64,000 bases of DNA from Candidatus Bathyarchaeota archaeon (GCA_963733055.1 CAVTBR010000002.1:471071-535070), one strand, 5' to 3'. Counted from the stretch's first letter, positions 1 through 64,000 are shown. Numbers and translations are program-made. Notes: generated from the sequence alone by a model not told the origin.

Positions 1-2
1 AC

Positions 3-467
3 TACCAGTTAGAGCCTTTACGCGTAATTGTTACCGCGCCGCAGGATGTTTCCGTAGTTACATACATGGATCGGGCGTCCCGGATTTTCGGGACCGTAAT
101 GGGACCAGACTACTTCGACGTTGCCCGTCACTTGTCTTGGGCGACAATTACGCTTCAGCCAAACAACAGCACCCTCACAAACATCATTGATGTTCGGCCT
201 GGAAACTACACAACGTCTAGCCTCGACGGATCTTTCCAAGTATGGGTTCCTCAGGGAACATACGGAATGGGAGTGGCCTTGGAGGGATACGCCACATATT
301 CAGCTATGATTTCCGTCCCGCAGGGCTCGGACATGTACATGCAAATCTGGTTAGACAACTACCAACCCTCAAGCCAACTCATCTCGACCGCTACCTCAAA
401 CTCTACGAGTACCTTGAATGCCAAGGCGCACCTACGGCAAATCCCAAAAACTCTGAATAGGCTGTAG
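3..467 (+). CDS. C-terminal part of a secreted/surface protein (carboxypeptidase-regulatory-like beta-sandwich), truncated at the window start
   Basis: Frame is open from base 3. Segment DGSFQVWVPQGTYGMGVALEGYATYS resembles CarboxypepD_reg-type domains. Confidence 0.55.
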   Translation, partial: YQLEPLRVIVTAPQDVSVVTYMDRASRIFGTVMGPDYFDVARHLSWATITLQPNNSTLTNIIDVRPGNYTTSSLDGSFQVWVPQGTYGMGVALEGYATYSAMISVPQGSDMYMQIWLDNYQPSSQLISTATSNSTSTLNAKAHLRQIPKTLNRL

Positions 468-501
468 ACCTTATCAATCCAATTTCTTGACAGGAATCTG
501 A

Positions 502-2154
502 ATGCCGCGTCAACTTCGCCTGTTTATTTCGGTCTTTGTCTCGGGCGCTGTAGTGATGGCGCTCGAACTCTTGGGAAGCAGGTTGCTGGCTCCGGTGTTT
601 GGAAGCTCGATTTTCGTTTGGGGCAGTTTGATTGGTGTGGTCCTGTCAGCGCTCAGCGCGGGTTACTATCTAGGTGGGAAGCTTGCCGACATAAAACCGA
701 ACTTCAACGTGCTTTCGATCGTGATCTTCATTGCGGGTTTAGTGGTTCTATCACTTCCGGCCATCGCGCCTCCTCTCTTCGACCTTGCGATCAGGTTGAA
801 TCTTGGTGACCGTTATGCGCCTCTACTCGCCACAACCTTACTGCTGGGGCCGCCAGGCGTACTTCTGGGTATGGTGTCGCCGTATGCTATTCGGCTGGTA
901 GCCGAGAGTTTTGAGACGTTAGGCAAAGCGTCAGGCAACCTTTACGCACTTTCAACTGTGGGGAGCATAGCAGGGGTGTTTCTGACTGTTTTCATTCTAA
1001 TTCCTCTTTTTGGAGTTAACAAGATCATCTTTGTGTTGGGAGTTGTGTTGCTGGTCGTTGCTTTTCTAGGGTTGAGTTATCGGTTCAAGTTCTTAGTCAT
1101 CCTCATCCTAATCGTCCTCCCGTTCGCTGCACCCTACATGGTTAACCGTCAGCTGACAATTGCCACCTACACGCTGGCTTTAGGTGATACAATCTACGAA
1201 ACCGACACGCCCTACCATCATCTCATTGTAGCAGACGCGTATGACCCAGCAACCCAATCCACGACACGCTATCTCATAATGGATGACAACCTTCACAGCG
1301 CTATGGATCTTCAAGACCCTAACCGAACCGTCTTCCCCTACACCGACTACTTCCACATCGGACTCCTGCTTAACCCGAACATAACTCGCGTCCTCTTCAT
1401 CGGAGGAGGCGGCTTTACCGGCCCCAAAGCCTTCCTGAGAGACTATCCAAACGTCACAGTCGACGTCGCGGAGATGGACCCGCAGGTTGTGCAAGTCGCC
1501 GAACAATACTTCGCCGTGAACGCTAGCAATCCGAAACTTCATGTCTACATCGACGACGGTCGAGTTTTTCTTCAAAACAGTCAGCAGAGATACGACCTCA
1601 TCGTGCTAGACGCCTACTCCAGAAGCTACGTCCCATTCCAATTAATGACGCTAGAATTTTTCAAACTAATCGACTCCCACCTATCCACCAAAGGCATAGT
1701 GATCTCAAACCTAATCTCAGGAACAACATCCAGCAACGACCAATTACTCACCGCCGAAACCACAACGATGAGTCAAATCTTTCCAAACGTTTACACGTTC
1801 GCAGTAGACGGAGCATCAAATACGAACGCACAAAACGTGATAATCATCGCCACGCTGGCAACCAATCACTTGGGAGCCACGAATTTTGAAGAACTCGCCT
1901 CGACAAGCACAATTGTGAAGGTTCCGGGGATGAACGATTACCTAACCAACTACTTCACACCCGTCGGAAACAACCCACCAATCCTCACGGACAACTACGC
2001 ACCAGTGGATACAATGCTCAGCCCAATCAGCGGACTACCAATCACCAACGATCAACCTCCGCTCCTAAGCGAACAGGAGGCGTTGCAAATCTTAGGGGGG
2101 GTCGTAATAGTCGCCGCGGTGGCGGTCATTTTGATGAAAAAGAAGTATCTCTGA
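502..2154 (+). CDS. Membrane-domain/spermidine synthase fusion protein
   Basis: N-terminal multi-TM region, then VLFIGGGG, VAEMDPQVV, DDGRVF, LIVLDAY and LTDNYAPV aminopropyltransferase motifs; C-terminal TM helix. Confidence 0.85.
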   Translation: MPRQLRLFISVFVSGAVVMALELLGSRLLAPVFGSSIFVWGSLIGVVLSALSAGYYLGGKLADIKPNFNVLSIVIFIAGLVVLSLPAIAPPLFDLAIRLNLGDRYAPLLATTLLLGPPGVLLGMVSPYAIRLVAESFETLGKASGNLYALSTVGSIAGVFLTVFILIPLFGVNKIIFVLGVVLLVVAFLGLSYRFKFLVILILIVLPFAAPYMVNRQLTIATYTLALGDTIYETDTPYHHLIVADAYDPATQSTTRYLIMDDNLHSAMDLQDPNRTVFPYTDYFHIGLLLNPNITRVLFIGGGGFTGPKAFLRDYPNVTVDVAEMDPQVVQVAEQYFAVNASNPKLHVYIDDGRVFLQNSQQRYDLIVLDAYSRSYVPFQLMTLEFFKLIDSHLSTKGIVISNLISGTTSSNDQLLTAETTTMSQIFPNVYTFAVDGASNTNAQNVIIIATLATNHLGATNFEELASTSTIVKVPGMNDYLTNYFTPVGNNPPILTDNYAPVDTMLSPISGLPITNDQPPLLSEQEALQILGGVVIVAAVAVILMKKKYL

Positions 2155-2157
2155 GGG

Positions 2158-3612
2158 TTACATCTGCGAGGCGGCCCGAAGCTCATGCATGCTCTTTCGA
2201 AGTTTTGCCTGTAGTCTTGCGTTACGTGTGCGGGATCTCTTGCATGAAACAAATTCTTGTGCGATAAGCCTCTTTGTTTCTTGCGGATTAGGGCTGCCGC
2301 TAGTTCGATACAGGCGAAGGTGACGGCCGAGATCCAAAGCGTCACCGATCGACTTCATCGTGCTTGGCCGGATTGACCTTCCTAGAACCCGTTCCCAATC
2401 TGATCGCTTCATGTCTTTGAAAGTCATGCCTTGACTGAGGGCTGATCGTGCAACTGAGCCGACCAGGTGGTGAGCGGTTCTGAAGGGCAAGTCTTCCTTT
2501 CTTACTAGGAGGTTGGCAATTTCAGTTGCCGCAGTGAACTCTAGGTAACGCCTGCTCGACAATCGACGGTCAACGGTTATCCTAGGCATGATTGCGGTGA
2601 GAATTCGGAGGCAGGCTTTGAGTTCGTCAATCGACTCCCAGAGAATGGGCGTTACTTCCTGGTAGTCAAGATTGTATCCTGAGGGTAAACCGTGCATTAT
2701 TGAAAGTCCAGAATTGAAATTGGCTCCGATTTTCCCGCACTTTGCACGGATTAGCTCGAGCGGGTCGGCGTTTTTCTTTTGGGGCATGATGCTGCTCGTC
2801 GAGGCGAACTCGTCGGGAATCGAAACGAGCGCGGCTTCTGCTGAGCTGTAGAAGATTAGATCTGTCGCGATTCGGGAGAGGTCGGAAGCTAAGAGGGCAC
2901 AGTTTCCAAGAATCTCTAAGGCGAAGTCACGGCCGCCAACCGCGTCTAAAGAAGCGTCCACAAGCTCATCAAAGCCAAGTAGGCGCGCGATCAACCGCCG
3001 ATTCAGCGGTATACTTGTTCCAGCCAACGCCGCGGCACCCATTGGCGAACGATTGACTCTCCCGTATGCTTCGGTTAGCCGATCTACATCTCGTGACAAA
3101 GAAGCACAGTTCGCAAGCAGGTAATGGGCGAAACTTATTGGTTGTGCGGGCTGAAGATGGGTATAGCCCGGGAACACGGTAGTAATATGCTTCTTCGCTA
3201 AGCTTAGGATTGAGAATTCGAGAGTAAGTATTTGGCCACTGAGTTCGATTATCTCGCTCCTGAGAGTCATTCTAATAGCTGTAACGACTTGGTCGTTCCG
3301 ACTCTTGCCGAGGTGAAGTAGACCCCCCACCTCTCTACCCGTACGTTTCGTGACAGTATCCTCAATTACCACGTGAATATCTTCCGCGTTTCGTTCAGGA
3401 AAATTGTAACTTTCAAGGCTTCTCAGTGCCTTCAGAATTCTGCGGGCCTTAGGTTTCTCAATCGTCCCAGATCTAGCGAGCGCAATCACGTGCGCCTCGT
3501 TGACCAGGACTGTCGATAACGCTATTCGCTTGTCGGATTCAAGTGATGAAATAAAATCCACTACATCTTTTCGTGTTCGCCTTAACCGGCCGCCCTTCAG
3601 AACAGACGACAT
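2158..3612 (-). CDS. argH: Argininosuccinate lyase
   Basis: SRNDQ, GYTHLQPAQP and SSIMPQKKN signature motifs. Confidence 0.95.
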   Translation of the reverse strand: MSSVLKGGRLRRTRKDVVDFISSLESDKRIALSTVLVNEAHVIALARSGTIEKPKARRILKALRSLESYNFPERNAEDIHVVIEDTVTKRTGREVGGLLHLGKSRNDQVVTAIRMTLRSEIIELSGQILTLEFSILSLAKKHITTVFPGYTHLQPAQPISFAHYLLANCASLSRDVDRLTEAYGRVNRSPMGAAALAGTSIPLNRRLIARLLGFDELVDASLDAVGGRDFALEILGNCALLASDLSRIATDLIFYSSAEAALVSIPDEFASTSSIMPQKKNADPLELIRAKCGKIGANFNSGLSIMHGLPSGYNLDYQEVTPILWESIDELKACLRILTAIMPRITVDRRLSSRRYLEFTAATEIANLLVRKEDLPFRTAHHLVGSVARSALSQGMTFKDMKRSDWERVLGRSIRPSTMKSIGDALDLGRHLRLYRTSGSPNPQETKRLIAQEFVSCKRSRTRNARLQAKLRKSMHELRAASQM

Positions 3613-3618
3613 CTAGGG

Positions 3619-4746
3619 TCACTGCGTTGCAGCCGGTAGGAGTGGTGAACTGTGGGCTTTTTCAACGAACCTTGGGAGAGCGCGGGCGTAGACTTCGATG
3701 CATCCTAGGTACTCCGAGATTCTCACATGTTCAATCTCAGTATGATCAAACCTCGAATCCCCTGGACCATAAGCAAACATGGGAATATTCTGTCGTTGGA
3801 CAAAGAGGTTCATGTCACTTGTGCCAGTCTTCTTGACCATGGCAACCTGGCCGCCTTTCATCTTCCTAATGGCCCACCGGAAAGCCGAGACGGCGGTGGA
3901 ATTGGGAGAACCAAGGAAACCTTCGGTCGGATCTTCGAAGCCTACCTGGATCTTCACATCTTTTCGAGTTGAATTGTACCCGCTTGTAAATTCATTAATT
4001 TTGGCAACCAGATCGTTCAGCGACATCGCAGGCGGGACTCTGAGATCAACATCCAAGGTCGCGCGTGTCGGCACACTATTTCCTCCCTCACCAGCTTCCG
4101 CGCGGGTGACGCAACCGGTTACCGTATCGAACTTGGATTGAGACTTGGTCTTCAGAATTCTTTTTTCAAACGCTCTCCAGAATAGGCTTGATTCCTCGTA
4201 GCTGTTGGCTGAGAGCCAGGGTGAAGCCGAATGGCCTCCGCTGGTAGTGAAGGTCACGTGCAGTTTGAGGCTTCCCTTGTATCCGATGATCATGTTCGAG
4301 ACGCCGCTCGGTTCTCCGAATACCGCCATCGCGTACTGAGTTTGATCATCGATTATCGCACGAATGCCCTTGCTGCTAGTCTCCTCCTCCACGACGGCTG
4401 CTAGGATAACTTGGAAAGGATATGAACTTCTTTCCTTAGCGAGAGCAGCGCCGACGATCATCGCTGCCAGGGACGATTTGGCGTCTACGGCGCCCCGCCC
4501 GTAGAGCAGATCGACGTCCTGTCGAATCTGTATTCGGCCCGGAACCGTATCCATATGTCCGCAGAGTAGAATCCGCGGACCTTCGTTGCCAAGAACGCCA
4601 ACTACATTCCCAACCTGGTCAATCTTCGAGTCGAAGCCCCTTGATTGCATTTCTTTATGAAGGAACTCAGCTAGCTCGGCTTCGGATCCGCTCGGGCTGT
4701 AGAGTTCCAGCATTTTCTCCAGTAATTTAACCGGATAACTTTGCAA
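3619..4746 (-). CDS. lysK: [LysW]-lysine/[LysW]-ornithine hydrolase (M20 family)
   Basis: GHMDTVPG, GRGAVDAK, VEEE, GTSDMN and GPGDSRFDH motifs. Start moved to TTG 4746, which follows an AGGAGGAG SD. Confidence 0.9.
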   Translation of the reverse strand: MQSYPVKLLEKMLELYSPSGSEAELAEFLHKEMQSRGFDSKIDQVGNVVGVLGNEGPRILLCGHMDTVPGRIQIRQDVDLLYGRGAVDAKSSLAAMIVGAALAKERSSYPFQVILAAVVEEETSSKGIRAIIDDQTQYAMAVFGEPSGVSNMIIGYKGSLKLHVTFTTSGGHSASPWLSANSYEESSLFWRAFEKRILKTKSQSKFDTVTGCVTRAEAGEGGNSVPTRATLDVDLRVPPAMSLNDLVAKINEFTSGYNSTRKDVKIQVGFEDPTEGFLGSPNSTAVSAFRWAIRKMKGGQVAMVKKTGTSDMNLFVQRQNIPMFAYGPGDSRFDHTEIEHVRISEYLGCIEVYARALPRFVEKAHSSPLLPAATQ

Positions 4747-5926
4747 GCTCCTCCTTCTCCAAAATCTTTGGCAGGGTGTTGAGAACACGATCTACGTGCT
4801 CTGGTTGGATGCAGAGTGGTGGTAGAAATCTGAGAATGTTTCGTCCAGCATCAAGCATCAAAACTCCTTGCTGTAAAGCGTCTAGGATAATTTGATGGAC
4901 CTCAAAGCGGGTCTCGACAGCCAGCATAAGGCCGAGGCCCCGAACCTCTCTGATTATCCGATGCACACTCATCAATCGCAGAAAGCCAGCCTTGAAGTAT
5001 TCCCCAACTTTGGCCGCATTATCCACCAGTTTTTCATCAAACAGGACGTCGATGGTGGCGGATCCGGCTGCGCAGACGACAGGGTTTCCTCCGAACGTGC
5101 TCGAATGTTCGCCAACGGAGAGTGAACCCATTGTCTCTGAGTTAGCTGCGGTTATGCCAATTGGTAATCCGCTTGCGACGCCTTTTCCCAGGCAAAGGAT
5201 GTCTGGCTGCATTTCTAAATGTTCAGAAGCGAACAATTTTCCAGTTCTGCCGAAGCCAGTCTGAATCTCGTCTGCCACGAGCAGCCCACCTGCATCATGA
5301 ACCAAATCCTGCAAGAGTCCCATCCAGCTCTTGGAAGGGACACGGATTCCTCCCTCACCCTGGACTGGTTCAACGAGAACTGCTGCAGTGTCGTTCGTAA
5401 TGGTTTCTTTGGCGGCCTCGAGGTTGCCGAAGGGGATATGAACGAACCCTGGGACAAGGGGTTCGAAATTCTTCCTGTACTTAGGATCCCACGTTGCCGA
5501 GAGCGCCCCATGAGTTTTGCCGTGAAATCCACCCTTGACAGCGACAATCTTTCTTTTTCCGGTGAATTTCCGTGCGACTTTGATAGCGCACTCGACTGCC
5601 TCGGTGCCGCTGTTGCTGAGGAAGATTCTATCGAGGCCCTTAGGTAGAATATTGGTCAGTTTCGAGGTGAATAGTGCTCGAGCGTCATTGTATACTGATC
5701 CGTGGCATGCGATGAGCTTCTCGGCTTGATCCGCTATTGCCTCTACAACTCGTGGGTGTGCGTGGCCTACGATGCACGCGCCATAGGCTCCGGTGCAGTC
5801 AACATATTCCTTGCCACGATCATCGTATAGCAGCGTTCCTTTTCCGCGAACTATCGTAACTGGTTTGCGTGCATAGTACTTGGCGTAATGCGTGTCTTCA
5901 ATTGTACGCGCATCCGGTTCAGTCAT
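4727..5926 (-). CDS. lysJ: [LysW]-aminoadipate/glutamate semialdehyde transaminase (class III PLP)
   Basis: NSGTEAVE, FHGKT, EPVQGEGG, DEIQTGFGRTG and LGKG motifs; lies in the LysW cluster. Confidence 0.92.
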   Translation of the reverse strand: MTEPDARTIEDTHYAKYYARKPVTIVRGKGTLLYDDRGKEYVDCTGAYGACIVGHAHPRVVEAIADQAEKLIACHGSVYNDARALFTSKLTNILPKGLDRIFLSNSGTEAVECAIKVARKFTGKRKIVAVKGGFHGKTHGALSATWDPKYRKNFEPLVPGFVHIPFGNLEAAKETITNDTAAVLVEPVQGEGGIRVPSKSWMGLLQDLVHDAGGLLVADEIQTGFGRTGKLFASEHLEMQPDILCLGKGVASGLPIGITAANSETMGSLSVGEHSSTFGGNPVVCAAGSATIDVLFDEKLVDNAAKVGEYFKAGFLRLMSVHRIIREVRGLGLMLAVETRFEVHQIILDALQQGVLMLDAGRNILRFLPPLCIQPEHVDRVLNTLPKILEKEELAKLSG

Positions 5927-6738
5927 GCGGTGATCAAAGTCCCGGTTTCTCCGTTGATTGCGTCGGTGTATGGGGCTGTGCCCTTACCTGGTGCTACCAC
6001 AACTTTGCCGACGCCTTTCGAAAGGGCCTCGAGCGCAGCGTAAACTTTTGTGATCATTCCCGGTCCGAGCTTTGATAGGTCTCTCTTCGCCTCGTCGGCG
6101 TTCAGATGACGTGCGATACCGGAATCTAGAGAAACTCCTCCCACATCAGTTATGAGCAATAAAACGTCAGCTTGCAGAGTTGCAGCAACATGCGCTGCGG
6201 TTCTGTCACCGTCTATGTTCAAAGGCTCATTTTCAGCGCCGAGTCCTATTGGTGCGATAACTGGGACGTAACCACTGCTAATCAATGCTCTCAAAAGAGT
6301 TCCGTCAGTATGCGTAATCATACCGGTGTATCCTCCGTCTATGACTCTCCTCCGGCCTCGCTCATCCTTAATGATCAGTTTTCTTTTTCTTTCGGCTCGT
6401 ATTAGGCTCCCATCTAATCCCGAGAGGCCGACCGCCGGTATTTTTCTGCTGAGGAGTTGCAAGACGATTTGTTTGTTGACTTTGCCCGCCATAACCATAG
6501 TATAGATTGGAATCGTCTCAGCGTCGGTGTAGCGGCTTCTGAAACCCTCAGGAGAAGTAACGAATTGCTGATGAACTCCGAGTTTTTCAGCAACACTTGT
6601 AACCGTATTCCCCCCTCCGTGGACCAAAACAGTCGCCGTCTGGTGCGTCAGAGTTGCGAAATCAGTTAGCGCAGATTCTGAGAAAGCGTCGCTCATTACT
6701 TTGTCCCCGACTTTTACAACGATAACCATGGAAATCAC
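5923..6738 (-). CDS. lysZ: [LysW]-aminoadipate/glutamate kinase
   Basis: VVKVG, VHGGG, SPEGFRSRYTD, NIDGDR and GMITK motifs. Confidence 0.92.
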   Translation of the reverse strand: MISMVIVVKVGDKVMSDAFSESALTDFATLTHQTATVLVHGGGNTVTSVAEKLGVHQQFVTSPEGFRSRYTDAETIPIYTMVMAGKVNKQIVLQLLSRKIPAVGLSGLDGSLIRAERKRKLIIKDERGRRRVIDGGYTGMITHTDGTLLRALISSGYVPVIAPIGLGAENEPLNIDGDRTAAHVAATLQADVLLLITDVGGVSLDSGIARHLNADEAKRDLSKLGPGMITKVYAALEALSKGVGKVVVAPGKGTAPYTDAINGETGTLITA

Positions 6739-7790
6739 TACGGGTGTAAGCCTATCTGATTCAAGCCGGTTTTCTCATCGAGGCTTGACATAAGGTTGAA
6801 GCACTGAACCGCCGCTCCGGCAGCCCCCTTCGTCAGGTTGTCTAGGGCGGAGAAGAGAATCAGTCGCTTTGAGTGAGCATCTATCTCGAAGCCTATGTCA
6901 CAATAGTTTGTGCCAACCGTAACCTTGGGGTTAGGTAATCCGTAAAGACCTTTCTTGTCTGAAACGATCCTGATGAAGGGTTCTGATTCGTATTTTGCGC
7001 GAATTGCCTTGAAGACATCTCGAGGTTCCAATCTACTGGTCATGAAGGTGTGGGAGGTGGAGAGGATGCCGCGGATCATGTTTACCGCGTGAGGGGTGAA
7101 TGAAACATGAAGATTCTTACCGGCGAGTGGATCAAGTTCCTGTTCCACCTCTGCAATATGCCGGTGCCCTGTAACCTTGTACGGACGGACCCCTCCCGCC
7201 CGTTCGGAGTGGTGGCTTGCAATTGTTGGACTAGCCCCGGCACCCGACGAGCCGATTTTCGCATCGATCACAATTCGGTTTAGGTCAATCCATCCGCTTC
7301 CCACAATTGGAGCGAGACTTAGGATTGCCGCGGTAGCCATGCAACCTGGAACAGAAACAAGTTGCGCCGTCTTTATTTTGTCTCGGTGTAGTTCGGGTAG
7401 CCCGTATACTGATTTCATCAAGAGATCCGGTCGAGGGTGATTAAATCCGTAGTATTCCTCGTATGCTTTGGCGTCTTTCAGTCGGAAGTCTGCAGTGAGA
7501 TCTATCACTTTCACGTTGCGCTCTAGGAGTTGTGGAACGACTTCGATGGATTTTCCATGTGGCAGCGCGGTGAAGACGAGGTCGCTTCTTGCAATAACGC
7601 TCTCCAAACCCTCCTCCTGGAATTTGAGCGCGGTTACGCCTCTAAGGTTGGGATGAATTCGAAATAGTGGTTCTCCGGCGTATCGCCGCGACGTGACGGC
7701 TTGGACCTCGCAGCTTGGATGGGAAAGGAGTAGCCGTAGGAGCTCGCCACCTACATATCCTGAGCCTCCCGTCACGGAGACGTTTATCAT
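6738..7790 (-). CDS. lysY: [LysW]-aminoadipate/glutamate phosphate reductase (ArgC family)
   Basis: GGSGYVGGEL, ALPHG, PGCMATA and DNLTKGAAG motifs. Confidence 0.93.
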   Translation of the reverse strand: MINVSVTGGSGYVGGELLRLLLSHPSCEVQAVTSRRYAGEPLFRIHPNLRGVTALKFQEEGLESVIARSDLVFTALPHGKSIEVVPQLLERNVKVIDLTADFRLKDAKAYEEYYGFNHPRPDLLMKSVYGLPELHRDKIKTAQLVSVPGCMATAAILSLAPIVGSGWIDLNRIVIDAKIGSSGAGASPTIASHHSERAGGVRPYKVTGHRHIAEVEQELDPLAGKNLHVSFTPHAVNMIRGILSTSHTFMTSRLEPRDVFKAIRAKYESEPFIRIVSDKKGLYGLPNPKVTVGTNYCDIGFEIDAHSKRLILFSALDNLTKGAAGAAVQCFNLMSSLDEKTGLNQIGLHP

Positions 7791-8641
7791 TTCTTAGCCT
7801 GCTGAATCGTGTACTCGAGTAACAGCTTCGGAATGTCAATCCCGGTCACGCGAACGGTGTTCTTGAATTCGGTAGTGTGGTTTACTTCGTGAACAACGAA
7901 GCCGCTCTCAGTTTCCATTAGGTCTACGCCGAAAGCGCCGCCCCCGACGGCTTGAGCTGCTCTTATGCTGAGTTCTGCTAGTTCAGGAGTTACCGGAAGA
8001 TTCTCAGCCACGCCTCCACGCGCCGTGTTAGTTCGCCAATCGTCTGGTGGGGCGTTTCGGTAAATGGCGGCGACTGCTTGATCGCCGATCACGTAACACC
8101 GGATGTCTCGTTCGGGGCGCCTTATTTTCTCTTGCAGATAGTAGACTTGTTGGATGGGATGCATGTACTCTCTCGGTTCAAGGATTGCGGTTGCTGAATC
8201 AGGGTCTTTGATTTGCGCAACGAGCCTTCCCCAACTTCCAACAATCGGCTTTACGACTGCTGGGTAGCCTAATTGCTCTAATGCTTTGAGTGATGCTTCT
8301 TGGGTGAAGGTGAGGAATGTTCGTGGGGTCGGAATCTTCGCGTGACTGAGAGATATCGATGCGATAAGTTTGTTTCCACAGGTTGACGCTGCCTTGTAGG
8401 AGTTGACGACGGGTCTTCCTCTCGCTTCCAGTGCTGCGGTTACGTGTATACTCCTGAAGAAGGACATGCAGCGTTGGAGGAAAGCGTCCGCTAATTCGAT
8501 CCCGTCTTGTTCATTTGTGATGTCCCATGCGAGTTGATTCGTGTCAAAGAGCTGCAGGTTTATGCTATCGCGTTTTGCGGCGTCTATGATGAGCCGCTCG
8601 TCGGGCCTTAACTGATCGTACAACAGGCCAACTTTGACCGT
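7787..8641 (-). CDS. lysX: LysX/ArgX ATP-grasp amino acid-LysW ligase
   Basis: KPIVGSWGRL, YLQE, RDIR, WRTNTARGG and HEVNHTTEF motifs. The family-like N-terminus (x)VKVGLLYD begins at an ACG codon at 8641. Confidence 0.9.
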   Translation of the reverse strand, partial: TVKVGLLYDQLRPDERLIIDAAKRDSINLQLFDTNQLAWDITNEQDGIELADAFLQRCMSFFRSIHVTAALEARGRPVVNSYKAASTCGNKLIASISLSHAKIPTPRTFLTFTQEASLKALEQLGYPAVVKPIVGSWGRLVAQIKDPDSATAILEPREYMHPIQQVYYLQEKIRRPERDIRCYVIGDQAVAAIYRNAPPDDWRTNTARGGVAENLPVTPELAELSIRAAQAVGGGAFGVDLMETESGFVVHEVNHTTEFKNTVRVTGIDIPKLLLEYTIQQAKK

Positions 8642-8644
8642 TAC

Positions 8645-8818
8645 CTATTCACCCCAATCCTCTTTCTCAATCACTACTGGTTTGATCGAGCGGCCTTGGG
8701 GAGTTACTACCACCTCGAAGTCTAGCCCGCAATCTTGGCAGCTCACAATTTCCCCATTAACGGCATCATCCGGGACTGTGATCTGAGCCTCGCAATCAAC
8801 ACATTTTTCAATAGACAT
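8645..8818 (-). CDS. lysW: LysW amino-group carrier protein (57 aa, missing from the ORF track)
   Basis: Translated by hand: MSIEKCVDCEAQITVPDDAVNGEIVSCQDCGLDFEVVVTPQGRSIKPVVIEKEDWGE. Has two CxxC pairs, the EDWGE C-terminus and a GGAGGTGA SD. Confidence 0.97.
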   Translation of the reverse strand: MSIEKCVDCEAQITVPDDAVNGEIVSCQDCGLDFEVVVTPQGRSIKPVVIEKEDWGE

Positions 8819-8892
8819 CCGCTCACCTCCATCAAATCGAACTAACGAGTAGTCTAGCGAACACGACCCCTGGGTGCCAGCGTTGGGGCGTT

Positions 8893-10167
8893 CTACTTTG
8901 CCTTACGCGCTTGCGTGGTCGCCTTCGCAGCGACTTTGTACTGCACCGGATTGTTAGAATGATCCCGCTTTCGCGCGTTCGCCACAACGGTTGGCATTGC
9001 CCAGATCTCAATGAATCCACTAGACCAAGTCTGGTCAAACGTCGTGGATGCACCGTATGTTGCCAACGCCGTATCATAGAGTGACATGGGCGAACTTCTT
9101 CCGACGACACTGACGGTGCCTTTGTAAACTTTTAGTTTGATTTCTCCCGAGACATGTTCCTGAGTTTTCTCGACGAAGGCGTCAAGATCTTCTTTGAGTG
9201 GGTCGTTCCAAAGTCCAGTATATGCAAGGTTGGTCCATTCTGTGTCAATTTTCTGTTTGAACCATACTTCATGCCTTGTTAAGACGAGTTTCTCCAGGTC
9301 CCTGTGGGCTTCGATTAGTATAGTCGCTGCTGGGCATTCGTAGATTTCCCGGGATTTGATTCCGACTAGACGGTCTTCGATGTGATCGATTCGGCCAACG
9401 CCGTGCTTTCCGCCGATGTAGTTCAGCTTCTTGATTAGATCGGCAGGGTTGAGGCACCTTCCATTAACGGCTACGGGAACCCCCTTCTCAAATTCAATAG
9501 TAAAGTATTCGGGTGTTGCCGGAGCGTTTTCGGGAGAATTGGTCCATTCGTATGCTTCTTGGGGTGGTTCGACGGCGGGGTTCTCGAGTATGCCACATTC
9601 GATTGAGCGACCCCAGATGTTTTGGTCTACGCTGTATGGGTTTTCGAGGTCAACCGGGACGGGTATCCCATGTTCTTCGGCGTATCGGATTTCTTGTTCC
9701 CGCGGAAGTTTCCATTCCCGGACGGGAGCTATGATCTTCAGTTTGGGGTCGAGGGCTTTGATCGTAACTTCGAATCTAACCTGGTCGTTGCCTTTTCCTG
9801 TACATCCGTGGGCGACTGCTTGGGCGTGTTCCTTGTGGGCGATCTCAACGAGTTTCTTGGCGATCAGTGGCCTTGCGAGGGCTGTGCTGATTGGATATTT
9901 GGATTCGTAGAGAGCGTTGGCTTTGATTGCCGGGAAGACATAGTCGTGAAGGAATTCTTCTTTCAAGTCTAGCGTGTAGTGTTTGATCGCTCCGATCAGT
10001 TTGGCTTTCTTCCCAACCTCGGTAAGATCATCTGCTTGTCCGACGTCTGCGGTAACGGTTATGACGTCGTATCCGTATCTTTCTTTGATCCAGCGGACCA
10101 TGACGGAGGTGTCGAGGCCGCCGGAGTAGGCTAAGACGACTTTTTCAGGCATGTAGAATCGGCTCAT
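8893..10167 (-). CDS. argG: Argininosuccinate synthase
   Basis: AYSGGLDTS, HGCTGKGNDQVRF and GIKSREIYE motifs. Confidence 0.97.
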   Translation of the reverse strand: MSRFYMPEKVVLAYSGGLDTSVMVRWIKERYGYDVITVTADVGQADDLTEVGKKAKLIGAIKHYTLDLKEEFLHDYVFPAIKANALYESKYPISTALARPLIAKKLVEIAHKEHAQAVAHGCTGKGNDQVRFEVTIKALDPKLKIIAPVREWKLPREQEIRYAEEHGIPVPVDLENPYSVDQNIWGRSIECGILENPAVEPPQEAYEWTNSPENAPATPEYFTIEFEKGVPVAVNGRCLNPADLIKKLNYIGGKHGVGRIDHIEDRLVGIKSREIYECPAATILIEAHRDLEKLVLTRHEVWFKQKIDTEWTNLAYTGLWNDPLKEDLDAFVEKTQEHVSGEIKLKVYKGTVSVVGRSSPMSLYDTALATYGASTTFDQTWSSGFIEIWAMPTVVANARKRDHSNNPVQYKVAAKATTQARKAK

Positions 10168-10220
10168 TTTGTTAAGGAAACCTTATGAATTCGGCCCATA
10201 CATTATGTTATCACTAATAA

Positions 10221-10742
10221 ATGTTCCCTGAAGTTGTGGATTCAGTTATGACAATTCTTGCGACAGAAAAGAAGCAAATCTTGCAGAGCAGCCAAATGGA
10301 ACTCGATGAGGCTGACCGCAAGATTTTGCTAGAACTCCAACGCGACGCACGAATCTCATTCAAAACAATTGCACAGAAAGTCGGAGTAAGTGAAGCAACA
10401 GTCTTCGTACGAGTGAGAAAGATGCAGGAGGGGGGGGTGATTCGAGGTTATAGCGCGATCGTCGATCCTAAAGCTGTCGGAAGGGCCCTTACCGCAATTG
10501 TACTCGTCCGAGCAACCCCCAAAGCGTTTCCAGGGACACTTGACGCATTACGAAAATTCGATGAGGTCTATGAAATCTACGATGTGACTGGGGAATATTA
10601 TTCGATTCTCAAGATTCGGACTAGCGGGACGGAAGCGTTAGGAAAGATAATGGATGAAGTCGGAAAGATCGACGGCATCGCTGGAACGGAGACGATCATC
10701 GTTCTGCGAACGGTGAAGGAAGATTTTGCCGTACGGGCCTAG
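10221..10742 (+). CDS. Lrp/AsnC family regulator divergent from the arg/lys cluster (true start may be ATG 10296)
   Basis: LDEADRKILLELQRDARISF HTH; C-terminal RAM domain with DVTGEY. Confidence 0.9.
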   Translation: MFPEVVDSVMTILATEKKQILQSSQMELDEADRKILLELQRDARISFKTIAQKVGVSEATVFVRVRKMQEGGVIRGYSAIVDPKAVGRALTAIVLVRATPKAFPGTLDALRKFDEVYEIYDVTGEYYSILKIRTSGTEALGKIMDEVGKIDGIAGTETIIVLRTVKEDFAVRA

Positions 10743-10756
10743 ATTACTGAGTTCGT

Positions 10757-10939
10757 CTACTTCTTCATGAGGTCGTAGTCGACCCAGATCCAGACCAGGC
10801 TCGCAACGAAAATGATAATGCCCGCAGCAAGCCACGGCGGATAAGTGTAGGAGGCGCCTACGACCGACCAGTAGATGTCGGCTAGGATGATGACAATCCC
10901 CATAGCGATCGCAAGCCAGGATTTTGATTTCGAGTCCAT
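10757..10939 (-). CDS. Small two-TM membrane protein
   Basis: 60 aa with two hydrophobic helices. Confidence 0.6.
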   Translation of the reverse strand: MDSKSKSWLAIAMGIVIILADIYWSVVGASYTYPPWLAAGIIIFVASLVWIWVDYDLMKK

Positions 10940-11240
10940 TGAAATCAGTTAGAGGCAGCTGTTTGGCGCTTAAATGCCTTTCTTAACCAAAACGAACTGA
11001 AGGCAACTATCAGTTACCCTCCGTCGGGTAAAATCAAGTTCACGCTCGGTGCCGGTAACAAAGAAACGGTTTGTCCTGCGATTTACCTTTTTTGTGGAAC
11101 GGGTTAAATAACTTCAGACTGACAGAAGTCGCTGGAATAAAGGTCGAAAAACAAGTGGTTAACTCTGATTCAGAACGCGCGTCGAAAAACTACGAACATT
11201 TCTAAGCCCGTTCTTGATTCGTGATCTATTATCGAGAGTC

Positions 11241-11270
11241 GAACGAGGTCTTATTAACTTCAGAAACCCC
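11241..11270 (+). promoter_or_regulatory. Conserved promoter-like element upstream of an IPEYP surface-protein gene
   Basis: GAACGAGGTCTTATTAACTTCAGAAACCCC, near-identical to 14305-14335 and similar to 35524-35548; contains TATA-like TTATTAA. Confidence 0.7.
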
Positions 11271-11286
11271 GTCTGATGTAGGGTCC

Positions 11287-12150
11287 GTGTTCTTGAAACG
11301 TCGGGTGGCTGGGTTTGGCTTACTCGTAGTCATGGTGATGTTTCTTCTAGCTTTGCAACCATTGCCTGTTCACAGCTCCCCAAGTCTATCCCTAGACGGG
11401 TCCGGTTCAAACTTTTGCGGTGCTGCGTCGTGTTCAGTCACGCCGTTCTCGACTAGCAACCCGAATGATGTTATAATCGTAGTTGCAAACACAATTACTG
11501 GGCCGAGTGTTACTTTCAACACGCCAACTGATAGTCAGGGACATTTGAGTTTCACGCTGAGAAGGTCTACTCCACTCCCCATTTCTGGAACGATGAGTGA
11601 ATGGTGGGCTGTAGCGTCCCCAACGATTTCGGCGGACACAATACAAGTTACTACGTCAAGCTCTGCTTTCATCGGATTAGTAGTTTGGGGAATTAGCGGG
11701 GCAAATATTGCGTCTCCCTTTGATCCTTCAGTAGGGGTACCCGCAACAAACAGCGGCGTTGCAACTCCCTGCATGGTCGCTACTTGTACTACTACGGCTA
11801 GCGTAACGATTCCATCTACCTCAAACGCTAACGACATGATACTGGGTATGATCGGGTACAGTTCAGGCACTCTCGCGGCTGGTTCGGGTTTCACTCTAAT
11901 AGCAAATCCCAGTACGGCCGGTGCTGAGTACAAGATCGTGTCTTCAACCCAGAGTGGCCTCGTAGTCCCACTGACTATCACCTACTCTGAGGATGAAACG
12001 ACGCTTTGGAGTATGATTGGAGACGCCGTGCAAACCGCATCCACGCCACCGCCGATACCTGAATACCCACTCGGACTACCATTCCTAGTTATCCTAATGA
12101 TAGTTGGGTACGGTATAGTTAAGCGCAGATCGCTAAACCGCGCATTCTAA
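11287..12150 (+). CDS. Secreted surface protein with PEF-CTERM-like sorting signal (IPEYP-TM-basic)
   Basis: Signal peptide ending LPVHS, Ser/Thr-rich body, C-terminus PPPIPEYPLGLPFLVILMIVGYGIVKRR. Start set at GTG 11287, downstream of the promoter. Confidence 0.85.
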   Translation: MFLKRRVAGFGLLVVMVMFLLALQPLPVHSSPSLSLDGSGSNFCGAASCSVTPFSTSNPNDVIIVVANTITGPSVTFNTPTDSQGHLSFTLRRSTPLPISGTMSEWWAVASPTISADTIQVTTSSSAFIGLVVWGISGANIASPFDPSVGVPATNSGVATPCMVATCTTTASVTIPSTSNANDMILGMIGYSSGTLAAGSGFTLIANPSTAGAEYKIVSSTQSGLVVPLTITYSEDETTLWSMIGDAVQTASTPPPIPEYPLGLPFLVILMIVGYGIVKRRSLNRAF

Positions 12151-12287
12151 AACTAGACGAGCCCACCAAACGGTTTGTTACAGCCCCAAGAATTTGCCCG
12201 ACCCAACGTAGACGTGACGTTACCATCAGTTGCTTACGTTATTACCATCTATTACGACCAGTAACTCAGACTCAGGCCATGTTTGTC

Positions 12288-12396
12288 TGGAGCCTCGGGC
12301 GGGATTCGATCCCGCGACCTGCCGCTTTCCTGTCTTCTTGATTACAAGGCGGCCGCTCTCTGGTCAAATTGATCTGCCAGGCTGAGCCACCGAGGC
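12288..12396 (-). tRNA. tRNA-Thr(UGU) with two introns (D-arm 16 nt, anticodon loop 16 nt)
   Basis: Removing both introns gives a 77-nt cloverleaf GCCTCGG...CCGAGGC-T-CCA with anticodon arm GCCGC-CTTGTAA-GCGGC. Confidence 0.92.
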
Positions 12397-12446
12397 GCAG
12401 CGCGAGTATGAACATTCATGCTTAAAATTCTCGCGACTGAACCTGA

Positions 12447-13685
12447 CTACTTCCGTTTGTAGCGTTTTGCGGCCGCAGTGAGAGCCGTTATTGCGGGGAG
12501 TTCCTCCCCGGCGAGGAGCGAGAGCATCGCACCTCCAGCCGTGCTCACATGGGAGAGTCGTCCTGCGACTCCGAGGATTCCTGCATAGCCAGCCAAGTGA
12601 CCGCCCCCGATAACCGTGAAAGCATTGGCATTCGCCATCGACTCTAGAATCGCCTTCGTCCCGCTCTCAAAACCTTCCTCTTCGAAAACCCCCATCGGTC
12701 CAGAAGCCACCACTGTTCTCGAATCCGCGACTATATCAGAGAATCTACCAGCCGTATTAGAACCAATGTCCATCGCCCTACCAACCTTCGATAATCTACG
12801 AACCGGTTCGTCCACACGCTCACGATCCTGTGAAGTTCCAAAGTCGGTTGGCAACACGATGCGTTTCTTGTACTTGGATAGGATACGATTGGCCTTGAGC
12901 ACTTCGTCACTTGCTGCCCCTACTTCCTCCTCATCCGCCTCACCAAGTTTAATGTCCATGGCTTTCAGAAACACTTTCGCCACATTACCTCCCACTAGGA
13001 CTCGGTCCGCTTTCCCCGTCGATAGGATGTTTTCTATTACGGGAACTTTGTCCTCTATCTTCGCGCCGCCGAGCACGTACGTGATCGGTCGAGCGGGGTT
13101 GCTCATCAGCTTCTCAATCACGGATAGCTCGCCCTCCATCAATTTTCCCGCCGCGGACGGGAGAACGTATGGAAAGCCCACGAGTGAAGCCTGCGATCTG
13201 TGCGCCGTAGCGAAAGCATCATTCACATATAGATCGAAGAGTGGAGCCAAACGTTTTACGAGGTTTGTTTTCGCGAGTTTCTCAGCCTTATCTTCGAGAA
13301 TTTCCTCGGCGCAAAACCTAACATTGTCCAACACCACGACCTCACCTCTTTTCAAATCCCTCACGGCCCTCCGCGCGGCCGGCCCCATTACGTCATCTAT
13401 GAAAGTTACCCGTTGAGAGCAGATCTTCTGTAGGATTTCAGCATGTAGCTCGAGCGACGTAAAATCTCCTCTTCCCGGCCGGCTCTGATGTGATAGAACG
13501 GCGACCTTAGCCTCCGACAAGGCGTCGAGCGTTGGTTTGGCGGCAACGATCCTTCCGTCATCAAGAATCTGGTTGTTGTTCGGGTCGAGGGGCGCGTTGA
13601 TGTCTAACCTCAGTAGCACGGTCTTGTCTCGAAGGTCGAAGTCGTCGAGAGTTAGATATTGGTACTCCATGCCGGCGAGACCCAA
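12447..13685 (-). CDS. pgk: Phosphoglycerate kinase
   Basis: LRLDINAP, SHQSRP, NDAFATAHR, LGGAK, GPMGVFE and HVSTAGGA motifs. Confidence 0.96.
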   Translation of the reverse strand: MGLAGMEYQYLTLDDFDLRDKTVLLRLDINAPLDPNNNQILDDGRIVAAKPTLDALSEAKVAVLSHQSRPGRGDFTSLELHAEILQKICSQRVTFIDDVMGPAARRAVRDLKRGEVVVLDNVRFCAEEILEDKAEKLAKTNLVKRLAPLFDLYVNDAFATAHRSQASLVGFPYVLPSAAGKLMEGELSVIEKLMSNPARPITYVLGGAKIEDKVPVIENILSTGKADRVLVGGNVAKVFLKAMDIKLGEADEEEVGAASDEVLKANRILSKYKKRIVLPTDFGTSQDRERVDEPVRRLSKVGRAMDIGSNTAGRFSDIVADSRTVVASGPMGVFEEEGFESGTKAILESMANANAFTVIGGGHLAGYAGILGVAGRLSHVSTAGGAMLSLLAGEELPAITALTAAAKRYKRK

Positions 13686-13789
13686 CCTGCATTTTCAATC
13701 ATACCGTCCCTTTCACTTAATGCCTTTTCGAAGATGAGGCGGGTTCGATTGGGAACGTTTTTACATGAACCTCCGGTCCTTTGGCGCGT

Positions 13790-13900
13790 GCCGGGGTGGC
13801 TCAGCCTGGTAGAGCGCCAGTCAGGCTTACGGGACGAAACTCATAATCTGGAAAGCGATGGGCCCAGAAGCCGCGGGCTCGAATCCCGCCCCCGGCACCA
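13790..13900 (+). tRNA. tRNA-Met(CAU), elongator type, with two non-canonical introns (anticodon stem 18 nt, variable region 16 nt)
   Basis: Acceptor GCCGGGG/CCCCGGC-A-CCA. The spliced anticodon arm is CCAGA-CTCATAA-TCTGG and the mature length is 77 nt. Confidence 0.9.
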
Positions 13901-14304
13901 CAACGATGACGTTTCAGGCCCGAACTCCGACTTTAATTGTGCCGTCAAATTCGTTTTGCCACAAGATACCTGATGGCCTAGCTCCTGAAACCGAACCCCA
14001 CTATCGTTCCACTAGGTGGAAATGGAGGATGATTACCCTTTGCGACTTCCCCTCCAACCCACGTTAAATACCTAGTCAGCACGTGCGACTATTCTAGTTG
14101 ATTGATGGAGGTGTTTGAGATTGGCTAAGAAACGACCAGTTAAGATGAGATTAAGTTCTGAGCACGACAAGAACGTTAGACAGGAGGAACAAGTAGCTTA
14201 AGGCTACTAACCCTGGGCGGATATCGCCCTAATTTTCTTTCTTTGTTTTATCAGATCGTTGACGGAACATCGTTGTTCCGGATCTTAAGCCAAGATCGGG
14301 AGCC

Positions 14305-14335
14305 GAACTAGGACTTATTAACTTCAGAAACCCCC
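14305..14335 (+). promoter_or_regulatory. Conserved promoter-like element upstream of an IPEYP gene
   Basis: GAACTAGGACTTATTAACTTCAGAAACCCCC, matching 11241-11270. Confidence 0.7.
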
Positions 14336-14357
14336 GTCAAAAGCAGGGTGCGTGTTA

Positions 14358-15149
14358 ATGAGACGTGGAACGGGGCTTGGGTTACTAGTAGTCTTGCTGA
14401 TCTTTCTGGTCTTTTTGGAGCCGTTGCCTGTTCACGCCGCATCAACCCTCGTTCAGCAGAAGGAGGGCGATTGTGCCCCCTGCACAACGCTACCGGTAAC
14501 TTTCTCGAGCAATGTTGCGAGCGGAAACGTACTTGTAGTAACTTTACTTGTGGACCCTACGTTAACTTCTATCACTGACTCATTATCTTCATCATTTACG
14601 CAAGCCGCGACCTTTCCCTGTGATGGTGGTAGCACTATTTGCTACATCTACTACGCTACTCTGGCCTCAAGTGGGTCGGATACAATCACAATTACGATCC
14701 CCGGTACCCACATCGTCATTGAAGCGTACGCATACGAGGTTTCAGGTGTGGCGACGCCCCCAATCGTAACCGCCGTCAGCTCTGGGGCCAGTAGCTTCCC
14801 CAGTCCCACTTCGGTTTCCACGGCCTCGACCACGTTCCAAAGCGGAGCCTTCGTTCTTAGTACAATCATCGCGGGAAGCCCGGTTACAGCCGGAAGCTCT
14901 TTCACACTATCACCTAGTGGGACAAGCCTCTTTCTGTTTGAAGAATATTCCACGTCCGCTGTAACTTCTCCAACAACGTTCCCAGCGACCTATACGAGCG
15001 AATTCTCTTGGTTTGAAATTGGGTTAGTCCTCAACCCCGCACCGACCCCGCCAATCCCAGAGTATCCGTTCGGACTCCTAATCCTCGCAATCCTCATGCT
15101 CATCGGGTATGGCGTAATTAGACGCCGAACCCGAAACGATTACACCTAA
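14358..15149 (+). CDS. Secreted surface protein with IPEYP sorting signal
   Basis: Signal peptide ending LEPLPVHA; AYEVSGV and SPTTFPA segments; C-terminus PPIPEYPFG-TM-RRRTR. Confidence 0.85.
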   Translation: MRRGTGLGLLVVLLIFLVFLEPLPVHAASTLVQQKEGDCAPCTTLPVTFSSNVASGNVLVVTLLVDPTLTSITDSLSSSFTQAATFPCDGGSTICYIYYATLASSGSDTITITIPGTHIVIEAYAYEVSGVATPPIVTAVSSGASSFPSPTSVSTASTTFQSGAFVLSTIIAGSPVTAGSSFTLSPSGTSLFLFEEYSTSAVTSPTTFPATYTSEFSWFEIGLVLNPAPTPPIPEYPFGLLILAILMLIGYGVIRRRTRNDYT

Positions 15150-15192
15150 GGTACCTAATTGACTGAGCAACACCAGAATTTTTGGTTTAGGC

Positions 15193-15891
15193 TCAATTGA
15201 GAATGTCCACGTTTCCGTCTCCTCGGCCAACGTATACGCGGTCAGCCATTTTCAAGAAGAGGCCGGTTTCTACCAAACCCGGCAGCATCTTCAGCTGACG
15301 GTCTAACCGACTCGGGTTCTCCAGCTTGCCGAAGTCAGCGTCTAGGATGAAGTTCCCATTATCAGTGATAACCGGGCCGATCTTCCCGGCGCTTTCACGG
15401 AGGCGGGCGCGAGCACCCATTGTTGTGAGCTTTGCCTGAACCGACCTGTAGGCGAAAGGAAATACTTCTAGGGGGATAAGCTGTTTCTCGCCCAGGTGCT
15501 TTGTGATCTTTCTTTCATCCACAACTATCGCGAGCTTATGGGCCGCCGAATCAACAACCTTCTCCTTCAACAAGGCCCCGCCCCCACCCTTGATCAGGTC
15601 AAGCGATGGAATTTCCACCTGGTCCGCACCGTCAATTGCGTAATCGACTGTATGGGCCTCATTCATACTCTTGATTCTCAGTCCGTGTGAGATTGCGAGA
15701 TTCTCGATCTGATGCGATGTCGGAACAACGGATAACTCGAAGCCTCTAGCTCGGGATAGCCTAGCGATTTCTGCTAGCGCGTAGGCGGTGGTGGATCCGC
15801 TTCCAAGCCCGATGATCCAACCACTCCTAATGGGTTGGAGCGCCTTGAGGACCGCTCGCCGCTTAGCGTCCTCAATTGAAGCCAATTTCAT
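15193..15891 (-). CDS. rpiA: Ribose-5-phosphate isomerase A
   Basis: GLGSGST, DGADQV, IKGGGGALLKEK and ITDNGNFILD motifs. Confidence 0.96.
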   Translation of the reverse strand: MKLASIEDAKRRAVLKALQPIRSGWIIGLGSGSTTAYALAEIARLSRARGFELSVVPTSHQIENLAISHGLRIKSMNEAHTVDYAIDGADQVEIPSLDLIKGGGGALLKEKVVDSAAHKLAIVVDERKITKHLGEKQLIPLEVFPFAYRSVQAKLTTMGARARLRESAGKIGPVITDNGNFILDADFGKLENPSRLDRQLKMLPGLVETGLFLKMADRVYVGRGDGNVDILN

Positions 15892-16499
15892 CCTTCCGCT
15901 TCGATCTGTTCAAGGCGATCCATAGCCTTGAGGATTTCCTCACGGATCTGTACAATCCGCTTTTCCGAATCAGTGATCGCCTCTTCATTTTCCTTGCTCT
16001 TCGACTGTTGGCCATGATTTGACTGTTGACTTCCACCATTACCCACTGTGCCGCCGGAGCGTTCTGACTGTTTTCCGGGCGCGTTGGGAATTCCCGATTT
16101 GAGAACTTTCAGTTTCTCGTCGATCTCTGCAAGCTTGGCCTTGAAGCCTTTGACAACTTCATCCCTCTCAATTTCCAGGTCGTGAAGGTCCACGATCTGC
16201 TGGTTCTCTTGTATAGACTTCTCCAACCTCTTCAGATCGACTTTGTACTTCTCAAGCATCCGATCCCGCTCAACTTCGCTAATCGCGCCGCTCGAGTGGG
16301 ATTCGTAGATTGTAGTAACAGCAGTGCCGAGAATCTGTCTTTCAAGTTTCAGTATCTTCAACGACTCCCTGGCCCGGTTCACCGCCTCAAGTGAGGTCGG
16401 TGGTTGAGGGTCTAATGTTGAACTGGGCAGGTTTGGAAGGGGGATTATTCTCTGTGCTTGGGGGGCGGCGGGAGTCTCTTTTTTCTTCCAAAAGGCCAT
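15888..16499 (-). CDS. Hypothetical coiled-coil protein
   Basis: Helical heptad-rich sequence, overlaps the rpiA start by 4 nt; ATG 16499 chosen as start. Confidence 0.65.
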   Translation of the reverse strand: MAFWKKKETPAAPQAQRIIPLPNLPSSTLDPQPPTSLEAVNRARESLKILKLERQILGTAVTTIYESHSSGAISEVERDRMLEKYKVDLKRLEKSIQENQQIVDLHDLEIERDEVVKGFKAKLAEIDEKLKVLKSGIPNAPGKQSERSGGTVGNGGSQQSNHGQQSKSKENEEAITDSEKRIVQIREEILKAMDRLEQIEAEG

Positions 16500-16737
16500 A
16501 TGGGTTACTAAGTTTACCAAAGTCCGCCCCTGAATTACCCGTGGTTTATCTTTGATTGGGTGTAATAATATGTTCTATAGAATCATCCAGTTGATGGATA
16601 CTTTCATTCATCTGTCATCCTTTTGCATGGTGGGAGAATTGTTTTCTGGGTTCTTTTAGTCCTGACGGCGAAGAAGGCTATCCTGGTAACCTGTCTGCGT
16701 GTCCAAGGTCTTCCTACGATATGAGAGGGCGAGCGAT

Positions 16738-17307
16738 TCAACCGCCCATCGTATCAGAGGGCTCCGGGTAAATCACATTCATTACTAACGTCCTGGAGCA
16801 GTCCGCGCAATGTACAACCGTCTTAGCGCAGTTAGAATGATATCTCGCCGCGCATTCGCATTGAATGTATGGTTCCGCTCTTGCACCTTCAAGTATCGAT
16901 GCTATCTCCTTGCCACAATAAAGGCAGAGCCTGTTTAGGCCTAGGACATCTCTTTGAGTGAAGATTCCCACAATCTTTCCGTCCTCTGTCACTAACATCC
17001 TCCTTACTTCTCGCCTGTTCATGAGGTCGATGGCTTGATTCAAGGATCGGTCATGCTCGATAGAAACCCCAGGCGAAGACATGATATCGCTCACCTTCGT
17101 GGAACTTGGATCGCGGGCGTCAGCCAGCACTTTCTTCAACATATCCCTCTCCGTGACGATGCCTATTGGCAGACCTTTGCCCGTCACGACAAGGCTTCCC
17201 AGATTCCGATCTCTCATCAGTTTGGCTGCTGCTGCAACGGACGCGGCTTCATCGATCGTTACGAGGTCTCGCCGGGCAATGCTGTCAACCTTAACGTCCA
17301 AGACCAT
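16738..17307 (-). CDS. CBS-pair protein with C-terminal C4HC3 (RING/PHD-like) zinc finger
   Basis: Two CBS motifs (GIVTERD, GIFTQRD), then CLYC-x18-CEC-x4-HSNC-x6-CADC. Confidence 0.85.
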   Translation of the reverse strand: MVLDVKVDSIARRDLVTIDEAASVAAAAKLMRDRNLGSLVVTGKGLPIGIVTERDMLKKVLADARDPSSTKVSDIMSSPGVSIEHDRSLNQAIDLMNRREVRRMLVTEDGKIVGIFTQRDVLGLNRLCLYCGKEIASILEGARAEPYIQCECAARYHSNCAKTVVHCADCSRTLVMNVIYPEPSDTMGG

Positions 17308-17451
17308 GCATATTCTTTGGTATTTCCAACGATTTAACAGGTGCTGAATACCCGCTAGCCGGTCGTGGCCTAACATCATCTGTTTGGGAAAGTGAAGTCT
17401 TTTACCATCCGATACATCAAAATGCGTCAACTGCCATAGGGAGCGAGGGTT

Positions 17452-17901
17452 ATGCATCTAGAAGGTTCTTTCGAGACCCCCGCATCTCGCCAGGTTGCTT
17501 ATGATTTCCTACTCAACGCTAACGATATCGCCCCATGCCTCCCAGACTTGCAGTCGGTTGAGGTTCTCGGCCCCGACAGTTTTCGGGCGAAGGTGAAGGT
17601 TGGTATTGGGTTGGTTAGGGGGAATATGGAGTTCGAATTTCGCGTTGTAGACAAGGTCCCCCCAAGTTCTGCTAAGCTCGTTGGGAATGGGCGTGGGGTT
17701 GGAAGTTCGGTTGAGATTCAAACTGGGTTCAAACTGGACGAATCTGGGTCGGGATGTAAGGTTGGTTGGATTGCCGACGTCACTATGGGTGGGATAATCG
17801 CGGGATTGGGGTCAAGGATGCTGGATTCTACTTCGAGTAAGATGGTTGAGCAGGTAGTTGAAAACTTCAAGAGTAAACTGAGCGAGAAGGCTCGCGCCTA
17901 A
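17452..17901 (+). CDS. CoxG/SRPBCC family protein
   Basis: IAPCLPDL, FRAKVKVGIG and GGIIAGLGSRM segments typical of CoxG. Confidence 0.85.
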   Translation: MHLEGSFETPASRQVAYDFLLNANDIAPCLPDLQSVEVLGPDSFRAKVKVGIGLVRGNMEFEFRVVDKVPPSSAKLVGNGRGVGSSVEIQTGFKLDESGSGCKVGWIADVTMGGIIAGLGSRMLDSTSSKMVEQVVENFKSKLSEKARA

Positions 17902-19121
17902 CTGTAAGCTTCGAACCCTTTTCCGAGAACCAACGACGCAATCTTCAACTCCATAATCTCATCGGTCCCCTCGTAAATTCGAGCCACCCTAGAATCGCAC
18001 AGATGCCTCGCAACGGGTGAGAGCAGTGAGTAACCGAAGCCGCCGAACACTTGCACCGCCATGTCTGCGCTCTCGTACGCCAGCCGCGACGCGACACGTT
18101 TGGCGATTGCCGATTGTAAGTCCACCTTGTTGCGGAGTTCCAGGTCGGTAGGGTTTGCATCTAGCCTTGTCTTCTCAACTGCCGCAAAGTACGTCGGCCA
18201 TCGTGCCATCTCCAAATTCATGGCCATGTTTGCAATGTGGCGCTGAATCAGTTGGTGTTTTCCTATCGGTTTCCCATGCTGGACCCTTGACTTTGCCCGT
18301 TCCGTCACTGAATTTAGACAATCCCCGATGATGCCGACGCATCCTGACCCTATCCCGATCCTTCCGTTCAGTAGGGCTGAGTAAGCAACGTACAACCCCT
18401 TGCCCAACTGGCCTACAACGTTCTCCTTCGACACCTTGCAATCTGTCATCTCAAGCATCGCCGTATCGGAAGTGAAGAGGCCAATTTTCTCTTCGAGGTG
18501 CATGGCCACCGAGAAACCAGCCGTCTTCGAGTCTACTATGAAAGCGGACATCCCCTCCGTCCTACCTTTCGGATACGCGAATACGATCAGAGAATCGGCG
18601 ATGCCGCCGTTCGAGATGAGATACTTCGTCCCATTCAACACGTACCCGCCATCCCGCTCTTCATAACTGGTCTTGAGTGACGTCGGCTCGCTTCCCGCCT
18701 CAGGTTCCGTTAGGCCGTACGCGAGAACCATCTCACCTTTCGCCGCAGGAATTAGATAGCGTCTCTTGAGCTCATCGCTTCCCCACTGTTGGATTGCAAG
18801 AGAAGCAAGTAAGCAGTGGACGTCGACGAACGTGACTACCCCAAGCCCCAACTGCCCATAGCGTTCCAAGGCCAGGGCCCAAGTCACAGGGTCTGCGCCC
18901 GCGCCACCCCACTCGGGGGATACGGTCAAGCCCATCAGTTGATATTTCTTCAGAATCTTTGGGAGCTCATCATTGTACTTGTGCGCGATGTAATGCTCGA
19001 ATTCCGGTAAGTAGAGCTCCTTACACGCCTCATCAACCCGTTCCAGAATACCCAACTGCTCTTCACTGAGTTCGCGAAGCCGTCCCGCGAGCCTAACCGA
19101 CTCGGCGAATGAACCTTCCAA
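17898..19121 (-). CDS. Acyl-CoA dehydrogenase
   Basis: YGLTEPEAGS, LNGTKYLISNG, RVQHGKPIG, QVFGGFGY and RIYEGTDEI motifs. Confidence 0.95.
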   Translation of the reverse strand: MEGSFAESVRLAGRLRELSEEQLGILERVDEACKELYLPEFEHYIAHKYNDELPKILKKYQLMGLTVSPEWGGAGADPVTWALALERYGQLGLGVVTFVDVHCLLASLAIQQWGSDELKRRYLIPAAKGEMVLAYGLTEPEAGSEPTSLKTSYEERDGGYVLNGTKYLISNGGIADSLIVFAYPKGRTEGMSAFIVDSKTAGFSVAMHLEEKIGLFTSDTAMLEMTDCKVSKENVVGQLGKGLYVAYSALLNGRIGIGSGCVGIIGDCLNSVTERAKSRVQHGKPIGKHQLIQRHIANMAMNLEMARWPTYFAAVEKTRLDANPTDLELRNKVDLQSAIAKRVASRLAYESADMAVQVFGGFGYSLLSPVARHLCDSRVARIYEGTDEIMELKIASLVLGKGFEAYS

Positions 19122-19348
19122 GAGAACTAAACTCCCTGTAAGACCTGATTCTCATTCCTCACATTCTTTTACGTCTTGTTACATCGATAACCGAGATTTC
19201 CAAGGCGAAAGGAGGCCACACATACCGACCATCCTGAGCCCAATCAGGATCTATACGACTCGATTACCCCGCCGTGGGCGAGGATCAACGAGGGGGTCAT
19301 AGCTAAGTCATATATTGTAGAATCTTCGATTGTTCCTTGGTGATATTG

Positions 19349-19438
19349 ATGTCACAAGGAACATATGTCTGCCCAGCCTGCAAGCAATTCTTCAAGACAA
19401 AGGAAGAGCTCGAAAACCACGCAAAGACCGCTCACTGA
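19349..19438 (+). CDS. Stand-alone C2H2 zinc-finger microprotein (29 aa, missing from the ORF track)
   Basis: MSQGTYVCPACKQFFKTKEELENHAKTAH fits Y-x-C-x2-C-x3-F-x5-L-x2-H-x4-H; GGTGA SD upstream. Confidence 0.85.
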   Translation: MSQGTYVCPACKQFFKTKEELENHAKTAH

Positions 19439-19558
19439 GCCAAGTAAACGCCGACCTTAGATTCCCCAACAGGGGATCTAACAACATCCATTCTTTTGGA
19501 ACATTTACGAGGAATGTGCAACAGTTAAGTCTAACGAGTTCTTATCCCTCAAACGAGA

Positions 19559-20065
19559 TTGACCGTGAAAAGTTCGTTCGAAAATTTTAGCATCTACGGC
19601 TTCGCCGTAGACTACCCGGAAATGAGCCGGGTCGAATTCAACTCGAAAGGTCGGCGCGAATCAGGCGACGTAGTTTTCCATTTGCCGGACAAAGTTGAGC
19701 GAGTTAGAATATTCCTGTCTTGGGGAGATTTGGAAAAGGTCAAACGATTCCAATCCACCGACGAACACGCCGATTTCAGCCTTGACGCCATGAAGAAGGG
19801 GAAGAATGTGCAGAACTTCGAACGCCTATCACGAGATACAATATCCATACACACTCACAGAAGCTCTGTGAACAAGGTTAGGTTTGATGAAAGGTCGAGG
19901 GGGTTAACCGGGAGCAAGGACATTTCGAGGGAAGCATACTCTCTACACGTCCATTGCCCAACATCAAACAGATATTTCGTATTGTACACGATGACCCCGA
20001 GCCACGGCGATAGCAGATATGATAAGATCATGGAATCGATGAAGGATTCTTTCAAATGCCACTGA
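19559..20065 (+). CDS. Hypothetical protein (possible PsbP/Mog1-like fold)
   Basis: YGFAVDYP near the start and a C-terminal SFKC end; fold guess is weak. Confidence 0.6.
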   Translation: MTVKSSFENFSIYGFAVDYPEMSRVEFNSKGRRESGDVVFHLPDKVERVRIFLSWGDLEKVKRFQSTDEHADFSLDAMKKGKNVQNFERLSRDTISIHTHRSSVNKVRFDERSRGLTGSKDISREAYSLHVHCPTSNRYFVLYTMTPSHGDSRYDKIMESMKDSFKCH

Positions 20066-20154
20066 ACGATACAGAGCGAACTGGCAGGGACCCTCCCGTA
20101 TAGCCCGCATCCTCTTTGATGACAAGAATCTAGAACCAAAAGGCTCAATGGTGT

Positions 20155-20260
20155 TGGAGCCCCGGGCGGGAATTGAACCCACGACCTACGCCTGTTTGGT
20201 TTGTTTACCAAGGCGTCGCTTTTGGCATTGGGTGATTCTACCAGGCTGAGCCACCGGGGC
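20155..20260 (-). tRNA. tRNA-Thr(GGU) with two introns (D-arm 17 nt, anticodon loop 12 nt)
   Basis: GCCCCGG...CCGGGGC-T-CCA; spliced anticodon arm ACGCC-TTGGTAA-GGCGT; mature length 77 nt. Confidence 0.92.
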
Positions 20261-20748
20261 GATTGTCGGCAGGCAGGCGTTGGAATATTCGCTAATTAAC
20301 CTTGGCGTCTGAACCTCATTGCGTTTGGGAAATGAAACATCACGAATCTCGCTCTTGTTAGGTCGGAGACTGTACGATCAAATTCCGGCAGGCTCTAAGT
20401 TGAGCGGACATCTTCCACGGCGTGGCGGGCTATTTCGGAAGATCTCATCGAATTTGATTGTGTGATTAGACAGCCAAATGGAGCTAAGGTAGGTTGGAAA
20501 AGCGTCGATTCGAGTGAATTAGTAAAAGCGGGTTATGATAGGTCATGAAAGCGCGAAATTGGATGTGTTTGGAACGGGGGAGGCTGGCCGGGGGTGTCAT
20601 ATTGGGTGCACTAACTTTTTGCGTTAAAAAATGGTATAATCGGACTTTTACCATTCACCAATGTGACAATACGTGACCAAACGCTTAAGTGCATTTATTG
20701 GACCACCGTGCGTCAGAGTCAATTAACAAAAGGAGGAAAATTAGAAAA

Positions 20749-21603
20749 ATGGTCAAGAAATGCCCATCATGCGGCTACAACAACCGTGATGACGCATCAT
20801 TCTGTTCAAGCTGCGGAGCATCTCTCGCAGGCAGCGCGGTCCCCTCACTCAAACCAGTCCCATCCGTACGCGTAGTAACCCCAGTCAGCCCCGGCGGACC
20901 TATCCGCGTGCCCGCACCAGGACAATGCTATTATCACCCCAACCTCCCAGCAGTATACGTCTGCAACAGATGTGGAAGGTCGATTTGTCGCGATGATTCA
21001 AAAACATACATGGATCTCGTCCTCTGCCCGCAATGTTACGCAGGAGTCGTTCCAATGGTAGCACAACAACCACCCCAAGCCGCCTATGCCCAACGCCCAC
21101 CCCAAATGGCGCCGGATTACGGTCCCCCGCCAATGGCTCAAGCCTATGGCCCGCCACCGATGGCACCGCCTATGGCTGCGCCAGCATTCGGTCCACCACC
21201 GATGGCTCCACCAGCAGCTGCTTACCCAGTCTATCCACCACCGCCACCAATGTTCGCCCCCGCATCACCGAGAGCACTCTGGGGCTTCATCCTATCAGTG
21301 ATCGCTGGAATCCTAGTAATACTCAACGCAGCAGCTTTACTCGCACCAGGCTTCTACGCGATGTGGGTAGGTGTATTCTTCTGGTTGCCAGCACTCGGCC
21401 CTGCTAGCTTAGCATTCGCAATCGGTATAATCATAGGGCTCATCCTGGTAATTGGGTCAATACTGATGCTGCTCGGCTACGGAACAATCGGAAGCATCGT
21501 CGTCTTCCCGTTGGCAGTGTTAAGCCTCATAATCGGCGGAGGCTTTGTGGCCGGCTTCGTCTTAGGTGTGCTGGGCGGTATACTCGGCATGCTCGGACGG
21601 TAA
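20749..21603 (+). CDS. Zn-ribbon + B-box-like zinc finger + Pro-rich linker + multi-TM membrane protein
   Basis: CPSC-x10-CSSC; CYYH-x7-CNRC-x4-C-x11-CPQC; (Y/F)GPPPMA repeats; hydrophobic Gly-rich C-terminus. Confidence 0.85.
   Translation: MVKKCPSCGYNNRDDASFCSSCGASLAGSAVPSLKPVPSVRVVTPVSPGGPIRVPAPGQCYYHPNLPAVYVCNRCGRSICRDDSKTYMDLVLCPQCYAGVVPMVAQQPPQAAYAQRPPQMAPDYGPPPMAQAYGPPPMAPPMAAPAFGPPPMAPPAAAYPVYPPPPPMFAPASPRALWGFILSVIAGILVILNAAALLAPGFYAMWVGVFFWLPALGPASLAFAIGIIIGLILVIGSILMLLGYGTIGSIVVFPLAVLSLIIGGGFVAGFVLGVLGGILGMLGR
21118..21207 (+). repeat. Intragenic Pro-rich repeat (Y/F)GPPPMA, three copies
   Basis: YGPPPMAQAYGPPPMAPPMAAPAFGPPPMA in the translation. Confidence 0.7.
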
Positions 21604-21625
21604 GTAGCGTAGGGCACCCCCAATA

Positions 21626-21647
21626 TTTTTTTTCTTTCTCTTTCTCT
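21626..21647 (+). terminator. Oligo-T/pyrimidine tract, probable archaeal intrinsic terminator
   Basis: TTTTTTTTCTTTCTCTTTCTCT 22 nt after the stop at 21603. Confidence 0.55.
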
Positions 21648-21886
21648 AACTTCAGTACGACGCCTAGTCGCTATTGCGCACTGGCGTGCTTCGAAGGCTG
21701 AGAAATGTATTTCTCTCCTTAATCCCCGAAGTATCGGGAGGGTTCGTTTCGTATTCGTACACCACGACGCTCGAATAAGCCCTCTGGAGCGCTCAGTCTC
21801 CATCCGACTCACCCTAACACGATGAACGCATGAGCCATCAAGTTAACTACACTCTATAAGATTAGGAGATGAAGGGGGACCAATCC

Positions 21887-23421
21887 ATGTCCTACGTCAG
21901 CATCTCGAAACCTGTGAAGGATAGGATTGTCCAAGCTGCACGGGACACAGAGACCGAGATTATTGGGCTTCTACTCGGTAAACTCCAAGATGACACGATA
22001 ATCGTCGAAGACTCGACCACCCACGAATTTTCGTCCGAACCACACCCGTCATGCTTCCGGCCAGCTCCATAGCAATCATAGCTGACCAACTCCTTACCGG
22101 ACGCTTGAAGGGCAACATCGTAGGATGGTACCACTCACACACAAGCGGAGGGCTGTTCTTTTCCGAGACCGATATTTCAACCCAAAAAAAACTACAGCAA
22201 TTCTCATCCTTGATTACGGGGTTGGTGGTTGATTCAAGAAACGGGGAAGTCGGATACTTCAGAGTCATCCCAAGAACTGACAAAGCCGTTCGACTCCCTG
22301 AATCAAGCATCATAGTTTATTCTGATCCGAAAGACGCCGTCCCGCCCCCTCAAAGGACAGCGACAGTTGTAACTCCCACGCCTACTGTGGAAGTTCGAAG
22401 ACACCCTCCTGCACGTCAGGTGCTGACGAGGCGTGCGGCGTTGGCGGTTATTTTGATTGTCCTAGTAATTTTGGTTGCGGGATTTGCAGGTCTGATCTAC
22501 AGTTACAAGTTCGCCTCCCAAACATCAGTAGCAATCATTCATAACCCCGTCTTGGCGGGGACCATTGGAACGCCAATAACGATTTTCGCCAACACAACCG
22601 GGCTTATACATAATGTGACTTTGGTTTATGGTCCGGAAAAACAGGGTCCGATTACAGACGTGGCAATGAAGACGGTGGTTCCTGGAGAATTCAGCTACGT
22701 GATTCCAGGCAATCAGGTGGCGGGGAATATGGCCTACTACATCAAAGCTTCCGATTCTGCGGGCAAGCAAGTTAACACTACCACTTATCACATCGTTATT
22801 TCTGATTTCAACATCCTACCACCAACCAGCTCGCTTACTGTATACAGAACCAAGTCTGCCGCCACAAACGTCCAAATAGCGTCCATCAACGATTTTACGC
22901 AACAGGTGCAACTCTCGGCAAACGGAAGCCCCAGCGGCATAACGATCGCATTCTCAAGAAACCCTGCCCCTACAGGAACAGTTAGCCTGAACGTGACCGC
23001 AAACTCGTCCACCCCCAACGGCACCTATCCAATAGCCCTGATTGCCACCTACCTACCACCTCAATCACCCCAAGTAGCAAGGCAAACGACTCTCAACGTA
23101 ACCGTAGCCGACTTTGAGCTTCAAGCCTCAACGACCAGTGTAACGGTCCCGGCCGGCTCAAAAGCGACTTTCAGCCTGAAGTTAACCCTCCAGAAGGGGT
23201 TCGTGGACCCTGTGAACATAACCCTGCTGAACCTTCCAGAGGGAGCAAAGTACACTTTAACGGGCAACCCGACGGTTCTACCTGGAGGTCCCGGGACGGC
23301 TACCATAACGGTTCAGATAACAATACCAGCCTTTACAAAGCCGGGAACATACCCTGTCGTTGTAGAGGCAGTTGGGGGCGGGCTAGTGCACGCCTTGACT
23401 GTCGAGGTTACAGTAAGGTAG
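21887..23421 (+). CDS. JAMM/MPN+ metalloprotease fused to a TM helix and extracellular Ig-like region; frameshifted near 22045
   Basis: The first frame gives ETEIIGLLLG (catalytic Glu). The second gives GWYHSHTSGGLFFSETD (HxH-x7-S-x2-D), TM AALAVILIVLVILVAGFAGLIY and beta-rich repeats with GTYPI/GTYPV. One base is apparently missing at CAC-CC-GTC-ATG. Confidence 0.85.
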
Positions 23422-23475
23422 TTTAGGCTCCTATATGGAGAGACAGGCAGCATGAGTGGAGGTGAACGATAGAAG

Positions 23476-23718
23476 ATGAAACTATTCATTCAAGCGCCTA
23501 TCGGACCCCAGACGGGTTTGGCGGAGATCGACGTGATCCCCGACCACACGGTTGCTGAAATCAAGCAACAGGTGTGCACCTCATTCGGCGTTGACCCGAC
23601 GACGGTTGCTCTGATGTACGGAGGCGCAATACTAGACGAAGGCTCAACTATAGCACGATCGGGCATTCCAGAAAACGCTCAACTCGCCCTCATGCCTTAC
23701 AACATAATTGGCGGGTAA
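23476..23718 (+). CDS. Ubiquitin-like modifier ending in Gly-Gly
   Basis: 80 aa; TVAEIKQQV and LMYGGAILDEGSTIARSGI parallel ubiquitin TIENVKAKI and LIFAGKQLEDGRTLSDYNI; ends NIIGG; GGAGGTGA SD. Confidence 0.92.
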   Translation: MKLFIQAPIGPQTGLAEIDVIPDHTVAEIKQQVCTSFGVDPTTVALMYGGAILDEGSTIARSGIPENAQLALMPYNIIGG

Positions 23719-23730
23719 GGCTGAGACCGA

Positions 23731-24324
23731 TTGGACGCTACTCTGCTATACAAGGAAAAGAGCCTCCTCAACCACCAATTCCCCACGATCACAGCCCTGA
23801 ACGACCCACCTACCCAGTTCGACGGATTAATTCGATGCGAGAAAGGAGAGGTAAGACGCCTTGCTGAGAAGGGAGTATGGCCCTTCACAGAGTACGTGAA
23901 CTGGAACAGATTCAAACTCGACCTGCCAAACGAATACCCACTGAAACCTCCCGTGGCGACTTGGCTGACAGATATCTCCCACCCAAATATTGTACCGAAC
24001 ATTCCGAATGCAGTTTGCGTGTCCGTCCTAGGTGAAAAATGGGATCCGCGACTCAAACTGATCTCGGTCGTCAATTCACTCCACTATCTCCTCACCGACC
24101 CAAACCCACAAAGCGTCTTCGACAACCCCCGTGCCTTGAAAGCTGCCGACGTTTGCCGATCACATGGGTTCCCTAGAATGACCAAGCACAAGGCGAAGGA
24201 AGAAGTGAACGATACAGTTCATTTCAACATAGTCCCCATACCAAGAACGCCAACCACACTCTCCCAACCCGGCGACATAGTGACCTTCTCAATCCCCAGG
24301 AGAGAAAACCGGACGCCGCGATAA
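23731..24324 (+). CDS. Ubiquitin-conjugating enzyme E2-like (UBC fold)
   Basis: FKLDLPNEYPLKPP, ISHPNI, VCVSVLGEKWDP (catalytic Cys) and LLTDPNPQS, the canonical UBC motif order. Confidence 0.93.
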   Translation: MDATLLYKEKSLLNHQFPTITALNDPPTQFDGLIRCEKGEVRRLAEKGVWPFTEYVNWNRFKLDLPNEYPLKPPVATWLTDISHPNIVPNIPNAVCVSVLGEKWDPRLKLISVVNSLHYLLTDPNPQSVFDNPRALKAADVCRSHGFPRMTKHKAKEEVNDTVHFNIVPIPRTPTTLSQPGDIVTFSIPRRENRTPR

Positions 24325-25574
24325 TGAAACTCGTTGCCTCCATCCCACGGTATAAGCAAATTGAGATCGACCTAGCCCCGACAAGAACCATCATGGAATT
24401 CAAACAGAAAGCCTGCGAGAAACTAGGTATAGAAGCAGACCTTACAAAATGCCTGCTCCACGGTAAGCAACTGACAGAAAACTCATCCATCGCACGGCTC
24501 AAGAACGAAAAAGACCCTGTGATTCTAGATTATCTCTGGGCACGGCAGCTTCTCGTCTGGGGCGCCGAGGGACAGCGGAAGATTCGAAACGCAACTGTAC
24601 TTTTGGCGGGGGCGGGAGCGATCGGTAATGAAGCCGCGAAAAACCTCGCCATGCTTGGGGTTGGAAGAATCATAATAGTGGACCGGGACAATATCGAGCT
24701 GTCAAACGTAAGCCGAATGGTCTTCTTCCAACCTAAAGACCTGGGCAAGAACAAAGCCGAATTCTTGGCGAAGAACCTTCATCTCACGTATCCATTCGTG
24801 ACGACTACCGCCTACCGGGGCGAACTTGAAGGCATGCCGTTGAAACTCTACCTTGACTCCCAAGTTGTTCTTTGTGGTTTGGATAATGTCGTTTCACGAA
24901 TCTTCCTTACGCAAACATGTCGTAAGTACTCCATTCCACTAATCGATGGGGGAATTACTGGGTTGAACGGAAGGGTTCATTCCTACCTGCCCCCCGATGA
25001 CCCATGCCCAATCTGCCTCTTCCCCGCGAACCAATACTCCAACATCGCGGGCCTACGTAACCCGTGCGAGGGGCCACTGGAACAAGAAACCGTTCCTTCT
25101 TTCGCCACCTCCATTTCCCTAGTGTCATCGATTCTCGCGCAGGAAACAGTCAAGGTAATCCTAGGGTTAGGAGAGTACAAGTCAACTAAGAAGTGGCCTG
25201 AGAAAACTGGCCAACCGCTCAGATCAATCCTGTTCGTTGACCTGAAGAACAATCGCTACAGCACCATGGACCTCAAAAGAAGCGAACGATGCATTGTCTG
25301 CGGGAAAGACGGAACGGGAAGAACCCTGGTTCCGCGCGGTGACATGTCGCTCGATGCCCCTCCTGGTTCCAAGGCCACGGTCGAAGAATCAATCCGGAAG
25401 GTTTCCAACCTGGCCAAGGGAGAACTCACGATTTTCGCAGAAACCTCAGAGGGTACACGGAAGATAGAGAGCAAATCGTTGCTTCGTAGCGTTGGAAAAC
25501 GGGGCGATTACCTGAGAATCTTGGCGGAGGGCAAGAACAAAGAACTCCACGAATCAATACTAAGACTCACATAA
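24324..25574 (+). CDS. E1-like activating enzyme (N-terminal Ubl + ThiF/E1 adenylation domain + C-terminal extension)
   Basis: N-terminal TIMEFKQKA..LLHGKQLTENSSI; RQLLVWG, GAGAIG, DRDNIELSNVSR, CPIC, NPCEG and CIVC. Start overlaps the E2 stop (TAATG). Confidence 0.93.
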   Translation: MKLVASIPRYKQIEIDLAPTRTIMEFKQKACEKLGIEADLTKCLLHGKQLTENSSIARLKNEKDPVILDYLWARQLLVWGAEGQRKIRNATVLLAGAGAIGNEAAKNLAMLGVGRIIIVDRDNIELSNVSRMVFFQPKDLGKNKAEFLAKNLHLTYPFVTTTAYRGELEGMPLKLYLDSQVVLCGLDNVVSRIFLTQTCRKYSIPLIDGGITGLNGRVHSYLPPDDPCPICLFPANQYSNIAGLRNPCEGPLEQETVPSFATSISLVSSILAQETVKVILGLGEYKSTKKWPEKTGQPLRSILFVDLKNNRYSTMDLKRSERCIVCGKDGTGRTLVPRGDMSLDAPPGSKATVEESIRKVSNLAKGELTIFAETSEGTRKIESKSLLRSVGKRGDYLRILAEGKNKELHESILRLT

Positions 25575-25732
25575 CCCGAATTTTGAACTATCCATGTTAG
25601 TTTCTCGCACAACCCCTCGCACCAGGCTCCAGCAACTCCATCTTCTATGGGGAAAGCAGCCATTCAAACGTCTATTTTCAATGGGTAATCGTTAAGAACG
25701 GCCTGCAAACACTTCCTTAGTGTGTTCGGAAC

Positions 25733-26146
25733 ATGATTCCCTGTCAATCATGCGGCAGACCAAACGCTGAGGACGCGAGATTTTGTTTCAGTTGCGGCGC
25801 AGCACTTTCAAGGTTTCCACCAGTCAAGGTTGAAGTCAAATCCCCATTAACAGGCCAGACAATTCCAACTCCACGAGGCGCCCCTCCGATGTATACTCCC
25901 AGACAGATTCAGACGCCGGGAAGCTGCTATTACCACCACGATCTACCATCAGCTTACGTTTGCACGCGGTGCGGCAGGTCGATTTGTGCAGGTTGCAACA
26001 AGCAATACGGAGTGCTAAACTTCTGCACCGAATGCTACTGGAACTTAGCCCCGAAGTTCAGTTATGGGCAGCAGCAGTATCAACAGCCCCAGCAATACCC
26101 TATGCCATACCCGCAACAAGAGCAAGGTATGAACCCGTTCTTCTAA
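25733..26146 (+). CDS. Zn-ribbon + B-box-like zinc-finger protein with Q/P/Y-rich tail (soluble paralog of 20749-21603)
   Basis: CQSC-x10-CFSC; CYYH-x7-CTRC-x4-CAGC-x9-CTEC. Confidence 0.85.
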   Translation: MIPCQSCGRPNAEDARFCFSCGAALSRFPPVKVEVKSPLTGQTIPTPRGAPPMYTPRQIQTPGSCYYHHDLPSAYVCTRCGRSICAGCNKQYGVLNFCTECYWNLAPKFSYGQQQYQQPQQYPMPYPQQEQGMNPFF

Positions 26147-27813
26147 GCTAAACGGCCTTCTTTCTTCAAACTCTCAGTTATTTCCTTCAACTGCTCAACA
26201 GAGATGCCAAGCTCTGTTGACGCCTCGGTCATAGATATGCTACCCTCATGTTTCACGATGTAATCATACACCCTATTCTCCGCCGAAGGCTCGACAATAG
26301 CCGCCACCGGGGTTCCGCATTTCTCGCAGAACTCGGCTCCCCTCGCTACATTGTTACCACAACTCTTGCAAACCATGAATGGCTCTAGCATTGCCTGCCC
26401 AGTTTTTTGCGGGCGAAGTCCCGCAGCCCTGCTCTCAAGCTTACTCCTCCTGTGAACTACCACTGCAGTAACTCCAACAGCAGCAAAAGCTACGGCGCTG
26501 CCCCCAAAGAGTAGGATAAGTGGTACGTAGTCTACTGCCCATTCAGCCCGCACAACGTACGGGCCATTCACCGTTAACATCCATGAGCTCCCCGTGTTAT
26601 TCAGGGTCTGAGTCGCTGGATCAACACTCCATCCCGTAAGGGCATATGAAACGGGCCAGGTACCCGAAGAGGTTGGGGAAGTAATCGTTGCGGTCGTTCC
26701 TCGATCATACCAGCCCGACCCTGAAACTGTTCCGTAGGTCGAACGCACATCAACATAGTACTGTGTGGTGTAAGCTAGCGTCACGTTTGTCGGACCAGTG
26801 ACCAAAACCGAGTAGGACAGATTCTTCGAAACAGAGCTGTTGTAAGACCAACCCGTGAAGCGCAAGCGTTCCACTGGGCTCAGATTAATGATGGAGGGCG
26901 CTGGCCCCATTTGCACGCTAGAATTCGCATCGTACCAACCCGCGTGCGTCTCATTGTAGGAGGAGGATACGCTCGGTGAGGAGTATGTCACGGTTAGGAG
27001 GTATTGAACGAGGTAGTTGGCGCTGACAATTTTCGGCCGATCCATTAACACCATTCCCGAAGGTTGCTGTCCAGAAGATTCCCCGCCCCAATGATCGAAC
27101 TCCAGGCGCGTATTCGATGAATTAGACGCAACCATGCTAGCAGAAAAGTTAGCCTCCACGCCCGAATCGTACCACTCCGAACCTGCCAAGCCTGTGACGT
27201 TCGGAGGATTGGACTGTACGGTCAAGAAGAACTGGGTCTTCCAATTTGCGACCGCTGCCTTTGGCCCATCCATGACTATCGGGTTGGACGTCAATTGGGT
27301 CCCTGTGGCGTCGCCAGACCAACCTGTGAATATGTTCCTCGTCCCCTGGCCCTCAGCGATTTGTTGATCATTCAAAATTGCGTGCGCCGTTGAGCCAGAG
27401 TTGTACCATGCCTGGCCGGTTATTGAACTGAAGCCGCTTTCCACGGATAGGAAATATTGAGGGGTGTAGTTGAACTGATGGCTGCCTGGCGTGCTGACGC
27501 CCCACTCCGTATTATTTTCGTAATATCGTGTCCCGTTGCCGTTCCCTTGCACGTAGGCATCCACTAAGATGACGTGCGGGTTGTTGTTTGCTGAAAGAGT
27601 ATACGTGGCCGAGCTCCCGCCGCTCAATGTTCCGTTAAAGCTTCCATCGACGTAGACGTGGGTTGTGAGGGAGGGCGGTAGACCCTGCACTGTGACGTTA
27701 ACCGTGTAGCTGTTGTCGCCACGAACGTAAGAGGCGTTGAGAGCGATTAGGACGATGGATAAGGCAATAACCACTAGCAATCGCCCTGAAGACCCCAAAG
27801 TCAGCCGTCTCAA
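26143..27813 (-). CDS. Membrane protein: signal peptide, tandem beta repeats, TM, Zn-ribbon, C-terminal winged-HTH-like domain
   Basis: Repeated TQYxLTV / GxxWYDSG / FTGWS units; TM; CKSC-x10-CEKC; VYDYIVKHEGSISMTEASTELGIS. Confidence 0.8.
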   Translation of the reverse strand: MRRLTLGSSGRLLVVIALSIVLIALNASYVRGDNSYTVNVTVQGLPPSLTTHVYVDGSFNGTLSGGSSATYTLSANNNPHVILVDAYVQGNGNGTRYYENNTEWGVSTPGSHQFNYTPQYFLSVESGFSSITGQAWYNSGSTAHAILNDQQIAEGQGTRNIFTGWSGDATGTQLTSNPIVMDGPKAAVANWKTQFFLTVQSNPPNVTGLAGSEWYDSGVEANFSASMVASNSSNTRLEFDHWGGESSGQQPSGMVLMDRPKIVSANYLVQYLLTVTYSSPSVSSSYNETHAGWYDANSSVQMGPAPSIINLSPVERLRFTGWSYNSSVSKNLSYSVLVTGPTNVTLAYTTQYYVDVRSTYGTVSGSGWYDRGTTATITSPTSSGTWPVSYALTGWSVDPATQTLNNTGSSWMLTVNGPYVVRAEWAVDYVPLILLFGGSAVAFAAVGVTAVVVHRRSKLESRAAGLRPQKTGQAMLEPFMVCKSCGNNVARGAEFCEKCGTPVAAIVEPSAENRVYDYIVKHEGSISMTEASTELGISVEQLKEITESLKKEGRLA

Positions 27814-28049
27814 ATCGACGTGTCGGATTTCGAACCTTAAGAATTTTACAACACTCTACGGTGTCGGTTAAATGCGGAAAGGAGCCCCATTTTAGACTGG
27901 TTCAATGAAAATTGGACCAACCCGTAACAGCAATGAGATTTAAGTTGCGTCCCACCGCCATAAGCTAACCCGTGCAAGTCGACGTTGACGACGCATTCGA
28001 CACAAACAGATGAGAAACTAATTTGGGGTTAGAGGATGGATTGTAAGGA

Positions 28050-28340
28050 ATGACGTCCACGCCATACACGCGGGGCCGTAGCCGCGAATACCAAGTTCTA
28101 AGGAAACTCAGGGAAGAGGGATGGTACTGTAGCCGTAGTGCAGCCTCACATGGCCCCGTAGACATATTCGCAGGCCGAGCTGGAAAAATCCTCATGGTAC
28201 AAGTGAAGAGCGGAAAGGGGAGAGCCACCGATGCGGAGCGAAGTACGTTGAAGCTTTGGGGCGAAGCATACCGGGGAAGGGTAGAGATTTGGAAGTATCG
28301 AAAAGGCAAACCGCTCGAACGGGAACTGGTCTACGAATAG
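28050..28340 (+). CDS. hjc: Archaeal Holliday junction resolvase-like PD-(D/E)xK nuclease
   Basis: RGRSRE, RSAAS, PVDIFA and VQVKS motifs. Confidence 0.8.
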   Translation: MTSTPYTRGRSREYQVLRKLREEGWYCSRSAASHGPVDIFAGRAGKILMVQVKSGKGRATDAERSTLKLWGEAYRGRVEIWKYRKGKPLERELVYE

Positions 28341-28357
28341 TGAGCCACGCAGATCTC

Positions 28358-28708
28358 TTAACTTGCTGTCGATAATAGTTTCATCTGACCTATGCTCTCG
28401 TCTATCGCCTTCTGAGAAAGTCCCCGTCCGAGACCTCCGTCCTTTCTGAATGCGGCTTTGCCGTCTTTGAATATGATAATCGTGGGAACAACTCGGATGT
28501 TGAAGACCTCCCAAAGTGGATTTTCTTCGTTGCTGATATCTACTGAGGCCCATGAAACGTGGTCCTTGTCCGCGGCGGCTTGAAAGGCTGGGTAGAATCG
28601 TGTACAGAACGGACACCAAGAGGCGAGAAAGACAGCGGCCAGTGTTCCTTGGTTGTTCAGAGTTTCGCCGTTGAAATCATCGCATTTTAGTTCCGTTTCC
28701 ATTACCAA
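28358..28708 (-). CDS. Thioredoxin family protein
   Basis: WCPFC and cis-Pro loop VVPTI. Confidence 0.9.
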   Translation of the reverse strand: MVMETELKCDDFNGETLNNQGTLAAVFLASWCPFCTRFYPAFQAAADKDHVSWASVDISNEENPLWEVFNIRVVPTIIIFKDGKAAFRKDGGLGRGLSQKAIDESIGQMKLLSTAS

Positions 28709-28763
28709 GGGGCTCTAGGCGGGACCTTACTTTCAACCTATCGTCGAATACGCCAAACCTTAC

Positions 28764-29603
28764 TCAAAGGGTTGGGGCGCGAACCACGAAATAGCAGAAC
28801 GGATCAGATTTAGCTTCACAGCTCTTCTCTACTACCTCAACCCGGCTGCCGACCAACTCTGCAAACCAGCCGGCGATGTGGCCTCGAATGAAGTTGCTTC
28901 TCGGAATGGCCGATTCCTTGTAGGACGCACATTCGAAGTTATCCCGAACCCGAAACTCAGCATTTTTCCGATCCAAGTCCACCGATACTATTTCGAATAT
29001 GCCCCAGCCGTTCGATGAGTATAACCCAACTATCGACCCAAGCTCATCACGTACGACACTTCCGAGCTGAGTGAGCAGATCCTTCATGATCGCTCTGCCC
29101 GCCGCCTCCCCCATTTCAAACATCACGACCCGGGCCGCCGCTCCGTCGCCAAAGACGCCCGTGATTCGAGAGAAGATTGACGCTAGGGAGTCAGTCCTCA
29201 TTAGGATGGCACGCTGCCCACCCCAACGCAACGGAAAATGGAATGAATCAATCAACAAACCCCTCCTTGGGATCTTGAAGCGAACTTCCACCGTCGACGG
29301 AAGAAATTCAAGCTCCTTAGCCAGTTCATCTGGACTGATCTCCGTTCCAGTAAAATCTGCGAAGAAACTCCAAAACGCGTGATTGGAATCGGATTTGGCG
29401 TGGTGGAAACCCGACAGGATGTTAACCTTATGCCTGGTTGCAATCGCAGAAGAGACCTCAAGCGCACCCGGCGTGTTCTTCATTCTGACCACGAAGTGTG
29501 CGAGCTTTCTATCCGGTCCAAATTCGAATGAGAGAACATCCTTAGGAACATGCTCTTCGCTATCGGAGAAAGAAGGAGTTGCGTCTGCAACGGTTTCCTG
29601 CAA
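28764..29603 (-). CDS. ACT + V4R (4-vinyl reductase) domain protein
   Basis: KNTPGAL..VNILSG ACT region; GWG, NFEC, RGHIAG and EKSCEAKSDPFCYF V4R motifs. Confidence 0.85.
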   Translation of the reverse strand: MQETVADATPSFSDSEEHVPKDVLSFEFGPDRKLAHFVVRMKNTPGALEVSSAIATRHKVNILSGFHHAKSDSNHAFWSFFADFTGTEISPDELAKELEFLPSTVEVRFKIPRRGLLIDSFHFPLRWGGQRAILMRTDSLASIFSRITGVFGDGAAARVVMFEMGEAAGRAIMKDLLTQLGSVVRDELGSIVGLYSSNGWGIFEIVSVDLDRKNAEFRVRDNFECASYKESAIPRSNFIRGHIAGWFAELVGSRVEVVEKSCEAKSDPFCYFVVRAPTL

Positions 29604-29692
29604 GGCCTAGCTGTCATCGCGAGTGCACTCTATAAGCGCATTCAGGGCTGGGCATCGCCTTTGTTCAAATCTCTAAACTAAAATGGGACGTA

Positions 29693-30349
29693 ATGGTCGA
29701 CTTCCGGGAAAGGTTTATTATTCTCGAATCGACTTCGATTTTGTACGAATCCAATTCGATGATGATAGACATGGTGGATAAATCAAACGGGCCGTCTGAT
29801 ATCGATAAACTAGGAGAAGAGGTTGCGAAACTTCGCGAAGAGGTTCAGCGGATTTCAAGTGCTATTCCTCACCAGAACACCGCTCGAGGCGACGAATCCC
29901 CGAGGCGAAACTTTACGCAATCACTTTCAGAATATGTGAACGATGTCGTTGAGAGTGTCACGTCCGGTATTTCCTCGGAGATTGAAAAATCAGTTTTCGT
30001 AGATCCCACGGGGGCTTGGTTCGACCGTCACATAGCGAGAGTGCAGGCAAGAGCAATCACTCCCGCCGAAGCCGAGCGCACCGCGACATTGATGAGCGCG
30101 ATGGCGAGTGAGCATCGATTAAGGATACTAAACGAACTGCTTTACGGAGGGAGATATGCCGGCGAGATCGAGTCCGTTCTCAAAGACATTTCCCCAAGCA
30201 CAATCTCGAACCACCTCAAGATACTGCAGGAGGCGGGGCTCGTGATTCAGGAGGGCGACCGCGGCCGGTACCTAGTCACTCTACCGGGAAGAATTGCCCT
30301 CAAAATGGCTACTCGACTCACGCGCTTCCTGGAACGCCGCAAATCATAG
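29693..30349 (+). CDS. ArsR-family winged-HTH regulator (true start probably 29759-29772)
   Basis: AMASEHRLRIL and STISNHLKILQEAGLV motifs. Confidence 0.85.
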   Translation: MVDFRERFIILESTSILYESNSMMIDMVDKSNGPSDIDKLGEEVAKLREEVQRISSAIPHQNTARGDESPRRNFTQSLSEYVNDVVESVTSGISSEIEKSVFVDPTGAWFDRHIARVQARAITPAEAERTATLMSAMASEHRLRILNELLYGGRYAGEIESVLKDISPSTISNHLKILQEAGLVIQEGDRGRYLVTLPGRIALKMATRLTRFLERRKS

Positions 30350-30460
30350 CACGTACAGACCAAGTCACACGCTAAACGCGACCACCCGCTGATTTTCGCA
30401 AATCGACGGCGGGCGTATGGGATTATATGACCGTATTCCGGTCCTAAATCAAACCCTAGT

Positions 30461-31384
30461 GTGTCGGAGCAAAAACACGTGACCCAGGCCAGTTTGAAAT
30501 TGCACGGAATCATCACCGCATTACTCACACCCTTTTCAAGTAATGGTCAAGTCGATGAGGCGGCTATTCGCGAACTTGTCCAATTTCAAATCAAGAGTGG
30601 TGTTAACGGTTTGTTCCCGCTCGGCACGACGGGTATGGGCCCTGCGATGGAACCCGGCGAAAGGAAGCAAGTCGCTGAGATCGTGGTGAACGAGGCGAAT
30701 GGCAGGGTTCCGGTTATTGTTCAAGTGGGCGCAGCCGATCCTGCCGCGAGCGTTGACTTGGCGCGCCATGCTGAGAAATGTGGAGCAGACGCCGTAGCCT
30801 GCTTGACCCCTTTCTACTACCATCCAGGAACTGATGCGACCATAGAGCACTTCAAACGTATGGCTACGTCAACGAAGCTGCCAGTCTTAGTGTACAACAT
30901 CCCCAGCAATACTGGAAATAATGTGGACGCGAAACTGCTCGCCCAACTTAGCCGTATTCCAAATATCGTGGGTATCAAGGATAGCAGCCGCGACTTCCCA
31001 CAGTTGCTGGATTATTTGGCAAACGTGCCGCCTGGGTTCGCGGTGATAAATGGAACCGACTCATACCTCTTCTCAGCCTTCTGCGCTGGTGTGAACGCGG
31101 GCGTTTCGGCAACAGCCAACGCGGTTCCGGAACTATTCGTGGAGATGTATGGGGCTTTCAAGGCGAGCGATCTCACGAAGGGGGCGAGATTGCAGAGGAA
31201 GATACACTCACTGCGCGCCGCCATGAGCAACCCCCCTCTCACCCCGCTGCTTGAAGTACTGAAGATGCGGGGGCTTAAGTCGGGGTACGTGAGGTCGCCG
31301 TTGCGCTCAATGACGAGTGAAGAAGTTGCAGCTCTAAGATCAACCGTAGCTGGGCTTGCGCCGGAAATCGTAACGGCCGCCTAG
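30461..31384 (+). CDS. DapA/NanA family class I aldolase
   Basis: LLTPF, LGTTG, VYNIP and GIKDS motifs. Confidence 0.9.
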   Translation: MSEQKHVTQASLKLHGIITALLTPFSSNGQVDEAAIRELVQFQIKSGVNGLFPLGTTGMGPAMEPGERKQVAEIVVNEANGRVPVIVQVGAADPAASVDLARHAEKCGADAVACLTPFYYHPGTDATIEHFKRMATSTKLPVLVYNIPSNTGNNVDAKLLAQLSRIPNIVGIKDSSRDFPQLLDYLANVPPGFAVINGTDSYLFSAFCAGVNAGVSATANAVPELFVEMYGAFKASDLTKGARLQRKIHSLRAAMSNPPLTPLLEVLKMRGLKSGYVRSPLRSMTSEEVAALRSTVAGLAPEIVTAA

Positions 31385-32475
31385 CCCTTGGACACGAACG
31401 TATCCAAAGTCGGTTTCGTTGTAGATTTCTCGGGGTTCTCAGATAGACCAGACAATCTCACGCCCACCAGTCTTACCTTCTTTGGACGGTCCCTGAATTC
31501 TAGAAGCAGTTCCTGAATCGTAGTTTGGATTGATCGTTTATCGGTGGTTGAGAATCGCAAACTCTTCTCCCTCGTGTACGTCTCAAACCCCGTGAAGCGT
31601 ATCTTCAACCCGACCGTGCGAAAACTCATGTTCGCCTCGACCAAGCGCTTGTGAACATAATCAACCAAGTTAACCAGTTCCTCGTTTACCGTCAACCAAT
31701 CGTTGGTATCCATTTCGAATGTATGTTCGCCGCCAATCGACTTCATCTCATAATTCTCTTGAACCTCCACACGTTCTTCCGCATTCGCTATCGCCCAGAG
31801 CCAGACTGCTGACTTCCCGAACTGCTTGTACAGGGACCGTGCAGAGTATGAGGCTAGGTCACCTATGGTTTTGATTCCAAGCTCGTTAAGTCGCGTCTCC
31901 GTCTTCTCTCCAATTCCTGAAATCTTTGAGACCGCTAGCGGTGCTAGGAATTCATTCACTCGTTCGGGTTCGATGTAGGTGAGGCCGTCGGGTTTTTGGT
32001 AGTCCGAGGCGATTTTGGCGGCTGATTTGTTTGGGGCGATTCCGATGGAACACGTTAGTCGCTCTTTCTCTTTGAGTTCAGCCTTAATTGCCCCCGCCAA
32101 CGCGACCGGCCCGCCAGATGTTTTGGACCGTTCGGTCACGTCTAGGAAGGCTTCGTCTATGCTTACTTGTTCGAACTTGTCGGCATATTTCCTGATACGT
32201 TCCATGACATCTGCGGAGACTTGGCCGTATAGCGGCAGGTTTGGTCGAACGTATGCTCCGTCGGGGCAGAGTCGGTATGCTCTTGAGATTGGCTGGCCGG
32301 AGTGAAGCCCTCGCTTCCTAGCTTCATATGAGCAGGCGACAACTACTCCCCTCCCTTTTCCCTTCTTCGGATCAGCCCCGATGATTAGGGGAACGTCACG
32401 TAGGGCTGGGTTCTCTCTCTGTTCGACTGAGGCGTAGAACGCGTCTAGATCGACGTGGAAGATGACGCGCACCAA
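31381..32475 (-). CDS. dinB: DNA polymerase IV (Y family)
   Basis: HVDLDAFYASVE, CSYEAR, SIDEAFLD and KPDG motifs. Confidence 0.96.
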   Translation of the reverse strand: MVRVIFHVDLDAFYASVEQRENPALRDVPLIIGADPKKGKGRGVVVACSYEARKRGLHSGQPISRAYRLCPDGAYVRPNLPLYGQVSADVMERIRKYADKFEQVSIDEAFLDVTERSKTSGGPVALAGAIKAELKEKERLTCSIGIAPNKSAAKIASDYQKPDGLTYIEPERVNEFLAPLAVSKISGIGEKTETRLNELGIKTIGDLASYSARSLYKQFGKSAVWLWAIANAEERVEVQENYEMKSIGGEHTFEMDTNDWLTVNEELVNLVDYVHKRLVEANMSFRTVGLKIRFTGFETYTREKSLRFSTTDKRSIQTTIQELLLEFRDRPKKVRLVGVRLSGLSENPEKSTTKPTLDTFVSKG

Positions 32476-32596
32476 CTCCGGAACCTTCCTAGCTTCGATT
32501 TGTAGTTTGACAAATAATTCGTCGGTGTCATGTCGATTTAAGGCCTTAATTCGTCACCGAGTTAAGGAGATGAAATGGCATGATAACGTGGTTCAA

Positions 32597-33733
32597 TCAG
32601 AGATGTGAGAGGTTGAGACGTCGGCGCAATAACAGAAGAGCAGCGGACACTAGCATCACAGCCGCTGTTAAGAGTCCTGGTGAGACAAATTCTGGAACTG
32701 GAAACTGGGAGATCGGCAGTATGGCTACCCCCAGCCCTGAAACGGATGGCGTCCATCCCTCATAGTATACATAGTATTGGTTGCCAACCGATATGACCAT
32801 CGGATCACTTATCCCTTGACTGTCAAACGCAATACCGCCAAGATTCGGAGCTACTACCGGGTTGCTTGCATAAGGAGCCGAATTGATCCCGTCCGTGGAG
32901 CTTGCGAACCCGATGTAGTAGTGATTGCTTGCCTGAGTGCTATTCCCGCTGTAGGCCATTAAGTATCCTCCGTAGGTTGCAGTTACACTGTAGAGGGAGT
33001 TCCAGTTCGCGTCCCACGTTCCTTTAGGAATCGGTGGCATGAGGCCTTCTCTTGTCCAATGTATTCCGTCGGTTGATGTAGCGACCCCGGTTTGGGCTAC
33101 TTGCTTTGAGTTTTCTCCTCGGTAATACATCGTGTAATTGGAACCTGTTTTAACTATGATTGGAAGATACACATATTTGCCATCCCACGATCCGTTGACG
33201 CCCGGCGTGAAGATCGGGTTGCCCGGGTATTTCGTCCAGTTTATTCCGTCAGGTGAAGTTGCGTAACCAATTTCCCATGTGAAAAGTGTCTGATTCTGTA
33301 TGTCGTAGGTTTGTCCACCGTACCACATCTTGTATCCCCCGCTCTCTTGTATGACCCACGCTTGGTTAACTGAACCTGAATCCCATTGACCTGGAGCCCC
33401 GATTGAGAGGACTGGCTGTTGTCCGTACCTGCTCCACGAGATTCCGTCGTTTGACGTTGCAAGTCCAATTTGGTCAACTCCGTTGTTGGCTTCTCCGGAA
33501 TACCACATCATGAACGACGAACCGGTATGGATTACAACGGGTCTCCAATCGAAGGATGCCTCCCATGTGTTCGTGGATGGAGGCAGCACTTCCTGACCAG
33601 TTACTGACGCACTTGCGTGTGGCATCAAAGTTACGGATGTTAAAAGAAGAATGCATAACCCCAACAGAATTATCCGCATAGCACAGGACCGATCAACAAT
33701 AACACGTTGGTTGCTTAACACTTTCCATGACAT
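32597..33733 (-). CDS. Surface-anchored five-bladed beta-propeller glycosidase-like protein (GH43/32/130 clan) with VPEF sorting signal; true start probably near 33679
   Basis: Repeated IGxATSxDGIxW and MWYxG blades; C-terminus PVPEF-TM-RRR. Confidence 0.8.
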   Translation of the reverse strand: MSWKVLSNQRVIVDRSCAMRIILLGLCILLLTSVTLMPHASASVTGQEVLPPSTNTWEASFDWRPVVIHTGSSFMMWYSGEANNGVDQIGLATSNDGISWSRYGQQPVLSIGAPGQWDSGSVNQAWVIQESGGYKMWYGGQTYDIQNQTLFTWEIGYATSPDGINWTKYPGNPIFTPGVNGSWDGKYVYLPIIVKTGSNYTMYYRGENSKQVAQTGVATSTDGIHWTREGLMPPIPKGTWDANWNSLYSVTATYGGYLMAYSGNSTQASNHYYIGFASSTDGINSAPYASNPVVAPNLGGIAFDSQGISDPMVISVGNQYYVYYEGWTPSVSGLGVAILPISQFPVPEFVSPGLLTAAVMLVSAALLLLRRRLNLSHL

Positions 33734-33936
33734 AAGGAATTCAATTCACAGCTTCGAAAAACCTGAACACCGACAAGAAACCGGGGGCACCTCCAGAGAA
33801 TTTAGTGGCATTTAAGATCTGGGAGAATTCCTTCGGAAAAGGCAGAATCACCGACATCGATCTTCGGCCTTAAATCCACGAGTTAAGGAACTAAAATCAT
33901 TCAAATAATCAGTTAACTACGGGGCTTCTTGCCAAG

Positions 33937-34749
33937 CTATCTATTTGCGAAATCGAAGAGGGTCTTTTGATTCTTAGAGCCGCCCTTCAAGCTCGACCAA
34001 TCCAACTCCACCAGCCCCATGAGACGCCTGAATTCGTTTACGGACGCTGGTCCGAAGCCGGCGAAGTGGTTGTTGAAGAAAACGAAACGGTCTTTCACCG
34101 AGTCTCCCACCTCATCAAGCGCTTTCTTCCAGGTCTGCATCGTTTGCGTTTGATCCCTCTGCGTTTCCTTGAACTCCGTTATCGCCCTGTCTCCGACGAG
34201 GCGGAGGTAGACTATGTCGGAGGTGAGGGTTGGGGGCGTTGTGAGGTATTGGTTGACGGACCAGACTTGGCAGATATTGTTGCTCTGGAGCAGCTTCTGC
34301 GTTTCGGGGTTGAACCAAGACTTGTGCCGAAACTCTACCGCATACCTAGACTTCGGGTTCAGCTCCGCGATAAAGTTCGCCAGCGCCCTCTCGTGCTTTG
34401 GAAGTTTGAATGAGGGTGGGAGTTGGATGACGAATGGCCCTAGTTTTTCTTGAAGCTGTTCCAGCGTTCTTGTGAAATGGGATAGGTACGATGAAACGTC
34501 CTCCAGGTGCTGGTCGTGTGTTATTCGTTTGGGGAGTTTCGGTGAGAAGACGAATCCGTTAGGGGTATTACTGTACCATTGCTGAATCATGGCTGGGGAT
34601 GGGGCGCGGTAGAAGGTTGAATCTATCTCCACGCAATCGAAAACTTGTGAATAGAGGCTCAGGTACTGATTGGGTTCGGTTTCTTTGGGGTAAAACGGGC
34701 CTACCCAATCTGCGTACGACCAACCGCTGCACCCGATCCTAAGCGCCAA
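33937..34749 (-). CDS. DUF72 family protein
   Basis: IGCSGWSY, VEIDSTFY, QLPPSF, VEFRH and FFNNH motifs. Confidence 0.92.
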   Translation of the reverse strand: MALRIGCSGWSYADWVGPFYPKETEPNQYLSLYSQVFDCVEIDSTFYRAPSPAMIQQWYSNTPNGFVFSPKLPKRITHDQHLEDVSSYLSHFTRTLEQLQEKLGPFVIQLPPSFKLPKHERALANFIAELNPKSRYAVEFRHKSWFNPETQKLLQSNNICQVWSVNQYLTTPPTLTSDIVYLRLVGDRAITEFKETQRDQTQTMQTWKKALDEVGDSVKDRFVFFNNHFAGFGPASVNEFRRLMGLVELDWSSLKGGSKNQKTLFDFANR

Positions 34750-34803
34750 GATTGTTCCTAAGGGATATTCGTGAACTCAGTTAAGAAGAGTTTTCGAAGA
34801 TTT

Positions 34804-34843
34804 GGGCTACCCCAGTATGGGTAACGTCAACTTGTCGGTTGAT
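34804..34843 (-). repeat. Family-2 intergenic motif, left inverted copy flanking 34992-35336
   Basis: Reverse complement CATCAACCGACAAGTTGACGTTACCC matches 35380-35405 and 36057-36081. Confidence 0.65.
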
Positions 34844-34991
34844 GCCAAACCGAATGATTGGCCTTAATCCAGAATGCGAGCAAGGAGCTGACTTGATTTT
34901 TTGCCGAGGCTTACATCGGGTTAGATTACTTATGGAATATTGGAAAAGCATATTTGCTCATATGTGGAAGCATGCTTGCTTCTGCTAAAAT

Positions 34992-35336
34992 TTGAAACCG
35001 GAAGAGATTTTCGCGCTTCATCCCAAGATCAGGTGGGCTGGATTAGCGACAAACAAGGGCGCGGTCGTTTTCGCACAAATGAGAAAGGGCGTGACAAGTT
35101 TCACTCCCGATACTAACAAGTTAGCTGATTTTGAGATACGAGCCCAATACATCATTGAATCCGCAGAACTAGAAGGGAAATGGGTTGGACCATTAGACCA
35201 CATAACATTCTGCTTTGAGAAATACGTTGAACTCATCGTACCGATCAAGGACGGTTACGTGGCAATCAACCTGGAAAAAGACGTACCATCCGAAGCATAC
35301 CCAAGAATCTCTAAATCCATCCGCGAACTCGAATAA
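34992..35336 (+). CDS. Roadblock/profilin-like small protein (DUF6659-like)
   Basis: 114 aa; KIRWAGL..G and GPLDHI pattern seen in this archaeal family. Confidence 0.6.
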   Translation: MKPEEIFALHPKIRWAGLATNKGAVVFAQMRKGVTSFTPDTNKLADFEIRAQYIIESAELEGKWVGPLDHITFCFEKYVELIVPIKDGYVAINLEKDVPSEAYPRISKSIRELE

Positions 35337-35379
35337 GAATCCGCATCAACCGATCATAGACAATGAGAAAATGTGCGCC

Positions 35380-35419
35380 CATTAACCGTTAACTTGACGT
35401 TACCCCAGTATGGCATCCC
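35380..35419 (+). repeat. Family-2 intergenic motif, right copy
   Basis: CATTAACCGTTAACTTGACGTTACCCCAGTATGG; shares the TACCCCAGTATGG core with 34808-34820. Confidence 0.65.
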
Positions 35420-35567
35420 TCTTCCGATAGGAACCGCGAAACAGGTTGATCTAGGAGGCAGCTTGAGGTTCACGTTTGATGAAACTAGGTGTGAAATTCC
35501 GGTTGATGCAAAGGCGAAGCCATGAAGTCTTATTAACTTCTGAAACTCGACCTAGCGCCGGGTTCGT

Positions 35568-36008
35568 TTGATGAAGCTTGGAACGGCTTGGGTAAAGTAC
35601 GCCGTGCTTTTGGCAATTGTCTTAGCCTTGGCGATGCCTACGATTCCAAGCGCTAGATCACTTGGTCCGATGCAGGCTTGCCCTGCACTCTTTACATTTA
35701 CGTCTTCTTCAACGACGACAGTGGCAACATCAACTTCGAATACCCAAGTTGCTGGGTTGAGTGCCGTCTCCACACTTTCCTCTTTCCATATAACGAGTAC
35801 ATCAACTAGTGCAACTTGTAGTAGTATCACGAGCCCTATCGGTCTTACTATCGAGAATGACTTTGAGTTTAACTTCGTTACAATTGTAATCGTTCTCGGA
35901 ATACCTCTGGCTATTCCCGAATACCCCCTCGGCCTATTCATATTGGGAATTTTCATGCTAGCCGCATACGCCTACATTAAACGCAGGGCAACACGAAAAC
36001 AAGACTAG
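35568..36008 (+). CDS. Short Ser/Thr-rich surface protein with IPEYP sorting signal
   Basis: Signal peptide; AIPEYPLG-TM-KRR; upstream GTCTTATTAACTTCTGAAAC promoter motif. Confidence 0.8.
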   Translation: MMKLGTAWVKYAVLLAIVLALAMPTIPSARSLGPMQACPALFTFTSSSTTTVATSTSNTQVAGLSAVSTLSSFHITSTSTSATCSSITSPIGLTIENDFEFNFVTIVIVLGIPLAIPEYPLGLFILGIFMLAAYAYIKRRATRKQD

Positions 36009-36158
36009 AACTAACAGGAACCAAGGTATCATCAATTCACTTTTCACAAGGGAATCCATCAACCGACAACTTCACCTTACCATCTAGGACACTCCTGACC
36101 GGCAGACTTTACTTGACGCCGCAGACAGCTTCAGAAGCGAATAGTTCGGGGAGTCATT

Positions 36159-36875
36159 ATGGCGACTGCTGTGGGTCGACAATCCAAGAAATCTGAAGAT
36201 CACGAGGAGGACTCATTCCGAAAGACATTGCAAATTGCAACCGTGGGTGAGGATTCGGAGGGAGTCCTTGCGGGCGTGAGAAACGCACCCGCTAACAAGC
36301 TTATTCTCTTGTGCTATGAGCGAGACAAGGAGGTGGCCCAACGCCTCGCGTCGACTATCAGTAATACGCTGAAGACGGAGGTGGAAGTGCACGATAAGAT
36401 AAGGCCCGAACACTCATACAAGGATATCATGCAGGTATTTTCGGAGATCGTCGAAAAGAACCGCGACAACTTCGAAGACTTTCTGTTAAACGTTAGCGGA
36501 GGAGACAAAATGATCTGTATCGCGGCAGCCGTCACCTCATTCATACTCGGCTTCAAGGCGTTTTTCTGTAAAGGGGATGAGTGCGTAATGCTCCCGCCAA
36601 TGAAGCTGAGCTATACGGAGTTGGTGTCCGAGGTGAAGATGAGCATACTGCGGGCTTTGGACCAGGCGGGTGGCGAAGTCGACAGCCTCGACGAACTCAG
36701 CAAACTGACCAACTACGGAAAACCACTCCTAAGCTACCACATCCACGGATCTGAAGACGCCCGAGGATTAATCGACCTAGGGCTCGCGAGAGCCACGAGG
36801 CATTCGAGAGGAAAAACCAAAGTCACCCTAACCACCCTCGGCAAGATGCTACTTGTCGAGAAAATCGAGGCGTAG
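36159..36875 (+). CDS. CARF-like Rossmann + winged-HTH regulator (DUF6293/Csa3-like)
   Basis: IATVG and LLNVSGGDK motifs; C-terminal KPLLSYHI..GLIDLGL..LTTLGK. Confidence 0.75.
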   Translation: MATAVGRQSKKSEDHEEDSFRKTLQIATVGEDSEGVLAGVRNAPANKLILLCYERDKEVAQRLASTISNTLKTEVEVHDKIRPEHSYKDIMQVFSEIVEKNRDNFEDFLLNVSGGDKMICIAAAVTSFILGFKAFFCKGDECVMLPPMKLSYTELVSEVKMSILRALDQAGGEVDSLDELSKLTNYGKPLLSYHIHGSEDARGLIDLGLARATRHSRGKTKVTLTTLGKMLLVEKIEA

Positions 36876-36882
36876 AAGAGCC

Positions 36883-37506
36883 ATGCTCACACTCTTCGAA
36901 GAACCATGGAGCCACTGGTGCGTCAAAGTCCGAAAGATAATGGATTACAAGAAGATCAAGTACAAACTCAACGCCGTAGGCGCCCATGATAAAAGAGAAC
37001 TACTCACAGCCACCGGCCAGGACTACGTCCCAGCCCTAGTTGACGGCAAACAGATAATCACCTACGCTGAGATTCCCGATTTCTTGGAGATAATGACTCC
37101 AGAACCGACAATATATCCCAACCACACGAGAGGGGAAGCGAAGGCGATTGAAAATTGGGCTCACTACCGACTAGAAGAAATGGTTTGGCAGTACGCCGTC
37201 CCAGACTTTCCGAAGACATTCAAGGACGACGTTGAGCGATGGGTCTTCGTCGAGCTCCAAGAAACAAAACGTGGGCCTCTGGAACGAGTCGAAGCCAGAA
37301 GACCAGAACTGAAGACCCAGATGGAAAATCATCTTCAGATTCTTGAGGAAATGTTAGCTGAACATAGATTCCTGCTCGACGACAAGCCTAGCTTAGCGGA
37401 CTTCGCCGTTCTTGGGGCCGTCAGCCCACTCAAATATTCGGGGAACAGTATTCCTGAAAGGTTCGAGAAACTGACCGCTTGGTACAGCAACGTGGACCGA
37501 CTCTGA
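36883..37506 (+). CDS. Glutathione S-transferase-like protein
   Basis: WSHWCVKVR, VPALVD and FLLDDKPSLADFAV motifs. Confidence 0.88.
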   Translation: MLTLFEEPWSHWCVKVRKIMDYKKIKYKLNAVGAHDKRELLTATGQDYVPALVDGKQIITYAEIPDFLEIMTPEPTIYPNHTRGEAKAIENWAHYRLEEMVWQYAVPDFPKTFKDDVERWVFVELQETKRGPLERVEARRPELKTQMENHLQILEEMLAEHRFLLDDKPSLADFAVLGAVSPLKYSGNSIPERFEKLTAWYSNVDRL

Positions 37507-37854
37507 CCGTCATTTAGGGCCGCTATTTCAATTGGGGAAGCGTGTAGCCGAGGAGGTTACCAATACACCGATAACGGATGCCCCCTAACTTCCACGAGGC
37601 ATACGCGAGAGCTCTACAAGAATCGGTTAGGGACAAGAACGGGACACATAAGAGACATTCGGATGTTCAGCCAAGTTCGCAACAATAGGATGGACCGGAT
37701 GAATGGTGAGCTGCGCGAAACTCACGGACGAATGAAACTCGTTCTAAGTAACGCGGATGTTTCTTAATTGAAACGTTTCTGTCCGAGGTTGCGGTTATCG
37801 ACATGTATTCTTATATTGAGTGGAGTACGAGCAAGGTAACAAGAACGATTCACT

Positions 37855-38508
37855 TTGCGGATTTCAGACGTTAAACCCGTTACGTTTCTAGTTGCGACTG
37901 TTCTAATTTTGTTGGCGAGTTCTCTTCCGCAAGCCTTTGCGACGACAACGCTTGCCTATGACAATGGCACATGGAACGGTTTCGGTGGATCACCAAACAC
38001 ATTTGCGGCCGTAATGTTCTCACTTCCAAGTGGAGCCTCCTCAGCGAAGCTGAGGTTTATTCGATGGACTTTTGGAGAGATTGCGACTCCTTTGGAGATT
38101 CATATAACTCAAGCGGACCACATTACCGAACTAGCTGGGTCACCCATTATGCTACCGAGTGACCCATCGGCGACAGGCTGCCCTCCAGGCTGGGGTGCTA
38201 CCTGTTTTGGCTTGGATGTTACCAGCTTCAATTTCGTGGTCACAGGCGACTTTTTTGTGATCATCCAGCAATCACCGGCTTCTGTCCTCAGCAGAGACAA
38301 TGGTGCCTGTACTGGACGATCCTACGAAGGCTCCTCGCTGGCTGGACTGAGTGCCAATTCGCTCTCCGGCCACTGCAACGAGCTCCTTCGCGTGGATGTA
38401 GACCCTACCTCTACTCCTATCCCAGAATACCCAATTGGCCTAACGATATTGGCAATATTCATGGTCATCGGCTACGGCCTAATCAAAAGAAGGACTATCA
38501 CGTATTAA
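37855..38508 (+). CDS. Secreted surface protein with IPEYP sorting signal
   Basis: Signal peptide, LAYDNG start of the mature domain, PIPEYPIG-TM-KRR. Confidence 0.82.
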   Translation: MRISDVKPVTFLVATVLILLASSLPQAFATTTLAYDNGTWNGFGGSPNTFAAVMFSLPSGASSAKLRFIRWTFGEIATPLEIHITQADHITELAGSPIMLPSDPSATGCPPGWGATCFGLDVTSFNFVVTGDFFVIIQQSPASVLSRDNGACTGRSYEGSSLAGLSANSLSGHCNELLRVDVDPTSTPIPEYPIGLTILAIFMVIGYGLIKRRTITY

Positions 38509-38581
38509 CGGTAAGAATCGGTGGAATCAACCGACCTTATCCACCGTAGATATCCGTTACCTTTCGGGCCTCTCCACGTTC

Positions 38582-39505
38582 CTACTTTGGCCTGAACACG
38601 ACCGATATCTCGGTTACTGGATCGATTATTGCCGCCACTACTTCCAGTATCTTGCGACGGAGTTGTTCTGTCTCCGCGATTGTTCTGTGCCCATCGACAA
38701 GCACAGAAATGATTCCGGTCAGGTAGGGACCGGAGGGTCGCAACTTGATAGCCCTTACCTCTTCAACGCCCTCGACAGTCTTCAATGCTCCAGCTAGCAC
38801 TGCGCTCATTTCTGGGCTTTCACAAGCGTCGAGCAGAATCAACGAGGATTCTCGTATTGCAACGTATGCGACTCCAAGAATGTAGATCCCGACGATCATA
38901 CCACCAACAGCGTCGAGCACGTGAACCCCGAGAGAAGCACCAACAATGCTCACGAACACCACGACGGTTCCAGACGCATCCTTGATCGAATTATTTGCAT
39001 TAGCCCTGAGAGAAAGAAGCCCATGCTCTTTCGCGGCCGCCCGCATTTGAAAAGCCCGATACGCGGAGATGGAACCACATATGGCTAAGGTAGCGAGGGC
39101 GAGAATTGGGTATGCGATTGTGGTCGGGTTGAGGAATGTTAGGTAGGCGGTATACATGATGTACACCGCGACTCCGACCGTCGCGAACGACACAACTAGC
39201 GCGGATAGGCTCTCTACTTTATGGTATCCGAAATGGAAACGTGCGTCGGGCCTCCGCCGGGAATAATGCAAACCAACCCACACAATTAGGGATATCACGG
39301 AGTCAGAAAGCGAGTCCACGCCATCCGCTTTCAGCCCAAGACTCCCCGTCCAAAATCCAACAATCAATTCCGCGACGCCTATTCCCAAGAGAGTTAGGAC
39401 TGAGAGTTTCGCAATCTTTTCACCGATGTCGAACGCTCGCGCGGATGAGAATGTCACAAGCTGCTCTGAATATAGGTCACTTATTAAATCGAAGTGAAAG
39501 AGCAC
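38582..39505 (-). CDS. Cation diffusion facilitator (FieF-like) transporter; start uncertain
   Basis: ADGVDSLSD, FHFGYHKVE and LLDA motifs; C-terminal dimerisation domain. Confidence 0.9.
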   Translation of the reverse strand: MLFHFDLISDLYSEQLVTFSSARAFDIGEKIAKLSVLTLLGIGVAELIVGFWTGSLGLKADGVDSLSDSVISLIVWVGLHYSRRRPDARFHFGYHKVESLSALVVSFATVGVAVYIMYTAYLTFLNPTTIAYPILALATLAICGSISAYRAFQMRAAAKEHGLLSLRANANNSIKDASGTVVVFVSIVGASLGVHVLDAVGGMIVGIYILGVAYVAIRESSLILLDACESPEMSAVLAGALKTVEGVEEVRAIKLRPSGPYLTGIISVLVDGHRTIAETEQLRRKILEVVAAIIDPVTEISVVFRPK

Positions 39506-39533
39506 CCGACTTCAGCAAAGAGAGCGCTAGGGT

Positions 39534-40076
39534 ATGGCGGAGAAACGAAGTTCAAGAATCAGGGACTCGCCGTCAGTGCTGATGTCATGCGTGCTGATTA
39601 TTGTTTATTTGATTACGGGGATCGTAGGCGGCAACCTGCTCTCCCTCAACCTCGACGTGTTCTACCCGTTTGCTCAAGTAAATTCAGCCGTCTGGCACGG
39701 TGCGGTATGGATGCTGTTCACTTCGTTGTTCCTTCACGCGAACCCGTCACACCTTGGCGGAAACGTACTCTTTCTCTTGATCTTCGGAACATCCCTCGAA
39801 GAACAAGTCTCAACGAAGAAATGGTTGGTTACTTACTTCGTGAGTGGACTGGCGGGAAATATTGCGTTCCTCTTCCTCGGAGGAGACGCTGTAGGCGTTG
39901 GTGCATCGGGGGCAATATTCGGATTGCTAGCTGCGGCGGGAGGCTGGAAGGGGCTCGTTGGGATGGTCCTATTCATAGGATTGAACCTCTTCGGTGGCGG
40001 CGGTTTTCTTGCCCACGCAGGCGGAATCGTCGCGGGCTTAGTAATACGCCGCTATTGGCTTAGAAGGGGCATGTAG
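39534..40076 (+). CDS. Rhomboid intramembrane serine protease
   Basis: FLHANPSHLGGN, GASGAIFG and AHAGG motifs. Confidence 0.92.
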   Translation: MAEKRSSRIRDSPSVLMSCVLIIVYLITGIVGGNLLSLNLDVFYPFAQVNSAVWHGAVWMLFTSLFLHANPSHLGGNVLFLLIFGTSLEEQVSTKKWLVTYFVSGLAGNIAFLFLGGDAVGVGASGAIFGLLAAAGGWKGLVGMVLFIGLNLFGGGGFLAHAGGIVAGLVIRRYWLRRGM

Positions 40077-40113
40077 CTTTGATTATATACAGAGAAAATC
40101 GAACGGACCAGCC

Positions 40114-41001
40114 ATGAGCTACGAACCCCGCACCCGTGGAATGCGCTCCCGTAGGGCATCCCCGAAGAAAGCTGCCCAAGAAAGAAGACCCAGCCAAGAA
40201 GACGCATTCGCATACCGAGAGGTCATTCCGGTAAACCCACAAGAGATCTTATCAAGAGTAAAGAACGAGCTCGAACACTTGGGATCCCAGCGCTTCGCGC
40301 TGCCACCATTCTACGAACATTTCCAGCGGTGGATGAGTGATGTGGAATCTGTCTTAGCCGACTTCAAGAACTCTGTGCCTGATGCCGCTGACAAAGAATA
40401 CGAGGACACCGTTGGGACGCTAGTGGGTGATATTCGAAGCGAACTCACGAAGAGAATTGACGCCGAAAAAACCCTCTCCAATCAAATTGCTGAATTACAA
40501 ATGCAGCTGTCGAAGTATGAAGTTGAGGTTTCCGATTTAGAGAAGGAGCAAAGAAACCGAACGCATGAAGCGAAGAGGGGCTATGAGAGATCCGTTGGCA
40601 AGATTCGCGGCGAAATCGATGCGCTCGACGCGCAGCGATTGAAACTGCTCGGTGAGAAGCCAACGCTGCTGGACAGGATTCTCGGACGATCTAGAGTCAA
40701 AATTGACGGCAGCTCACATACGCTTCAGAAGAAAAAGCATGACCTGCATGGGAAAGAAGAGAAGCTTAGGCAGCAGCTTGACGGACTGAGGTCCGACTAT
40801 CAGGGAAAGAGAAAGGAGGTCAGCGTCCGCGAGGAGGAGTTGAGGCAGCAGTTGGTTGAACTGAAGAAGAGTACATTGGACGATGGGTTGGAGATTAGAA
40901 GAAATGCCTGTGAACAGATTCGCACAACAGTTGAGGCCGCTCTAAACCGGCTCATGACCCAAAACAATCAAGGTAATCAGGAACAGAGTCCATCATCGTA
41001 A
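40114..41001 (+). CDS. Hypothetical coiled-coil protein
   Basis: 295-aa charged helical ORF. Confidence 0.7.
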   Translation: MSYEPRTRGMRSRRASPKKAAQERRPSQEDAFAYREVIPVNPQEILSRVKNELEHLGSQRFALPPFYEHFQRWMSDVESVLADFKNSVPDAADKEYEDTVGTLVGDIRSELTKRIDAEKTLSNQIAELQMQLSKYEVEVSDLEKEQRNRTHEAKRGYERSVGKIRGEIDALDAQRLKLLGEKPTLLDRILGRSRVKIDGSSHTLQKKKHDLHGKEEKLRQQLDGLRSDYQGKRKEVSVREEELRQQLVELKKSTLDDGLEIRRNACEQIRTTVEAALNRLMTQNNQGNQEQSPSS

Positions 41002-41024
41002 ACGATGAACATTAGAGCAGCGCG

Positions 41025-42245
41025 ATGAGATTGACGGATGTTGGCGTGGATAAACTGGCCGAGTTCTGTCAATCCTTAGAACGCGACGTAATGAAGGACC
41101 ATGAGAAACGCTTCTCTGAAAGAACTAGATCGGTAAAGGAAGCATGCAACGCTCTCGAAAATGCGGCTTCTAAGTTAGAGAGGGCGGTTCGGAACGCCTG
41201 GGGGACGATGGACAAGACAGCCTCGGAATACGGAACCCGCATGTCTGAAACGATCCAAGAAACTGCAAGGAGCTTATCCCGACAACAAACTTCAACAAGC
41301 TACCAGGAGTCGGAGAAGTTTCATGAGAACGCTGTTGAAGCGCTGAACAAAATCATCAAGACCGTCCGCAAATACGTCCCAAAGCTTCGCCGTGGACTCA
41401 GAGTGGAAATGGCAGCGCTCAATGTCGCCCTGGGCAGGTTGGAGTCAGCAGTTCGGTCGTTGGGCACAGCACTCGATGAATCCCCCGGAAATGGGTTCAG
41501 GTTATTGCAGAAAGACGTCGAACTCCTCCCTCAGCTGCACAGTGAGCTGCTCAAGCTTCGGGCGGAGGCTGATGAGCAGACTAAGTCACTTGAGGCCTTG
41601 GAAGGTAGAGAGAAAGAGCTACTGGTGGCTAAAGAGAAGGTTGCTTCTGAGGAAGCATTTCGTGAGTTGGATGGCTACGAGAACTCGCTAAGAACCAAGG
41701 GGGACGACATAAAGCAGTTCTTCCAGCCCGTCGTCAAACCACTTACAAAACTCGAGAGAGCGACCTCCGCCGACCGGAACAAGACGGTGGATGTTGGAAC
41801 GCTGCATAGCCTGATAGATAATCCGATAGATACGGTCGCGGCGGGACAATCCTTCGCCCTCGCTAGATTGCTTGACCAGTTAGGCAATGAATTGGCGACT
41901 GGAGATCTCGATATAGAGGAACGGCGGCTACGCAGGGCAGAAGAGACGATACAACAATTCAAGGGGGGCGTTGTCGACAAGATGCGTGAAGAGTACTTGG
42001 CAATTCAAGCGAACGTACAGGAAACACGACGCCAACTGAAGGGGTCAGGGCTTTTGGATAGAATGGAACAGTTGGACCAATCTTTGGCTGGGGTTCGCCG
42101 CGAGAAGGAAAACCTAACCGCGCATAATTCAGAATTGCACCGACGAATCGATACACTAACCAAGAACGTTCTCAAACACAAAACCTCCATAGAACACCAG
42201 ATCGCTGAAATCACGAAAAAGACCGTAACAATCGAAGCCAACTAG
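41025..42245 (+). CDS. Hypothetical long coiled-coil protein
   Basis: 406-aa heptad-rich ORF 23 nt after the previous gene. Confidence 0.7.
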   Translation: MRLTDVGVDKLAEFCQSLERDVMKDHEKRFSERTRSVKEACNALENAASKLERAVRNAWGTMDKTASEYGTRMSETIQETARSLSRQQTSTSYQESEKFHENAVEALNKIIKTVRKYVPKLRRGLRVEMAALNVALGRLESAVRSLGTALDESPGNGFRLLQKDVELLPQLHSELLKLRAEADEQTKSLEALEGREKELLVAKEKVASEEAFRELDGYENSLRTKGDDIKQFFQPVVKPLTKLERATSADRNKTVDVGTLHSLIDNPIDTVAAGQSFALARLLDQLGNELATGDLDIEERRLRRAEETIQQFKGGVVDKMREEYLAIQANVQETRRQLKGSGLLDRMEQLDQSLAGVRREKENLTAHNSELHRRIDTLTKNVLKHKTSIEHQIAEITKKTVTIEAN

Positions 42246-42329
42246 CAGCTCTGCATTGCAAACCGTCTAGAGTGATAGACTGTTTTTATGAATGCTAGAC
42301 CGTTCTAGCCGTAATCGGAGGGATATACC

Positions 42330-43187
42330 TTGCAGGAGGGAAGAGGAGGATTTGTCGACATGCACGTACACCCTCCAACTAAGGAGTTTCTCGTAGATTC
42401 GGGCGGTCCACAAGTCGCCGCCGCTGCAAAGAAATTTGGGCACGACATAAAACTGAAGACGATTGAGGAAATGCTCGAAGAATACTCGAAATGCGGAGTT
42501 GAGAAACTCGTGCTCTTCGCATGGGACGCGGAAACTGCAAGCCACCGGCCAAGGGTTACGAATGAATTCGTGGCAAAGATCTCGGAAAAGTTTCCGGATC
42601 AGATCATAGGGTTCGCTTCAGTTGACCCGCACAAGAAGTCCGCTGTCAAAGACCTCGAGAACGCGATCCGGGACTTGAAGCTCCGCGGATTAAAATTGCA
42701 TCCTCAGGCGCAGGCATTTGAACCAAATGACCGCAAGTATTATCCCATTTACTCGAAATGTGTCGAACTGAAGATTCCCGTAACTTTCCATACGGGCTCG
42801 ACGTACTGGGGTGCTGGACTCGCGGGCGGTGGGGGATTAAAACTGCGTCTTTCGGATCCTATGCTTTTGGATGATGTGGCTGCTGATTTTCCAGAGCTAA
42901 CCCTCATTATGGCCCATCCTGGTTGGCCGTGGCAGGATGAGCAGCTTGCGATCGCTATGCACAAGGAGAACGCGTACATCGACCTTTCAGGCTGGTCACC
43001 GAAATACTTCCAGCCGCTCCTGGTGACTTACATGTCGAAACTGATTCCGCACAAATTTCTGTTCGGAACCGATTACCCCATGTTGAGCCCGAGCAGGTGG
43101 CTTCAGGACTTCGATACTTTACCACTCAAACCTGAAGTGAAAACAATGGTTCTCTCGGGGAACGCCAGAAAATTGCTGGGCATCTAA
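42330..43187 (+). CDS. Amidohydrolase_2 family metal-dependent hydrolase
   Basis: DMHVH, GLKLHP, FHTG, AHPG and FGTDYP motifs. Confidence 0.92.
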   Translation: MQEGRGGFVDMHVHPPTKEFLVDSGGPQVAAAAKKFGHDIKLKTIEEMLEEYSKCGVEKLVLFAWDAETASHRPRVTNEFVAKISEKFPDQIIGFASVDPHKKSAVKDLENAIRDLKLRGLKLHPQAQAFEPNDRKYYPIYSKCVELKIPVTFHTGSTYWGAGLAGGGGLKLRLSDPMLLDDVAADFPELTLIMAHPGWPWQDEQLAIAMHKENAYIDLSGWSPKYFQPLLVTYMSKLIPHKFLFGTDYPMLSPSRWLQDFDTLPLKPEVKTMVLSGNARKLLGI

Positions 43188-44518
43188 CGAGCGGGTACGT
43201 ACAGCTCCGGCGTTTGGCTATCCAGTTTGAGGACGGAACGGTATGCGTCTATGTCTAAGAACCCATGCCCACTTATGTTGATCAGTATACACTTCTCTTC
43301 GCCCTTAGATTCGGCGGCCTTCGCCTCATCGATCGCGGCGCAAACCGCATGCGCGGACTCCCCTGCAATCAACCATCCTTCGGATTCGAGGAAGAGTTTG
43401 GCGGCGTTGAATACCGAGACCTCATCAGTTGGGTAAGCTACGGCCCTGATGTGCCCGCTGTGTCTCAGCGAGCTTATGATGGGGGCTGCTGCGTGGTATC
43501 TGAGGCCGTCTGATCGTATGGGCTTCATCTCTGCCGTGTGACCGAGTGTGTACATCATTAGGAGCGGTGTGTGGCCGGCCGAGTCGCCGTAATCGTATTC
43601 GTATTTTCCCTTGATCAGGTTAGGTGCGGCTTCGGATTGAGCGGCTAGGAATTCACATTTTCTCTTGCCAGCAAGTACTTCGCCCATGAATGGGAGTGCG
43701 ATACCGCCGAAGTTTGATCCTCCTCCCAGGCAACCCACGATTAGGTCTGGCGAGTCGTCGATGTGCTCGAACTGTTTGATTGCTTCTAACCCTATGATTG
43801 ATTGGTGGATGAGGACGTGGTTTAGGACGGAGCCAAGGCAGTAAACTCTCTCAGGTGAACCGTCTGTATACTCAAGCCCCTCCGATACTGCAATACCGAG
43901 TGATCCGGGATGTTTGGGATTCTTAGCCATCAGCTGTTTGCCAAATGCTGTTTCCGCGCTTGGTGAGGCGAACACTTTTGCCCCGTACATCTGCATAAGC
44001 GCCCTACGTTCGTTCTTCCAATCATATACAGCACGAACCCAGAAAACAACAGTCGAGAGGCCCATCAGGCATGCTGCGTAGGCTAGCGCGGTTCCCCACT
44101 GCCCCGCCCCCGTCTCCGTTACGAGAACCTTCTTCCCCTCCTTAGCCGCGTAGTAGGCTTGCGGTAACGCCGTGTTTACTTTGTGTGAACCGGTCGGGCT
44201 CAAGTCCTCTCTCTTATAGTAGATGCGAACCTTCCTCAACCCCAGCCTTCTCTCGAGCCTGTAGGCTCTGTAAAGTGGACGGGGCCTCCCGGCCTGAACG
44301 TATAGTTCTCGAACTCCGTCTGGTATGTCGATCCAACGTGCATCGGACATTTCTTGCCGAAGGCATTCTCCTACCATCCTCCGCCCCAAGGATGCCATAC
44401 GCGATTCACCATCACCCGGTTCTTTGGGCGGTGGAAGTTTCACGGGAAGATCGGGCACTATGTTGTACCATTTATCTGGAAGCTCATCTATCGGGAGCCC
44501 GATTTGGGCTGGCTTCAA
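43184..44518 (-). CDS. trpB2: Tryptophan synthase beta chain type 2 (TrpB2-like PLP enzyme)
   Basis: WYNIVPDLP, SPTGSHKVNTA, TETGAGQWG, GGGSNF and SGHGFLD motifs. Confidence 0.92.
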   Translation of the reverse strand: MKPAQIGLPIDELPDKWYNIVPDLPVKLPPPKEPGDGESRMASLGRRMVGECLRQEMSDARWIDIPDGVRELYVQAGRPRPLYRAYRLERRLGLRKVRIYYKREDLSPTGSHKVNTALPQAYYAAKEGKKVLVTETGAGQWGTALAYAACLMGLSTVVFWVRAVYDWKNERRALMQMYGAKVFASPSAETAFGKQLMAKNPKHPGSLGIAVSEGLEYTDGSPERVYCLGSVLNHVLIHQSIIGLEAIKQFEHIDDSPDLIVGCLGGGSNFGGIALPFMGEVLAGKRKCEFLAAQSEAAPNLIKGKYEYDYGDSAGHTPLLMMYTLGHTAEMKPIRSDGLRYHAAAPIISSLRHSGHIRAVAYPTDEVSVFNAAKLFLESEGWLIAGESAHAVCAAIDEAKAAESKGEEKCILINISGHGFLDIDAYRSVLKLDSQTPELYVPAR

Positions 44519-44694
44519 ATCAGTTCCCTACTTTCTCTTGATGGCGTGCGAGAGAATGGGACGACGAGAGCACCGATGATGAGTGGCCAGAAGTGGGAGT
44601 GCATTTGATTCGATTTGATTTCGAGAGAAATCGAGCTTTAAGGGTTCCCGGTGAGATTCTGCCACGATAAGCGGTGAAGTTAGAGCTACAAAAT

Positions 44695-45411
44695 TCAGCG
44701 TACAGGCGGATAGTCTGAGTGGCTCCGATTGAGCAGTAGGGTTGAGAAACCGTTCATGATGTAGAGGCCGGCGATGTAGATTCGACCGTATTTCCTAAAC
44801 CTTCTCGCGGAGGTCAGCGCTGACATGTGCCGATCGAACCTGATTTTGCCATACCGACGTATTTTATGTGCCAGTTTAATGTCCTCTGACATGACGTTCT
44901 CCTCATCGAAGCCTCCGACCTGCAGAAACGGGGCGCGGCGGTAGGCGCAATTGAACCCGATCACGTGAGGCATCTCAAAGTGCAGAAGAATTCTTTGGAG
45001 ATAAATCGTCCACAAACGATAGGTTATGATATCGTAAAGCTGACCATCATAAGGCAGCGTGGGCCCAGTAACTCCCACCGCCGTCGAGGACTCATGAAAC
45101 GCACGTGTGATAGCTTCTAGCCAATGCGGGTTGGCGATGGTGTCCGCGTCGATAAACGCGAGTATCTCACCCCGCGCTTTTTGGGCCCCAGCGTTTCTGG
45201 CCGCCCCAACTCTCATATTCGGTTCGATCAACACCCGGTCAGCGTAACTCTCAGCGACGCTCACAGTGTGATCCGTGCTGCCTCCGTCGACAACTATGAT
45301 TTCGAATGACCCCTGCCAAGACTGATTGACTAACGCGTCAAGACACTTGGCGAGGTACTTTTCTTCATTCCATGTCGGAATTATTACTGAAACGTCGGTC
45401 GTCGCAACCAT
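44695..45411 (-). CDS. Family 2 glycosyltransferase
   Basis: VSVIIPTWNEE, VDGGSTD, FIDAD and SED motifs. Confidence 0.92.
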   Translation of the reverse strand: MVATTDVSVIIPTWNEEKYLAKCLDALVNQSWQGSFEIIVVDGGSTDHTVSVAESYADRVLIEPNMRVGAARNAGAQKARGEILAFIDADTIANPHWLEAITRAFHESSTAVGVTGPTLPYDGQLYDIITYRLWTIYLQRILLHFEMPHVIGFNCAYRRAPFLQVGGFDEENVMSEDIKLAHKIRRYGKIRFDRHMSALTSARRFRKYGRIYIAGLYIMNGFSTLLLNRSHSDYPPVR

Positions 45412-45727
45412 GAGGAGAAACTTTAGCCTGATTCCGACCGCGATTCGGGCGCGGCCTCATCTCCCCCGTAACCCAATCACTCTTAGCAAGAATTTGAGTT
45501 GAAAAGTTCTGCAGAAGATCCAATTGACTTCGCAGAAGAACCAGGCCATCCACGCGAAGGCTCGGGTCGAGCAACTGTGGGAATCTTCCGACCACAGCGA
45601 TAATGAGAGCGGAAAGGTCTGGTGACCTCAAGATCCAGGCGAGAACGGCTCCTAACATTACAAACGCGAGTCCGACGGCCGGCGCGGCGGTCCGGTTCGC
45701 AGCCGAATCACTACGTCGATTGCCCAT
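45365..45727 (-). CDS. Possible small membrane protein
   Basis: Hydrophobic N-terminal segment; overlaps the GT2 start, so uncertain. Confidence 0.3.
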   Translation of the reverse strand: MGNRRSDSAANRTAAPAVGLAFVMLGAVLAWILRSPDLSALIIAVVGRFPQLLDPSLRVDGLVLLRSQLDLLQNFSTQILAKSDWVTGEMRPRPNRGRNQAKVSPHGCDDRRFSNNSDME

Positions 45728-45856
45728 GCTATCTTTGCACCCGCGTTTTTCGGAATGGTCAACCGATGCGTGTTAGTTGGCTAAAAAGAGTTGCTGCTCC
45801 GGAAACGGGCAGCGTTGAGAGTGGATGGGTTAAGTCTAGGTCAGCTGATGTTTGAG

Positions 45857-46624
45857 CTAGACGATTTGCAGGTTCCCATCGCCGAGAAATGAAATTGGTG
45901 GTAAGTAGCTGTCGTCGAGTGAACTCACATACTCGTAGTTGTAGATAGTCTTTGCAATCGAGTCCCTTACGGTGCTTCTCGTCGTCAGGTAATCAACCAA
46001 CGATTTTGTGACCCAGTCAAAAAGGCTGAGGGGAGCGGTTAGGGGTCTGTAAAAGTCGATGGTTGTTTTGACGCCTGCGTTTACGAGGATCTGGGCTATC
46101 GTGAAGGACATGCTTGAGATTAGAATGGCGAGTTTGAGGTGCGACAATGATTTCGGTCCGTAGTTGTTGGTGAAGAAGTTGGCGCTGACACCGAGCACGC
46201 CGGTTGACGCATCGAGCGTTCCAATGGATATCGATTTCGCGTAAGCGGCCGCGGTTGTTTGATTACCGGGTTGGCCTAGATACCAGTAAGTCGTGTTGCC
46301 GTGCACGTACATGTCCGTTCGCCAAATCAGAACGTCATATTTGTCGAGTTGAGTTGTAACGAAATTAACTGTTACTGCCGCATCTTTGAGGAATGTAACG
46401 TTGTACCCCGCCTGGGTTAGCTCCTTCGTGATATCGACCATGTACTGCATAGGGAATTGCTTCTCAACCGACGAGAGGATGAGGGCCTTCGGTTGCATTT
46501 TGGGGGCAATAGCCATGCTTCCATGCAGCGGAACGAGTACAGTCAGCGCTAGGAGTGCAAACAGCAGTACCTTTTGCATACGAACATCTTCAAACCCCAT
46601 CCCAGCTCCGATGTGGAAAACCAT
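45857..46624 (-). CDS. Secreted hypothetical protein (start probably near 46579)
   Basis: Signal-peptide-like MQKVLLFALLALTVLVPL; ends FLGDGNLQIV. Confidence 0.7.
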   Translation of the reverse strand: MVFHIGAGMGFEDVRMQKVLLFALLALTVLVPLHGSMAIAPKMQPKALILSSVEKQFPMQYMVDITKELTQAGYNVTFLKDAAVTVNFVTTQLDKYDVLIWRTDMYVHGNTTYWYLGQPGNQTTAAAYAKSISIGTLDASTGVLGVSANFFTNNYGPKSLSHLKLAILISSMSFTIAQILVNAGVKTTIDFYRPLTAPLSLFDWVTKSLVDYLTTRSTVRDSIAKTIYNYEYVSSLDDSYLPPISFLGDGNLQIV

Positions 46625-46814
46625 TCATGACAAAGTAGAGTAAAACCTGACACAGAAACATGTGCAAAGTTATTTTGAAGAATGCCACGTAGCCGCAGAT
46701 TAGCCAGCTAGCTTGGCGAATGACTGGGTAAGCTAGATCGTGATCTTCGCTTAATTCGAAGTCGACCCACACACAAAGGCAAGACTCAAAAGCCATACGG
46801 ACTAAGGGGGCTGC

Positions 46815-47258
46815 ATGGTCTCTGAAGTTCTTAATCTCGAATTGAGTATTCGGAAGTCTCCCGAAGCGGTTCGTGCTTGGTGGACTGATCTTCCGGAAGA
46901 CTATCAAGCGAAGGACCCGCGGGAACAACCATACCGAATCGTCACTACTCGTCGCTTACCGAACGGGCGCGAGCTTCGTACTTATTGGCGAATGCCGGAC
47001 GGCTCAGCATTTGATTTTCAGGAGATACTTTTCTTGAAATCGGATGGAAGTTGGACCTTCGAAATCCCAAGCGGCATGGGTTTCCACATTCTAGACGAAT
47101 TCCGAACCGAATCCGTTCCAACCGGCACCAAACTCATTATTCGAAGTACTCTGACTCCGCTGGACCCTTCCGCTGCCAGGCGTATTTCTGCACAGAAGGA
47201 GCTTATGTCTCAGGGTTGGAAGGGCGCAGCAGAAATTTGCGAACATGATGCAACATAA
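46815..47258 (+). CDS. SRPBCC-like hypothetical protein
   Basis: IRKSPEAVRAWWTD start and C-terminal helix QGW. Confidence 0.65.
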   Translation: MVSEVLNLELSIRKSPEAVRAWWTDLPEDYQAKDPREQPYRIVTTRRLPNGRELRTYWRMPDGSAFDFQEILFLKSDGSWTFEIPSGMGFHILDEFRTESVPTGTKLIIRSTLTPLDPSAARRISAQKELMSQGWKGAAEICEHDAT

Positions 47259-47338
47259 GTTACGCGATCGGGGACATGCCGACTAGTACGACATGTACGT
47301 CCCATTCAACTTAGATCGAAGCAACCGCGCTGATATGC

Positions 47339-48070
47339 TTGCCAAAGCCTTCGGGATCAGAGGCTGTTGAAGTAAGAAAGCTCGATCTACCTATTCTTTC
47401 CGAGATTTTCGGCAGCATCCCTTACGGAAGAGTGATACTTGCTTTGTACGATCCTGATAGCCAGTACAGCTCATTGATGATCAACATTGCAGCAGGACAT
47501 TTGAAAAGTGGTGGGGACCTACTCTACTTGCACTCATCTAGGCCCACGGTCGAAATCAGGAAGGAATTCAACGATCTTGGAGTGAACATCGCGGAATACG
47601 AGGCGAGAGACAATGCAGTTCTCTTTGACGTTTATTCCGGGCTAATGGGTGTGAAGTCATCTGAGAAATATCAATACACAACTTCGAACCTCAACGAACG
47701 ATCCATTACCATAGGTCAGTCGGCACCCCAATGGCCCGCAGGAACGTTGGTGTTTGTAGAATCCTTCTCGAGCTTGGCGGTTGATCAGGATAAGGTATTT
47801 GCGAAATTCTCGAGAAAGGTCATGGGAGTATGGAGGGCTCAGGGAACCGTCATGATCCTTGGTCTGGCAGTTGACATACACACGCCCGAATTTTATCAGG
47901 AAATGAAGCTGGCGTCAGATGGAGTAATCGAAATCAAACTGAAGGAACACCGCGTAGAGGTCATCAACACAATCAGGGCAAGATCAATGAAGGGCCAGAG
48001 CTCTGACACGAGATGGAGACAGATTCTTTTCGACAGTAGAATGAAAGCTTCACTCCGATTGCTCGAATAA
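47339..48070 (+). CDS. KaiC/RAD55-like protein lacking a Walker A motif
   Basis: GSIPYGRVILALYDPDSQY replaces GxxGxGKT; ASDGVIEI and RARSMKG C-terminal motifs. Confidence 0.75.
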   Translation: MPKPSGSEAVEVRKLDLPILSEIFGSIPYGRVILALYDPDSQYSSLMINIAAGHLKSGGDLLYLHSSRPTVEIRKEFNDLGVNIAEYEARDNAVLFDVYSGLMGVKSSEKYQYTTSNLNERSITIGQSAPQWPAGTLVFVESFSSLAVDQDKVFAKFSRKVMGVWRAQGTVMILGLAVDIHTPEFYQEMKLASDGVIEIKLKEHRVEVINTIRARSMKGQSSDTRWRQILFDSRMKASLRLLE

Positions 48071-48090
48071 CAACTATACGCGTTTCCTTT

Positions 48091-48120
48091 GTGTGTGGTC
48101 TAATGGTGCGCACCTACACC
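48091..48120 (-). repeat. Family-1 palindromic element, copy 1
   Basis: Reverse complement GGTGTAGGTGCGCACCATTAGACCACACAC, 20 nt after the stop at 48070. Confidence 0.8.
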
Positions 48121-48205
48121 AAAACGGACCGGTACAACGCCGGGTTACTGTGTTGATCGGAACGACGACTGGCCAAGCGGAGTTGCAGTTAAAGCCGGAA
48201 GCGTT

Positions 48206-49606
48206 TCACCGTGTAGTTGGAGGTGGGGGTTTCCTTCTCGAAATAGCTATTGCTATTCCGCCCAGTACTACTGCTATGGCTATCACCGCATACCCGAGGT
48301 ACATCGCGTTACTCGTCTGATTCTGAAGGCCGGCGAGTGAGTTCTGAAGAGCGCTTTGGGAAGCTTGCACAGTACTCATCTGGTCGCTCAATGTACTTAC
48401 TGCGGTCTGGTTCTCGACTGCACCCAGCAACTGGACCTTCACGGATGAGCTTGCGGTGTTTCCCATGATCGTGGTCTGTGAAGCGTTGAACACTCCGATC
48501 CCGTAGACCTCATTCTGGATAGTATTTCCAATTACGAGAGTACCCGTCACTGGATCGTTGGTGGGTGATAGCACGGCTATTGCTGTCGGAGCCGGCTGGG
48601 GAAAGTCGTAGTCCGGTCCGTTGCCGCTCAAGACGTTTCCTATGACACCGTTACCCGCCACCGTTGTATTCGGTGAGCTGCCATCGATGTCGACGCCTTC
48701 GGTTGCGCTGTTTACGATCGTGTTATCCTTCACGGTGTTATTGACTGCGGAAGTCCCTGGTATGGGCGTCGCCACGACAATTCCTTCGGCGTTGCCTGAG
48801 ACAAGGTTGTTAAGGACCACATTGTCCAGCACTCCCTGACCCGGATCATAGGCAGAAACCACAATTCCACAGCCCCCGACGTTGTTAATGACCGTGTTGT
48901 CGGCGACCAAGTTGTTGGTGGATGGGTTGTTTGTGCCTGGCGTAGCAGGATGGAACACGTTCTCGACTACTCCAGGATCGAGTGGTCCGTCATCGCTAAT
49001 TCCGATTCCACCATCACCGACGCTTCCGACAACAGTGTTGCCTACAACGGTTGACTGTGAAGATCCGACGAGTTCTATTGCCTTGTCCTCAAGGATACAC
49101 GGCGGAGTAGTGGCGAGGATGTTGATAGGGCAAACCTGACTCGCGTTGAGAACGTTGTTGAGCACGTAGTCAAACTGAACCGTCACGTGCGAGGCGTCCT
49201 GGACATATACCCCTTCGCCGTTGGCGTTTTCAACTGTGAGACCTTCGATCGTCGTTCCATTCGCATTTGCACCTGTGATCGCGATGCCATTGAGCGCACC
49301 GGCAGCATCTATGATTGTATTTGACGGTTGTGAGCTCTCTGATTCCAGAGTCAGCGGTTTGGTAATGGTCACAGATTCGGTATACGTCCCAGGAGCGATC
49401 ATGACGATTGCGCCAACTGGTGCCACGCTTACTGCGTGAGTAATGTTCGCGTAGGGATTTGTTGACGAACCGTTACCTTTGGCGTCGCTACCGGTGGGAC
49501 TTACGTAAACGATCGTCGGCTGCTGACCGTGAACCGCGATAACGGGAAGGGTTGATAGGAAACAGATAAGAAGAATTGTCAATTCAAACTTCTTGAAGAT
49601 CGACAT
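48206..49606 (-). CDS. Membrane-anchored right-handed parallel beta-helix protein (pectin lyase-like/NosD repeats)
   Basis: YVSPTGSD..GSSTNPY, PGTYTE, repeated NTVxNN/GIxV units, C-terminal TM. Confidence 0.85.
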   Translation of the reverse strand: MSIFKKFELTILLICFLSTLPVIAVHGQQPTIVYVSPTGSDAKGNGSSTNPYANITHAVSVAPVGAIVMIAPGTYTESVTITKPLTLESESSQPSNTIIDAAGALNGIAITGANANGTTIEGLTVENANGEGVYVQDASHVTVQFDYVLNNVLNASQVCPINILATTPPCILEDKAIELVGSSQSTVVGNTVVGSVGDGGIGISDDGPLDPGVVENVFHPATPGTNNPSTNNLVADNTVINNVGGCGIVVSAYDPGQGVLDNVVLNNLVSGNAEGIVVATPIPGTSAVNNTVKDNTIVNSATEGVDIDGSSPNTTVAGNGVIGNVLSGNGPDYDFPQPAPTAIAVLSPTNDPVTGTLVIGNTIQNEVYGIGVFNASQTTIMGNTASSSVKVQLLGAVENQTAVSTLSDQMSTVQASQSALQNSLAGLQNQTSNAMYLGYAVIAIAVVLGGIAIAISRRKPPPPTTR

Positions 49607-49736
49607 CTTTCCACCGGTACGTTCTTGCCGCACTCGTCTAAGCCTCTCTCTCGATTGGTCGGTAGCGTCCCCTAAAATAACTTACTTGCTTACACTGAGA
49701 GATACTTCGCTTTCTTGTTGCGACCTTGCATACCCA

Positions 49737-49812
49737 GCCGTCCGTTTTAATGTGTGTGTGTGCGCACCAAGTGATACCACACACACTTTTTGACGACGAT
49801 GGACGACGGTTC
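49737..49812 (+). repeat. Family-1 palindromic element, copy 2 (near full length)
   Basis: AGCCGTCCGTTTTAATGTGTGTGTGTGCGCACCAAGTGATACCACACACACTTTTTGACGACGATGGACGACGGTTC. Confidence 0.85.
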
Positions 49813-49857
49813 AAATTTCAGTTGCCCGCATACCTAGCACCATACACAATGATCTGC

Positions 49858-50991
49858 CTACAATCCAAACCAGCGTCTACGGCGGCTGGATCCGAAAGCC
49901 TGTTTATCATTGGCAAGGGCGGCGGAAGGTGCCTCGAAACTCCCAGTGGGAGCAGGTCCTGAAAGGAAGTCCACGTCCACGCGCGCGACTTTACCCTCTC
50001 CAAACTCGACGTAGCAGGAACCTGCCCCGGAGTAAGGCGGGGGTTGTTTGTCGCCCTTTACATTTGCAATCAGAGCGGCTGCTACCACGCGCGCCGCTCC
50101 CTCGGAGAATACGCCCGCCTTTGGCGTTTCAACGCTCGTCACGTCACCTATTGCATACACGCCTGGAAAACGGGTTTTGAGTGTCTTGGGATCCACCGGA
50201 ATCCAGCCGTCCTCGGTCATGCCGCTTTCCACAACCACATCTGGGACGCGGTGTTTGGGGATGCCAAGGAACAAGTCGTAGGGCATCTCGCTGGCATCGT
50301 CGAGTATGACAACCTTGCGCCCCGGGTCCAGAGCGCGCACAAACCGGTTGGGGATGAAGGTGATGCCCCGCTCGGCGAAAGCGCTGAGTAACGCCCGGGA
50401 AGATGCGGGCGAGGGAGGAATTGGAGCACCGAACGGCATAACAAGACTGATCTCGCAGGCGCCGCGCACTCCTTGCGCGCTAAGGAACTCGTGCAGCAAT
50501 AACGCCGCTTCGCTTGGCGCGGGCGGGCACTTGAAGGGCAGTGAGGTTACCCCAACGATGGCGCGACCTTTGGTGAAGGTGGGGAGGACTTCCCGCAGGC
50601 GTTCAGCCCCGGCCATTGAGTAGAATTCGTTGCCGCCTTCCCTCAGCCCCGGTGTGGCCCCCAGATCATAATCGGCACCCAGCGCCACCACGAGCACATC
50701 GGCTTCGTGAGTCCCGCGGTCGGTCGTAACGACTCGCCTCTTGGGGTCTATAGCGGTGATCGTTTCCCGGCAGAAACGCACGCCTGGCCTGTCGATCGCA
50801 CTGTAAGCGAAACGCACGGCGTCTGATGTCTTCCGTCCGAACATCACGTCAAGCTTTGAAAAGCCGAAGTAAAAGGAATCGTTCTTGTCGATCAGTGTAA
50901 GATCGAGGCGGTCGGGAAGCGCGTCTGACAACATCGCGCTCACTTCCAATCCGCCGAAACCCGCACCCAGGACAACCACGTGTAGTTTCAT
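49858..50991 (-). CDS. Sulfide:quinone oxidoreductase / flavocytochrome c-like FAD oxidoreductase
   Basis: VLGAGFGG, VALGA, FKCPPAPSE, VYAIGD, PKAG and CYVEFG motifs. Confidence 0.88.
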   Translation of the reverse strand: MKLHVVVLGAGFGGLEVSAMLSDALPDRLDLTLIDKNDSFYFGFSKLDVMFGRKTSDAVRFAYSAIDRPGVRFCRETITAIDPKRRVVTTDRGTHEADVLVVALGADYDLGATPGLREGGNEFYSMAGAERLREVLPTFTKGRAIVGVTSLPFKCPPAPSEAALLLHEFLSAQGVRGACEISLVMPFGAPIPPSPASSRALLSAFAERGITFIPNRFVRALDPGRKVVILDDASEMPYDLFLGIPKHRVPDVVVESGMTEDGWIPVDPKTLKTRFPGVYAIGDVTSVETPKAGVFSEGAARVVAAALIANVKGDKQPPPYSGAGSCYVEFGEGKVARVDVDFLSGPAPTGSFEAPSAALANDKQAFGSSRRRRWFGL

Positions 50992-51054
50992 GTTTCTCGG
51001 ATTTGCGAGGTAGGTAGTTATCACTTGCCATTCCGTAGGGTATGGTTGGCATTT

Positions 51055-51110
51055 GTGTGTGTGCGCTCACCAGTGATACCACACACAGACCAAACGATGA
51101 CGGACGACTG
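51055..51110 (+). repeat. Family-1 element, copy 3
   Basis: GTGTGTGTGCGCTCACCAGTGATACCACACACAGACCAAACGATGACGGACGACTG. Confidence 0.8.
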
Positions 51111-51226
51111 GGGAGAAGTCGTTACTTTAACAGCGGTAAGTTGTGGATAAGGGCCGGTTTCCGAAAGCGTCGGAAGTTGCTTATTCGAGTGTGAGTGCTA
51201 TGTTGTGTCTGAGAGATGATTGATGT

Positions 51227-51343
51227 ATGGCAAAGCAGAGTAGGGCATCTAAGAAAGCGTGGACGGCTGCTAGAGATAAGAGGGAGTCGAAAGCACGCGA
51301 GAAGAAGAAAGATCGAAAAGCCGCCCTTTCCACGTATCACTAG
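51227..51343 (+). CDS. Basic microprotein (38 aa, missing from the ORF track)
   Basis: MAKQSRASKKAWTAARDKRESKAREKKKDRKAALSTYH; lies alone between repeat copies 3 and 4. Confidence 0.55.
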   Translation: MAKQSRASKKAWTAARDKRESKAREKKKDRKAALSTYH

Positions 51344-51401
51344 GAACGCTTCACGTCACGATATATTGTCACGAAGGGGCTAAGATGGACGCAGAAGAAG
51401 C

Positions 51402-51451
51402 TGTATCTGTGCGCACCAGCGTACCCTCACACACTAATTGACCGACGACCG
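51402..51451 (+). repeat. Family-1 element, copy 4
   Basis: TGTATCTGTGCGCACCAGCGTACCCTCACACACTAATTGACCGACGACCG. Confidence 0.75.
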
Positions 51452-51487
51452 AAATCCACAACTGGCAGTTCACCCAACACAATTTTT

Positions 51488-52197
51488 GTGAACGCTGTGC
51501 CACGGATTCCGTTAATCGAGGACCTACTCAGCGGACCGGTCCCTTCTGGAACAAGTTTCTTGGTTGAATTTGACCCTTCTTCACAATGGTACAATGCATG
51601 CACGTCTATAGCCGCAGGTTGGCTCAACACCGGGGGAAGAGTGACCTATATTCTATCATCAAGAGCCCCCGACGATATACGCGCACAACTCACCAAACTC
51701 AGCATTGACGTGCCACGGTCTGAGGCAAGTGACAAACTTCGAATATGGGACGCATACTCGAGGATCCTCGGCCTCCAGTCACGCAAAAGTACAAAGTTGA
51801 ATCGATGAACGTCGCGGACTTACGCATCTGGGCTGCGAAGGAGTTCATGCATCAACCCGCCGCTCCCGACCTCATGTTCATCACGGAGAACTCTTCCGTC
51901 GCGGCGAGGTACAACGACGAGAAGAGCTGGGTTGAGTACACACTAACCAGAGTACTTCCCGCAGCCTCGATGACCAAGGCCATGAACATTCGAGGCGTAT
52001 CGCTCGGCGTTCACAGCGATTCAGCCTACAAACAACTCGAAGCGGCTGCTCAGGGGGTCATCGACCTTAAGGTCGAAGAAGTTGAAGGCGAGGCTAAGAA
52101 TCGTATTCGCATCCGAAAAATGCTCAATGCCCCGTTTGACGCGCACTGGCATCAGTTAAAAGTTAGCGAGAATTTCGAAGTCACGCTTGAGAAGTAA
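51488..52197 (+). pseudogene. KaiC/RAD55-like paralog, frameshifted near 51785 (pseudogene or sequencing error)
   Basis: The two ORFs join into a collinear homolog of 53995-54708 (LVEFDPSSQWYNA ... ARYNDEKSWVE ... NFEVTLEK). One base is missing at CGC-AA-AAG. Confidence 0.8.
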
Positions 52198-52210
52198 CTA
52201 TTCACTGGTC

Positions 52211-52260
52211 CGCCGTCGTTTTCGTGTGTGCGCGCACCAGCCTACCCACACACACTTTTG
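52211..52260 (+). repeat. Family-1 element, copy 5
   Basis: CGCCGTCGTTTTCGTGTGTGCGCGCACCAGCCTACCCACACACACTTTTG. Confidence 0.85.
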
Positions 52261-52386
52261 CTCCGTTTGAACGAAGCAGGTTATTTGACTTGGACCGAAA
52301 GGCGAACTTGAGAATTGTCTAGGTGTATCGCACAAGAACCTTAAACCCTACGATCACAGAATGGCGTTGGTTCAGGGAGTCGCGAC

Positions 52387-53223
52387 TTGAGGCATGCCAT
52401 GATCGGGGTGCTGTTGACGATCGCCCTTTTCTTGTTTTTGATTAATGCTCGGCCTGCATATGCCTTTGCGACCCTAGTTCAACAAAGCAACTTCGGTTGT
52501 GCTTGCAATGGTTCTGGTATTGCGCATGTTTTTCTCTTTCTCTCCGGCACTGTGACGGCCGGGGACGTGTTGGTTGTCGGGTTGGCATTCTCTCATCTAG
52601 GGGGTACTTTCCTCATTGCGTGTGGGTCTCCTATAATGACGGTTGTCTGTGTGGCGGATGCCCATGGCTCACAGTTCACGCAAGCCGCAGCGACGGGTGC
52701 GACGGGTAGTTCAGCTGTGCTCGTTTACACGGCTACCATTCCGCCGTGCGGAAGTTGCATTCCCTCAGATGAGTTTAGTGTAACATTCTTGCGCGGCACG
52801 TTTATGGATGTGTACGCGTATGAAGTGTCTGGCGTAAGCACCGTCGGCCTCGCGACCGGCACGGGTTCAGGGTTGGGAACGATGGTTTCCACATCACCGG
52901 TCAGCTTCACAGCGGGTGCCTTTCTTCTCGGATTCAATATCCATGATTCCGGTGCGTCGGTTACCGCTGGGTCGGGGTTTACACTCAACAATGACGTCAT
53001 CGGGATCTCAACCGCCGAGTATGCTGACCCGGTCTCTTCGCCAACAACCTTCCCAGCCATCTTAAGCGGCAACGTGAACTGGGCTGAGGCAGGAATAGCC
53101 TTGAATCCGACACTTGTTCCCCCAATATCTGAATATCCTTTGGGGCTACCCTTACTCGCTCTCCTAGCTACAGTCGCCTACGGTGTAGTCAGACGCAGAA
53201 CTAGAAACCCCGCAAGTGCATAA
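52387..53223 (+). CDS. Secreted surface protein with ISEYP sorting signal (paralog of 14358-15149)
   Basis: TLVQQ, AYEVSGV, AGSGFTL and SPTTFPA segments; PPISEYPLG-TM-RRRTR. Confidence 0.85.
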   Translation: MRHAMIGVLLTIALFLFLINARPAYAFATLVQQSNFGCACNGSGIAHVFLFLSGTVTAGDVLVVGLAFSHLGGTFLIACGSPIMTVVCVADAHGSQFTQAAATGATGSSAVLVYTATIPPCGSCIPSDEFSVTFLRGTFMDVYAYEVSGVSTVGLATGTGSGLGTMVSTSPVSFTAGAFLLGFNIHDSGASVTAGSGFTLNNDVIGISTAEYADPVSSPTTFPAILSGNVNWAEAGIALNPTLVPPISEYPLGLPLLALLATVAYGVVRRRTRNPASA

Positions 53224-53241
53224 CGACCAGATTTGCGTTCC

Positions 53242-53292
53242 AACCGTCGTCGTTCCTTTTGCGTGTGTGCGCACCACCAGACCCACACACAC
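53242..53292 (+). repeat. Family-1 element, copy 6
   Basis: AACCGTCGTCGTTCCTTTTGCGTGTGTGCGCACCACCAGACCCACACACAC. Confidence 0.85.
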
Positions 53293-53387
53293 CAAACGAA
53301 CACCCCGCTAAACCCGGGGGGAGGGACCTGTCGAGGGACCCTCCTTCGACGGACCTCCTGATTTTAGGTTACTTCGCTCTTATACTA

Positions 53388-53894
53388 TCATCCCTTGTAC
53401 GCCTTTCTCAGCGCCGCGATGTCGATCTTTTTCATTTTGAGCATTGCGTCCATAACTCTTCCCGCTTTCTTGGCGTCCTTGTCGCCCAATAATTCGCCTA
53501 AGATGGTGGGATTGATCTGCCACGACAATCCGTATTTATCTTTCAACCAGCCGCACGGCCCTTCCTCTCCACCTTCAGAGAGCCTCTTCCAGAAACGGTC
53601 GACTTCCTCTTGGGTCTTACAGTCCACGGAGAACGATACGGCCTCGGTGAATTTGAACTGCGGCCCACCATTGAGTGCGATGAACCTTTGTCCCTCCAAC
53701 TGGAACTCCACAATCATAACTGACCCAGGCTCTCGCCCATGAACTTCATTTCCCGCCTCGGTGTAGCGGGAAACATTCAGAATTTTTGAATTCTTGAAAA
53801 TGGAAACGTAAAATTTCGCTGCTTCTTCGGCCTGGCCATCGAACCACAGAAATGGAGTTATTTTTTGTATCAAGTTCATTACTTCTGCAGACAC
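53388..53894 (-). CDS. VOC/PhnB-like protein (3-demethylubiquinone-9 3-methyltransferase family)
   Basis: [15 protein letters not shown] and [14 protein letters not shown] motifs. Confidence 0.93.
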
Positions 53895-53931
53895 GCAGGA
53901 TCCTAACTCTTAGGAGGAAATATTCAACTTT

Positions 53932-53990
53932 GTCGTCGTCCGTCCGTCGTCGATAAAAGTGTGTGTGGGTCTAGTGGTACGCACACAAAC
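53932..53990 (-). repeat. Family-1 element, copy 7
   Basis: Reverse complement GTTTGTGTGCGTACCACTAGACCCACACACACTTTTATCGACGACGGACGGACGACGAC, 4 nt from the stop of 53995-54708. Confidence 0.85.
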
Positions 53991-53994
53991 AAAA

Positions 53995-54708
53995 CTACTT
54001 TTCCAGCGTGACTTCGAACTTAGGACCTATCTTGAGTTTGTGCCAGCGTCCATCGAAGCCTACGTTCCGCATGCTTCTTAATCGAATTAGATTCTGGGGT
54101 GGGTCGGCGCTCTCATCGAGTCTGAAATCGATTATGCCATCGGCCGCTGTCTCCAACTGTTTGTACGCCCATTCACTATGAACGCCTTTCGCAATTCCAC
54201 GGATCCCGATCAGTTTCTGCAAAGACCCGGCTGGAAGTCCTCGCGTAAGTAGAAACTCGACCCACGCCTTCTCGTCATTGAATCTTGCAATCGTCGAAGC
54301 GTTATCGGCTATCCGCAGAAGATCGGGCGTCACTGGTCCACGCATTTGGTCTCTTGCGAAAGAGATGCTTAGATCTGCAACTTTCAGCGAATCGCCCGCA
54401 TACTTCTCTTTAGACTTCTGCCCAAGCGTGGCAGTGAACACATCGTAAACTCTGAGCATATCCTCCTTCTCAAGATTATCCGTGTTGGCCCCAAGGCGCT
54501 TAAATTGTAGCCGAACATTCTCGGGAGATTGAGCGTTCACAAAATACCAGACTCTTCCGCCGCTTCTCAACCATCCTTCCGCTATGCCGAGGGAAGCGTT
54601 GTACCATTGTGAAGCTGGATCAAATTCGACCAGAATGTTTGACCCAGGCGAGATTTGATTGACGGTCAGATCGTCAATCAAAGGAATCATTGGCACAATA
54701 GGACACAA
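53995..54708 (-). CDS. KaiC/RAD55-like protein lacking a Walker A motif
   Basis: GSNILVEFDPASQWY, AADGIIDF and IRLRSMRN motifs. Confidence 0.78.
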   Translation of the reverse strand: MCPIVPMIPLIDDLTVNQISPGSNILVEFDPASQWYNASLGIAEGWLRSGGRVWYFVNAQSPENVRLQFKRLGANTDNLEKEDMLRVYDVFTATLGQKSKEKYAGDSLKVADLSISFARDQMRGPVTPDLLRIADNASTIARFNDEKAWVEFLLTRGLPAGSLQKLIGIRGIAKGVHSEWAYKQLETAADGIIDFRLDESADPPQNLIRLRSMRNVGFDGRWHKLKIGPKFEVTLEK

Positions 54709-54744
54709 ATTCTATTGACCCTGTTATCAGGGTTTAGGTTTTTC

Positions 54745-54774
54745 GTGTGTGTGTGGGTCTAATGGTGCGAGCAC
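54745..54774 (-). repeat. Family-1 element, copy 8
   Basis: Reverse complement GTGCTCGCACCATTAGACCCACACACACAC. Confidence 0.8.
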
Positions 54775-54782
54775 CCAAATCT

Positions 54783-54841
54783 GAACCGGCCGTCGTTCGT
54801 AAGGCGTGTGCGTGTGCACCAGCTATGTCACACACACGAAA
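54783..54841 (+). repeat. Family-1 element, copy 9 (inverted relative to copy 8)
   Basis: GAACCGGCCGTCGTTCGTAAGGCGTGTGCGTGTGCACCAGCTATGTCACACACACGAAA. Confidence 0.8.
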
Positions 54842-54968
54842 ATGTTGTTCAAATTCTTGACTTCGAACCTCCGAGAAGACGTTCGATAGATAACGTAACG
54901 TCTACGGCTGCTACCGTTGTTTGCAGGCGATGTAACAAATCGTCTGCCGTTATGTGTCGTTTGGTGGT

Positions 54969-55865
54969 CTAGTTTGACAGCGCTCGACTCAGCGTTCTGC
55001 GTCTAATCAGACCGTAAGCGAGTACTATGAGGATTGCGAGGATTGGTAATCCAAGCGGGTACTCTGGGATTGGTGGAGCAGTCGTAGTTGTTGTGGTTGC
55101 GGCTGGTGTCAGTGGAACCCCAATCAAGGACCAATAGGGATCAGTGAAGGGAGGGTTAGGAGTAGGAAAATCCCAGGTCATGGTTACGGGGGGGTCGGGT
55201 TGATCGCTCTCAGCCCCAACAATATTGATGCCGAAACCACCACTAGTATATGTCGAGCTGTAACGTTGCGTCTGTTCAGCATTCGCTGTATTATAACCTA
55301 CGTAGGATACCATGCATAATATGTCGACTACGAGGTCTCCGGAGCTGCTGGCCACAGACACGGAACCAGGACTACTCCTCGTGCACCCCTCATCGTTTGA
55401 GGCGACGGTTCCTGTACTTGCGACGTTGAAGTATGATACCGACCCCCCAACCAATAAGTCCGGACCAGCGTTGAACGTGATTGTGACGGTTGCGGTTCCA
55501 GTTGGTGGGTTGAGGAGAGACCACAACTGAACAACGGCTCCGCCACCGAAGCCGACCTGTTCACAGTCCGGGTGACTGCCTAGAAGTGAGAGTGACGTGG
55601 TGCCGAACTTGACGCTATCGCTAGTACTACCTAGACTTGGAACATAGGAGACTCCGACTATGAGGATCCCGTTACCGCCCGAACCAACAGTATGCGACCA
55701 AGACAGCGAGCCACACTGAGCGGGGAGAAGCCCGTTACAGTTGTTGCTGGCGAATGAATCGAAAACTATCGACGTACTCGCGTGAACAGGCAGAGGTTCC
55801 AAGAGCAACAGAAACATGAAAAGGATTACTAGTAAGCAAGCCAAGCCCTGCCGTTTCAGTCTCAC
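54969..55865 (-). CDS. Secreted surface protein with IPEYP sorting signal
   Basis: Signal peptide ending LEPLPVHA; C-terminus TTTTTTAPPIPEYPLG-TM-RRR. Confidence 0.85.
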   Translation of the reverse strand: MRLKRQGLACLLVILFMFLLLLEPLPVHASTSIVFDSFASNNCNGLLPAQCGSLSWSHTVGSGGNGILIVGVSYVPSLGSTSDSVKFGTTSLSLLGSHPDCEQVGFGGGAVVQLWSLLNPPTGTATVTITFNAGPDLLVGGSVSYFNVASTGTVASNDEGCTRSSPGSVSVASSSGDLVVDILCMVSYVGYNTANAEQTQRYSSTYTSGGFGINIVGAESDQPDPPVTMTWDFPTPNPPFTDPYWSLIGVPLTPAATTTTTTAPPIPEYPLGLPILAILIVLAYGLIRRRTLSRALSN

Positions 55866-56158
55866 GAAATCGGCACCCTAAGCTAGCGTTAGCTTCCCGA
55901 GTCTAATAGGACTTATTTCCGGTCATAATCCGGGACACGAGCAGGAACGTCAGTGTTCCCCTTGCGAGGTGAACCTGACTGGATTGGACTTCTAACCGGG
56001 TTAGGAATCCTCGTGGTTTTGCGACTAGTTCCGCATTTGACTTGAGCGCTGCAATACCAGACGGTTTGTTACAACCAACGAAAGGACCTCAGCAGACGAG
56101 GACGTTACGTTACCTTCGATGGATAACTCTTTTACAGCTTCACAGCTTTCGACACTTG

Positions 56159-56464
56159 ATGAGATTGAACGAATCATCGGCTCGAGAGAAAGCTCTGCAA
56201 GCCTTCATTAAATATCATGAGAGGCAAGAGTTTGATAGTGTCCGCATTTTGAGTGCGGATAAAGGAAAATCGTCGGATCACGCGCATACCGGAAACAAGT
56301 TCGACGAGTTCTCTCCTAACGATTTCATAAGTGATCCAACGCCGGAGGGATGGATGTGTACTCTTTCCCATCGACATGAGCCAAGTGTGACTCCTGATGG
56401 GTCGAGGAAATATCGGCTTGAGTTAAAGGACGACTCAAGCATCATAAGAGAAAGCTGCAACTAA
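56159..56464 (+). CDS. Hypothetical protein
   Basis: ATG 56159 chosen because the upstream part of the tracked ORF covers a family-2 motif; no recognisable domain. Confidence 0.5.
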   Translation: MRLNESSAREKALQAFIKYHERQEFDSVRILSADKGKSSDHAHTGNKFDEFSPNDFISDPTPEGWMCTLSHRHEPSVTPDGSRKYRLELKDDSSIIRESCN

Positions 56465-56477
56465 CAACTAACGAATG

Positions 56478-56520
56478 GAACAGTCGTAGTGTGTGTACCA
56501 GGGTACCGACACACAAGAAA
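56478..56520 (+). repeat. Family-1 element, copy 10 (degenerate)
   Basis: GAACAGTCGTAGTGTGTGTACCAGGGTACCGACACACAAGAAA, just after the stop at 56464. Confidence 0.65.
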
Positions 56521-56598
56521 ATCAGTTCCGCCCGCACCATTGGCCCCTTCGCCAAACAACCTTTTTTGTATGCGACAGGGACGTTCTGCCGGGTATGC

Positions 56599-57687
56599 AT
56601 GCACCAAGTCTTTAGTGACATATGGAAGGCATACCCCAAGAACATGCTTGCAAACCGCACTTGGCACTGGTGGTGGTTGATCCACTTCTTTGAAAACCCA
56701 GACCGGCCCGAATTCCCCAAGCAACTCATGGTGCTTTGGGTCACCAGGAATTGCGGAAAGCTTCGCGTTAACGATTCATACGACTGGCAACCAAAATCGC
56801 TGATGGAAACGAACGAAAATCATTCCGCTTTCGACTCAATAGTTGCTTCCTGGTACTATGACGGAAACAAAATGCATGAACCCTTCATTCTCGATCACGG
56901 AAAGACTGAAACCTCATGGGAAGACAACTTTGGACGTATCAGTATGGAAAGCGAAAAAGGCGTCTATTCCTTCAGCGGAAGCCCTGCAGATCTCCAACTG
57001 AACATGCGTAGCGAGATGGTTGGAATCGAACTATCGATGCACCCGTGGAAAGATGCGATGGCGGAGCTGTTGCCGACAGGAAAGAAGCTCATCGGAAACA
57101 TGGGGTATTCCATGCTAAAATACAGAGCGCTCTTGTCATCTGGAAAAATCCGAATAGGAACCACTGAGACTCCAGTAGGGGGAAGGTGTTATTTCCAGAA
57201 AGTGCGAATGTCGATAACCCCCTGCTGGTACTGGGCCACAGTACAATGGGACAACGGCGCTTACCTGCAATACTTCCTACCGCACGTCGGAATGCCAATG
57301 CTCAGACGCTCGGCATCACACGAGAGCCTAATGGACTGGGGTGAAACAATGTTTTCAAAAACCCTCAGGTTCTATGACCCTGAAGCGGAGAAGGAATATT
57401 CCATGAAGAAAATTAGAATAAGCAAACGATACGAGAATGGCCTACCGGTATTCAAGGTGAAAGCACGCTCCGATGAAGGCGACCTCAGCATAGAGCTCGC
57501 AACCTACTCAAGATGTTGCTGGAACATTTCACAACCACTAATAGGACCAATCTGGCACGGAATATTCTACAACGAATATCCAGCAAGAGTCACGAATTTC
57601 AAATTCAAAAGCGATACCCGCATAATAAACACCGACGACTTTGGCAGGAGCTATTGCAACTGCGAGCACACATGGGGAACAATCTGA
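56599..57687 (+). CDS. Hypothetical aromatic-rich beta-barrel protein (AttH/tocopherol cyclase-like)
   Basis: TWHWWWLIHFF, GRCYFQKV, PCWYW and CNCEHTWG segments; start placed after repeat copy 10. Confidence 0.65.
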   Translation: MHQVFSDIWKAYPKNMLANRTWHWWWLIHFFENPDRPEFPKQLMVLWVTRNCGKLRVNDSYDWQPKSLMETNENHSAFDSIVASWYYDGNKMHEPFILDHGKTETSWEDNFGRISMESEKGVYSFSGSPADLQLNMRSEMVGIELSMHPWKDAMAELLPTGKKLIGNMGYSMLKYRALLSSGKIRIGTTETPVGGRCYFQKVRMSITPCWYWATVQWDNGAYLQYFLPHVGMPMLRRSASHESLMDWGETMFSKTLRFYDPEAEKEYSMKKIRISKRYENGLPVFKVKARSDEGDLSIELATYSRCCWNISQPLIGPIWHGIFYNEYPARVTNFKFKSDTRIINTDDFGRSYCNCEHTWGTI

Positions 57688-57720
57688 ACCGTCGTTCGTC
57701 GTTTGAAAAGTGTGTGTGCA
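57686..57720. repeat. Family-1 element, copy 11 (half site overlapping the TGA stop)
   Basis: TGAACCGTCGTTCGTCGTTTGAAAAGTGTGTGTGCA. Confidence 0.75.
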
Positions 57721-57730
57721 TTCGGCAGGA

Positions 57731-57949
57731 TTACTTGCGTTTCCTTGACTTCGGAATCTTTCCTTTCAACCGTACTCCCGTGCCATGAAGCTCCATGTAA
57801 CGGCAACTGACACATTCATAGACGTGGATAGGAACGTAGACAGTGGTAAAGAGCGGACCTTGCATACTTACTGTCCGCAATCCGTGAAAGTACCTTAGCT
57901 CTTACATTCTTCCTCTACACTTTGGACAAGTAAGTCTAGGCATCGGCAT
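57731..57949 (-). pseudogene. Small Zn-ribbon protein with an in-frame TAA at codon 16
   Basis: MPMPRLTCPKCRGRM*ELRYFHGLRTVSMQGPLFTTVYVPIHVYECVSCRYMELHG..KSRKRK; the CxxC pair spans the stop. Confidence 0.65.
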
Positions 57950-58060
57950 TCACTCGCTTACAACTTTCGAGTTGTACATACAGCGTTTACGTCGTCAAAG
58001 AGGCGGGGTTCTTCCAGCGACTAGTCAGATCTGTTCTAGAGAGTGGGCAGTGGTTCTGTC

Positions 58061-58423
58061 CTATAGTAGAGCGGTCCACTTCTCTGGTCTCTCTATGACC
58101 TTGACTTCGCTGACCGTTCGCATCATCCTTGACTTTTGAGGCCTTGTCTGGTCGATCATGTCCCAAGTCTGGCGAGTCCATTGCGCTAAAACCTCGCAGT
58201 CACGCATCTTGTCTAAGGCGGCCCAGTCGGGCGCAGCCCACCAATCCTCAGCATCATAGTCGCCAAAGCTTTGAATCGTGGTGTAGGTGTTGAGGTACTT
58301 GATGCCAGTTTGCTTCTCTATTTGAGAAGCCAATAGTTTTGCCTCGTCTGACTTCAACCATTTCACGTACTCTGCAACTTTCCCTGGTTTTCCATAATAG
58401 CTCCATACCCAATATATCGACAA
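58061..58423 (-). CDS. Hypothetical protein (dimeric alpha-beta barrel/NIPSNAP-like)
   Basis: KPGKVAEYVKW and WWAAPDWAALD segments. Confidence 0.65.
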   Translation of the reverse strand: MSIYWVWSYYGKPGKVAEYVKWLKSDEAKLLASQIEKQTGIKYLNTYTTIQSFGDYDAEDWWAAPDWAALDKMRDCEVLAQWTRQTWDMIDQTRPQKSRMMRTVSEVKVIERPEKWTALL

Positions 58424-58576
58424 ATTTCTCTCTCCGATCTCCTGTAACCTGTGTATCTACTCCGGTTTAGAGTCTTGTTTTCGTGAGGTTTAGGTGGTTC
58501 CTGGCCTAGCGGGTGATAGGTTACGGTCACGATCGCTTATTGAATGAGTGGCGCTGAATTACTGGTAGTGTGGCCT

Positions 58577-58687
58577 GTGAGTGCACAAAGACAAGCCAAA
58601 GTCTACAGACGCAAAAGCTACCGAAGACGAAAGAAAACTCGGTCTTTAGAAGAAGAAGAGGAAAAGCAGCGTAAAGAGAGAGGATAA
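58577..58687 (+). CDS. Basic microprotein (36 aa, missing from the ORF track)
   Basis: GTG start; MSAQRQAKVYRRKSYRRRKKTRSLEEEEEKQRKERG. Confidence 0.45.
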   Translation: MSAQRQAKVYRRKSYRRRKKTRSLEEEEEKQRKERG

Positions 58688-58724
58688 AGAGTAAAGACTA
58701 GAGTCGAATGAATCGCGTCCGAAA

Positions 58725-58862
58725 CTATGACCTATGTGACTGAATAGGCTCAATCTTGACTTTCCGTTTTCGCTCCCTTTCGGCCATGCGTGTCCGCTTA
58801 TCTCTTCGTGCATGTCTTCTTCGTGAGCGCTTTCTTCTTTGTCGACCACTACGTCTGGGCAA
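58725..58862 (-). CDS. Arg-rich protamine-like microprotein (45 aa, missing from the ORF track)
   Basis: TTG start after a GAGGAG SD; MPRRSGRQRRKRSRRRHARRDKRTRMAERERKRKVKIEPIQSHRS. Confidence 0.6.
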   Translation of the reverse strand: MPRRSGRQRRKRSRRRHARRDKRTRMAERERKRKVKIEPIQSHRS

Positions 58863-58981
58863 TTGCGCTCCTCTGATGTTTTCTCATAGAAGCGGAGGTT
58901 TAAGCACGATGGTGACCTTCGAGATATGGTAGAAGCTCGCCACTCGTCGTGCGCGGTCGTCATTTGAATCAGGCGGTTTTC

Positions 58982-59037
58982 TGTGTCTGTGCGCACCAGC
59001 AGGCCCACACACACTTTACGACGGACGACGACGGTTC
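58982..59037 (+). repeat. Family-1 element, copy 12
   Basis: TGTGTCTGTGCGCACCAGCAGGCCCACACACACTTTACGACGGACGACGACGGTTC. Confidence 0.85.
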
Positions 59038-59149
59038 GAAATACGACGCTCGCGTCCTCGACGGGAATCACGGGAAGTTAAGACCAGAAACGGAAAGACT
59101 CTCAAACTCAGCTAATAGATCGGAACGTATGTTTTGGAATGCTCGAACG

Positions 59150-59299
59150 TCAAGAAATTAGGCGTTTGAACCACTTCCTATAGTTGACGAACTCGAAGCC
59201 GCCGCCTTTCTTTCCTCGTTTTCTTCTTCTTCCTCTTCTTGCTTTGTCTCCTGTTCTTCTCGGCTTCTTCGTCTTCGTTTTCTTCTTTTTCGTGGCCAG
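59150..59299 (-). CDS. Lys/Arg-rich microprotein (49 aa, missing from the ORF track)
   Basis: CTG start after a GGGAGG SD; MATKKKKTKTKKPRRTGDKARRGRRRKRGKKGGGFEFVNYRKWFKRLIS. Confidence 0.6.
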   Translation of the reverse strand: MATKKKKTKTKKPRRTGDKARRGRRRKRGKKGGGFEFVNYRKWFKRLIS

Positions 59300-59477
59300 A
59301 AAACTCGCCTCCCGACTAGCTACTATCTTAGCGTCCGATTTCTACTTATTTGGCGTGCATTTAGAGGCCTCTTTCCATTCACCTTTAGGTTGCATGGTCA
59401 ACAAAACCAGTGGGGTTCTGAATATCCTTCCGCGCGCAGACCATGCCAGTTGGGGCAGTAGTATGCCGGCCGAATTT

Positions 59478-59535
59478 GAATCGGCGTCATTCGTCGTCTG
59501 AAGTGTGTGTGCGCACACCAATAGACCCACACACA
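59478..59535 (+). repeat. Family-1 element, copy 13
   Basis: GAATCGGCGTCATTCGTCGTCTGAAGTGTGTGTGCGCACACCAATAGACCCACACACA. Confidence 0.85.
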
Positions 59536-59742
59536 AGATGAGTGCAGTAGGCAGCTTGACAGATTTACCTAGGAAATTGATAACCCCCCACTGAGAGCAC
59601 TTCAAGACCAAATGGACACGATTGACAAGCAACTCGCTTCTCTTGGTTACAATCACTTCCCTCAATTCGTGAATTCTGTTCGACACTCTAGATAATTGTC
59701 CCTTAGTAAGGCGGAGCCCTGCTGAGGCAATGCATCGATTTG

Positions 59743-60687
59743 TTATGTGTTCTCCTGCTGGTCATGGTAAGTACTCTGAGACCAGAGTATCCATACACCT
59801 AACCCCATGGCGAAAGCCGCTGCCAAAAGAAAAGTAGTGACAGCTTCCCGCAATAGCACAACCGAGAACACCGCTCCAATAAAGGGAGCCGATGAAAAAT
59901 ATGCCCCCGCGCGGGCGCTCCCTAAGTATCGTAAACCTAGGACCCAGAACACGTTGCTAAATCCATAACAGAATATGCCAATTATCAAGCCGGCAAAAAT
60001 CGACTGCATCGTCCAGTTACCGGGAAAAAATAACGACAACAGCAAGCTGGCAGCTCCACCTAAGAAACCTCTAATGCTTACAACCTGAAACGGGTTTCTA
60101 CGGGAAATCTTCCGCAGAAAATTGTTTTCAAATCCCCAACAGAGACATGCTACAACAACTAGGAAAGAAGCTCTGATATCCAATATCGCTCCAAAGCCGT
60201 TCCAAGTAATGAGCGCACTTCCTACAAGGATAGCAAAGGCACCGCTTGCGAACTTTCGATCGACCTGTTCGCGAAAAACAATCCACGCCACTAAAATAGT
60301 GAATACGGTTTCGAAATTCAGAAGTAACGAAGTATTCGAGGCGGGTAGGCTCTGCAGACCAATTAGGAGAAGTAATGGGGCGAGGATCCCGCCGAAGGCC
60401 ACACAGCCTAGCATCCATGGACCATCATCTCTTGTGAGGTGCCCTTCACTGGAAATCATTGTCTTAGGGGTCAATATGCCCAGGAAAGTTGCTCCGAGAC
60501 CAGAACCGAAGTACATTAACCCAGCTAATAGCGGGAATGAAATCATTCCGACCAAGGGTTTTGCTAACGGCGTACTTAGGCTGAAAAAGCCGGCAGCCAA
60601 CAGAACATACCCGACACCTTTTCGAGTCCTTACATCTTTCATCTTCGAATCCTTCGATATCTTTCCGGAAAAGATTAGACCTCTCAT
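59743..60687 (-). CDS. EamA/DMT family transporter
   Basis: About 10 TM helices in two repeats; ASNTSLLLNFETVFT and APFIGAVFSVVLLRE segments. Confidence 0.9.
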   Translation of the reverse strand: MRGLIFSGKISKDSKMKDVRTRKGVGYVLLAAGFFSLSTPLAKPLVGMISFPLLAGLMYFGSGLGATFLGILTPKTMISSEGHLTRDDGPWMLGCVAFGGILAPLLLLIGLQSLPASNTSLLLNFETVFTILVAWIVFREQVDRKFASGAFAILVGSALITWNGFGAILDIRASFLVVVACLCWGFENNFLRKISRRNPFQVVSIRGFLGGAASLLLSLFFPGNWTMQSIFAGLIIGIFCYGFSNVFWVLGLRYLGSARAGAYFSSAPFIGAVFSVVLLREAVTTFLLAAAFAMGLGVWILWSQSTYHDQQENT

Positions 60688-60758
60688 TGTTGACTAAGGT
60701 TGAAGCGTATCTCTGCGATGCATCTTGCTATGATTGATTGCTAGTATCTTTCGGAATC

Positions 60759-61371
60759 TCAGAGGATATTCTTCAGGGCCTGTATGTTGAATGTTGTATT
60801 GGCGCAACCATTCCTGATTAAGGGCACATTTTGACCTGGCAGCCCCGTCTTCTCTAACAGTCCTTCAGCCAGCTTGATCTCTGCGCCGCAAGCGACTCCC
60901 ACAAGTGCCTCATAACGGCCTTTTTGCAGAATCTGCTGGATACATGACCCACCCGGCAGAACATGAACATCGTATCCTCTCTCCTCCCCAGCCAGCGTAG
61001 CTTGGTTTACCAAGCAGTCGGGTGAACAATGAGAGCAGCGATATGATGGAATGTTCGAGTCGAAGACGGCCTTACACCGATTGTCCATATACTTCCTTGA
61101 GCAGTGAGGAAGCAGTAGCACTCGTCTGGAAGTTCTTGCGAATCTTTCCCGGTTCTCGAAATTCTTAGTCTGGATATCTATCAGGTCCTCGAGGAGCATC
61201 AGGGCTTGAGCAAAATCCAATCCTGTGATCTCCTGAACTCTGCATCGTTCAAGAAGGCGCAAAGTTGCCTCGCCAATTCTTCTGTGCAGCTGTCTCTTTT
61301 GGGCAGCCACCGCAATTCCTCTGAAGAACGATTGGGATAGCCGTCAGGTCGAACTTGAATTGGTAAGGCAT
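60759..61371 (-). CDS. DUF116 family protein, apparently frameshifted near 61333
   Basis: LLLPHC, CSHCSPDC, VLPGGS, GVAC and GCANT motifs. ATG 61371 (MPYQFKFDLTAIP) is out of frame with the body (SFFRGIAVAAQKR). Confidence 0.8.
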
Positions 61372-61439
61372 GAGTTCCGTATTACCCCCAGGAGCAATAA
61401 GATCACAGTGTGAGTCTTGGTTTTGGTATTTGACTGGAA

Positions 61440-61486
61440 GTGTGTGTCTAGAGGTGTGCGCACACACACTTTACGAAAGACGGTTC
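61440..61486 (-). repeat. Family-1 element, copy 14
   Basis: Reverse complement GAACCGTCTTTCGTAAAGTGTGTGTGCGCACACCTCTAGACACACAC. Confidence 0.85.
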
Positions 61487-61718
61487 AGACTGAAGGAGGG
61501 TACGATAATTCTGACCGCGACCAATACACGGGATGAGAATAGAATGCTTTTCTTTTATCCCTGATTGACGAGGGGAGCGAGTGACGGTTAGTGCTGAATG
61601 ATCGCCCAAAAAACATATGCAGGTTACTAGGGGCAGCAGGATTTCAGTGCAAGAACTTCGCGGGGGCTCTAACTTACCTACTTCCCCGTTGCCGCAAAGG
61701 CAATGCTTGGTTCTTTGG

Positions 61719-61757
61719 TTACTTTTTCTTCTTTGTTTTCTTCTTCGCTTTAGGCAC
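61719..61757 (-). CDS. Possible 12-aa Lys-rich peptide
   Basis: GTG start, MPKAKKKTKKKK, GTGA upstream; resembles the N-terminus of 59150-59299. Confidence 0.35.
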   Translation of the reverse strand: MPKAKKKTKKKK

Positions 61758-61826
61758 AGAAATCACGCGTAGATCTTCGCCATTACAGGTTTAACACTTC
61801 CGACCGCTACGAAGCGGCCATTTGGC

Positions 61827-64000
61827 CTAGGCTACCGGAATACGTGCTGCGACTCTTTCTCTTCTGAGTCTCTTGGAGAATTTCTGGTACCATGCGTCGT
61901 CTTCGGGGGCTATGCTAGGACCAACTCGTTCCATCGCTTCATCAAAGTCTCGCCTTGAGACCTCTGCGGCATCTACGTCTTCTCGTAAAGCGTTCATGGC
62001 CGCTTCTCTGCAGATTGCTTCAATGTCTGCACCCGAATAGCCTTGTGATCTACTTGCGAGTTCGTCCAATAACACATCTTTAGAGAGAGGCATTGAACCT
62101 GCGTGAATCTTGAAGATCTCCTTGAGCGAGTCGACGTCTGGCGAGGGAACGTAGATCAATCTATCGAATCTTCCCGGCCTCATCACTGCCGGATCTAGCA
62201 TGTCCGGCCGATTAGTGGCTGCGATTACGAGAACGTTCTGCAATGTTTCTATGCCATCAATTTCAGTCAGAAGCTGACTTACCACCCGTTCGCTGGCTCC
62301 AGCATCACCGTATCCCAACCCACGTCTCGGCACTATGGCATCCAATTCATCGAAGAATATTATTGCAGGAGCTGCAGTTCTTCCTCTCCTGAAGACTTCG
62401 CGAATAGCCTTCTCCGACTCTCCAACCCACTTGGAGAATATTTCTGGACCTTTTATTGAAATGAAATTGGCTTCGCTTTCTGTTGCCACCGCTCGTGCCA
62501 GCAGCGTCTTACCGGAACCAGGTGGTCCGTAGAGCAGGATTCCACGCGGCGGATTGATTCCCATTCTCTTGAATACTTCAGGCTTCTTAAGCGGCCATTC
62601 AACAGATTCCATGAGTTCCTGTTTGACTTGCCTCAAACCACCAACCTGATCCCATTTCACTTGTGGGACCTCGACGTAGACTTCGCGCATTGCTGTAGGC
62701 GTGATCTCTCGGTATGCTGACGTGAAGTCCTCCATCTTGACAACCATTCTTTCGAGGATTTCAGGCGCAATACGTTCCTTCTCCAAGTTGATTTCTGGTA
62801 TGTACCGTCGGAGCGCCTTCATTGCTGCTTCTCGACATAGCGAGGCAATATCGGCTCCAGTGTATCCATGCGTCACGTCTGCAAGTCGCTTCAGATCCAT
62901 GTTTTCACCGAGCGGCATATTCCTCGTATGAATCTGGAGTGCTTCATATCTTCCGGCCTTGTCTGGAACTCCGATCTCGATTTCGCGATCGAATCTCCCG
63001 GGTCGACGTAGTGCTGGGTCGATTGCGTTCGGCCGGTTGGTTGCACCGATCACTATTATGTTGCCGCGAGATCCCATGCCATCCATCAAAGACAGGAGCT
63101 GTGCGACGACTCGACGTTCTACCTCGCCCGTGACTTCTTCACGTTTTGGTGCGATCGCATCCATTTCGTCAATGAAGATTATGCTAGGCGATGTCTCCTG
63201 TGCTTTTTGGAATATCTCCCGTAACCTAGCCTCCGATTCCCCATAATACTTTGACATTATCTCCGGTCCAGAGATCACGTAGAAGTTTGCGTCAGACTCG
63301 TTAGCCAAAGCTTTTGCGAGAAGCGTCTTGCCGCAACCTGGAGGCCCATACAGAAATACTCCTCTGGGTGGCTCGATACCAAGTCGCTGGAAAAGTTCCG
63401 AATGTCTGAGAGGCAGTTCCACCATCTCACGAATTCTTTGCATCTCTTCATGCAGACCGCCTATGTCTTCGTATGTTACTATCGAGATCCCTTTCTTCTC
63501 GGGCGTCGGCTCGGTCAATACTTGGACATGGGCTGTCTCCGTAATCTTCACTGGGCCACGCGGGCGTGTTCTCGCAACTATCAACGGAACGGCGCTTCCG
63601 AAGATCGAAAAAAGGGTCATGTCCCCTTCAATAAACGGCATATCCATGAATCGTCTTTTCACGAAACGCCACAAATTCCTCGTCCACACTCAGGCGTACG
63701 TCTGTTGGCGCGAAAACGATCGCTTCGGCTCCTTTCACGTCTGCCTTTCTAACATTGACGTACTCGTTTAGAGCAACACCAGCATTCCTTCGAATAAGGC
63801 CGTCCATCCTTACACTTTCTTGTCCCTGCTCTTCAGCATACGAGGGCCATGCTACAGCTACAGTCATCTTTTTCCCATGAATCTCAACAAAATTCCCCGC
63901 AGTGATCCCGAGCTTCTGCATCGTCTCGTTGTCAATGCGGACTTTGCCGTGCCCAACATCTCGCTGTCTGGCGTCAGCAACTCTCAAAGAGATTTCTCTA
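61827..64000 (-). CDS. cdc48: Cdc48/VAT AAA+ ATPase; start lies outside the window; frameshift near 63669
   Basis: N-domain RDVGHGKVRID..MDGLIRRNAG; two AAA modules (GPPGCGKT, GPPGSGKT, RRPGRFDR). An extra base at TTT-GTG-G-CGT-TTC splits the ORF. Confidence 0.95.

Follow-up and report, generated by a model that had tools for sequence, protein, structure and literature searches.

In the operon type known from Caldiarchaeum subterraneum, genes for ubiquitin (Ub), E1, E2, a small RING protein and Rpn11 occur together (Nunoura 2011, PMC3082918; Hennell James 2017, PMC5654768; Fuchs 2018, PMC6043591), and the proteins of this cascade worked in vitro (PMC5654768). The ubiquitin system described for Asgard archaea comprises Ub, E1, E2 and RING and is linked to ESCRT (PMC9192718). 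The BilABCD operon combines a ubiquitin-like modifier (Ubl), an E2, a JAMM protease and an E1, and the JAMM protease pre-processes the Ubl (PMC10557695). Prokaryotic B-boxes, according to Burroughs (2011) as cited in PMC4506424, have been associated with the folding, stability and proteolysis of membrane proteins, not with ubiquitin. Here we analyse a locus whose gene set we rate as being of known ubiquitin-conjugation type, with its membrane tie and a B-box in place of a RING rated as a new variant; we found no description of this system in print.

Gene order and distribution of the cluster

The window, i.e. the whole stretch of 64,000 nucleotides analysed, was assigned to a Bathyarchaeia genome whose assembly consists of three contigs. 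Six gene products were read in the cluster from the ORF list, all on the plus strand: a Zn-ribbon/B-box protein with four transmembrane (TM) helices (the A-type partner), a JAMM protease, a Ubl, an E2, an E1 and a second Zn-ribbon/B-box protein (the B-type partner; Table 1). An earlier note on this DNA had described co-oriented JAMM, Ubl, E2 and E1 genes, all of which we recovered on that strand and where it had placed them (ORF list, Pfam), with the Zn-ribbon/B-box-like paralogues it had reported on each side; in relatives, these two proteins share 33-52% identity across some 100 residues. The note was also right that the cluster has no RING gene (Pfam scan of the cluster proteins), and its proposal of a membrane association agrees with the TM segments that hydropathy predicts in three conserved proteins, namely the A-type protein, the JAMM protease and a convergently transcribed neighbour. 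The JAMM gene, although present and matched by Pfam JAB on both of its pieces, is not one open frame, there being a 1-nt deletion near 22046/22047.

Table 1. Features of the cluster and its convergent neighbour in the window
Feature	Position	Strand	Length	Characteristics
A-type partner	20749..21603	+		Zn ribbon, B-box-like module, TM; Pfam Zn_Ribbon_1 3.2e-8; zf-B_box 0.0079, below cut-off
JAMM/MPN, N-terminal piece	21887..22072	+		Frame 2; Glu motif; Pfam JAB
Frame break in JAMM gene	22046..22047	+		One G missing relative to L001 and L003 (DNA alignment)
JAMM, C-terminal piece	22051..23421	+		Frame 1; HSH-x7-S-x2-D active-site motif; Pfam JAB
Ubiquitin-family modifier (Ubl)	23476..23718	+	80 aa	GG-stop end; Pfam ubiquitin 1.3e-9
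UBC-type E2	23731..24324	+	197 aa	Pfam UQ_con 1.9e-16, over cut-off
E1	24324..25574	+	416 aa	Pfam ThiF 4.1e-50
B-type partner	25733..26146	+	137 aa	Soluble; Zn ribbon and B-box-like module, sixth ligand Cys; Q/P-rich tail
Convergent conserved neighbour	26143..27813	-	556 aa	Signal/TM segment, InlB B-repeat ectodomain, TM helix, cytoplasmic Zn ribbon, C-terminal winged-helix-like domain

The cluster recurs in the same gene order, together with the convergent membrane gene, in the genomes of 29 other species, and this arrangement is far beyond chance. Among the 29 loci, the A-type gene is present in 26, the B-type gene in 21 and the C-terminal part of the convergent neighbour in 25, the four misses of the last being contig ends. 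One locus (L013) has no A-type gene within 4.4 kb upstream, and the B-type gene is missing from four loci. Two intergenic gaps in the cluster, 265 nt and 158 nt long, together with a T-run 3' of the A-type gene, suggest separate transcripts. Flanking genes in closer relatives are ordinary and encode acyl-CoA dehydrogenase, an Hjc-like nuclease and thioredoxin (seen in the 12 loci where thioredoxin or acyl-CoA dehydrogenase was matched).

In a sample of 401 genomes of the class, the E2 was detected in 67, all but one of them (66/67) from the order to which the window belongs. A strong B-box match was obtained in 72 genomes, which include every one of these 67; the remaining five have a B-box without a detected E2, and one of these five is 98% complete. 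By genus, the E2 is present in 20/22 genomes of g1 and 10/10 of g4, and neither E2 nor B-box was found in the sister genera g2 (0/22) and g3 (0/3) of the same family. Because kin are not independent, the co-distribution of B-box and E2 reflects few evolutionary gains or losses. In the sole E2 carrier outside the order, genes for a B-box-TM protein, JAMM, Ubl, E2 and E1 lie in a row, and more distant systems with a Ubl-E2 fusion have no B-box nearby. The B-box proteins do flank the operon, as the earlier note's "bracketing" implied, but they do more than bracket it: they share its phyletic distribution and are therefore probably part of the system. The system is single-copy and is carried by almost every genome sampled in several families of one order; this conserved vertical descent speaks against a defence island of the usual kind.

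Ubl, E2, E1 and the JAMM protease

The Ubl matches PDB ubiquitins, archaeal Ub-like entries included, and a GGAGGTGA motif lies upstream of its gene. Its GG is invariant in the window and 29 relatives (30 sequences). In 8 of the 29 relatives a tail of 1-5 residues extends beyond the GG, and in one relative Ubl-GG is fused directly to the E2, which together imply cleavage at the GG. Across loci the Ubl is 76-99% identical, compared with 41-88% for the E1 and 28-83% for JAMM in the same loci, and the alignments indicate that strong purifying selection acts on the Ubl. DiGly proteomics would not succeed in the form suggested by the earlier note, because the last Arg/Lys of the Ubl lies 19 residues ahead of the C-terminal GG.

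The E2 aligns with eukaryotic E2s across the HPN motif and the catalytic Cys (E about 1e-12), and these residues, previously described as intact, proved invariant (H84, P85, N86, C96) in 40 E2 sequences. Its match to UQ_con covers positions 48-122 only (1e-16); the Caldarchaeales E2 matches over its full length (about 1e-30). In the E2 tree the window E2 falls into a separate archaeal clade, apart from Caldarchaeales/eukaryote-like E2s. The C-terminal tail of the E2 is conserved and has two VRFNI-like motifs. Coupling of E2 to E1 through TAATG, also claimed before, is seen in the overlap of the E2 stop with the E1 start.

The closest solved relatives of the E1 are eukaryotic UBA1 (1e-32) rather than ThiF or MoeB. 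The protein comprises an N-terminal ubiquitin-like domain (residues 1-69), a ThiF adenylation domain and a C-terminal beta-grasp-like domain (338-416), and its AF2 model (pLDDT 87.4) had UBA3 as top Foldseek match. The ATP-site residues, two CxxC pairs and Cys248, which sits in a flexible crossover loop, are invariant in 25 E1s. Elsewhere the genome has a second JAMM gene and three further genes of the ThiF family, which we count in favour of a dedicated system.

The JAMM gene probably starts with the ATG at 21887, as in the relative L001, whose orthologue is intact, 512 aa long and begins MSYVSISK; the ORF is open also from 21869. The intact orthologue has the canonical JAMM motifs (Pfam JAB 3.1e-12). 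A desampylase model matches JAMM weakly (9.8e-6). The C-terminal piece has one TM helix and an ectodomain of about 300 aa (hydropathy), which carries many NxS/T sequons and weak Ig-like/NEW3 matches and is fast-evolving (28-83% identity across loci). At the frame break, a G is inserted behind 22046 in a relative's contig. Frame changes are also found in related MAGs in the acyl-CoA dehydrogenase of L001, in the neighbour gene of L005, L008 and L009 and in the JAMM of L022 and L027; assembly indels are therefore common in such material. Either the assembly is wrong at the missing base or the gene has suffered a lesion recently.

The Zn-ribbon/B-box proteins and a proposed mechanism

The A-type product, whose frame is likewise open from an upstream GTG at 20689, consists in order of a C-x2-C-x10-C-x2-C Zn ribbon, the B-box-like module, a linker rich in Pro and, at the C-terminus, about four TM helices (hydropathy). 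Its module reads C-x2-H-x8-C-x2-C-x4-C-x2-D-x9-C-x2-C, a ligand pattern kept in relatives. The general form C-x2-H-x8-C-x2-C-x4-C-x2-[C/D]-x9-C-x2-C occurs in 45/46 orthologue ORFs scanned, the one miss being a 5'-truncated ORF, and across 39 domains seven of the ligand columns never vary, the sixth ligand being Cys or Asp. The Zn ribbon that precedes the module is RanBP2/NZF-like, and two further Zn-ribbon/B-box paralogues lie elsewhere in the genome.

Pfam zf-B_box (PF00643) is the top family for all 39 related domains (E<=0.1, best 3.9e-7). The window modules score 16.8 and 16.6 bits as whole proteins, and the A-type module alone 22.7 bits, against a gathering cut-off of 24.1. An AF2 model of the B-box region (pLDDT 82-92 at residues 61-100) had no Foldseek match at E<=0.001; VIA-align gave FYVE/RIM-type folds as best (Z 5.3-4.2) and the COL2 B-box at Z 2.4. 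This fold comparison of a predicted model indicates only a cross-brace binuclear Zn finger, as FYVE, RIM, PHD, RING and B-box all appear at Z <=5.3. A PDB profile search with the module was not significant (TIF1-beta B-box, E 0.16). A scan of the genome with zf-RING_2 gave no match, and its control also matched nowhere; Prok-RING_1 matched only below threshold (19.3 bits; cut-off 29.1) and outside the cluster.

Judged from the sequences, it is fairly probable that these genes encode a ubiquitin-type conjugation system which is dedicated, is inherited vertically within one Bathyarchaeia order and acts at the cytoplasmic membrane face with the B-box as E3 or adaptor. From the domains and motifs observed we infer thioester chemistry in which the E1 would adenylate the 80-aa Ubl at its GG end and then load it onto Cys248, the C-terminal beta-grasp domain of the E1 would recruit the E2, and the Ubl would pass to E2 Cys96. 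The Zn-ribbon/B-box proteins, one membrane-anchored and one soluble, would replace a RING E3 and deliver the charged E2 to its presumed targets, and the membrane-anchored JAMM would trim Ubl precursors and strip the tag. A candidate for a target or regulator of the system is the product of the convergent membrane gene, which carries a cytoplasmic Zn ribbon and a winged helix; its ectodomain is fast-evolving, at 29-85% identity across loci.

Alternatively, the cascade might be real and the B-box proteins not E3s at all but substrates, membrane anchors, regulators or unrelated co-travelling membrane-protein helpers. Their sub-threshold family membership and ambiguous fold match, the intergenic gaps and T-run that suggest separate transcripts, the four loci lacking the B-type gene, the distant Ubl-E2 fusion systems with no B-box nearby and the conserved motifs of the E2 tail all point this way. 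Given the published role of prokaryotic B-boxes in membrane-protein stability (PMC4506424), the co-distribution could mean that they serve as substrates or helpers. Under this alternative the E2 would conjugate without an E3, perhaps through its conserved C-terminal tail. We nevertheless regard it as rather doubtful in view of the strict co-distribution, joint absence from g2 and g3 included, the A-type gene that still adjoins the operon in the sole carrier outside the order, and the failure to find a RING to fill the E3 slot. The missing JAMM base, the second JAMM gene elsewhere and the loss of the whole system from two sister genera might instead mean that the system is decaying in this organism, the frame shift being genuine and the protease lost. 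This is unlikely in our judgement, since the remaining cluster genes are intact and highly conserved, both JAMM parts lie in one frame in 19/19 loci where both were detected, frame changes affect other genes of related MAGs as well, and the genome is a three-contig assembly.

Two further explanations concern the function of the core. In an antiviral, Bil-type defence, the Ubl would be attached to viral proteins at the membrane; four activities in common with BilABCD (PMC10557695), the fast-evolving ectodomains of JAMM and the convergent neighbour and a weak BilD match of the E1 (5.8e-8, among 33 generic E1 models in PADLOC) are consistent with this. PADLOC (2023 library), however, had no family, BilA, BilB and BilC included, that matched the Ubl, E2 or JAMM, and no match for either B-box protein, and single-copy, near-universal carriage across several families of one order, constant gene order, ordinary flanks in the closer relatives and strong purifying selection on the Ubl make defence quite improbable. 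More improbable still, to the point that we give it hardly any weight, is a sulfur-carrier or SAMP-type system, with the Ubl merely adenylated or thiocarboxylated and the E2-like protein inert. Such a system would fit the single ThiF domain of the E1 with its MoeB/ThiF-type tetra-Cys site and the NCBIfam ThiF, MoeB and UbaA models, which match the E1 below their own cut-offs. Against it stand the invariant HPN and Cys of the UBC E2, a modifier of the ubiquitin family, UBA1 instead of ThiF or MoeB as best sequence relative of the E1, the other ThiF-family genes that sulfur transfer could use, and the homologous, proven Caldiarchaeum cascade.

Beyond the dedicated conjugation system favoured above, a bolder and unlikely reading is that this is a second, membrane-bound ubiquitin system of archaea, which works as a transmembrane switch and uses the B-box as its native E3 or adaptor. 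The B-box is tied to ubiquitylation in eukaryotic TRIM-type proteins, and if the bolder reading is true, this tie would be older than eukaryotes. The surface ectodomains of JAMM and of the Zn-ribbon/winged-helix protein would then set the balance of tagging and untagging of cytoplasmic tails, which could govern whether a winged-helix regulator tethered to the membrane is turned over or released.

Comparison with described systems

The homology to the Caldiarchaeum type that the earlier note had drawn for the Ubl/E1/E2/JAMM set is borne out by 31-36% identity between a Caldarchaeales locus (L061/L062) and the window for each of the four core components (36% for JAMM). In both, a GG modifier, a one-chain E1 ending in a Ubl-like domain, a UBC E2 and JAMM are encoded in a cluster, the JAMM gene being split in the window, and a post-GG precursor tail is found in CsUb and in some relatives of the window. 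Where the Caldiarchaeum type has a RING, however, the locus here has Zn-ribbon/B-box proteins. Its JAMM gene is co-oriented at the operon head and encodes a TM helix and ectodomain, whereas that of Caldarchaeales encodes 202 aa and is divergently transcribed; the N-terminal Ubl domain of the E1 is extra here and absent from the E1 of L061; and the E2 lies opposite the Caldarchaeales E2s across a branch with SH-aLRT 95. Set beside the window by description, the Asgard system likewise offers a eukaryote-like archaeal Ub/E1/E2 toolkit with a possible membrane connection, but it has RING E3s and UEV/ESCRT-I parts, none of which was seen in the window cluster.

Bacterial BilABCD, like Type II CBASS Cap2/Cap3, shares the same four activities in one operon. 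In contrast to BilABCD, inheritance here is vertical at the level of an order, with fixed gene order rather than sporadic occurrence, and B-box and membrane partners are present. The SAMP/UbaA and ThiS/MoaD-ThiF/MoeB systems resemble the locus in their beta-grasp GG modifier and ThiF-family E1 with a tetra-Cys Zn site, but SAMP/UbaA and ThiS/MoaD systems are without an E2, whereas the UBC E2 of the window is translationally coupled to the E1.

The B-box-like modules share with PF00643 B-boxes of eukaryotic TRIM/CO type a B-box1-like spacing and the Cys/Asp alternative at the sixth ligand, and with prokaryotic B-boxes a fusion to TM segments (Burroughs 2011, cited in PMC4506424). Their last ligand pair is C-x2-C and not the H-x2-H of PF00643 B-boxes, and unlike these they adjoin and co-distribute with E1, E2, Ubl and JAMM. 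They also differ in having a RanBP2/NZF-like Zn ribbon ahead of the B-box, and neither a RING nor a coiled coil of the TRIM kind accompanies them.

Components of the putative conjugation cluster

The open reading frames at 20689-26146 comprise six co-oriented genes on the plus strand, and a seventh gene, encoding a membrane protein, converges on the sixth. ORF and Pfam analyses found an 80-aa ubiquitin-family modifier (Ubl) ending in GG, an E2 with HPN and catalytic Cys and a TAATG-coupled E1 where the earlier note had placed them, and the paralogous Zn-ribbon/B-box genes it described on both sides are present as genes 1 (A-type) and 6 (B-type). The second Cys/His module of the gene 1 product has zf-B_box as its top Pfam family (0.0079, under the cut-off) and is followed by a Pro-rich linker; the last third of the protein is hydrophobic and has, by hydropathy, some four TM segments.

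Features of the cluster, its surroundings and other genomic loci, with recurrence among 29 related loci
Feature	Position	Strand	Description	Related loci
Gene 1, A-type	20749-21603	+	284 aa; N-terminal Zn ribbon (Pfam Zn_Ribbon_1, 3.2e-8)	26/29; two misses are contig-end cuts; L013 lacks it in 4.4 kb upstream
T-rich run	21625-21650		3' of A-type gene; resembles archaeal terminator	
TATAAGAT box	21855-21862		about 25 nt 5' of ATG at 21887	
Gene 2, JAMM/MPN protease	21869/21887-22072 and 22051-23421	+	two pieces in different frames	28/29
Gene 3, Ubl	23476-23718	+	80 aa; Pfam ubiquitin 1.3e-9; C-terminus GG-stop	29/29
Gene 4, E2	23731-24324	+	UBC-type, UQ_con 1.9e-16; aligns with eukaryotic E2s across HPN and catalytic Cys	
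Gene 5, E1	24324-25574	+	ThiF 4.1e-50; TAATG overlap with E2 stop	27/29; two misses are contig-end cuts
Gene 6, B-type	25733-26146	+	137 aa, soluble; paralogue of gene 1 cytosolic part	21/29; genuinely missing from four
Gene 7, convergent on gene 6	26143-27813	-	556-aa membrane protein with Zn ribbon	25/29; four misses are contig-end cuts
Hjc/PD-(D/E)XK-like gene	28050-28340	+	96 aa; Pfam Hjc 4.8e-7	18/29; downstream of cluster at variable distance
B-box gene, contig 1 of window genome	L066:3013-3606		B-box/Pro-rich/4-TM protein without N-terminal ribbon	
B-box gene, contig 3 of window genome	L067:2947-3291		114-aa Zn-ribbon/B-box protein	
Snf7/ESCRT-III match, window genome	G000:C3:146437-146937		E 7.2e-4, positions 5-169 of 171	
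Ubl-E2 fusion, distant relative	L069:7532-8350		Ubl-GG in frame at E2 N-terminus	
MPKKIV... protein, Caldarchaeales-type loci	L061:5960-6754; L062:5894-6676; L064:5856-6629; L063:9390-10190		about 260 aa, conserved	

No tRNA was found at 18500-29000, and a scan for bacterial-type promoters and terminators, with models unsuited to archaea, gave chance-level results. The position of the TATAAGAT box would fit a leaderless JAMM-Ubl-E2-E1 transcript.

For the JAMM protease, the domain and orientation given in the earlier note held, but not a single open frame: in the window the Glu motif lies in the first piece and HSH-x7-S-x2-D in the second, which continues through a single TM helix to an ectodomain of ~300 aa. 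DNA alignment shows that the window lacks one G behind 22046 relative to two relatives; both parts share one frame in all 19 related loci in which both were detected, and the closest relative (L001) has an intact gene of 512 aa (JAB 3.1e-12). Eleven public sequencing runs were listed, none recorded as RNA, and among the four examined the near-identical pieces in one (X1) fail to span the site, while the sole spanning contig, from another (X9) and 90-95% alike, carries the extra G. The window genome is a 2.88-Mb assembly of three contigs. In several related MAGs, too, genes that are conserved elsewhere change frame (L001:106-1286; the neighbour gene in L005, L008 and L009; JAMM in L022 and L027), which suggests that assembly indels are common in this material. 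The missing base in the window gene is thus no less likely to stem from an assembly indel than to be a real lesion, and the latter we consider improbable. Programmed -1 frameshifting is also unlikely, as the site has no slippery heptamer and the relatives carry one more base.

Among solved relatives the E1 is closest to eukaryotic UBA1 (~1e-32), ahead of ThiF (3e-22) and MoeB (3e-16). All 25 aligned E1s share the GxGxxG region, the SNxSR and KxKA motifs, two CxxC pairs and an invariant Cys248 in LRNPC, and all keep an N-terminal domain that matches Pfam ubiquitin (1.7e-6, residues 10-66). In an AF2 model (pLDDT 87.4, pTM 0.85), residues 1-69 form a beta-grasp domain; the adenylation fold comes next, confidence is low in the loop around Cys248, and residues 338-416 make up a beta-rich domain at the C-terminus. 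The model's top Foldseek match is the NEDD8 E1 subunit UBA3, over ~430 columns. Because the Caldarchaeales E1 begins right at the adenylation domain, the N-terminal Ubl domain is particular to the Bathyarchaeia lineage.

All 40 aligned E2s keep HPN, Cys96, Trp104 and DPNP, and in each the C-terminal tail bears two VRFNI-like motifs. In five E2 relatives (P0187, P0189, P0193, P0333 and P0334), some from Thermoplasmata MAGs, a C-terminal CxxC...CxxC Zn-ribbon extension replaces the VRFNI-type tail, such that a Zn module is fused to the E2. Two distant relatives, the 288-aa Thermoprotei MAG protein P0332 and the protein at L069, have Ubl-GG fused in frame to the E2 N-terminus; at L069 a JAMM gene directly follows the fusion and no B-box gene is nearby. 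Such fusions would imply that both parts are freed in a JAMM-dependent manner.

Conservation and phyletic distribution

A survey of gene neighbourhoods, as the earlier note had proposed, scanned one genome per species and found the cluster to recur in 29 related loci carrying this E2 at 58-92% identity. By title, 25 are Bathyarchaeia/Bathyarchaeota, one is just 'archaeon' and three (L002, L004 and L007) are bacterial MAGs. Bacterial MAG names (Nitrospiraceae, Acidiferrales, Acidoferrum, Methylomirabilota and Saccharimonadales) stand on cluster material of Bathyarchaeia type in these three contigs and in the proteins P0006, P0146, P0357 and P0445; this filing probably reflects binning errors. 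The Ubl is the most conserved component (76-99% identity), followed by the E1 (41-88%) and the JAMM protein (28-83%). The GG of the Ubl is invariant, as is Lys30 in the aligned Ubls, one of only two lysines in the window protein. From its sequence, tryptic digestion of a conjugate would leave 19 Ubl residues on the target, and chymotrypsin, cutting after Tyr75, would leave NIIGG. Because 1-5 residues extend beyond GG in eight of the 29 relatives, L018 and L025 among them, the mature Ubl end is predicted to be a cleavage product. The mature ends of eukaryotic and Caldiarchaeum ubiquitin are likewise made through cleavage (PMC5654768). The flanking genes in closer relatives are ordinary (acyl-CoA dehydrogenase, Hjc-like nuclease and thioredoxin).

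In the gene 7 product a signal/TM segment is followed by an ectodomain containing InlB B-repeats, then by a TM helix, a Zn ribbon on the cytoplasmic side and a short domain at the C-terminus. Its last ~45 residues are kept in 22 orthologues (consensus VYDYIVxHEGVISLSxAxxDLGIxVExLKExTERLKKxGRL) and weakly match winged-helix families (HTH_24 in 12/22, HTH_PafC in 10/22 and RPA_C in 6/22, the last with a best E of 3.8e-6). Given the positive-inside TM before it, this tail is predicted to be a membrane-tethered Zn-ribbon/winged-helix unit facing the cytoplasm, and the protein may be considered a candidate target or regulator.

Among 401 genomes sampled from the class, with kinship read from the kinship column, the E2 occurs in 67, 66 in the window's order and one (G013) in another. 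By genus it is found in 20/22 genomes of g1 and 10/10 of g4 but in 0/22 of g2 and 0/3 of g3, and nearly all genomes of the order's other listed families are positive. Run on the same 401 genomes, a profile restricted to the B-box module (52 columns) matched 80, of which 72 did so at E<=1e-19 and eight, in other families, only weakly (1e-7 to 1e-5). All 67 E2-positive genomes fall within the 72 strong matches, and the module is missing too from g2 (0/22) and g3 (0/3); five genomes of 69-98% completeness have the B-box with no E2 detected. At the G013 locus the order is B-box/TM, a short 212-aa JAMM, a Ubl ending GGTL, E2 and E1. Joint absence in the window's own family together with joint presence in G013 would be the pattern expected of a functional unit, although few gain or loss events lie behind the co-distribution because kin are not independent. 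Synteny was also compared for signs of a clean excision in the E2-less g2 and g3: their nearest acyl-CoA dehydrogenase homologues share ~50% identity, no further window gene lies within ~13 kb of these, and the comparison weighs neither way.

The window genome has four B-box genes in total, two of them in the cluster. Of the others, the gene on contig 1 adjoins those of a large NTPase-TPR protein and leucyl-tRNA synthetase, and that on contig 3 is convergent with the gene of a 440-aa secreted repeat protein with a C-terminal anchor. The Snf7/ESCRT-III match in this genome is weak, full-length and under the cut-off; among control genomes Sulfolobus acidocaldarius alone matched, also under the cut-off. 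The constant gene order, ordinary flanks in closer relatives and near-universal presence in several families speak for a cellular role and against a mobile defence island; the ectodomains, which evolve fast, would still allow for a function in surface sensing or one related to viruses.

The B-box module and a proposed cascade

The module follows the pattern C-x2-H-x8-C-x2-C-x4-C-x2-[C/D]-x9-C-x2-C, that is, eight ligands at B-box1-like spacing, the sixth varying between Cys and Asp among paralogues. All 39 domains examined matched Pfam zf-B_box at E<=0.1 (best 3.9e-7; 22.7 bits for the window A-type module against a cut-off of 24.1), with ANCHR-like B-box (24/39), UBZ (17) and Prok-RING_1 (15) as runner-up families. 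Modelled with AF2 from an alignment of 65 sequences, both Zn modules reach high confidence (pLDDT 82-92). Structure searches placed the second module just among cross-brace binuclear fingers (FYVE/RIM-type at Z 5.3-4.2; PHD, RING and the COL2 B-box at about 2.4-3.3), Foldseek with the B-box model returned nothing at E<=0.001, and a PDB profile search from the B-box alignment gave no significant match. ESM Atlas gave leads only (scores 0.88/0.83 and 0.79). A complex prediction for E2 (residues 1-152) and the A-type B-box (46-110), each with its alignment, scored 0.03 (mark 0.32) and weighs neither way.

The N-terminal ribbon has RanBP2/NZF spacing (C-x2-C-x3-N-x6-C-x2-C) and superposes on the NZFs of TAB2 in a diubiquitin-bound entry (Z 3.1, rmsd 1.4 A over 27 residues) and of Npl4 (Z 2.7, rmsd 1.2 A over 26 residues). 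Canonical ubiquitin-binding NZFs have Thr-Phe after the second Cys, where Gly-Tyr or Gly-Arg directly follows in the ribbon, and Ubl binding by the modelled ribbon is therefore only a lead.

From the domains, catalytic motifs, conservation, gene coupling and co-distribution observed for the cluster, we propose that the E1 would form E1-AMP~Ubl and then Cys248~Ubl, and that the Ubl would pass to Cys96 of the E2 and on to Lys residues of targets close to the membrane. The B-box proteins might serve as E3 or as adaptor; both processing the Ubl and stripping the tag would fall to the JAMM protein. Judged from sequence, it is highly probable that the cluster encodes a working conjugation cascade; for the B-box proteins as E3 or adaptor we see even chances.

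Relation to known systems

In a sample of 401 genomes from the phylum, a UQ_con search matched 68. Full-length matches (~1e-26 to 1e-31) occur throughout two families (f46, 17/17; f51, 24/24), with f61 and f63 also positive, whereas the Bathyarchaeia E2s match over positions 47-122 only (1e-16 to 1e-19). When 1.84 billion representatives were searched exhaustively with the E2, 15 clusters matched at E<=1e-30, those bearing names being Thermoprotei and Thermoplasmata MAG proteins annotated 'hypothetical'; below a gap, from ~1e-15, follow eukaryotic E2s (plant, rotifer and mussel) and unnamed proteins. The E2 phylogeny that the earlier note had suggested was carried through for Caldarchaeales and eukaryotic E2s, as a quick ML tree of 49 sequences (short search, midpoint rooting, many unnamed rows). 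A branch with SH-aLRT 95 separates Bathyarchaeia, Thermoprotei and Thermoplasmata proteins and eight unnamed ones from 14 Caldarchaeales E2s, two named eukaryotic E2s and 13 unnamed.

The PADLOC models BilA, BilB, BilC and Cap3 were unmatched by the cluster proteins, the E1 hitting generic E1 models only. Three more genes of the ThiF family and one further JAMM lie elsewhere in the window genome, and sulfur-carrier or SAMP functions would thus be served by genes outside the cluster. As the earlier note had stated, the operon holds no RING gene; a zf-RING_2 profile found no match genome-wide, although its control likewise matched nowhere, and Prok-RING_1 gave one sub-threshold match only.

Automatic annotation calls the E2 'ubiquitin-conjugating enzyme E2 [Candidatus Bathyarchaeia archaeon]' and its partners 'zinc-ribbon domain-containing protein'. 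The earlier note had allowed that this architecture might already be described. We found no published description: literature on Bathyarchaeota/Bathyarchaeia and ubiquitin, and on prokaryotic B-box and ubiquitin, gave no account of the cluster or its B-box partners, and none of the JAMM with its membrane anchor or of the fusion of Ubl and E1, and the text of the PMC5654768 supplement has no 'Bathyarchaeota'. A Costa Rica sediment study (10.1101/763623) reports ubiquitin-system ESP homologues in archaeal MAGs including Bathyarchaeota, and an M67 isopeptidase is described as widespread in PMC9534799.

The cluster adds a second conserved archaeal ubiquitylation layout, found in a class that is widespread in soils and sediments, and more archaeal E2 clades to weigh for rooting the eukaryotic ubiquitin machinery. 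If the B-box proteins are E3s, it would also offer a prokaryotic precedent for the B-box in ubiquitin transfer and a small membrane-linked system amenable to testing.

Two Caldarchaeales loci (L061 and L062) served as the Caldiarchaeum-type comparator, since the L061 E1 N-terminus resembles the CSub1476 row in the PMC5654768 supplement; identity with the window proteins is 34% for E2, 31% for E1, 36% for JAMM and 33% for Ub. In Caldarchaeales-type loci the MPKKIV... protein invariably adjoins the Rpn11-like JAMM, and a ~240-aa protein, encoded at a distance of a few genes, combines TM segments with a Zn ribbon at its C-terminus. Such proteins indicate that membrane or Zn-ribbon partners may not be restricted to Bathyarchaeia.

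To our knowledge, eukaryote-like ubiquitylation in archaea has been studied for Caldiarchaeum and Asgard lineages, where the E3s have always been RING proteins. The Bathyarchaeia cluster differs from these systems in having no RING, B-box partners that share the phyletic pattern of the E2, a membrane-anchored deubiquitinase with an ectodomain and an E1 with an added N-terminal Ubl domain.

Follow-up and report, generated by a model that had tools for sequence, protein, structure and literature searches.

The window analysed here is a stretch of 64,000 nucleotides from the genome of an uncultured soil archaeon of the Bathyarchaeia (G000; 2.88 Mb, 96% complete). Between 46.7 and 61.5 kb it carries an array of genes parted by a short palindromic repeat, represented by 12 strong copies and, in addition, by a weak copy, a half copy and a fragment. 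The gene content given in a preliminary description (SQR-like, VOC, beta-helix, surface protein and KaiC-like genes, micro-ORFs) agreed with the Pfam matches. The features are listed below; HMM and R1 are the two repeat models, and core, motif M and unit B the repeat modules, described in the text that follows.

46713..46720, no strand: left border of the island specific to G000, where homology with the two closest relatives stops
46764..46775, +: repeat remnant (GACCCACACACA); full copy or unit B at the homologous position of G018
46815..47258, +: cassette gene, 147 aa, without family match
47339..48070, +: KaiC-like paralog cassette without visible Walker A motif, 92% identical to G018:C2:1249261-1250049
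48089..48123, -: repeat core (HMM, R1)
48206..49633, -: beta-helix surface protein cassette (Pfam)
49716..49740, +: decayed motif M (GCGACC..CCCAGCC), coinciding with a homology break
49749..49788, +: repeat core, spacer (A)GTGATA (HMM, R1)
49806..49850, +: decayed unit B (TTCAAAT-TTCAG-TTGCCCGC-A-TAC...CATACACA), about 9 nt short of the stop codon of the SQR-like gene
49858..51024, -: SQR-like flavoprotein cassette, 89-91% identical in G004, G019 and G014
51052..51088, +: repeat core with the rare spacer GTGATA, as at 49749
51227..51343, +: 38-aa basic micro-ORF, within 51167-51350
51399..51436, +: repeat core (HMM, R1)
51488..52197, +: KaiC-like paralog, two overlapping ORFs (51488-51808, 51745-52197), probably frameshifted
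52220..52257, +: repeat core (HMM, R1)
52387..53223, +: surface protein cassette with C-terminal membrane anchor
53257..53293, +: repeat core (HMM, R1)
53388..53894, -: VOC/PhnB-like cassette (PF06983; Pfam)
53957..53994, -: repeat core (HMM, R1)
53995..54708, -: KaiC-like paralog cassette
54746..54780, -: unit B type copy (GGTTCAGAT-TTGGG-TGCTCGC-A-CCA-TTAGA-CCCACACAC)
54802..54839, +: repeat core (HMM)
54969..55865, -: surface protein cassette
56477..56526, +: degenerate repeat (R1, E 8e-4)
56491..57687, +: cassette gene, 398 aa, without family match, 70-82% identical in many genomes of the genus
57686..57720, +: half repeat, outer arm and (GT)n arm only, overlapping a TGA stop
58061..58423, -: multi-copy cassette gene, 120 aa, without family match, 87-95% identical across the genus
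58979..59017, +: repeat core (HMM, R1)
59501..59537, +: repeat core (HMM, R1)
59743..60687, -: EamA transporter gene (Pfam)
60759..61310, -: DUF116 cassette, 88-92% identical in eight genomes of the genus
61439..61471, -: repeat core (HMM, R1)
61827..63689, -: CDC48-type AAA ATPase paralog, inside the island

The repeat has a palindromic core of about 32 nt, GTGTGTG-CGCACCA-N5-6-CC-CACACAC, and partly copies the tail of a tRNA gene. The preliminary description had counted 14 copies and a fragment over 46760..61490, and the motif was indeed found at all 15 positions; 12 are full cores, the copy at 56478 is degenerate, that at 57686 keeps the left arm only, and 46764 is a 12-nt remnant whose homologous position in a relative holds a full copy. 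In the palindrome with an asymmetric core that had been reconstructed, the spacer, given as N4-ACC, is better written as N5-6 followed by CC. A profile HMM trained on the 12 window cores gave 32 matches genome-wide (E<0.01), 12 of them in the window array, while 56489-56516 scored more weakly (E 0.72). The covariance model that had been proposed as a check, R1, recovered its 12 training sites and the non-training site 56477-56526, and gave no match at E<=1 in window positions 1-48078, in line with the earlier statement that the first 46 kb is free of the repeat. Eighteen of the 19 (GT)/(CA) runs of at least 4 units in the window fall in 46768-61468, and the arm 12-mer, with up to two mismatches, occurs 12 times against 4.5 expected, a number reached in 0 of 100 shuffles.

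Among the 32 genome copies, 28 lie entirely outside crude ORF calls at a coding density of 85%, and at least one gene 3′ end is present in 28 of the 32 repeat-bearing gaps, with the stop typically 1-60 nt away. Ten copies are enclosed by convergent gene pairs, T-runs and A-runs stand beside many cores, and 11 of the 25 KaiC-like paralog loci of G000 have a copy within 100 nt. The nearness to gene 3′ ends, the convergent pairs, the flanking runs and the KaiC-like neighbours would suit a cis-regulatory signal of accessory genes, be it a bidirectional terminator, an mRNA-stability hairpin or a regulon operator. However, solo cores fold like shuffled sequence (z -1.5 to +1.4), arm covariation is nil (81.8% of cells paired vs 82.4% in shuffles), and the repeat takes no constant direction relative to the genes (nine antisense and six sense in co-directional gaps). 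Rfam at gathering threshold returned one tRNA only and no family matching the repeat, and a look for RNA data sets holding window positions 47001-57000 listed none. A regulatory signal would also leave the tRNA-like module and the breakpoints, both described below, unexplained, and it is very improbable as the main explanation; such a role could coexist with a role of the repeat as a cassette junction. A resemblance to replication-origin (ORB) sequences was considered and dropped, since such a role does not agree with 13 copies distributed over all the gaps of 14 kb. Both orientations of the repeat, already reported, occur in the window (nine plus, four minus), and the cassette genes lie on both strands.

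Closer inspection of the copies reveals two modules sharing an asymmetric motif M (GCNCGCACCA-N5-6-CCCACACAC), which is near-identical in non-coding DNA across species and families. In the module "core" M comes after an inverted (GT)n arm, and in "unit B" after a T-loop-like heptamer at exact tRNA spacing; the two modules combine in either orientation and form mosaics. The core at 54802-54839 and the unit B at 54746-54780 fold together into a palindrome of 126 nt (-23 kcal/mol, z -3.3), and a complete composite was found once in all sequences searched, as a 149-nt foldback (-46 kcal/mol, z -8.3). Unit B reproduces exactly the layout of a tRNA 3′ end, in which the T-loop is followed by 12 nt, the discriminator and CCA, and then continues into a (CA)n arm. 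The heptamer standing 12 nt before N-CCA and the (CA)n arm was encountered eight times in G000 and 38 times in the loci of relatives, against 0-1 instances at the control spacings 8-11, 13 and 14. Moreover, the right half of M lies directly 3′ of the CCA of real tRNA-Gly and tRNA-Arg genes in G000, G013, G016 and G021; it is absent in most relatives, so the (CA)n trailer was rejected as a part of the tRNA-Gly gene itself. A KaiC-like gene, a repeat and tRNA-Ser, in that order, form a junction between variable and conserved DNA. ARAGORN found no tRNA in the window by default, and spurious giant introns when introns were allowed.

The island that holds the window array measures at least 37.8 kb and is missing in the two closest relatives, G019 and G013. 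Its insertion point is the CCA end of a tRNA (gene at G000 C1:1552245), and the relatives join the border at 46713..46720 directly to that end. The distal border has a truncated, inverted copy only; the island spans two contig ends, and part of it may be unassembled. Arrays are found in islands beside tRNA 3′ ends, and relatives differ by gain, loss and inversion of cassettes at the repeat, as emerged when the locus was compared across relatives. Gene order differs across relatives as well. The beta-helix cassette (48106-49722) is 90% identical, from repeat to repeat, to G013:C1:106457-108062, the surface protein cassette at 52225-53202 is 93% identical to G013:C1:332894-333887, and the VOC cassette (53284-53982), again from repeat to repeat, is inverted and 96% identical to G013:C1:124691-125389. 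The segment 51167-51350 is conserved at 92-94% identity in at least eight genomes of the genus. Identity between array genes and their scattered copies in other species is 88-96%, against only 66-88% for the syntenic core of those species.

A second array of G000 could be aligned with its ortholog in the closest relative, G019, as six colinear blocks of 85-97% identity with unshared cassettes between them, and at each internal block boundary one genome or both have a repeat no more than about 15 nt away. Here, one repeat joins AhpC and a TMEM175-like gene in G019, where G000 has 3.7 kb (five genes) between the two, flanked by repeats of the same orientation and identical spacer. In the window array, nine of 16 unique homology ends and nine of the 11 intergenic ones are located at a repeat, compared with 22.6% of intergenic bases (P 0.004), a count inflated by the tendency of BLAST alignments to run up to the repeat because it is conserved. 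For several shared genes the 5′ boundary, 10-60 nt away from the gene, carries no repeat. Homology breaks concentrate at the border between arm and loop, and loops flip between genomes; one cassette end, always the (GT)n/(CA)n arm, joins loops of either orientation. The 3′ (CA)n arm of the SQR-like gene meets core(+), core(-) or unit B depending on the genome, and the (GT)n arm upstream of the DUF116 gene has six different continuations. All genomes compared are metagenome-assembled with 5-10% estimated contamination, and some junctions may therefore be assembly errors, yet a 30-nt repeat is below the usual assembly word length. Repeat-to-repeat "joints" in contigs from four soil/peat DNA runs were discarded as repeat artefacts, their shorter side (24-40 nt) being the repeat itself; the loose ends of these joints matched other repeat loci.

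Taken as a whole, the comparison makes it probable, in our judgement, that the repeat is a mosaic, sequence-conserved DNA element family serving as the junction that joins single-gene modules in tRNA-linked flexible islands. Repeat copies would recombine within the genome and with incoming DNA, by which cassettes may be excised, inserted and inverted. Since each cassette bears its own flanking arms, the repeats could act as portable homology admitting foreign cassettes to the resident array. As for the agent, the host's own recombination or palindrome processing, working on some 30 nt of common sequence, seems slightly likelier to us than a recombinase that is dedicated to the repeat and belongs to an unrecognised family. 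Yet the asymmetric centre is strongly conserved from family to family, which would not obviously be expected under purely general recombination. The shuffling part of the original proposal is supported: the three outcomes that had been named beforehand as refuting it all failed to appear, since copies are clustered, gene order varies between relatives and breakpoints fall at the repeat. As to its other part, a putative recombination site dedicated to the array, tyrosine, serine and HUH recombinases do not co-occur with the repeat.

Could the repeat instead be a selfish MITE/REP-like sequence that transposes into intergenic island DNA, with its position at breakpoints as a by-product? It is short, palindromic and intergenic with TG...CA-type ends, its copies vary from 2 to 78 among congeners with a patchy distribution across families, and both decayed copies and the foldback composite mentioned above are known. 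Against this, no aligned block showed presence or absence of the repeat alone at orthologous sites, the differences being whole genes, and no copy was seen in the window's 46 kb of syntenic core or in the 34 kb "empty-site" loci of relatives. Target duplication was not found, even at the ends of the only complete composite, and the architecture is one of separate modules and variable arms, complete a single time. Furthermore, the only DDE_Tnp_1 gene of G000 belongs to an IS whose inverted repeats are unrelated to the repeat, and G000 has no RAYT. A selfish element is accordingly an improbable explanation.

The other alternative is an integron- or shufflon-like system, in which a recombinase from some family that is unrecognised or untested would read M as a mimic of the tRNA 3′ end. 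It would place circular cassettes of one gene each at M or at the CCA ends of tRNA-Gly/Arg genes, and invert or excise them between copies. We consider such a system unlikely, though several observations speak for it: the cross-family constancy of the asymmetric M, its exact tRNA geometry, its right half after the CCA of real tRNAs in four genomes and not in most relatives, the block inserted between direct copies of one spacer where the empty site has a single copy, the breaks at the arm/loop border with flipping loops, and the rare spacer GTGATA on both sides of the SQR cassette (copies at 49749 and 51052). Identical spacers occur in 6-7 of about 39 neighbouring pairs, against about 1.8 expected, which speaks for the junction role proposed above. 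Spacer identity as a site-specific overlap region was rejected; direct neighbours have a mean similarity of 2.12 vs 2.08 by chance, and only exact matches are enriched. Spacers differ among copies, and repeats and genes are in mixed orientation, both of which argue against such a system.

The search for an enzyme tied to the copies, also proposed at the outset, weighs on the same side. Integron integrases (IntI) are tyrosine recombinases with an extra domain specific to them, and the best match to the IntI model TIGR02249 in the whole genome (96% complete) scored 37.2 bits against a cut-off of 265. The six tyrosine recombinase genes (PF00589) of G000 all lie elsewhere than the arrays, and PF00589 had no match in G018, which has 52 repeats, nor in G034, G006, G007, G012 and G020. 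Y1 HUH (RAYT, PF01797) was found in one of 41 genomes of the order sample, G000 giving none, and serine resolvase in four of the 41, with no co-occurrence with the repeat; TnpB is absent from G000. No integrase was seen among the island ORFs or beside the arrays, and no recombinase in the ORFs of six cluster loci (the window array, L001-L004 and the C1 arm of the island), a scan that did not extend to L005-L007, L009 and L010. The genome search has a first-look filter that can miss genes. Circular or other recombination intermediates were not seen, which also counts against the junction role preferred above. Perhaps an archaeal cassette system unrelated to integrons exists, the site of which mimics the T-loop-acceptor-CCA end of tRNA-Gly/Arg plus a (CA)n arm, and genes are inserted, excised and flipped there and at genuine tRNA 3′ ends by an unrecognised recombinase family or by a re-used host enzyme that binds tRNA ends; we put this forward tentatively. 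If true, it would drive accessory-gene exchange between Bathyarchaeia species. The "flip/flop" orientations of the loops could then reflect an intermediate stage of the cassettes that is hairpin-ended or cruciform.

Integron cassette arrays, including integrase-less CALINs, have been reported in Archaea with generally co-oriented cassettes (PMC9668308). The present array resembles them in its mostly single, unrelated accessory genes parted by an imperfect palindromic site, in cassette content differing between relatives and in the nearby recombinase that may be missing; unlike them, the Bathyarchaeia genome lacks IntI, and genes and sites are in mixed orientation. For these last two reasons it is not an integron. 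The likeness to attC with its AAC...GTT ends, which had been pointed out, appears superficial, because attC has conserved R''/L''...L'/R' boxes at the hairpin base and a variable centre, and the aligned copies here show a conserved centre between outer arms of varying sequence and spacing. Also unlike integrons, the repeat is found on both sides of a gene and one module mimics a tRNA 3′ end. REP sequences and BIMEs with their RAYT transposases offer another comparison (PMC2817692). They share with the repeat the short extragenic palindromes often just 3′ of stops, the alternating-orientation mosaics with linker motifs and the variable, lineage-specific copy number. The differences are the archaeal host, the 40 of 41 genomes searched without Y1 HUH, the only tens of copies concentrated in islands rather than chromosome-wide, and the tRNA-end-like module; a REP/RAYT system is likewise rejected.

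Known tRNA-gene-targeted islands with archaeal integrase att sites carry the integrase gene inside the element and one pair of direct repeats, one at either end. The islands here likewise start exactly at a tRNA CCA end and their repeats copy the T-loop-to-CCA segment, but the arrays have no integrase within or next to them, and the tRNA-like copies are many, internal, in both orientations and fused to a (CA)n arm. In Neisseria, exchange at the dRS3/RS intergenic mosaic elements and "minimal mobile elements" needs natural transformation and RecA, and we know of nothing comparable for Bathyarchaeia. There too the repeats lie near variable and surface-protein genes and give portable homology for module replacement with imported DNA, although sequence and host are unrelated.

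Bathyarchaeia are abundant, uncultured archaea of sediment and soil, and to our knowledge almost nothing is known of their routes of gene exchange. The repeat, present in tens of copies per genome, provides a sequence-defined marker of their flexible gene pool. It is linked with tRNA 3′ ends although no integrase can be recognised, and single genes pass between species as distant in core DNA as given above with their joints at the repeat. Should there be a dedicated enzyme, cassette capture would have been invented a second time, independently; should there be none, the repeat would clearly exemplify how short, portable homology organises horizontal transfer among archaea in nature. Either way, R1 can be used for finding cassette arrays in metagenomes.

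Far from being spread evenly, 20 of the 32 copies of G000 sit in two arrays, together about 33 kb of 2.88 Mb. The repeat is present in 21 of 22 congeneric genomes and patchily in other families of the order. Seven pattern matches in viral contigs, all without the (GT)n arm and in GC-rich coding-like DNA, were attributed to chance, as most likely are single matches in bacterial records of the genome collection scan. A general link between the repeat and KaiC was also rejected, the protein query having no match in G002, G014 and G017 (47-72 repeats), G034 and G036, in a search whose first look may miss genes. Most copies of the 120-aa gene (58061..58423) in the genus have variously shaped repeats 50-110 nt away. 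For the CDC48-type paralog of the island, identity to the G018 and G015 copies is 93-94%, and for the other paralog it is 76-79%.

The repeat of this genome (G000), a conserved mosaic with a tRNA-end-like module, is confined to flexible islands by tRNA genes and sits at the junctions where genes have been gained, lost or turned round between species. The strongest test was the comparison of the second array (L002, C1:528–546 kb) with its ortholog in the closest relative, G019 (G019:C10). A comparison of this kind had been proposed for the window array in the preliminary description, which inferred there a gene-capture or shuffling array with its own recombination site; for the second array it places the breakpoints at the repeat. 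The flanks and four cassettes, i.e. single-gene modules between repeats, are colinear (85–97%). Between AhpC and a TMEM175-like gene, G000 has a surplus of 3.7 kb with five genes, and the surplus of G019 consists of a KaiC-like block of 1.5 kb and a different block of 3.8 kb; in one or both of the genomes, each internal block boundary has a repeat no more than about 15 nt away. At the 3.7-kb difference G019 carries a single repeat and G000 two copies flanking the block in the same orientation and with the same spacer; this pattern is the trace of recombination between direct copies, or of insertion of a one-copy circle. Within the window array, nucleotide alignments end in or at a repeat in 12 of 22 cases, or 9 of 16 when collapsed to unique window positions, and intergenic ends in 9 of 11, compared with 22.6% of intergenic bases that have a repeat no more than 10 nt away (P 0.004), counts to which the conserved repeat contributes by itself drawing alignment ends.

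On inspection of the sequence, the palindromic motif was present at all 15 starts for which it had been claimed. Full cores stand at 12 of them, in the form (T/A-run)GTGTGTG-CGCACCA-N5-6-CC-CACACAC(A/T-run); the others are:

46764, repeat remnant of 12 nt
56478, degenerate repeat
57686, partial repeat with outer arm and (GT)n arm only

A profile HMM trained on the 12 window cores gave, over the three contigs (2.88 Mb) of the genome, 66 matches at E<=10; 32 of them have E<0.01 and 12 of these lie in the window, where 56489–56516 matched additionally at E 0.72. The covariance model suggested earlier (R1) recovers its 12 training sites and 56477–56526 (E 8e-4), and has no match at E<=1 before window position 48079, which bears out the absence of the repeat from the first part of the window. 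Likewise, of the window's 19 (GT)/(CA) runs with 4 units or more, 18 fall within 46768–61468. The window (C2:471071–535070) is the end of contig C2, and two arrays, C2:519–533 kb (the window array) and C1:519–538 kb, hold 20 of the 32 genomic copies, the remainder being single or paired. Copies lie outside crude ORF calls in 28 of 32 cases, at a coding density of 85%, and one or more genes have their 3′ end in 28 of the 32 gaps, mostly 1–60 nt from the repeat. The gaps are convergent (10), co-directional (18) or divergent (4), and the orientation of the repeat to the adjoining gene is mixed. A regulatory side role at gene 3′ ends is possible, but a purely regulatory role does not explain the breakpoints, nor the second module of the family, unit B.

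The contents of the array agree with Pfam, which supports the genes named at first sight: KaiC-like paralogs, beta-helix, SQR-like flavoprotein, VOC/PhnB-like, EamA and DUF116, the surface proteins being without a family. Each array gene has an 88–96% identical counterpart at an unrelated site in another species.

Array and island genes with their counterparts in other genomes
Beta-helix gene: 90%, G013
SQR-like gene: 89–91%, G004, G019 and G014
Surface protein gene: 93%, G013
VOC gene: 96%, G013, inverted
KaiC-like gene: 92%, G018
DUF116 gene: 88–92%, 8 genomes
58061–58423, 120-aa gene with no family match: 87–95% nt, many genomes
61827–63689, CDC48-type AAA ATPase paralog, in the island: 93–94%, G018 and G015

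The other CDC48 paralog is 76–79% identical and the core DNA of G018 and G015 about 70% identical to that of G000, and the island paralog has the look of an additional copy of a housekeeping-type gene, exchanged recently. In G011, genes whose homologs belong to two separate arrays in G000 are neighbours. The 120-aa gene is itself multi-copy in the genus, with at least 2 copies in G017, G011, G006, G003 and G019. A micro-ORF at 51227–51343 (+) encodes 38 very basic, Lys/Arg-rich residues; the segment 51167–51350, which includes it and the 60 nt upstream, is 92–94% identical at unrelated sites in at least 8 genus genomes, and a 72-aa ORF opposite looks spurious. Directly downstream of the CDC48 paralog, about 210 nt (61601–61814) recur at 75–87% identity in many genomes of the genus, often more than once per genome; since no convincing ORF was found there in any frame, this segment might represent a further repeat or a small RNA. 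The KaiC-domain family is expanded in G000 to 25 loci (~240 aa, weak PF06745/TIGR03877 and MEDS matches), 11 of which have a repeat within 100 nt. Three paralogs lie in the window:

47339–48070, KaiC-like paralog
51488–52197, KaiC-like paralog, as two overlapping ORFs
53995–54708, KaiC-like paralog

No Walker A motif was visible in the two paralogs inspected.

What follows a given cassette end, which is always a (GT)n/(CA)n arm, varies from genome to genome. Behind the SQR 3′ end stands core(+) in G004, core(-) in G019 and unit B in G000, and the upstream arm of DUF116 has six continuations among eight genomes, one of them an arm without a loop. Opposite loop orientations between genomes occur on the right of the VOC cassette and at the KaiC end. 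Homology extends through the arm and ends at the asymmetric centre. Since one arm is the inverted copy of the other, partners can be joined either way round by a crossover within or at the arms, which explains the mixed orientations. Cassettes would be moved by recombination between repeat copies, the arms carried on each cassette serving as portable homology. Neighbouring repeats have an identical spacer in 6–7 of about 39 pairs, against about 1.8 expected, and the rare spacer GTGATA flanks the SQR-like gene on both sides; mean spacer similarity of neighbours is not raised.

Host recombination or palindrome processing may suffice for such movement, as the spacers are variable, the copies are mosaic and decaying, and no enzyme was found. 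The integron integrase (IntI) named in the preliminary description as something to look for was not found in G000, nor was a tyrosine recombinase beside the copies, the six of this genome being located elsewhere; PF00589 had no match in six repeat-bearing genomes, including G018 (98% complete, 52 repeats). The suggested HUH (RAYT/TnpA) neighbour fared no better, with a Y1 HUH in 1 of 41 genomes; resolvases occurred in only 4 of 41, no TnpB was found, and the ORFs of the six cluster loci scanned (the window array, L001–L004 and the C1 arm of the island) included no recombinase. Because the genome search has a lossy first look, these negatives mean "not found" rather than proof of absence. Alternatively, a dedicated recombinase of unrecognised kind may read the asymmetric motif M, a reading favoured by the conservation of its centre, by the likeness to tRNA and by the halves of M that follow genuine tRNA genes.

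The anatomy of the repeat was derived from the flanks of 101 copies from G000 and its relatives. M, (G/C)CNCGCACCA-N5-6-CCCACACAC, has one of two contexts: what precedes it in the core is GTGTGTG, its own (CA)n arm in inverted form, and in unit B CGACGACGG-TTCAAAT-5 nt-7 nt-A-CCA, which corresponds to tRNA T-loop, 3′ T-stem strand, 3′ acceptor strand, discriminator and CCA. The T-loop heptamer stands exactly 12 nt ahead of N-CCA and the (CA)n arm in 8 instances in G000 and a further 38 in the relatives' loci (351 kb), compared with 0–1 instances at spacings 8–11, 13 and 14, genuine tRNA genes being included in these counts. Two tRNA genes continue into the motif:

C3:367674, tRNA-Gly, acceptor CGGCCGC-A-CCA, then right half of M
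C1:343231–343392, tRNA-Arg-TCT, acceptor CGGCCGC-A-CCA, then right half of M

A decayed second copy of the tRNA-Gly's own 3′ end also lies 3′ of that gene. The DNA 3′ of tRNA-Gly(TCC) (C3:367674–367769 and orthologs, L166–L186) differs in nearly all 17 genus loci examined, which marks an integration hot spot, and across the genus the M half is present there only in G000, G013, G016 and G021; the M half with its (CA)n is hence a hot-spot insertion that does not belong to the gene. Hairpins of solo cores are weak (z -1.5 to +1.4), covariation is absent from the arms and the repeat matches no Rfam family, hence it is the sequence and not an RNA fold that is conserved; of complete B(-)-core-B(+) composites one was found, with a folding energy of -46 kcal/mol (z -8.3). 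Among the tRNA genes of G000, CCA is encoded, and an intron-containing tRNA at window 13790–13897 (Rfam, 44 bits) was missed by default ARAGORN.

R1 matches number 40 in G000 and 2–78 each in 21 of the 22 other genomes of the genus; there were none in 2 other sampled genera of the family, and in other families of the order 4 of 16 genomes had matches, two with 23 each. In an exact-pattern scan of a species-level genome collection, multi-copy records among the matches listed were only Bathyarchaeia- or Bathyarchaeota-titled (at least about 36 among 80 listed), and the bacterial records listed had single matches each. That the repeat is purely a MITE is unlikely: no insertion of the element alone, no target duplication and no copies in core DNA were seen, and no IS matches it, the ends of the single IS in G000 being unrelated. 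The literature searched on palindromic, MITE and intergenic repeats and archaeal integrons yielded no such repeat in Bathyarchaeia. They are not mentioned in the main text of a prokaryote-wide MITE census (PMC11602168), nor in that of a paper on archaeal integrons, described there as IntI plus attC with co-oriented cassettes (PMC9668308). The systems compared were BIMEs, Neisseria mosaic elements and palindrome-mediated rearrangement.

Window 26–44.5 kb is syntenic with G018, G015, G011, G004, G014 and G003 (66–74% nt identity), G013 (78–83%) and G019 (83–88%), and beyond about 46.7 kb there is no synteny with relatives. In G019 and G013 the counterpart of window 46712 abuts that of C1:1552245, where a tRNA gene ends in CCA (...GGTTCAAATCCCGCCCGGTCCACCA), and these empty-site loci (15 kb and 18.5 kb) carry no repeats. 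Given this direct join, window 46.7 kb to the C2 end and C1:1552246 to the C1 end make up an island peculiar to G000 at the 3′ end of a tRNA gene, with a size of 37.8 kb or more (window 46713 to C2 end plus C1:1552246–1572808; L158, L008), within which we infer that the two contig ends are joined. Its C1 part carries:

the only DDE_Tnp_1 transposase of G000
a restriction-modification pair, MvaI/BcnI-type
DruA
HerA-like ATPase
M78 peptidase
Cas4-like nuclease
SSB-like protein
TFB paralog

The island thereby looks like a defence/MGE island. A third tRNA-linked case, at C2:201 kb, consists of a KaiC-like gene, a repeat and tRNA-Ser; homology to G019 and G013 begins at the tRNA-Ser 3′ end, and the KaiC-repeat arrangement is common to G015 and G004. 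A TrpB-like PALP gene lies a few kb from both large arrays and is on that side the last gene in synteny (window 43184–44518; L002:13156–14559), which may be coincidence or paralogous context.
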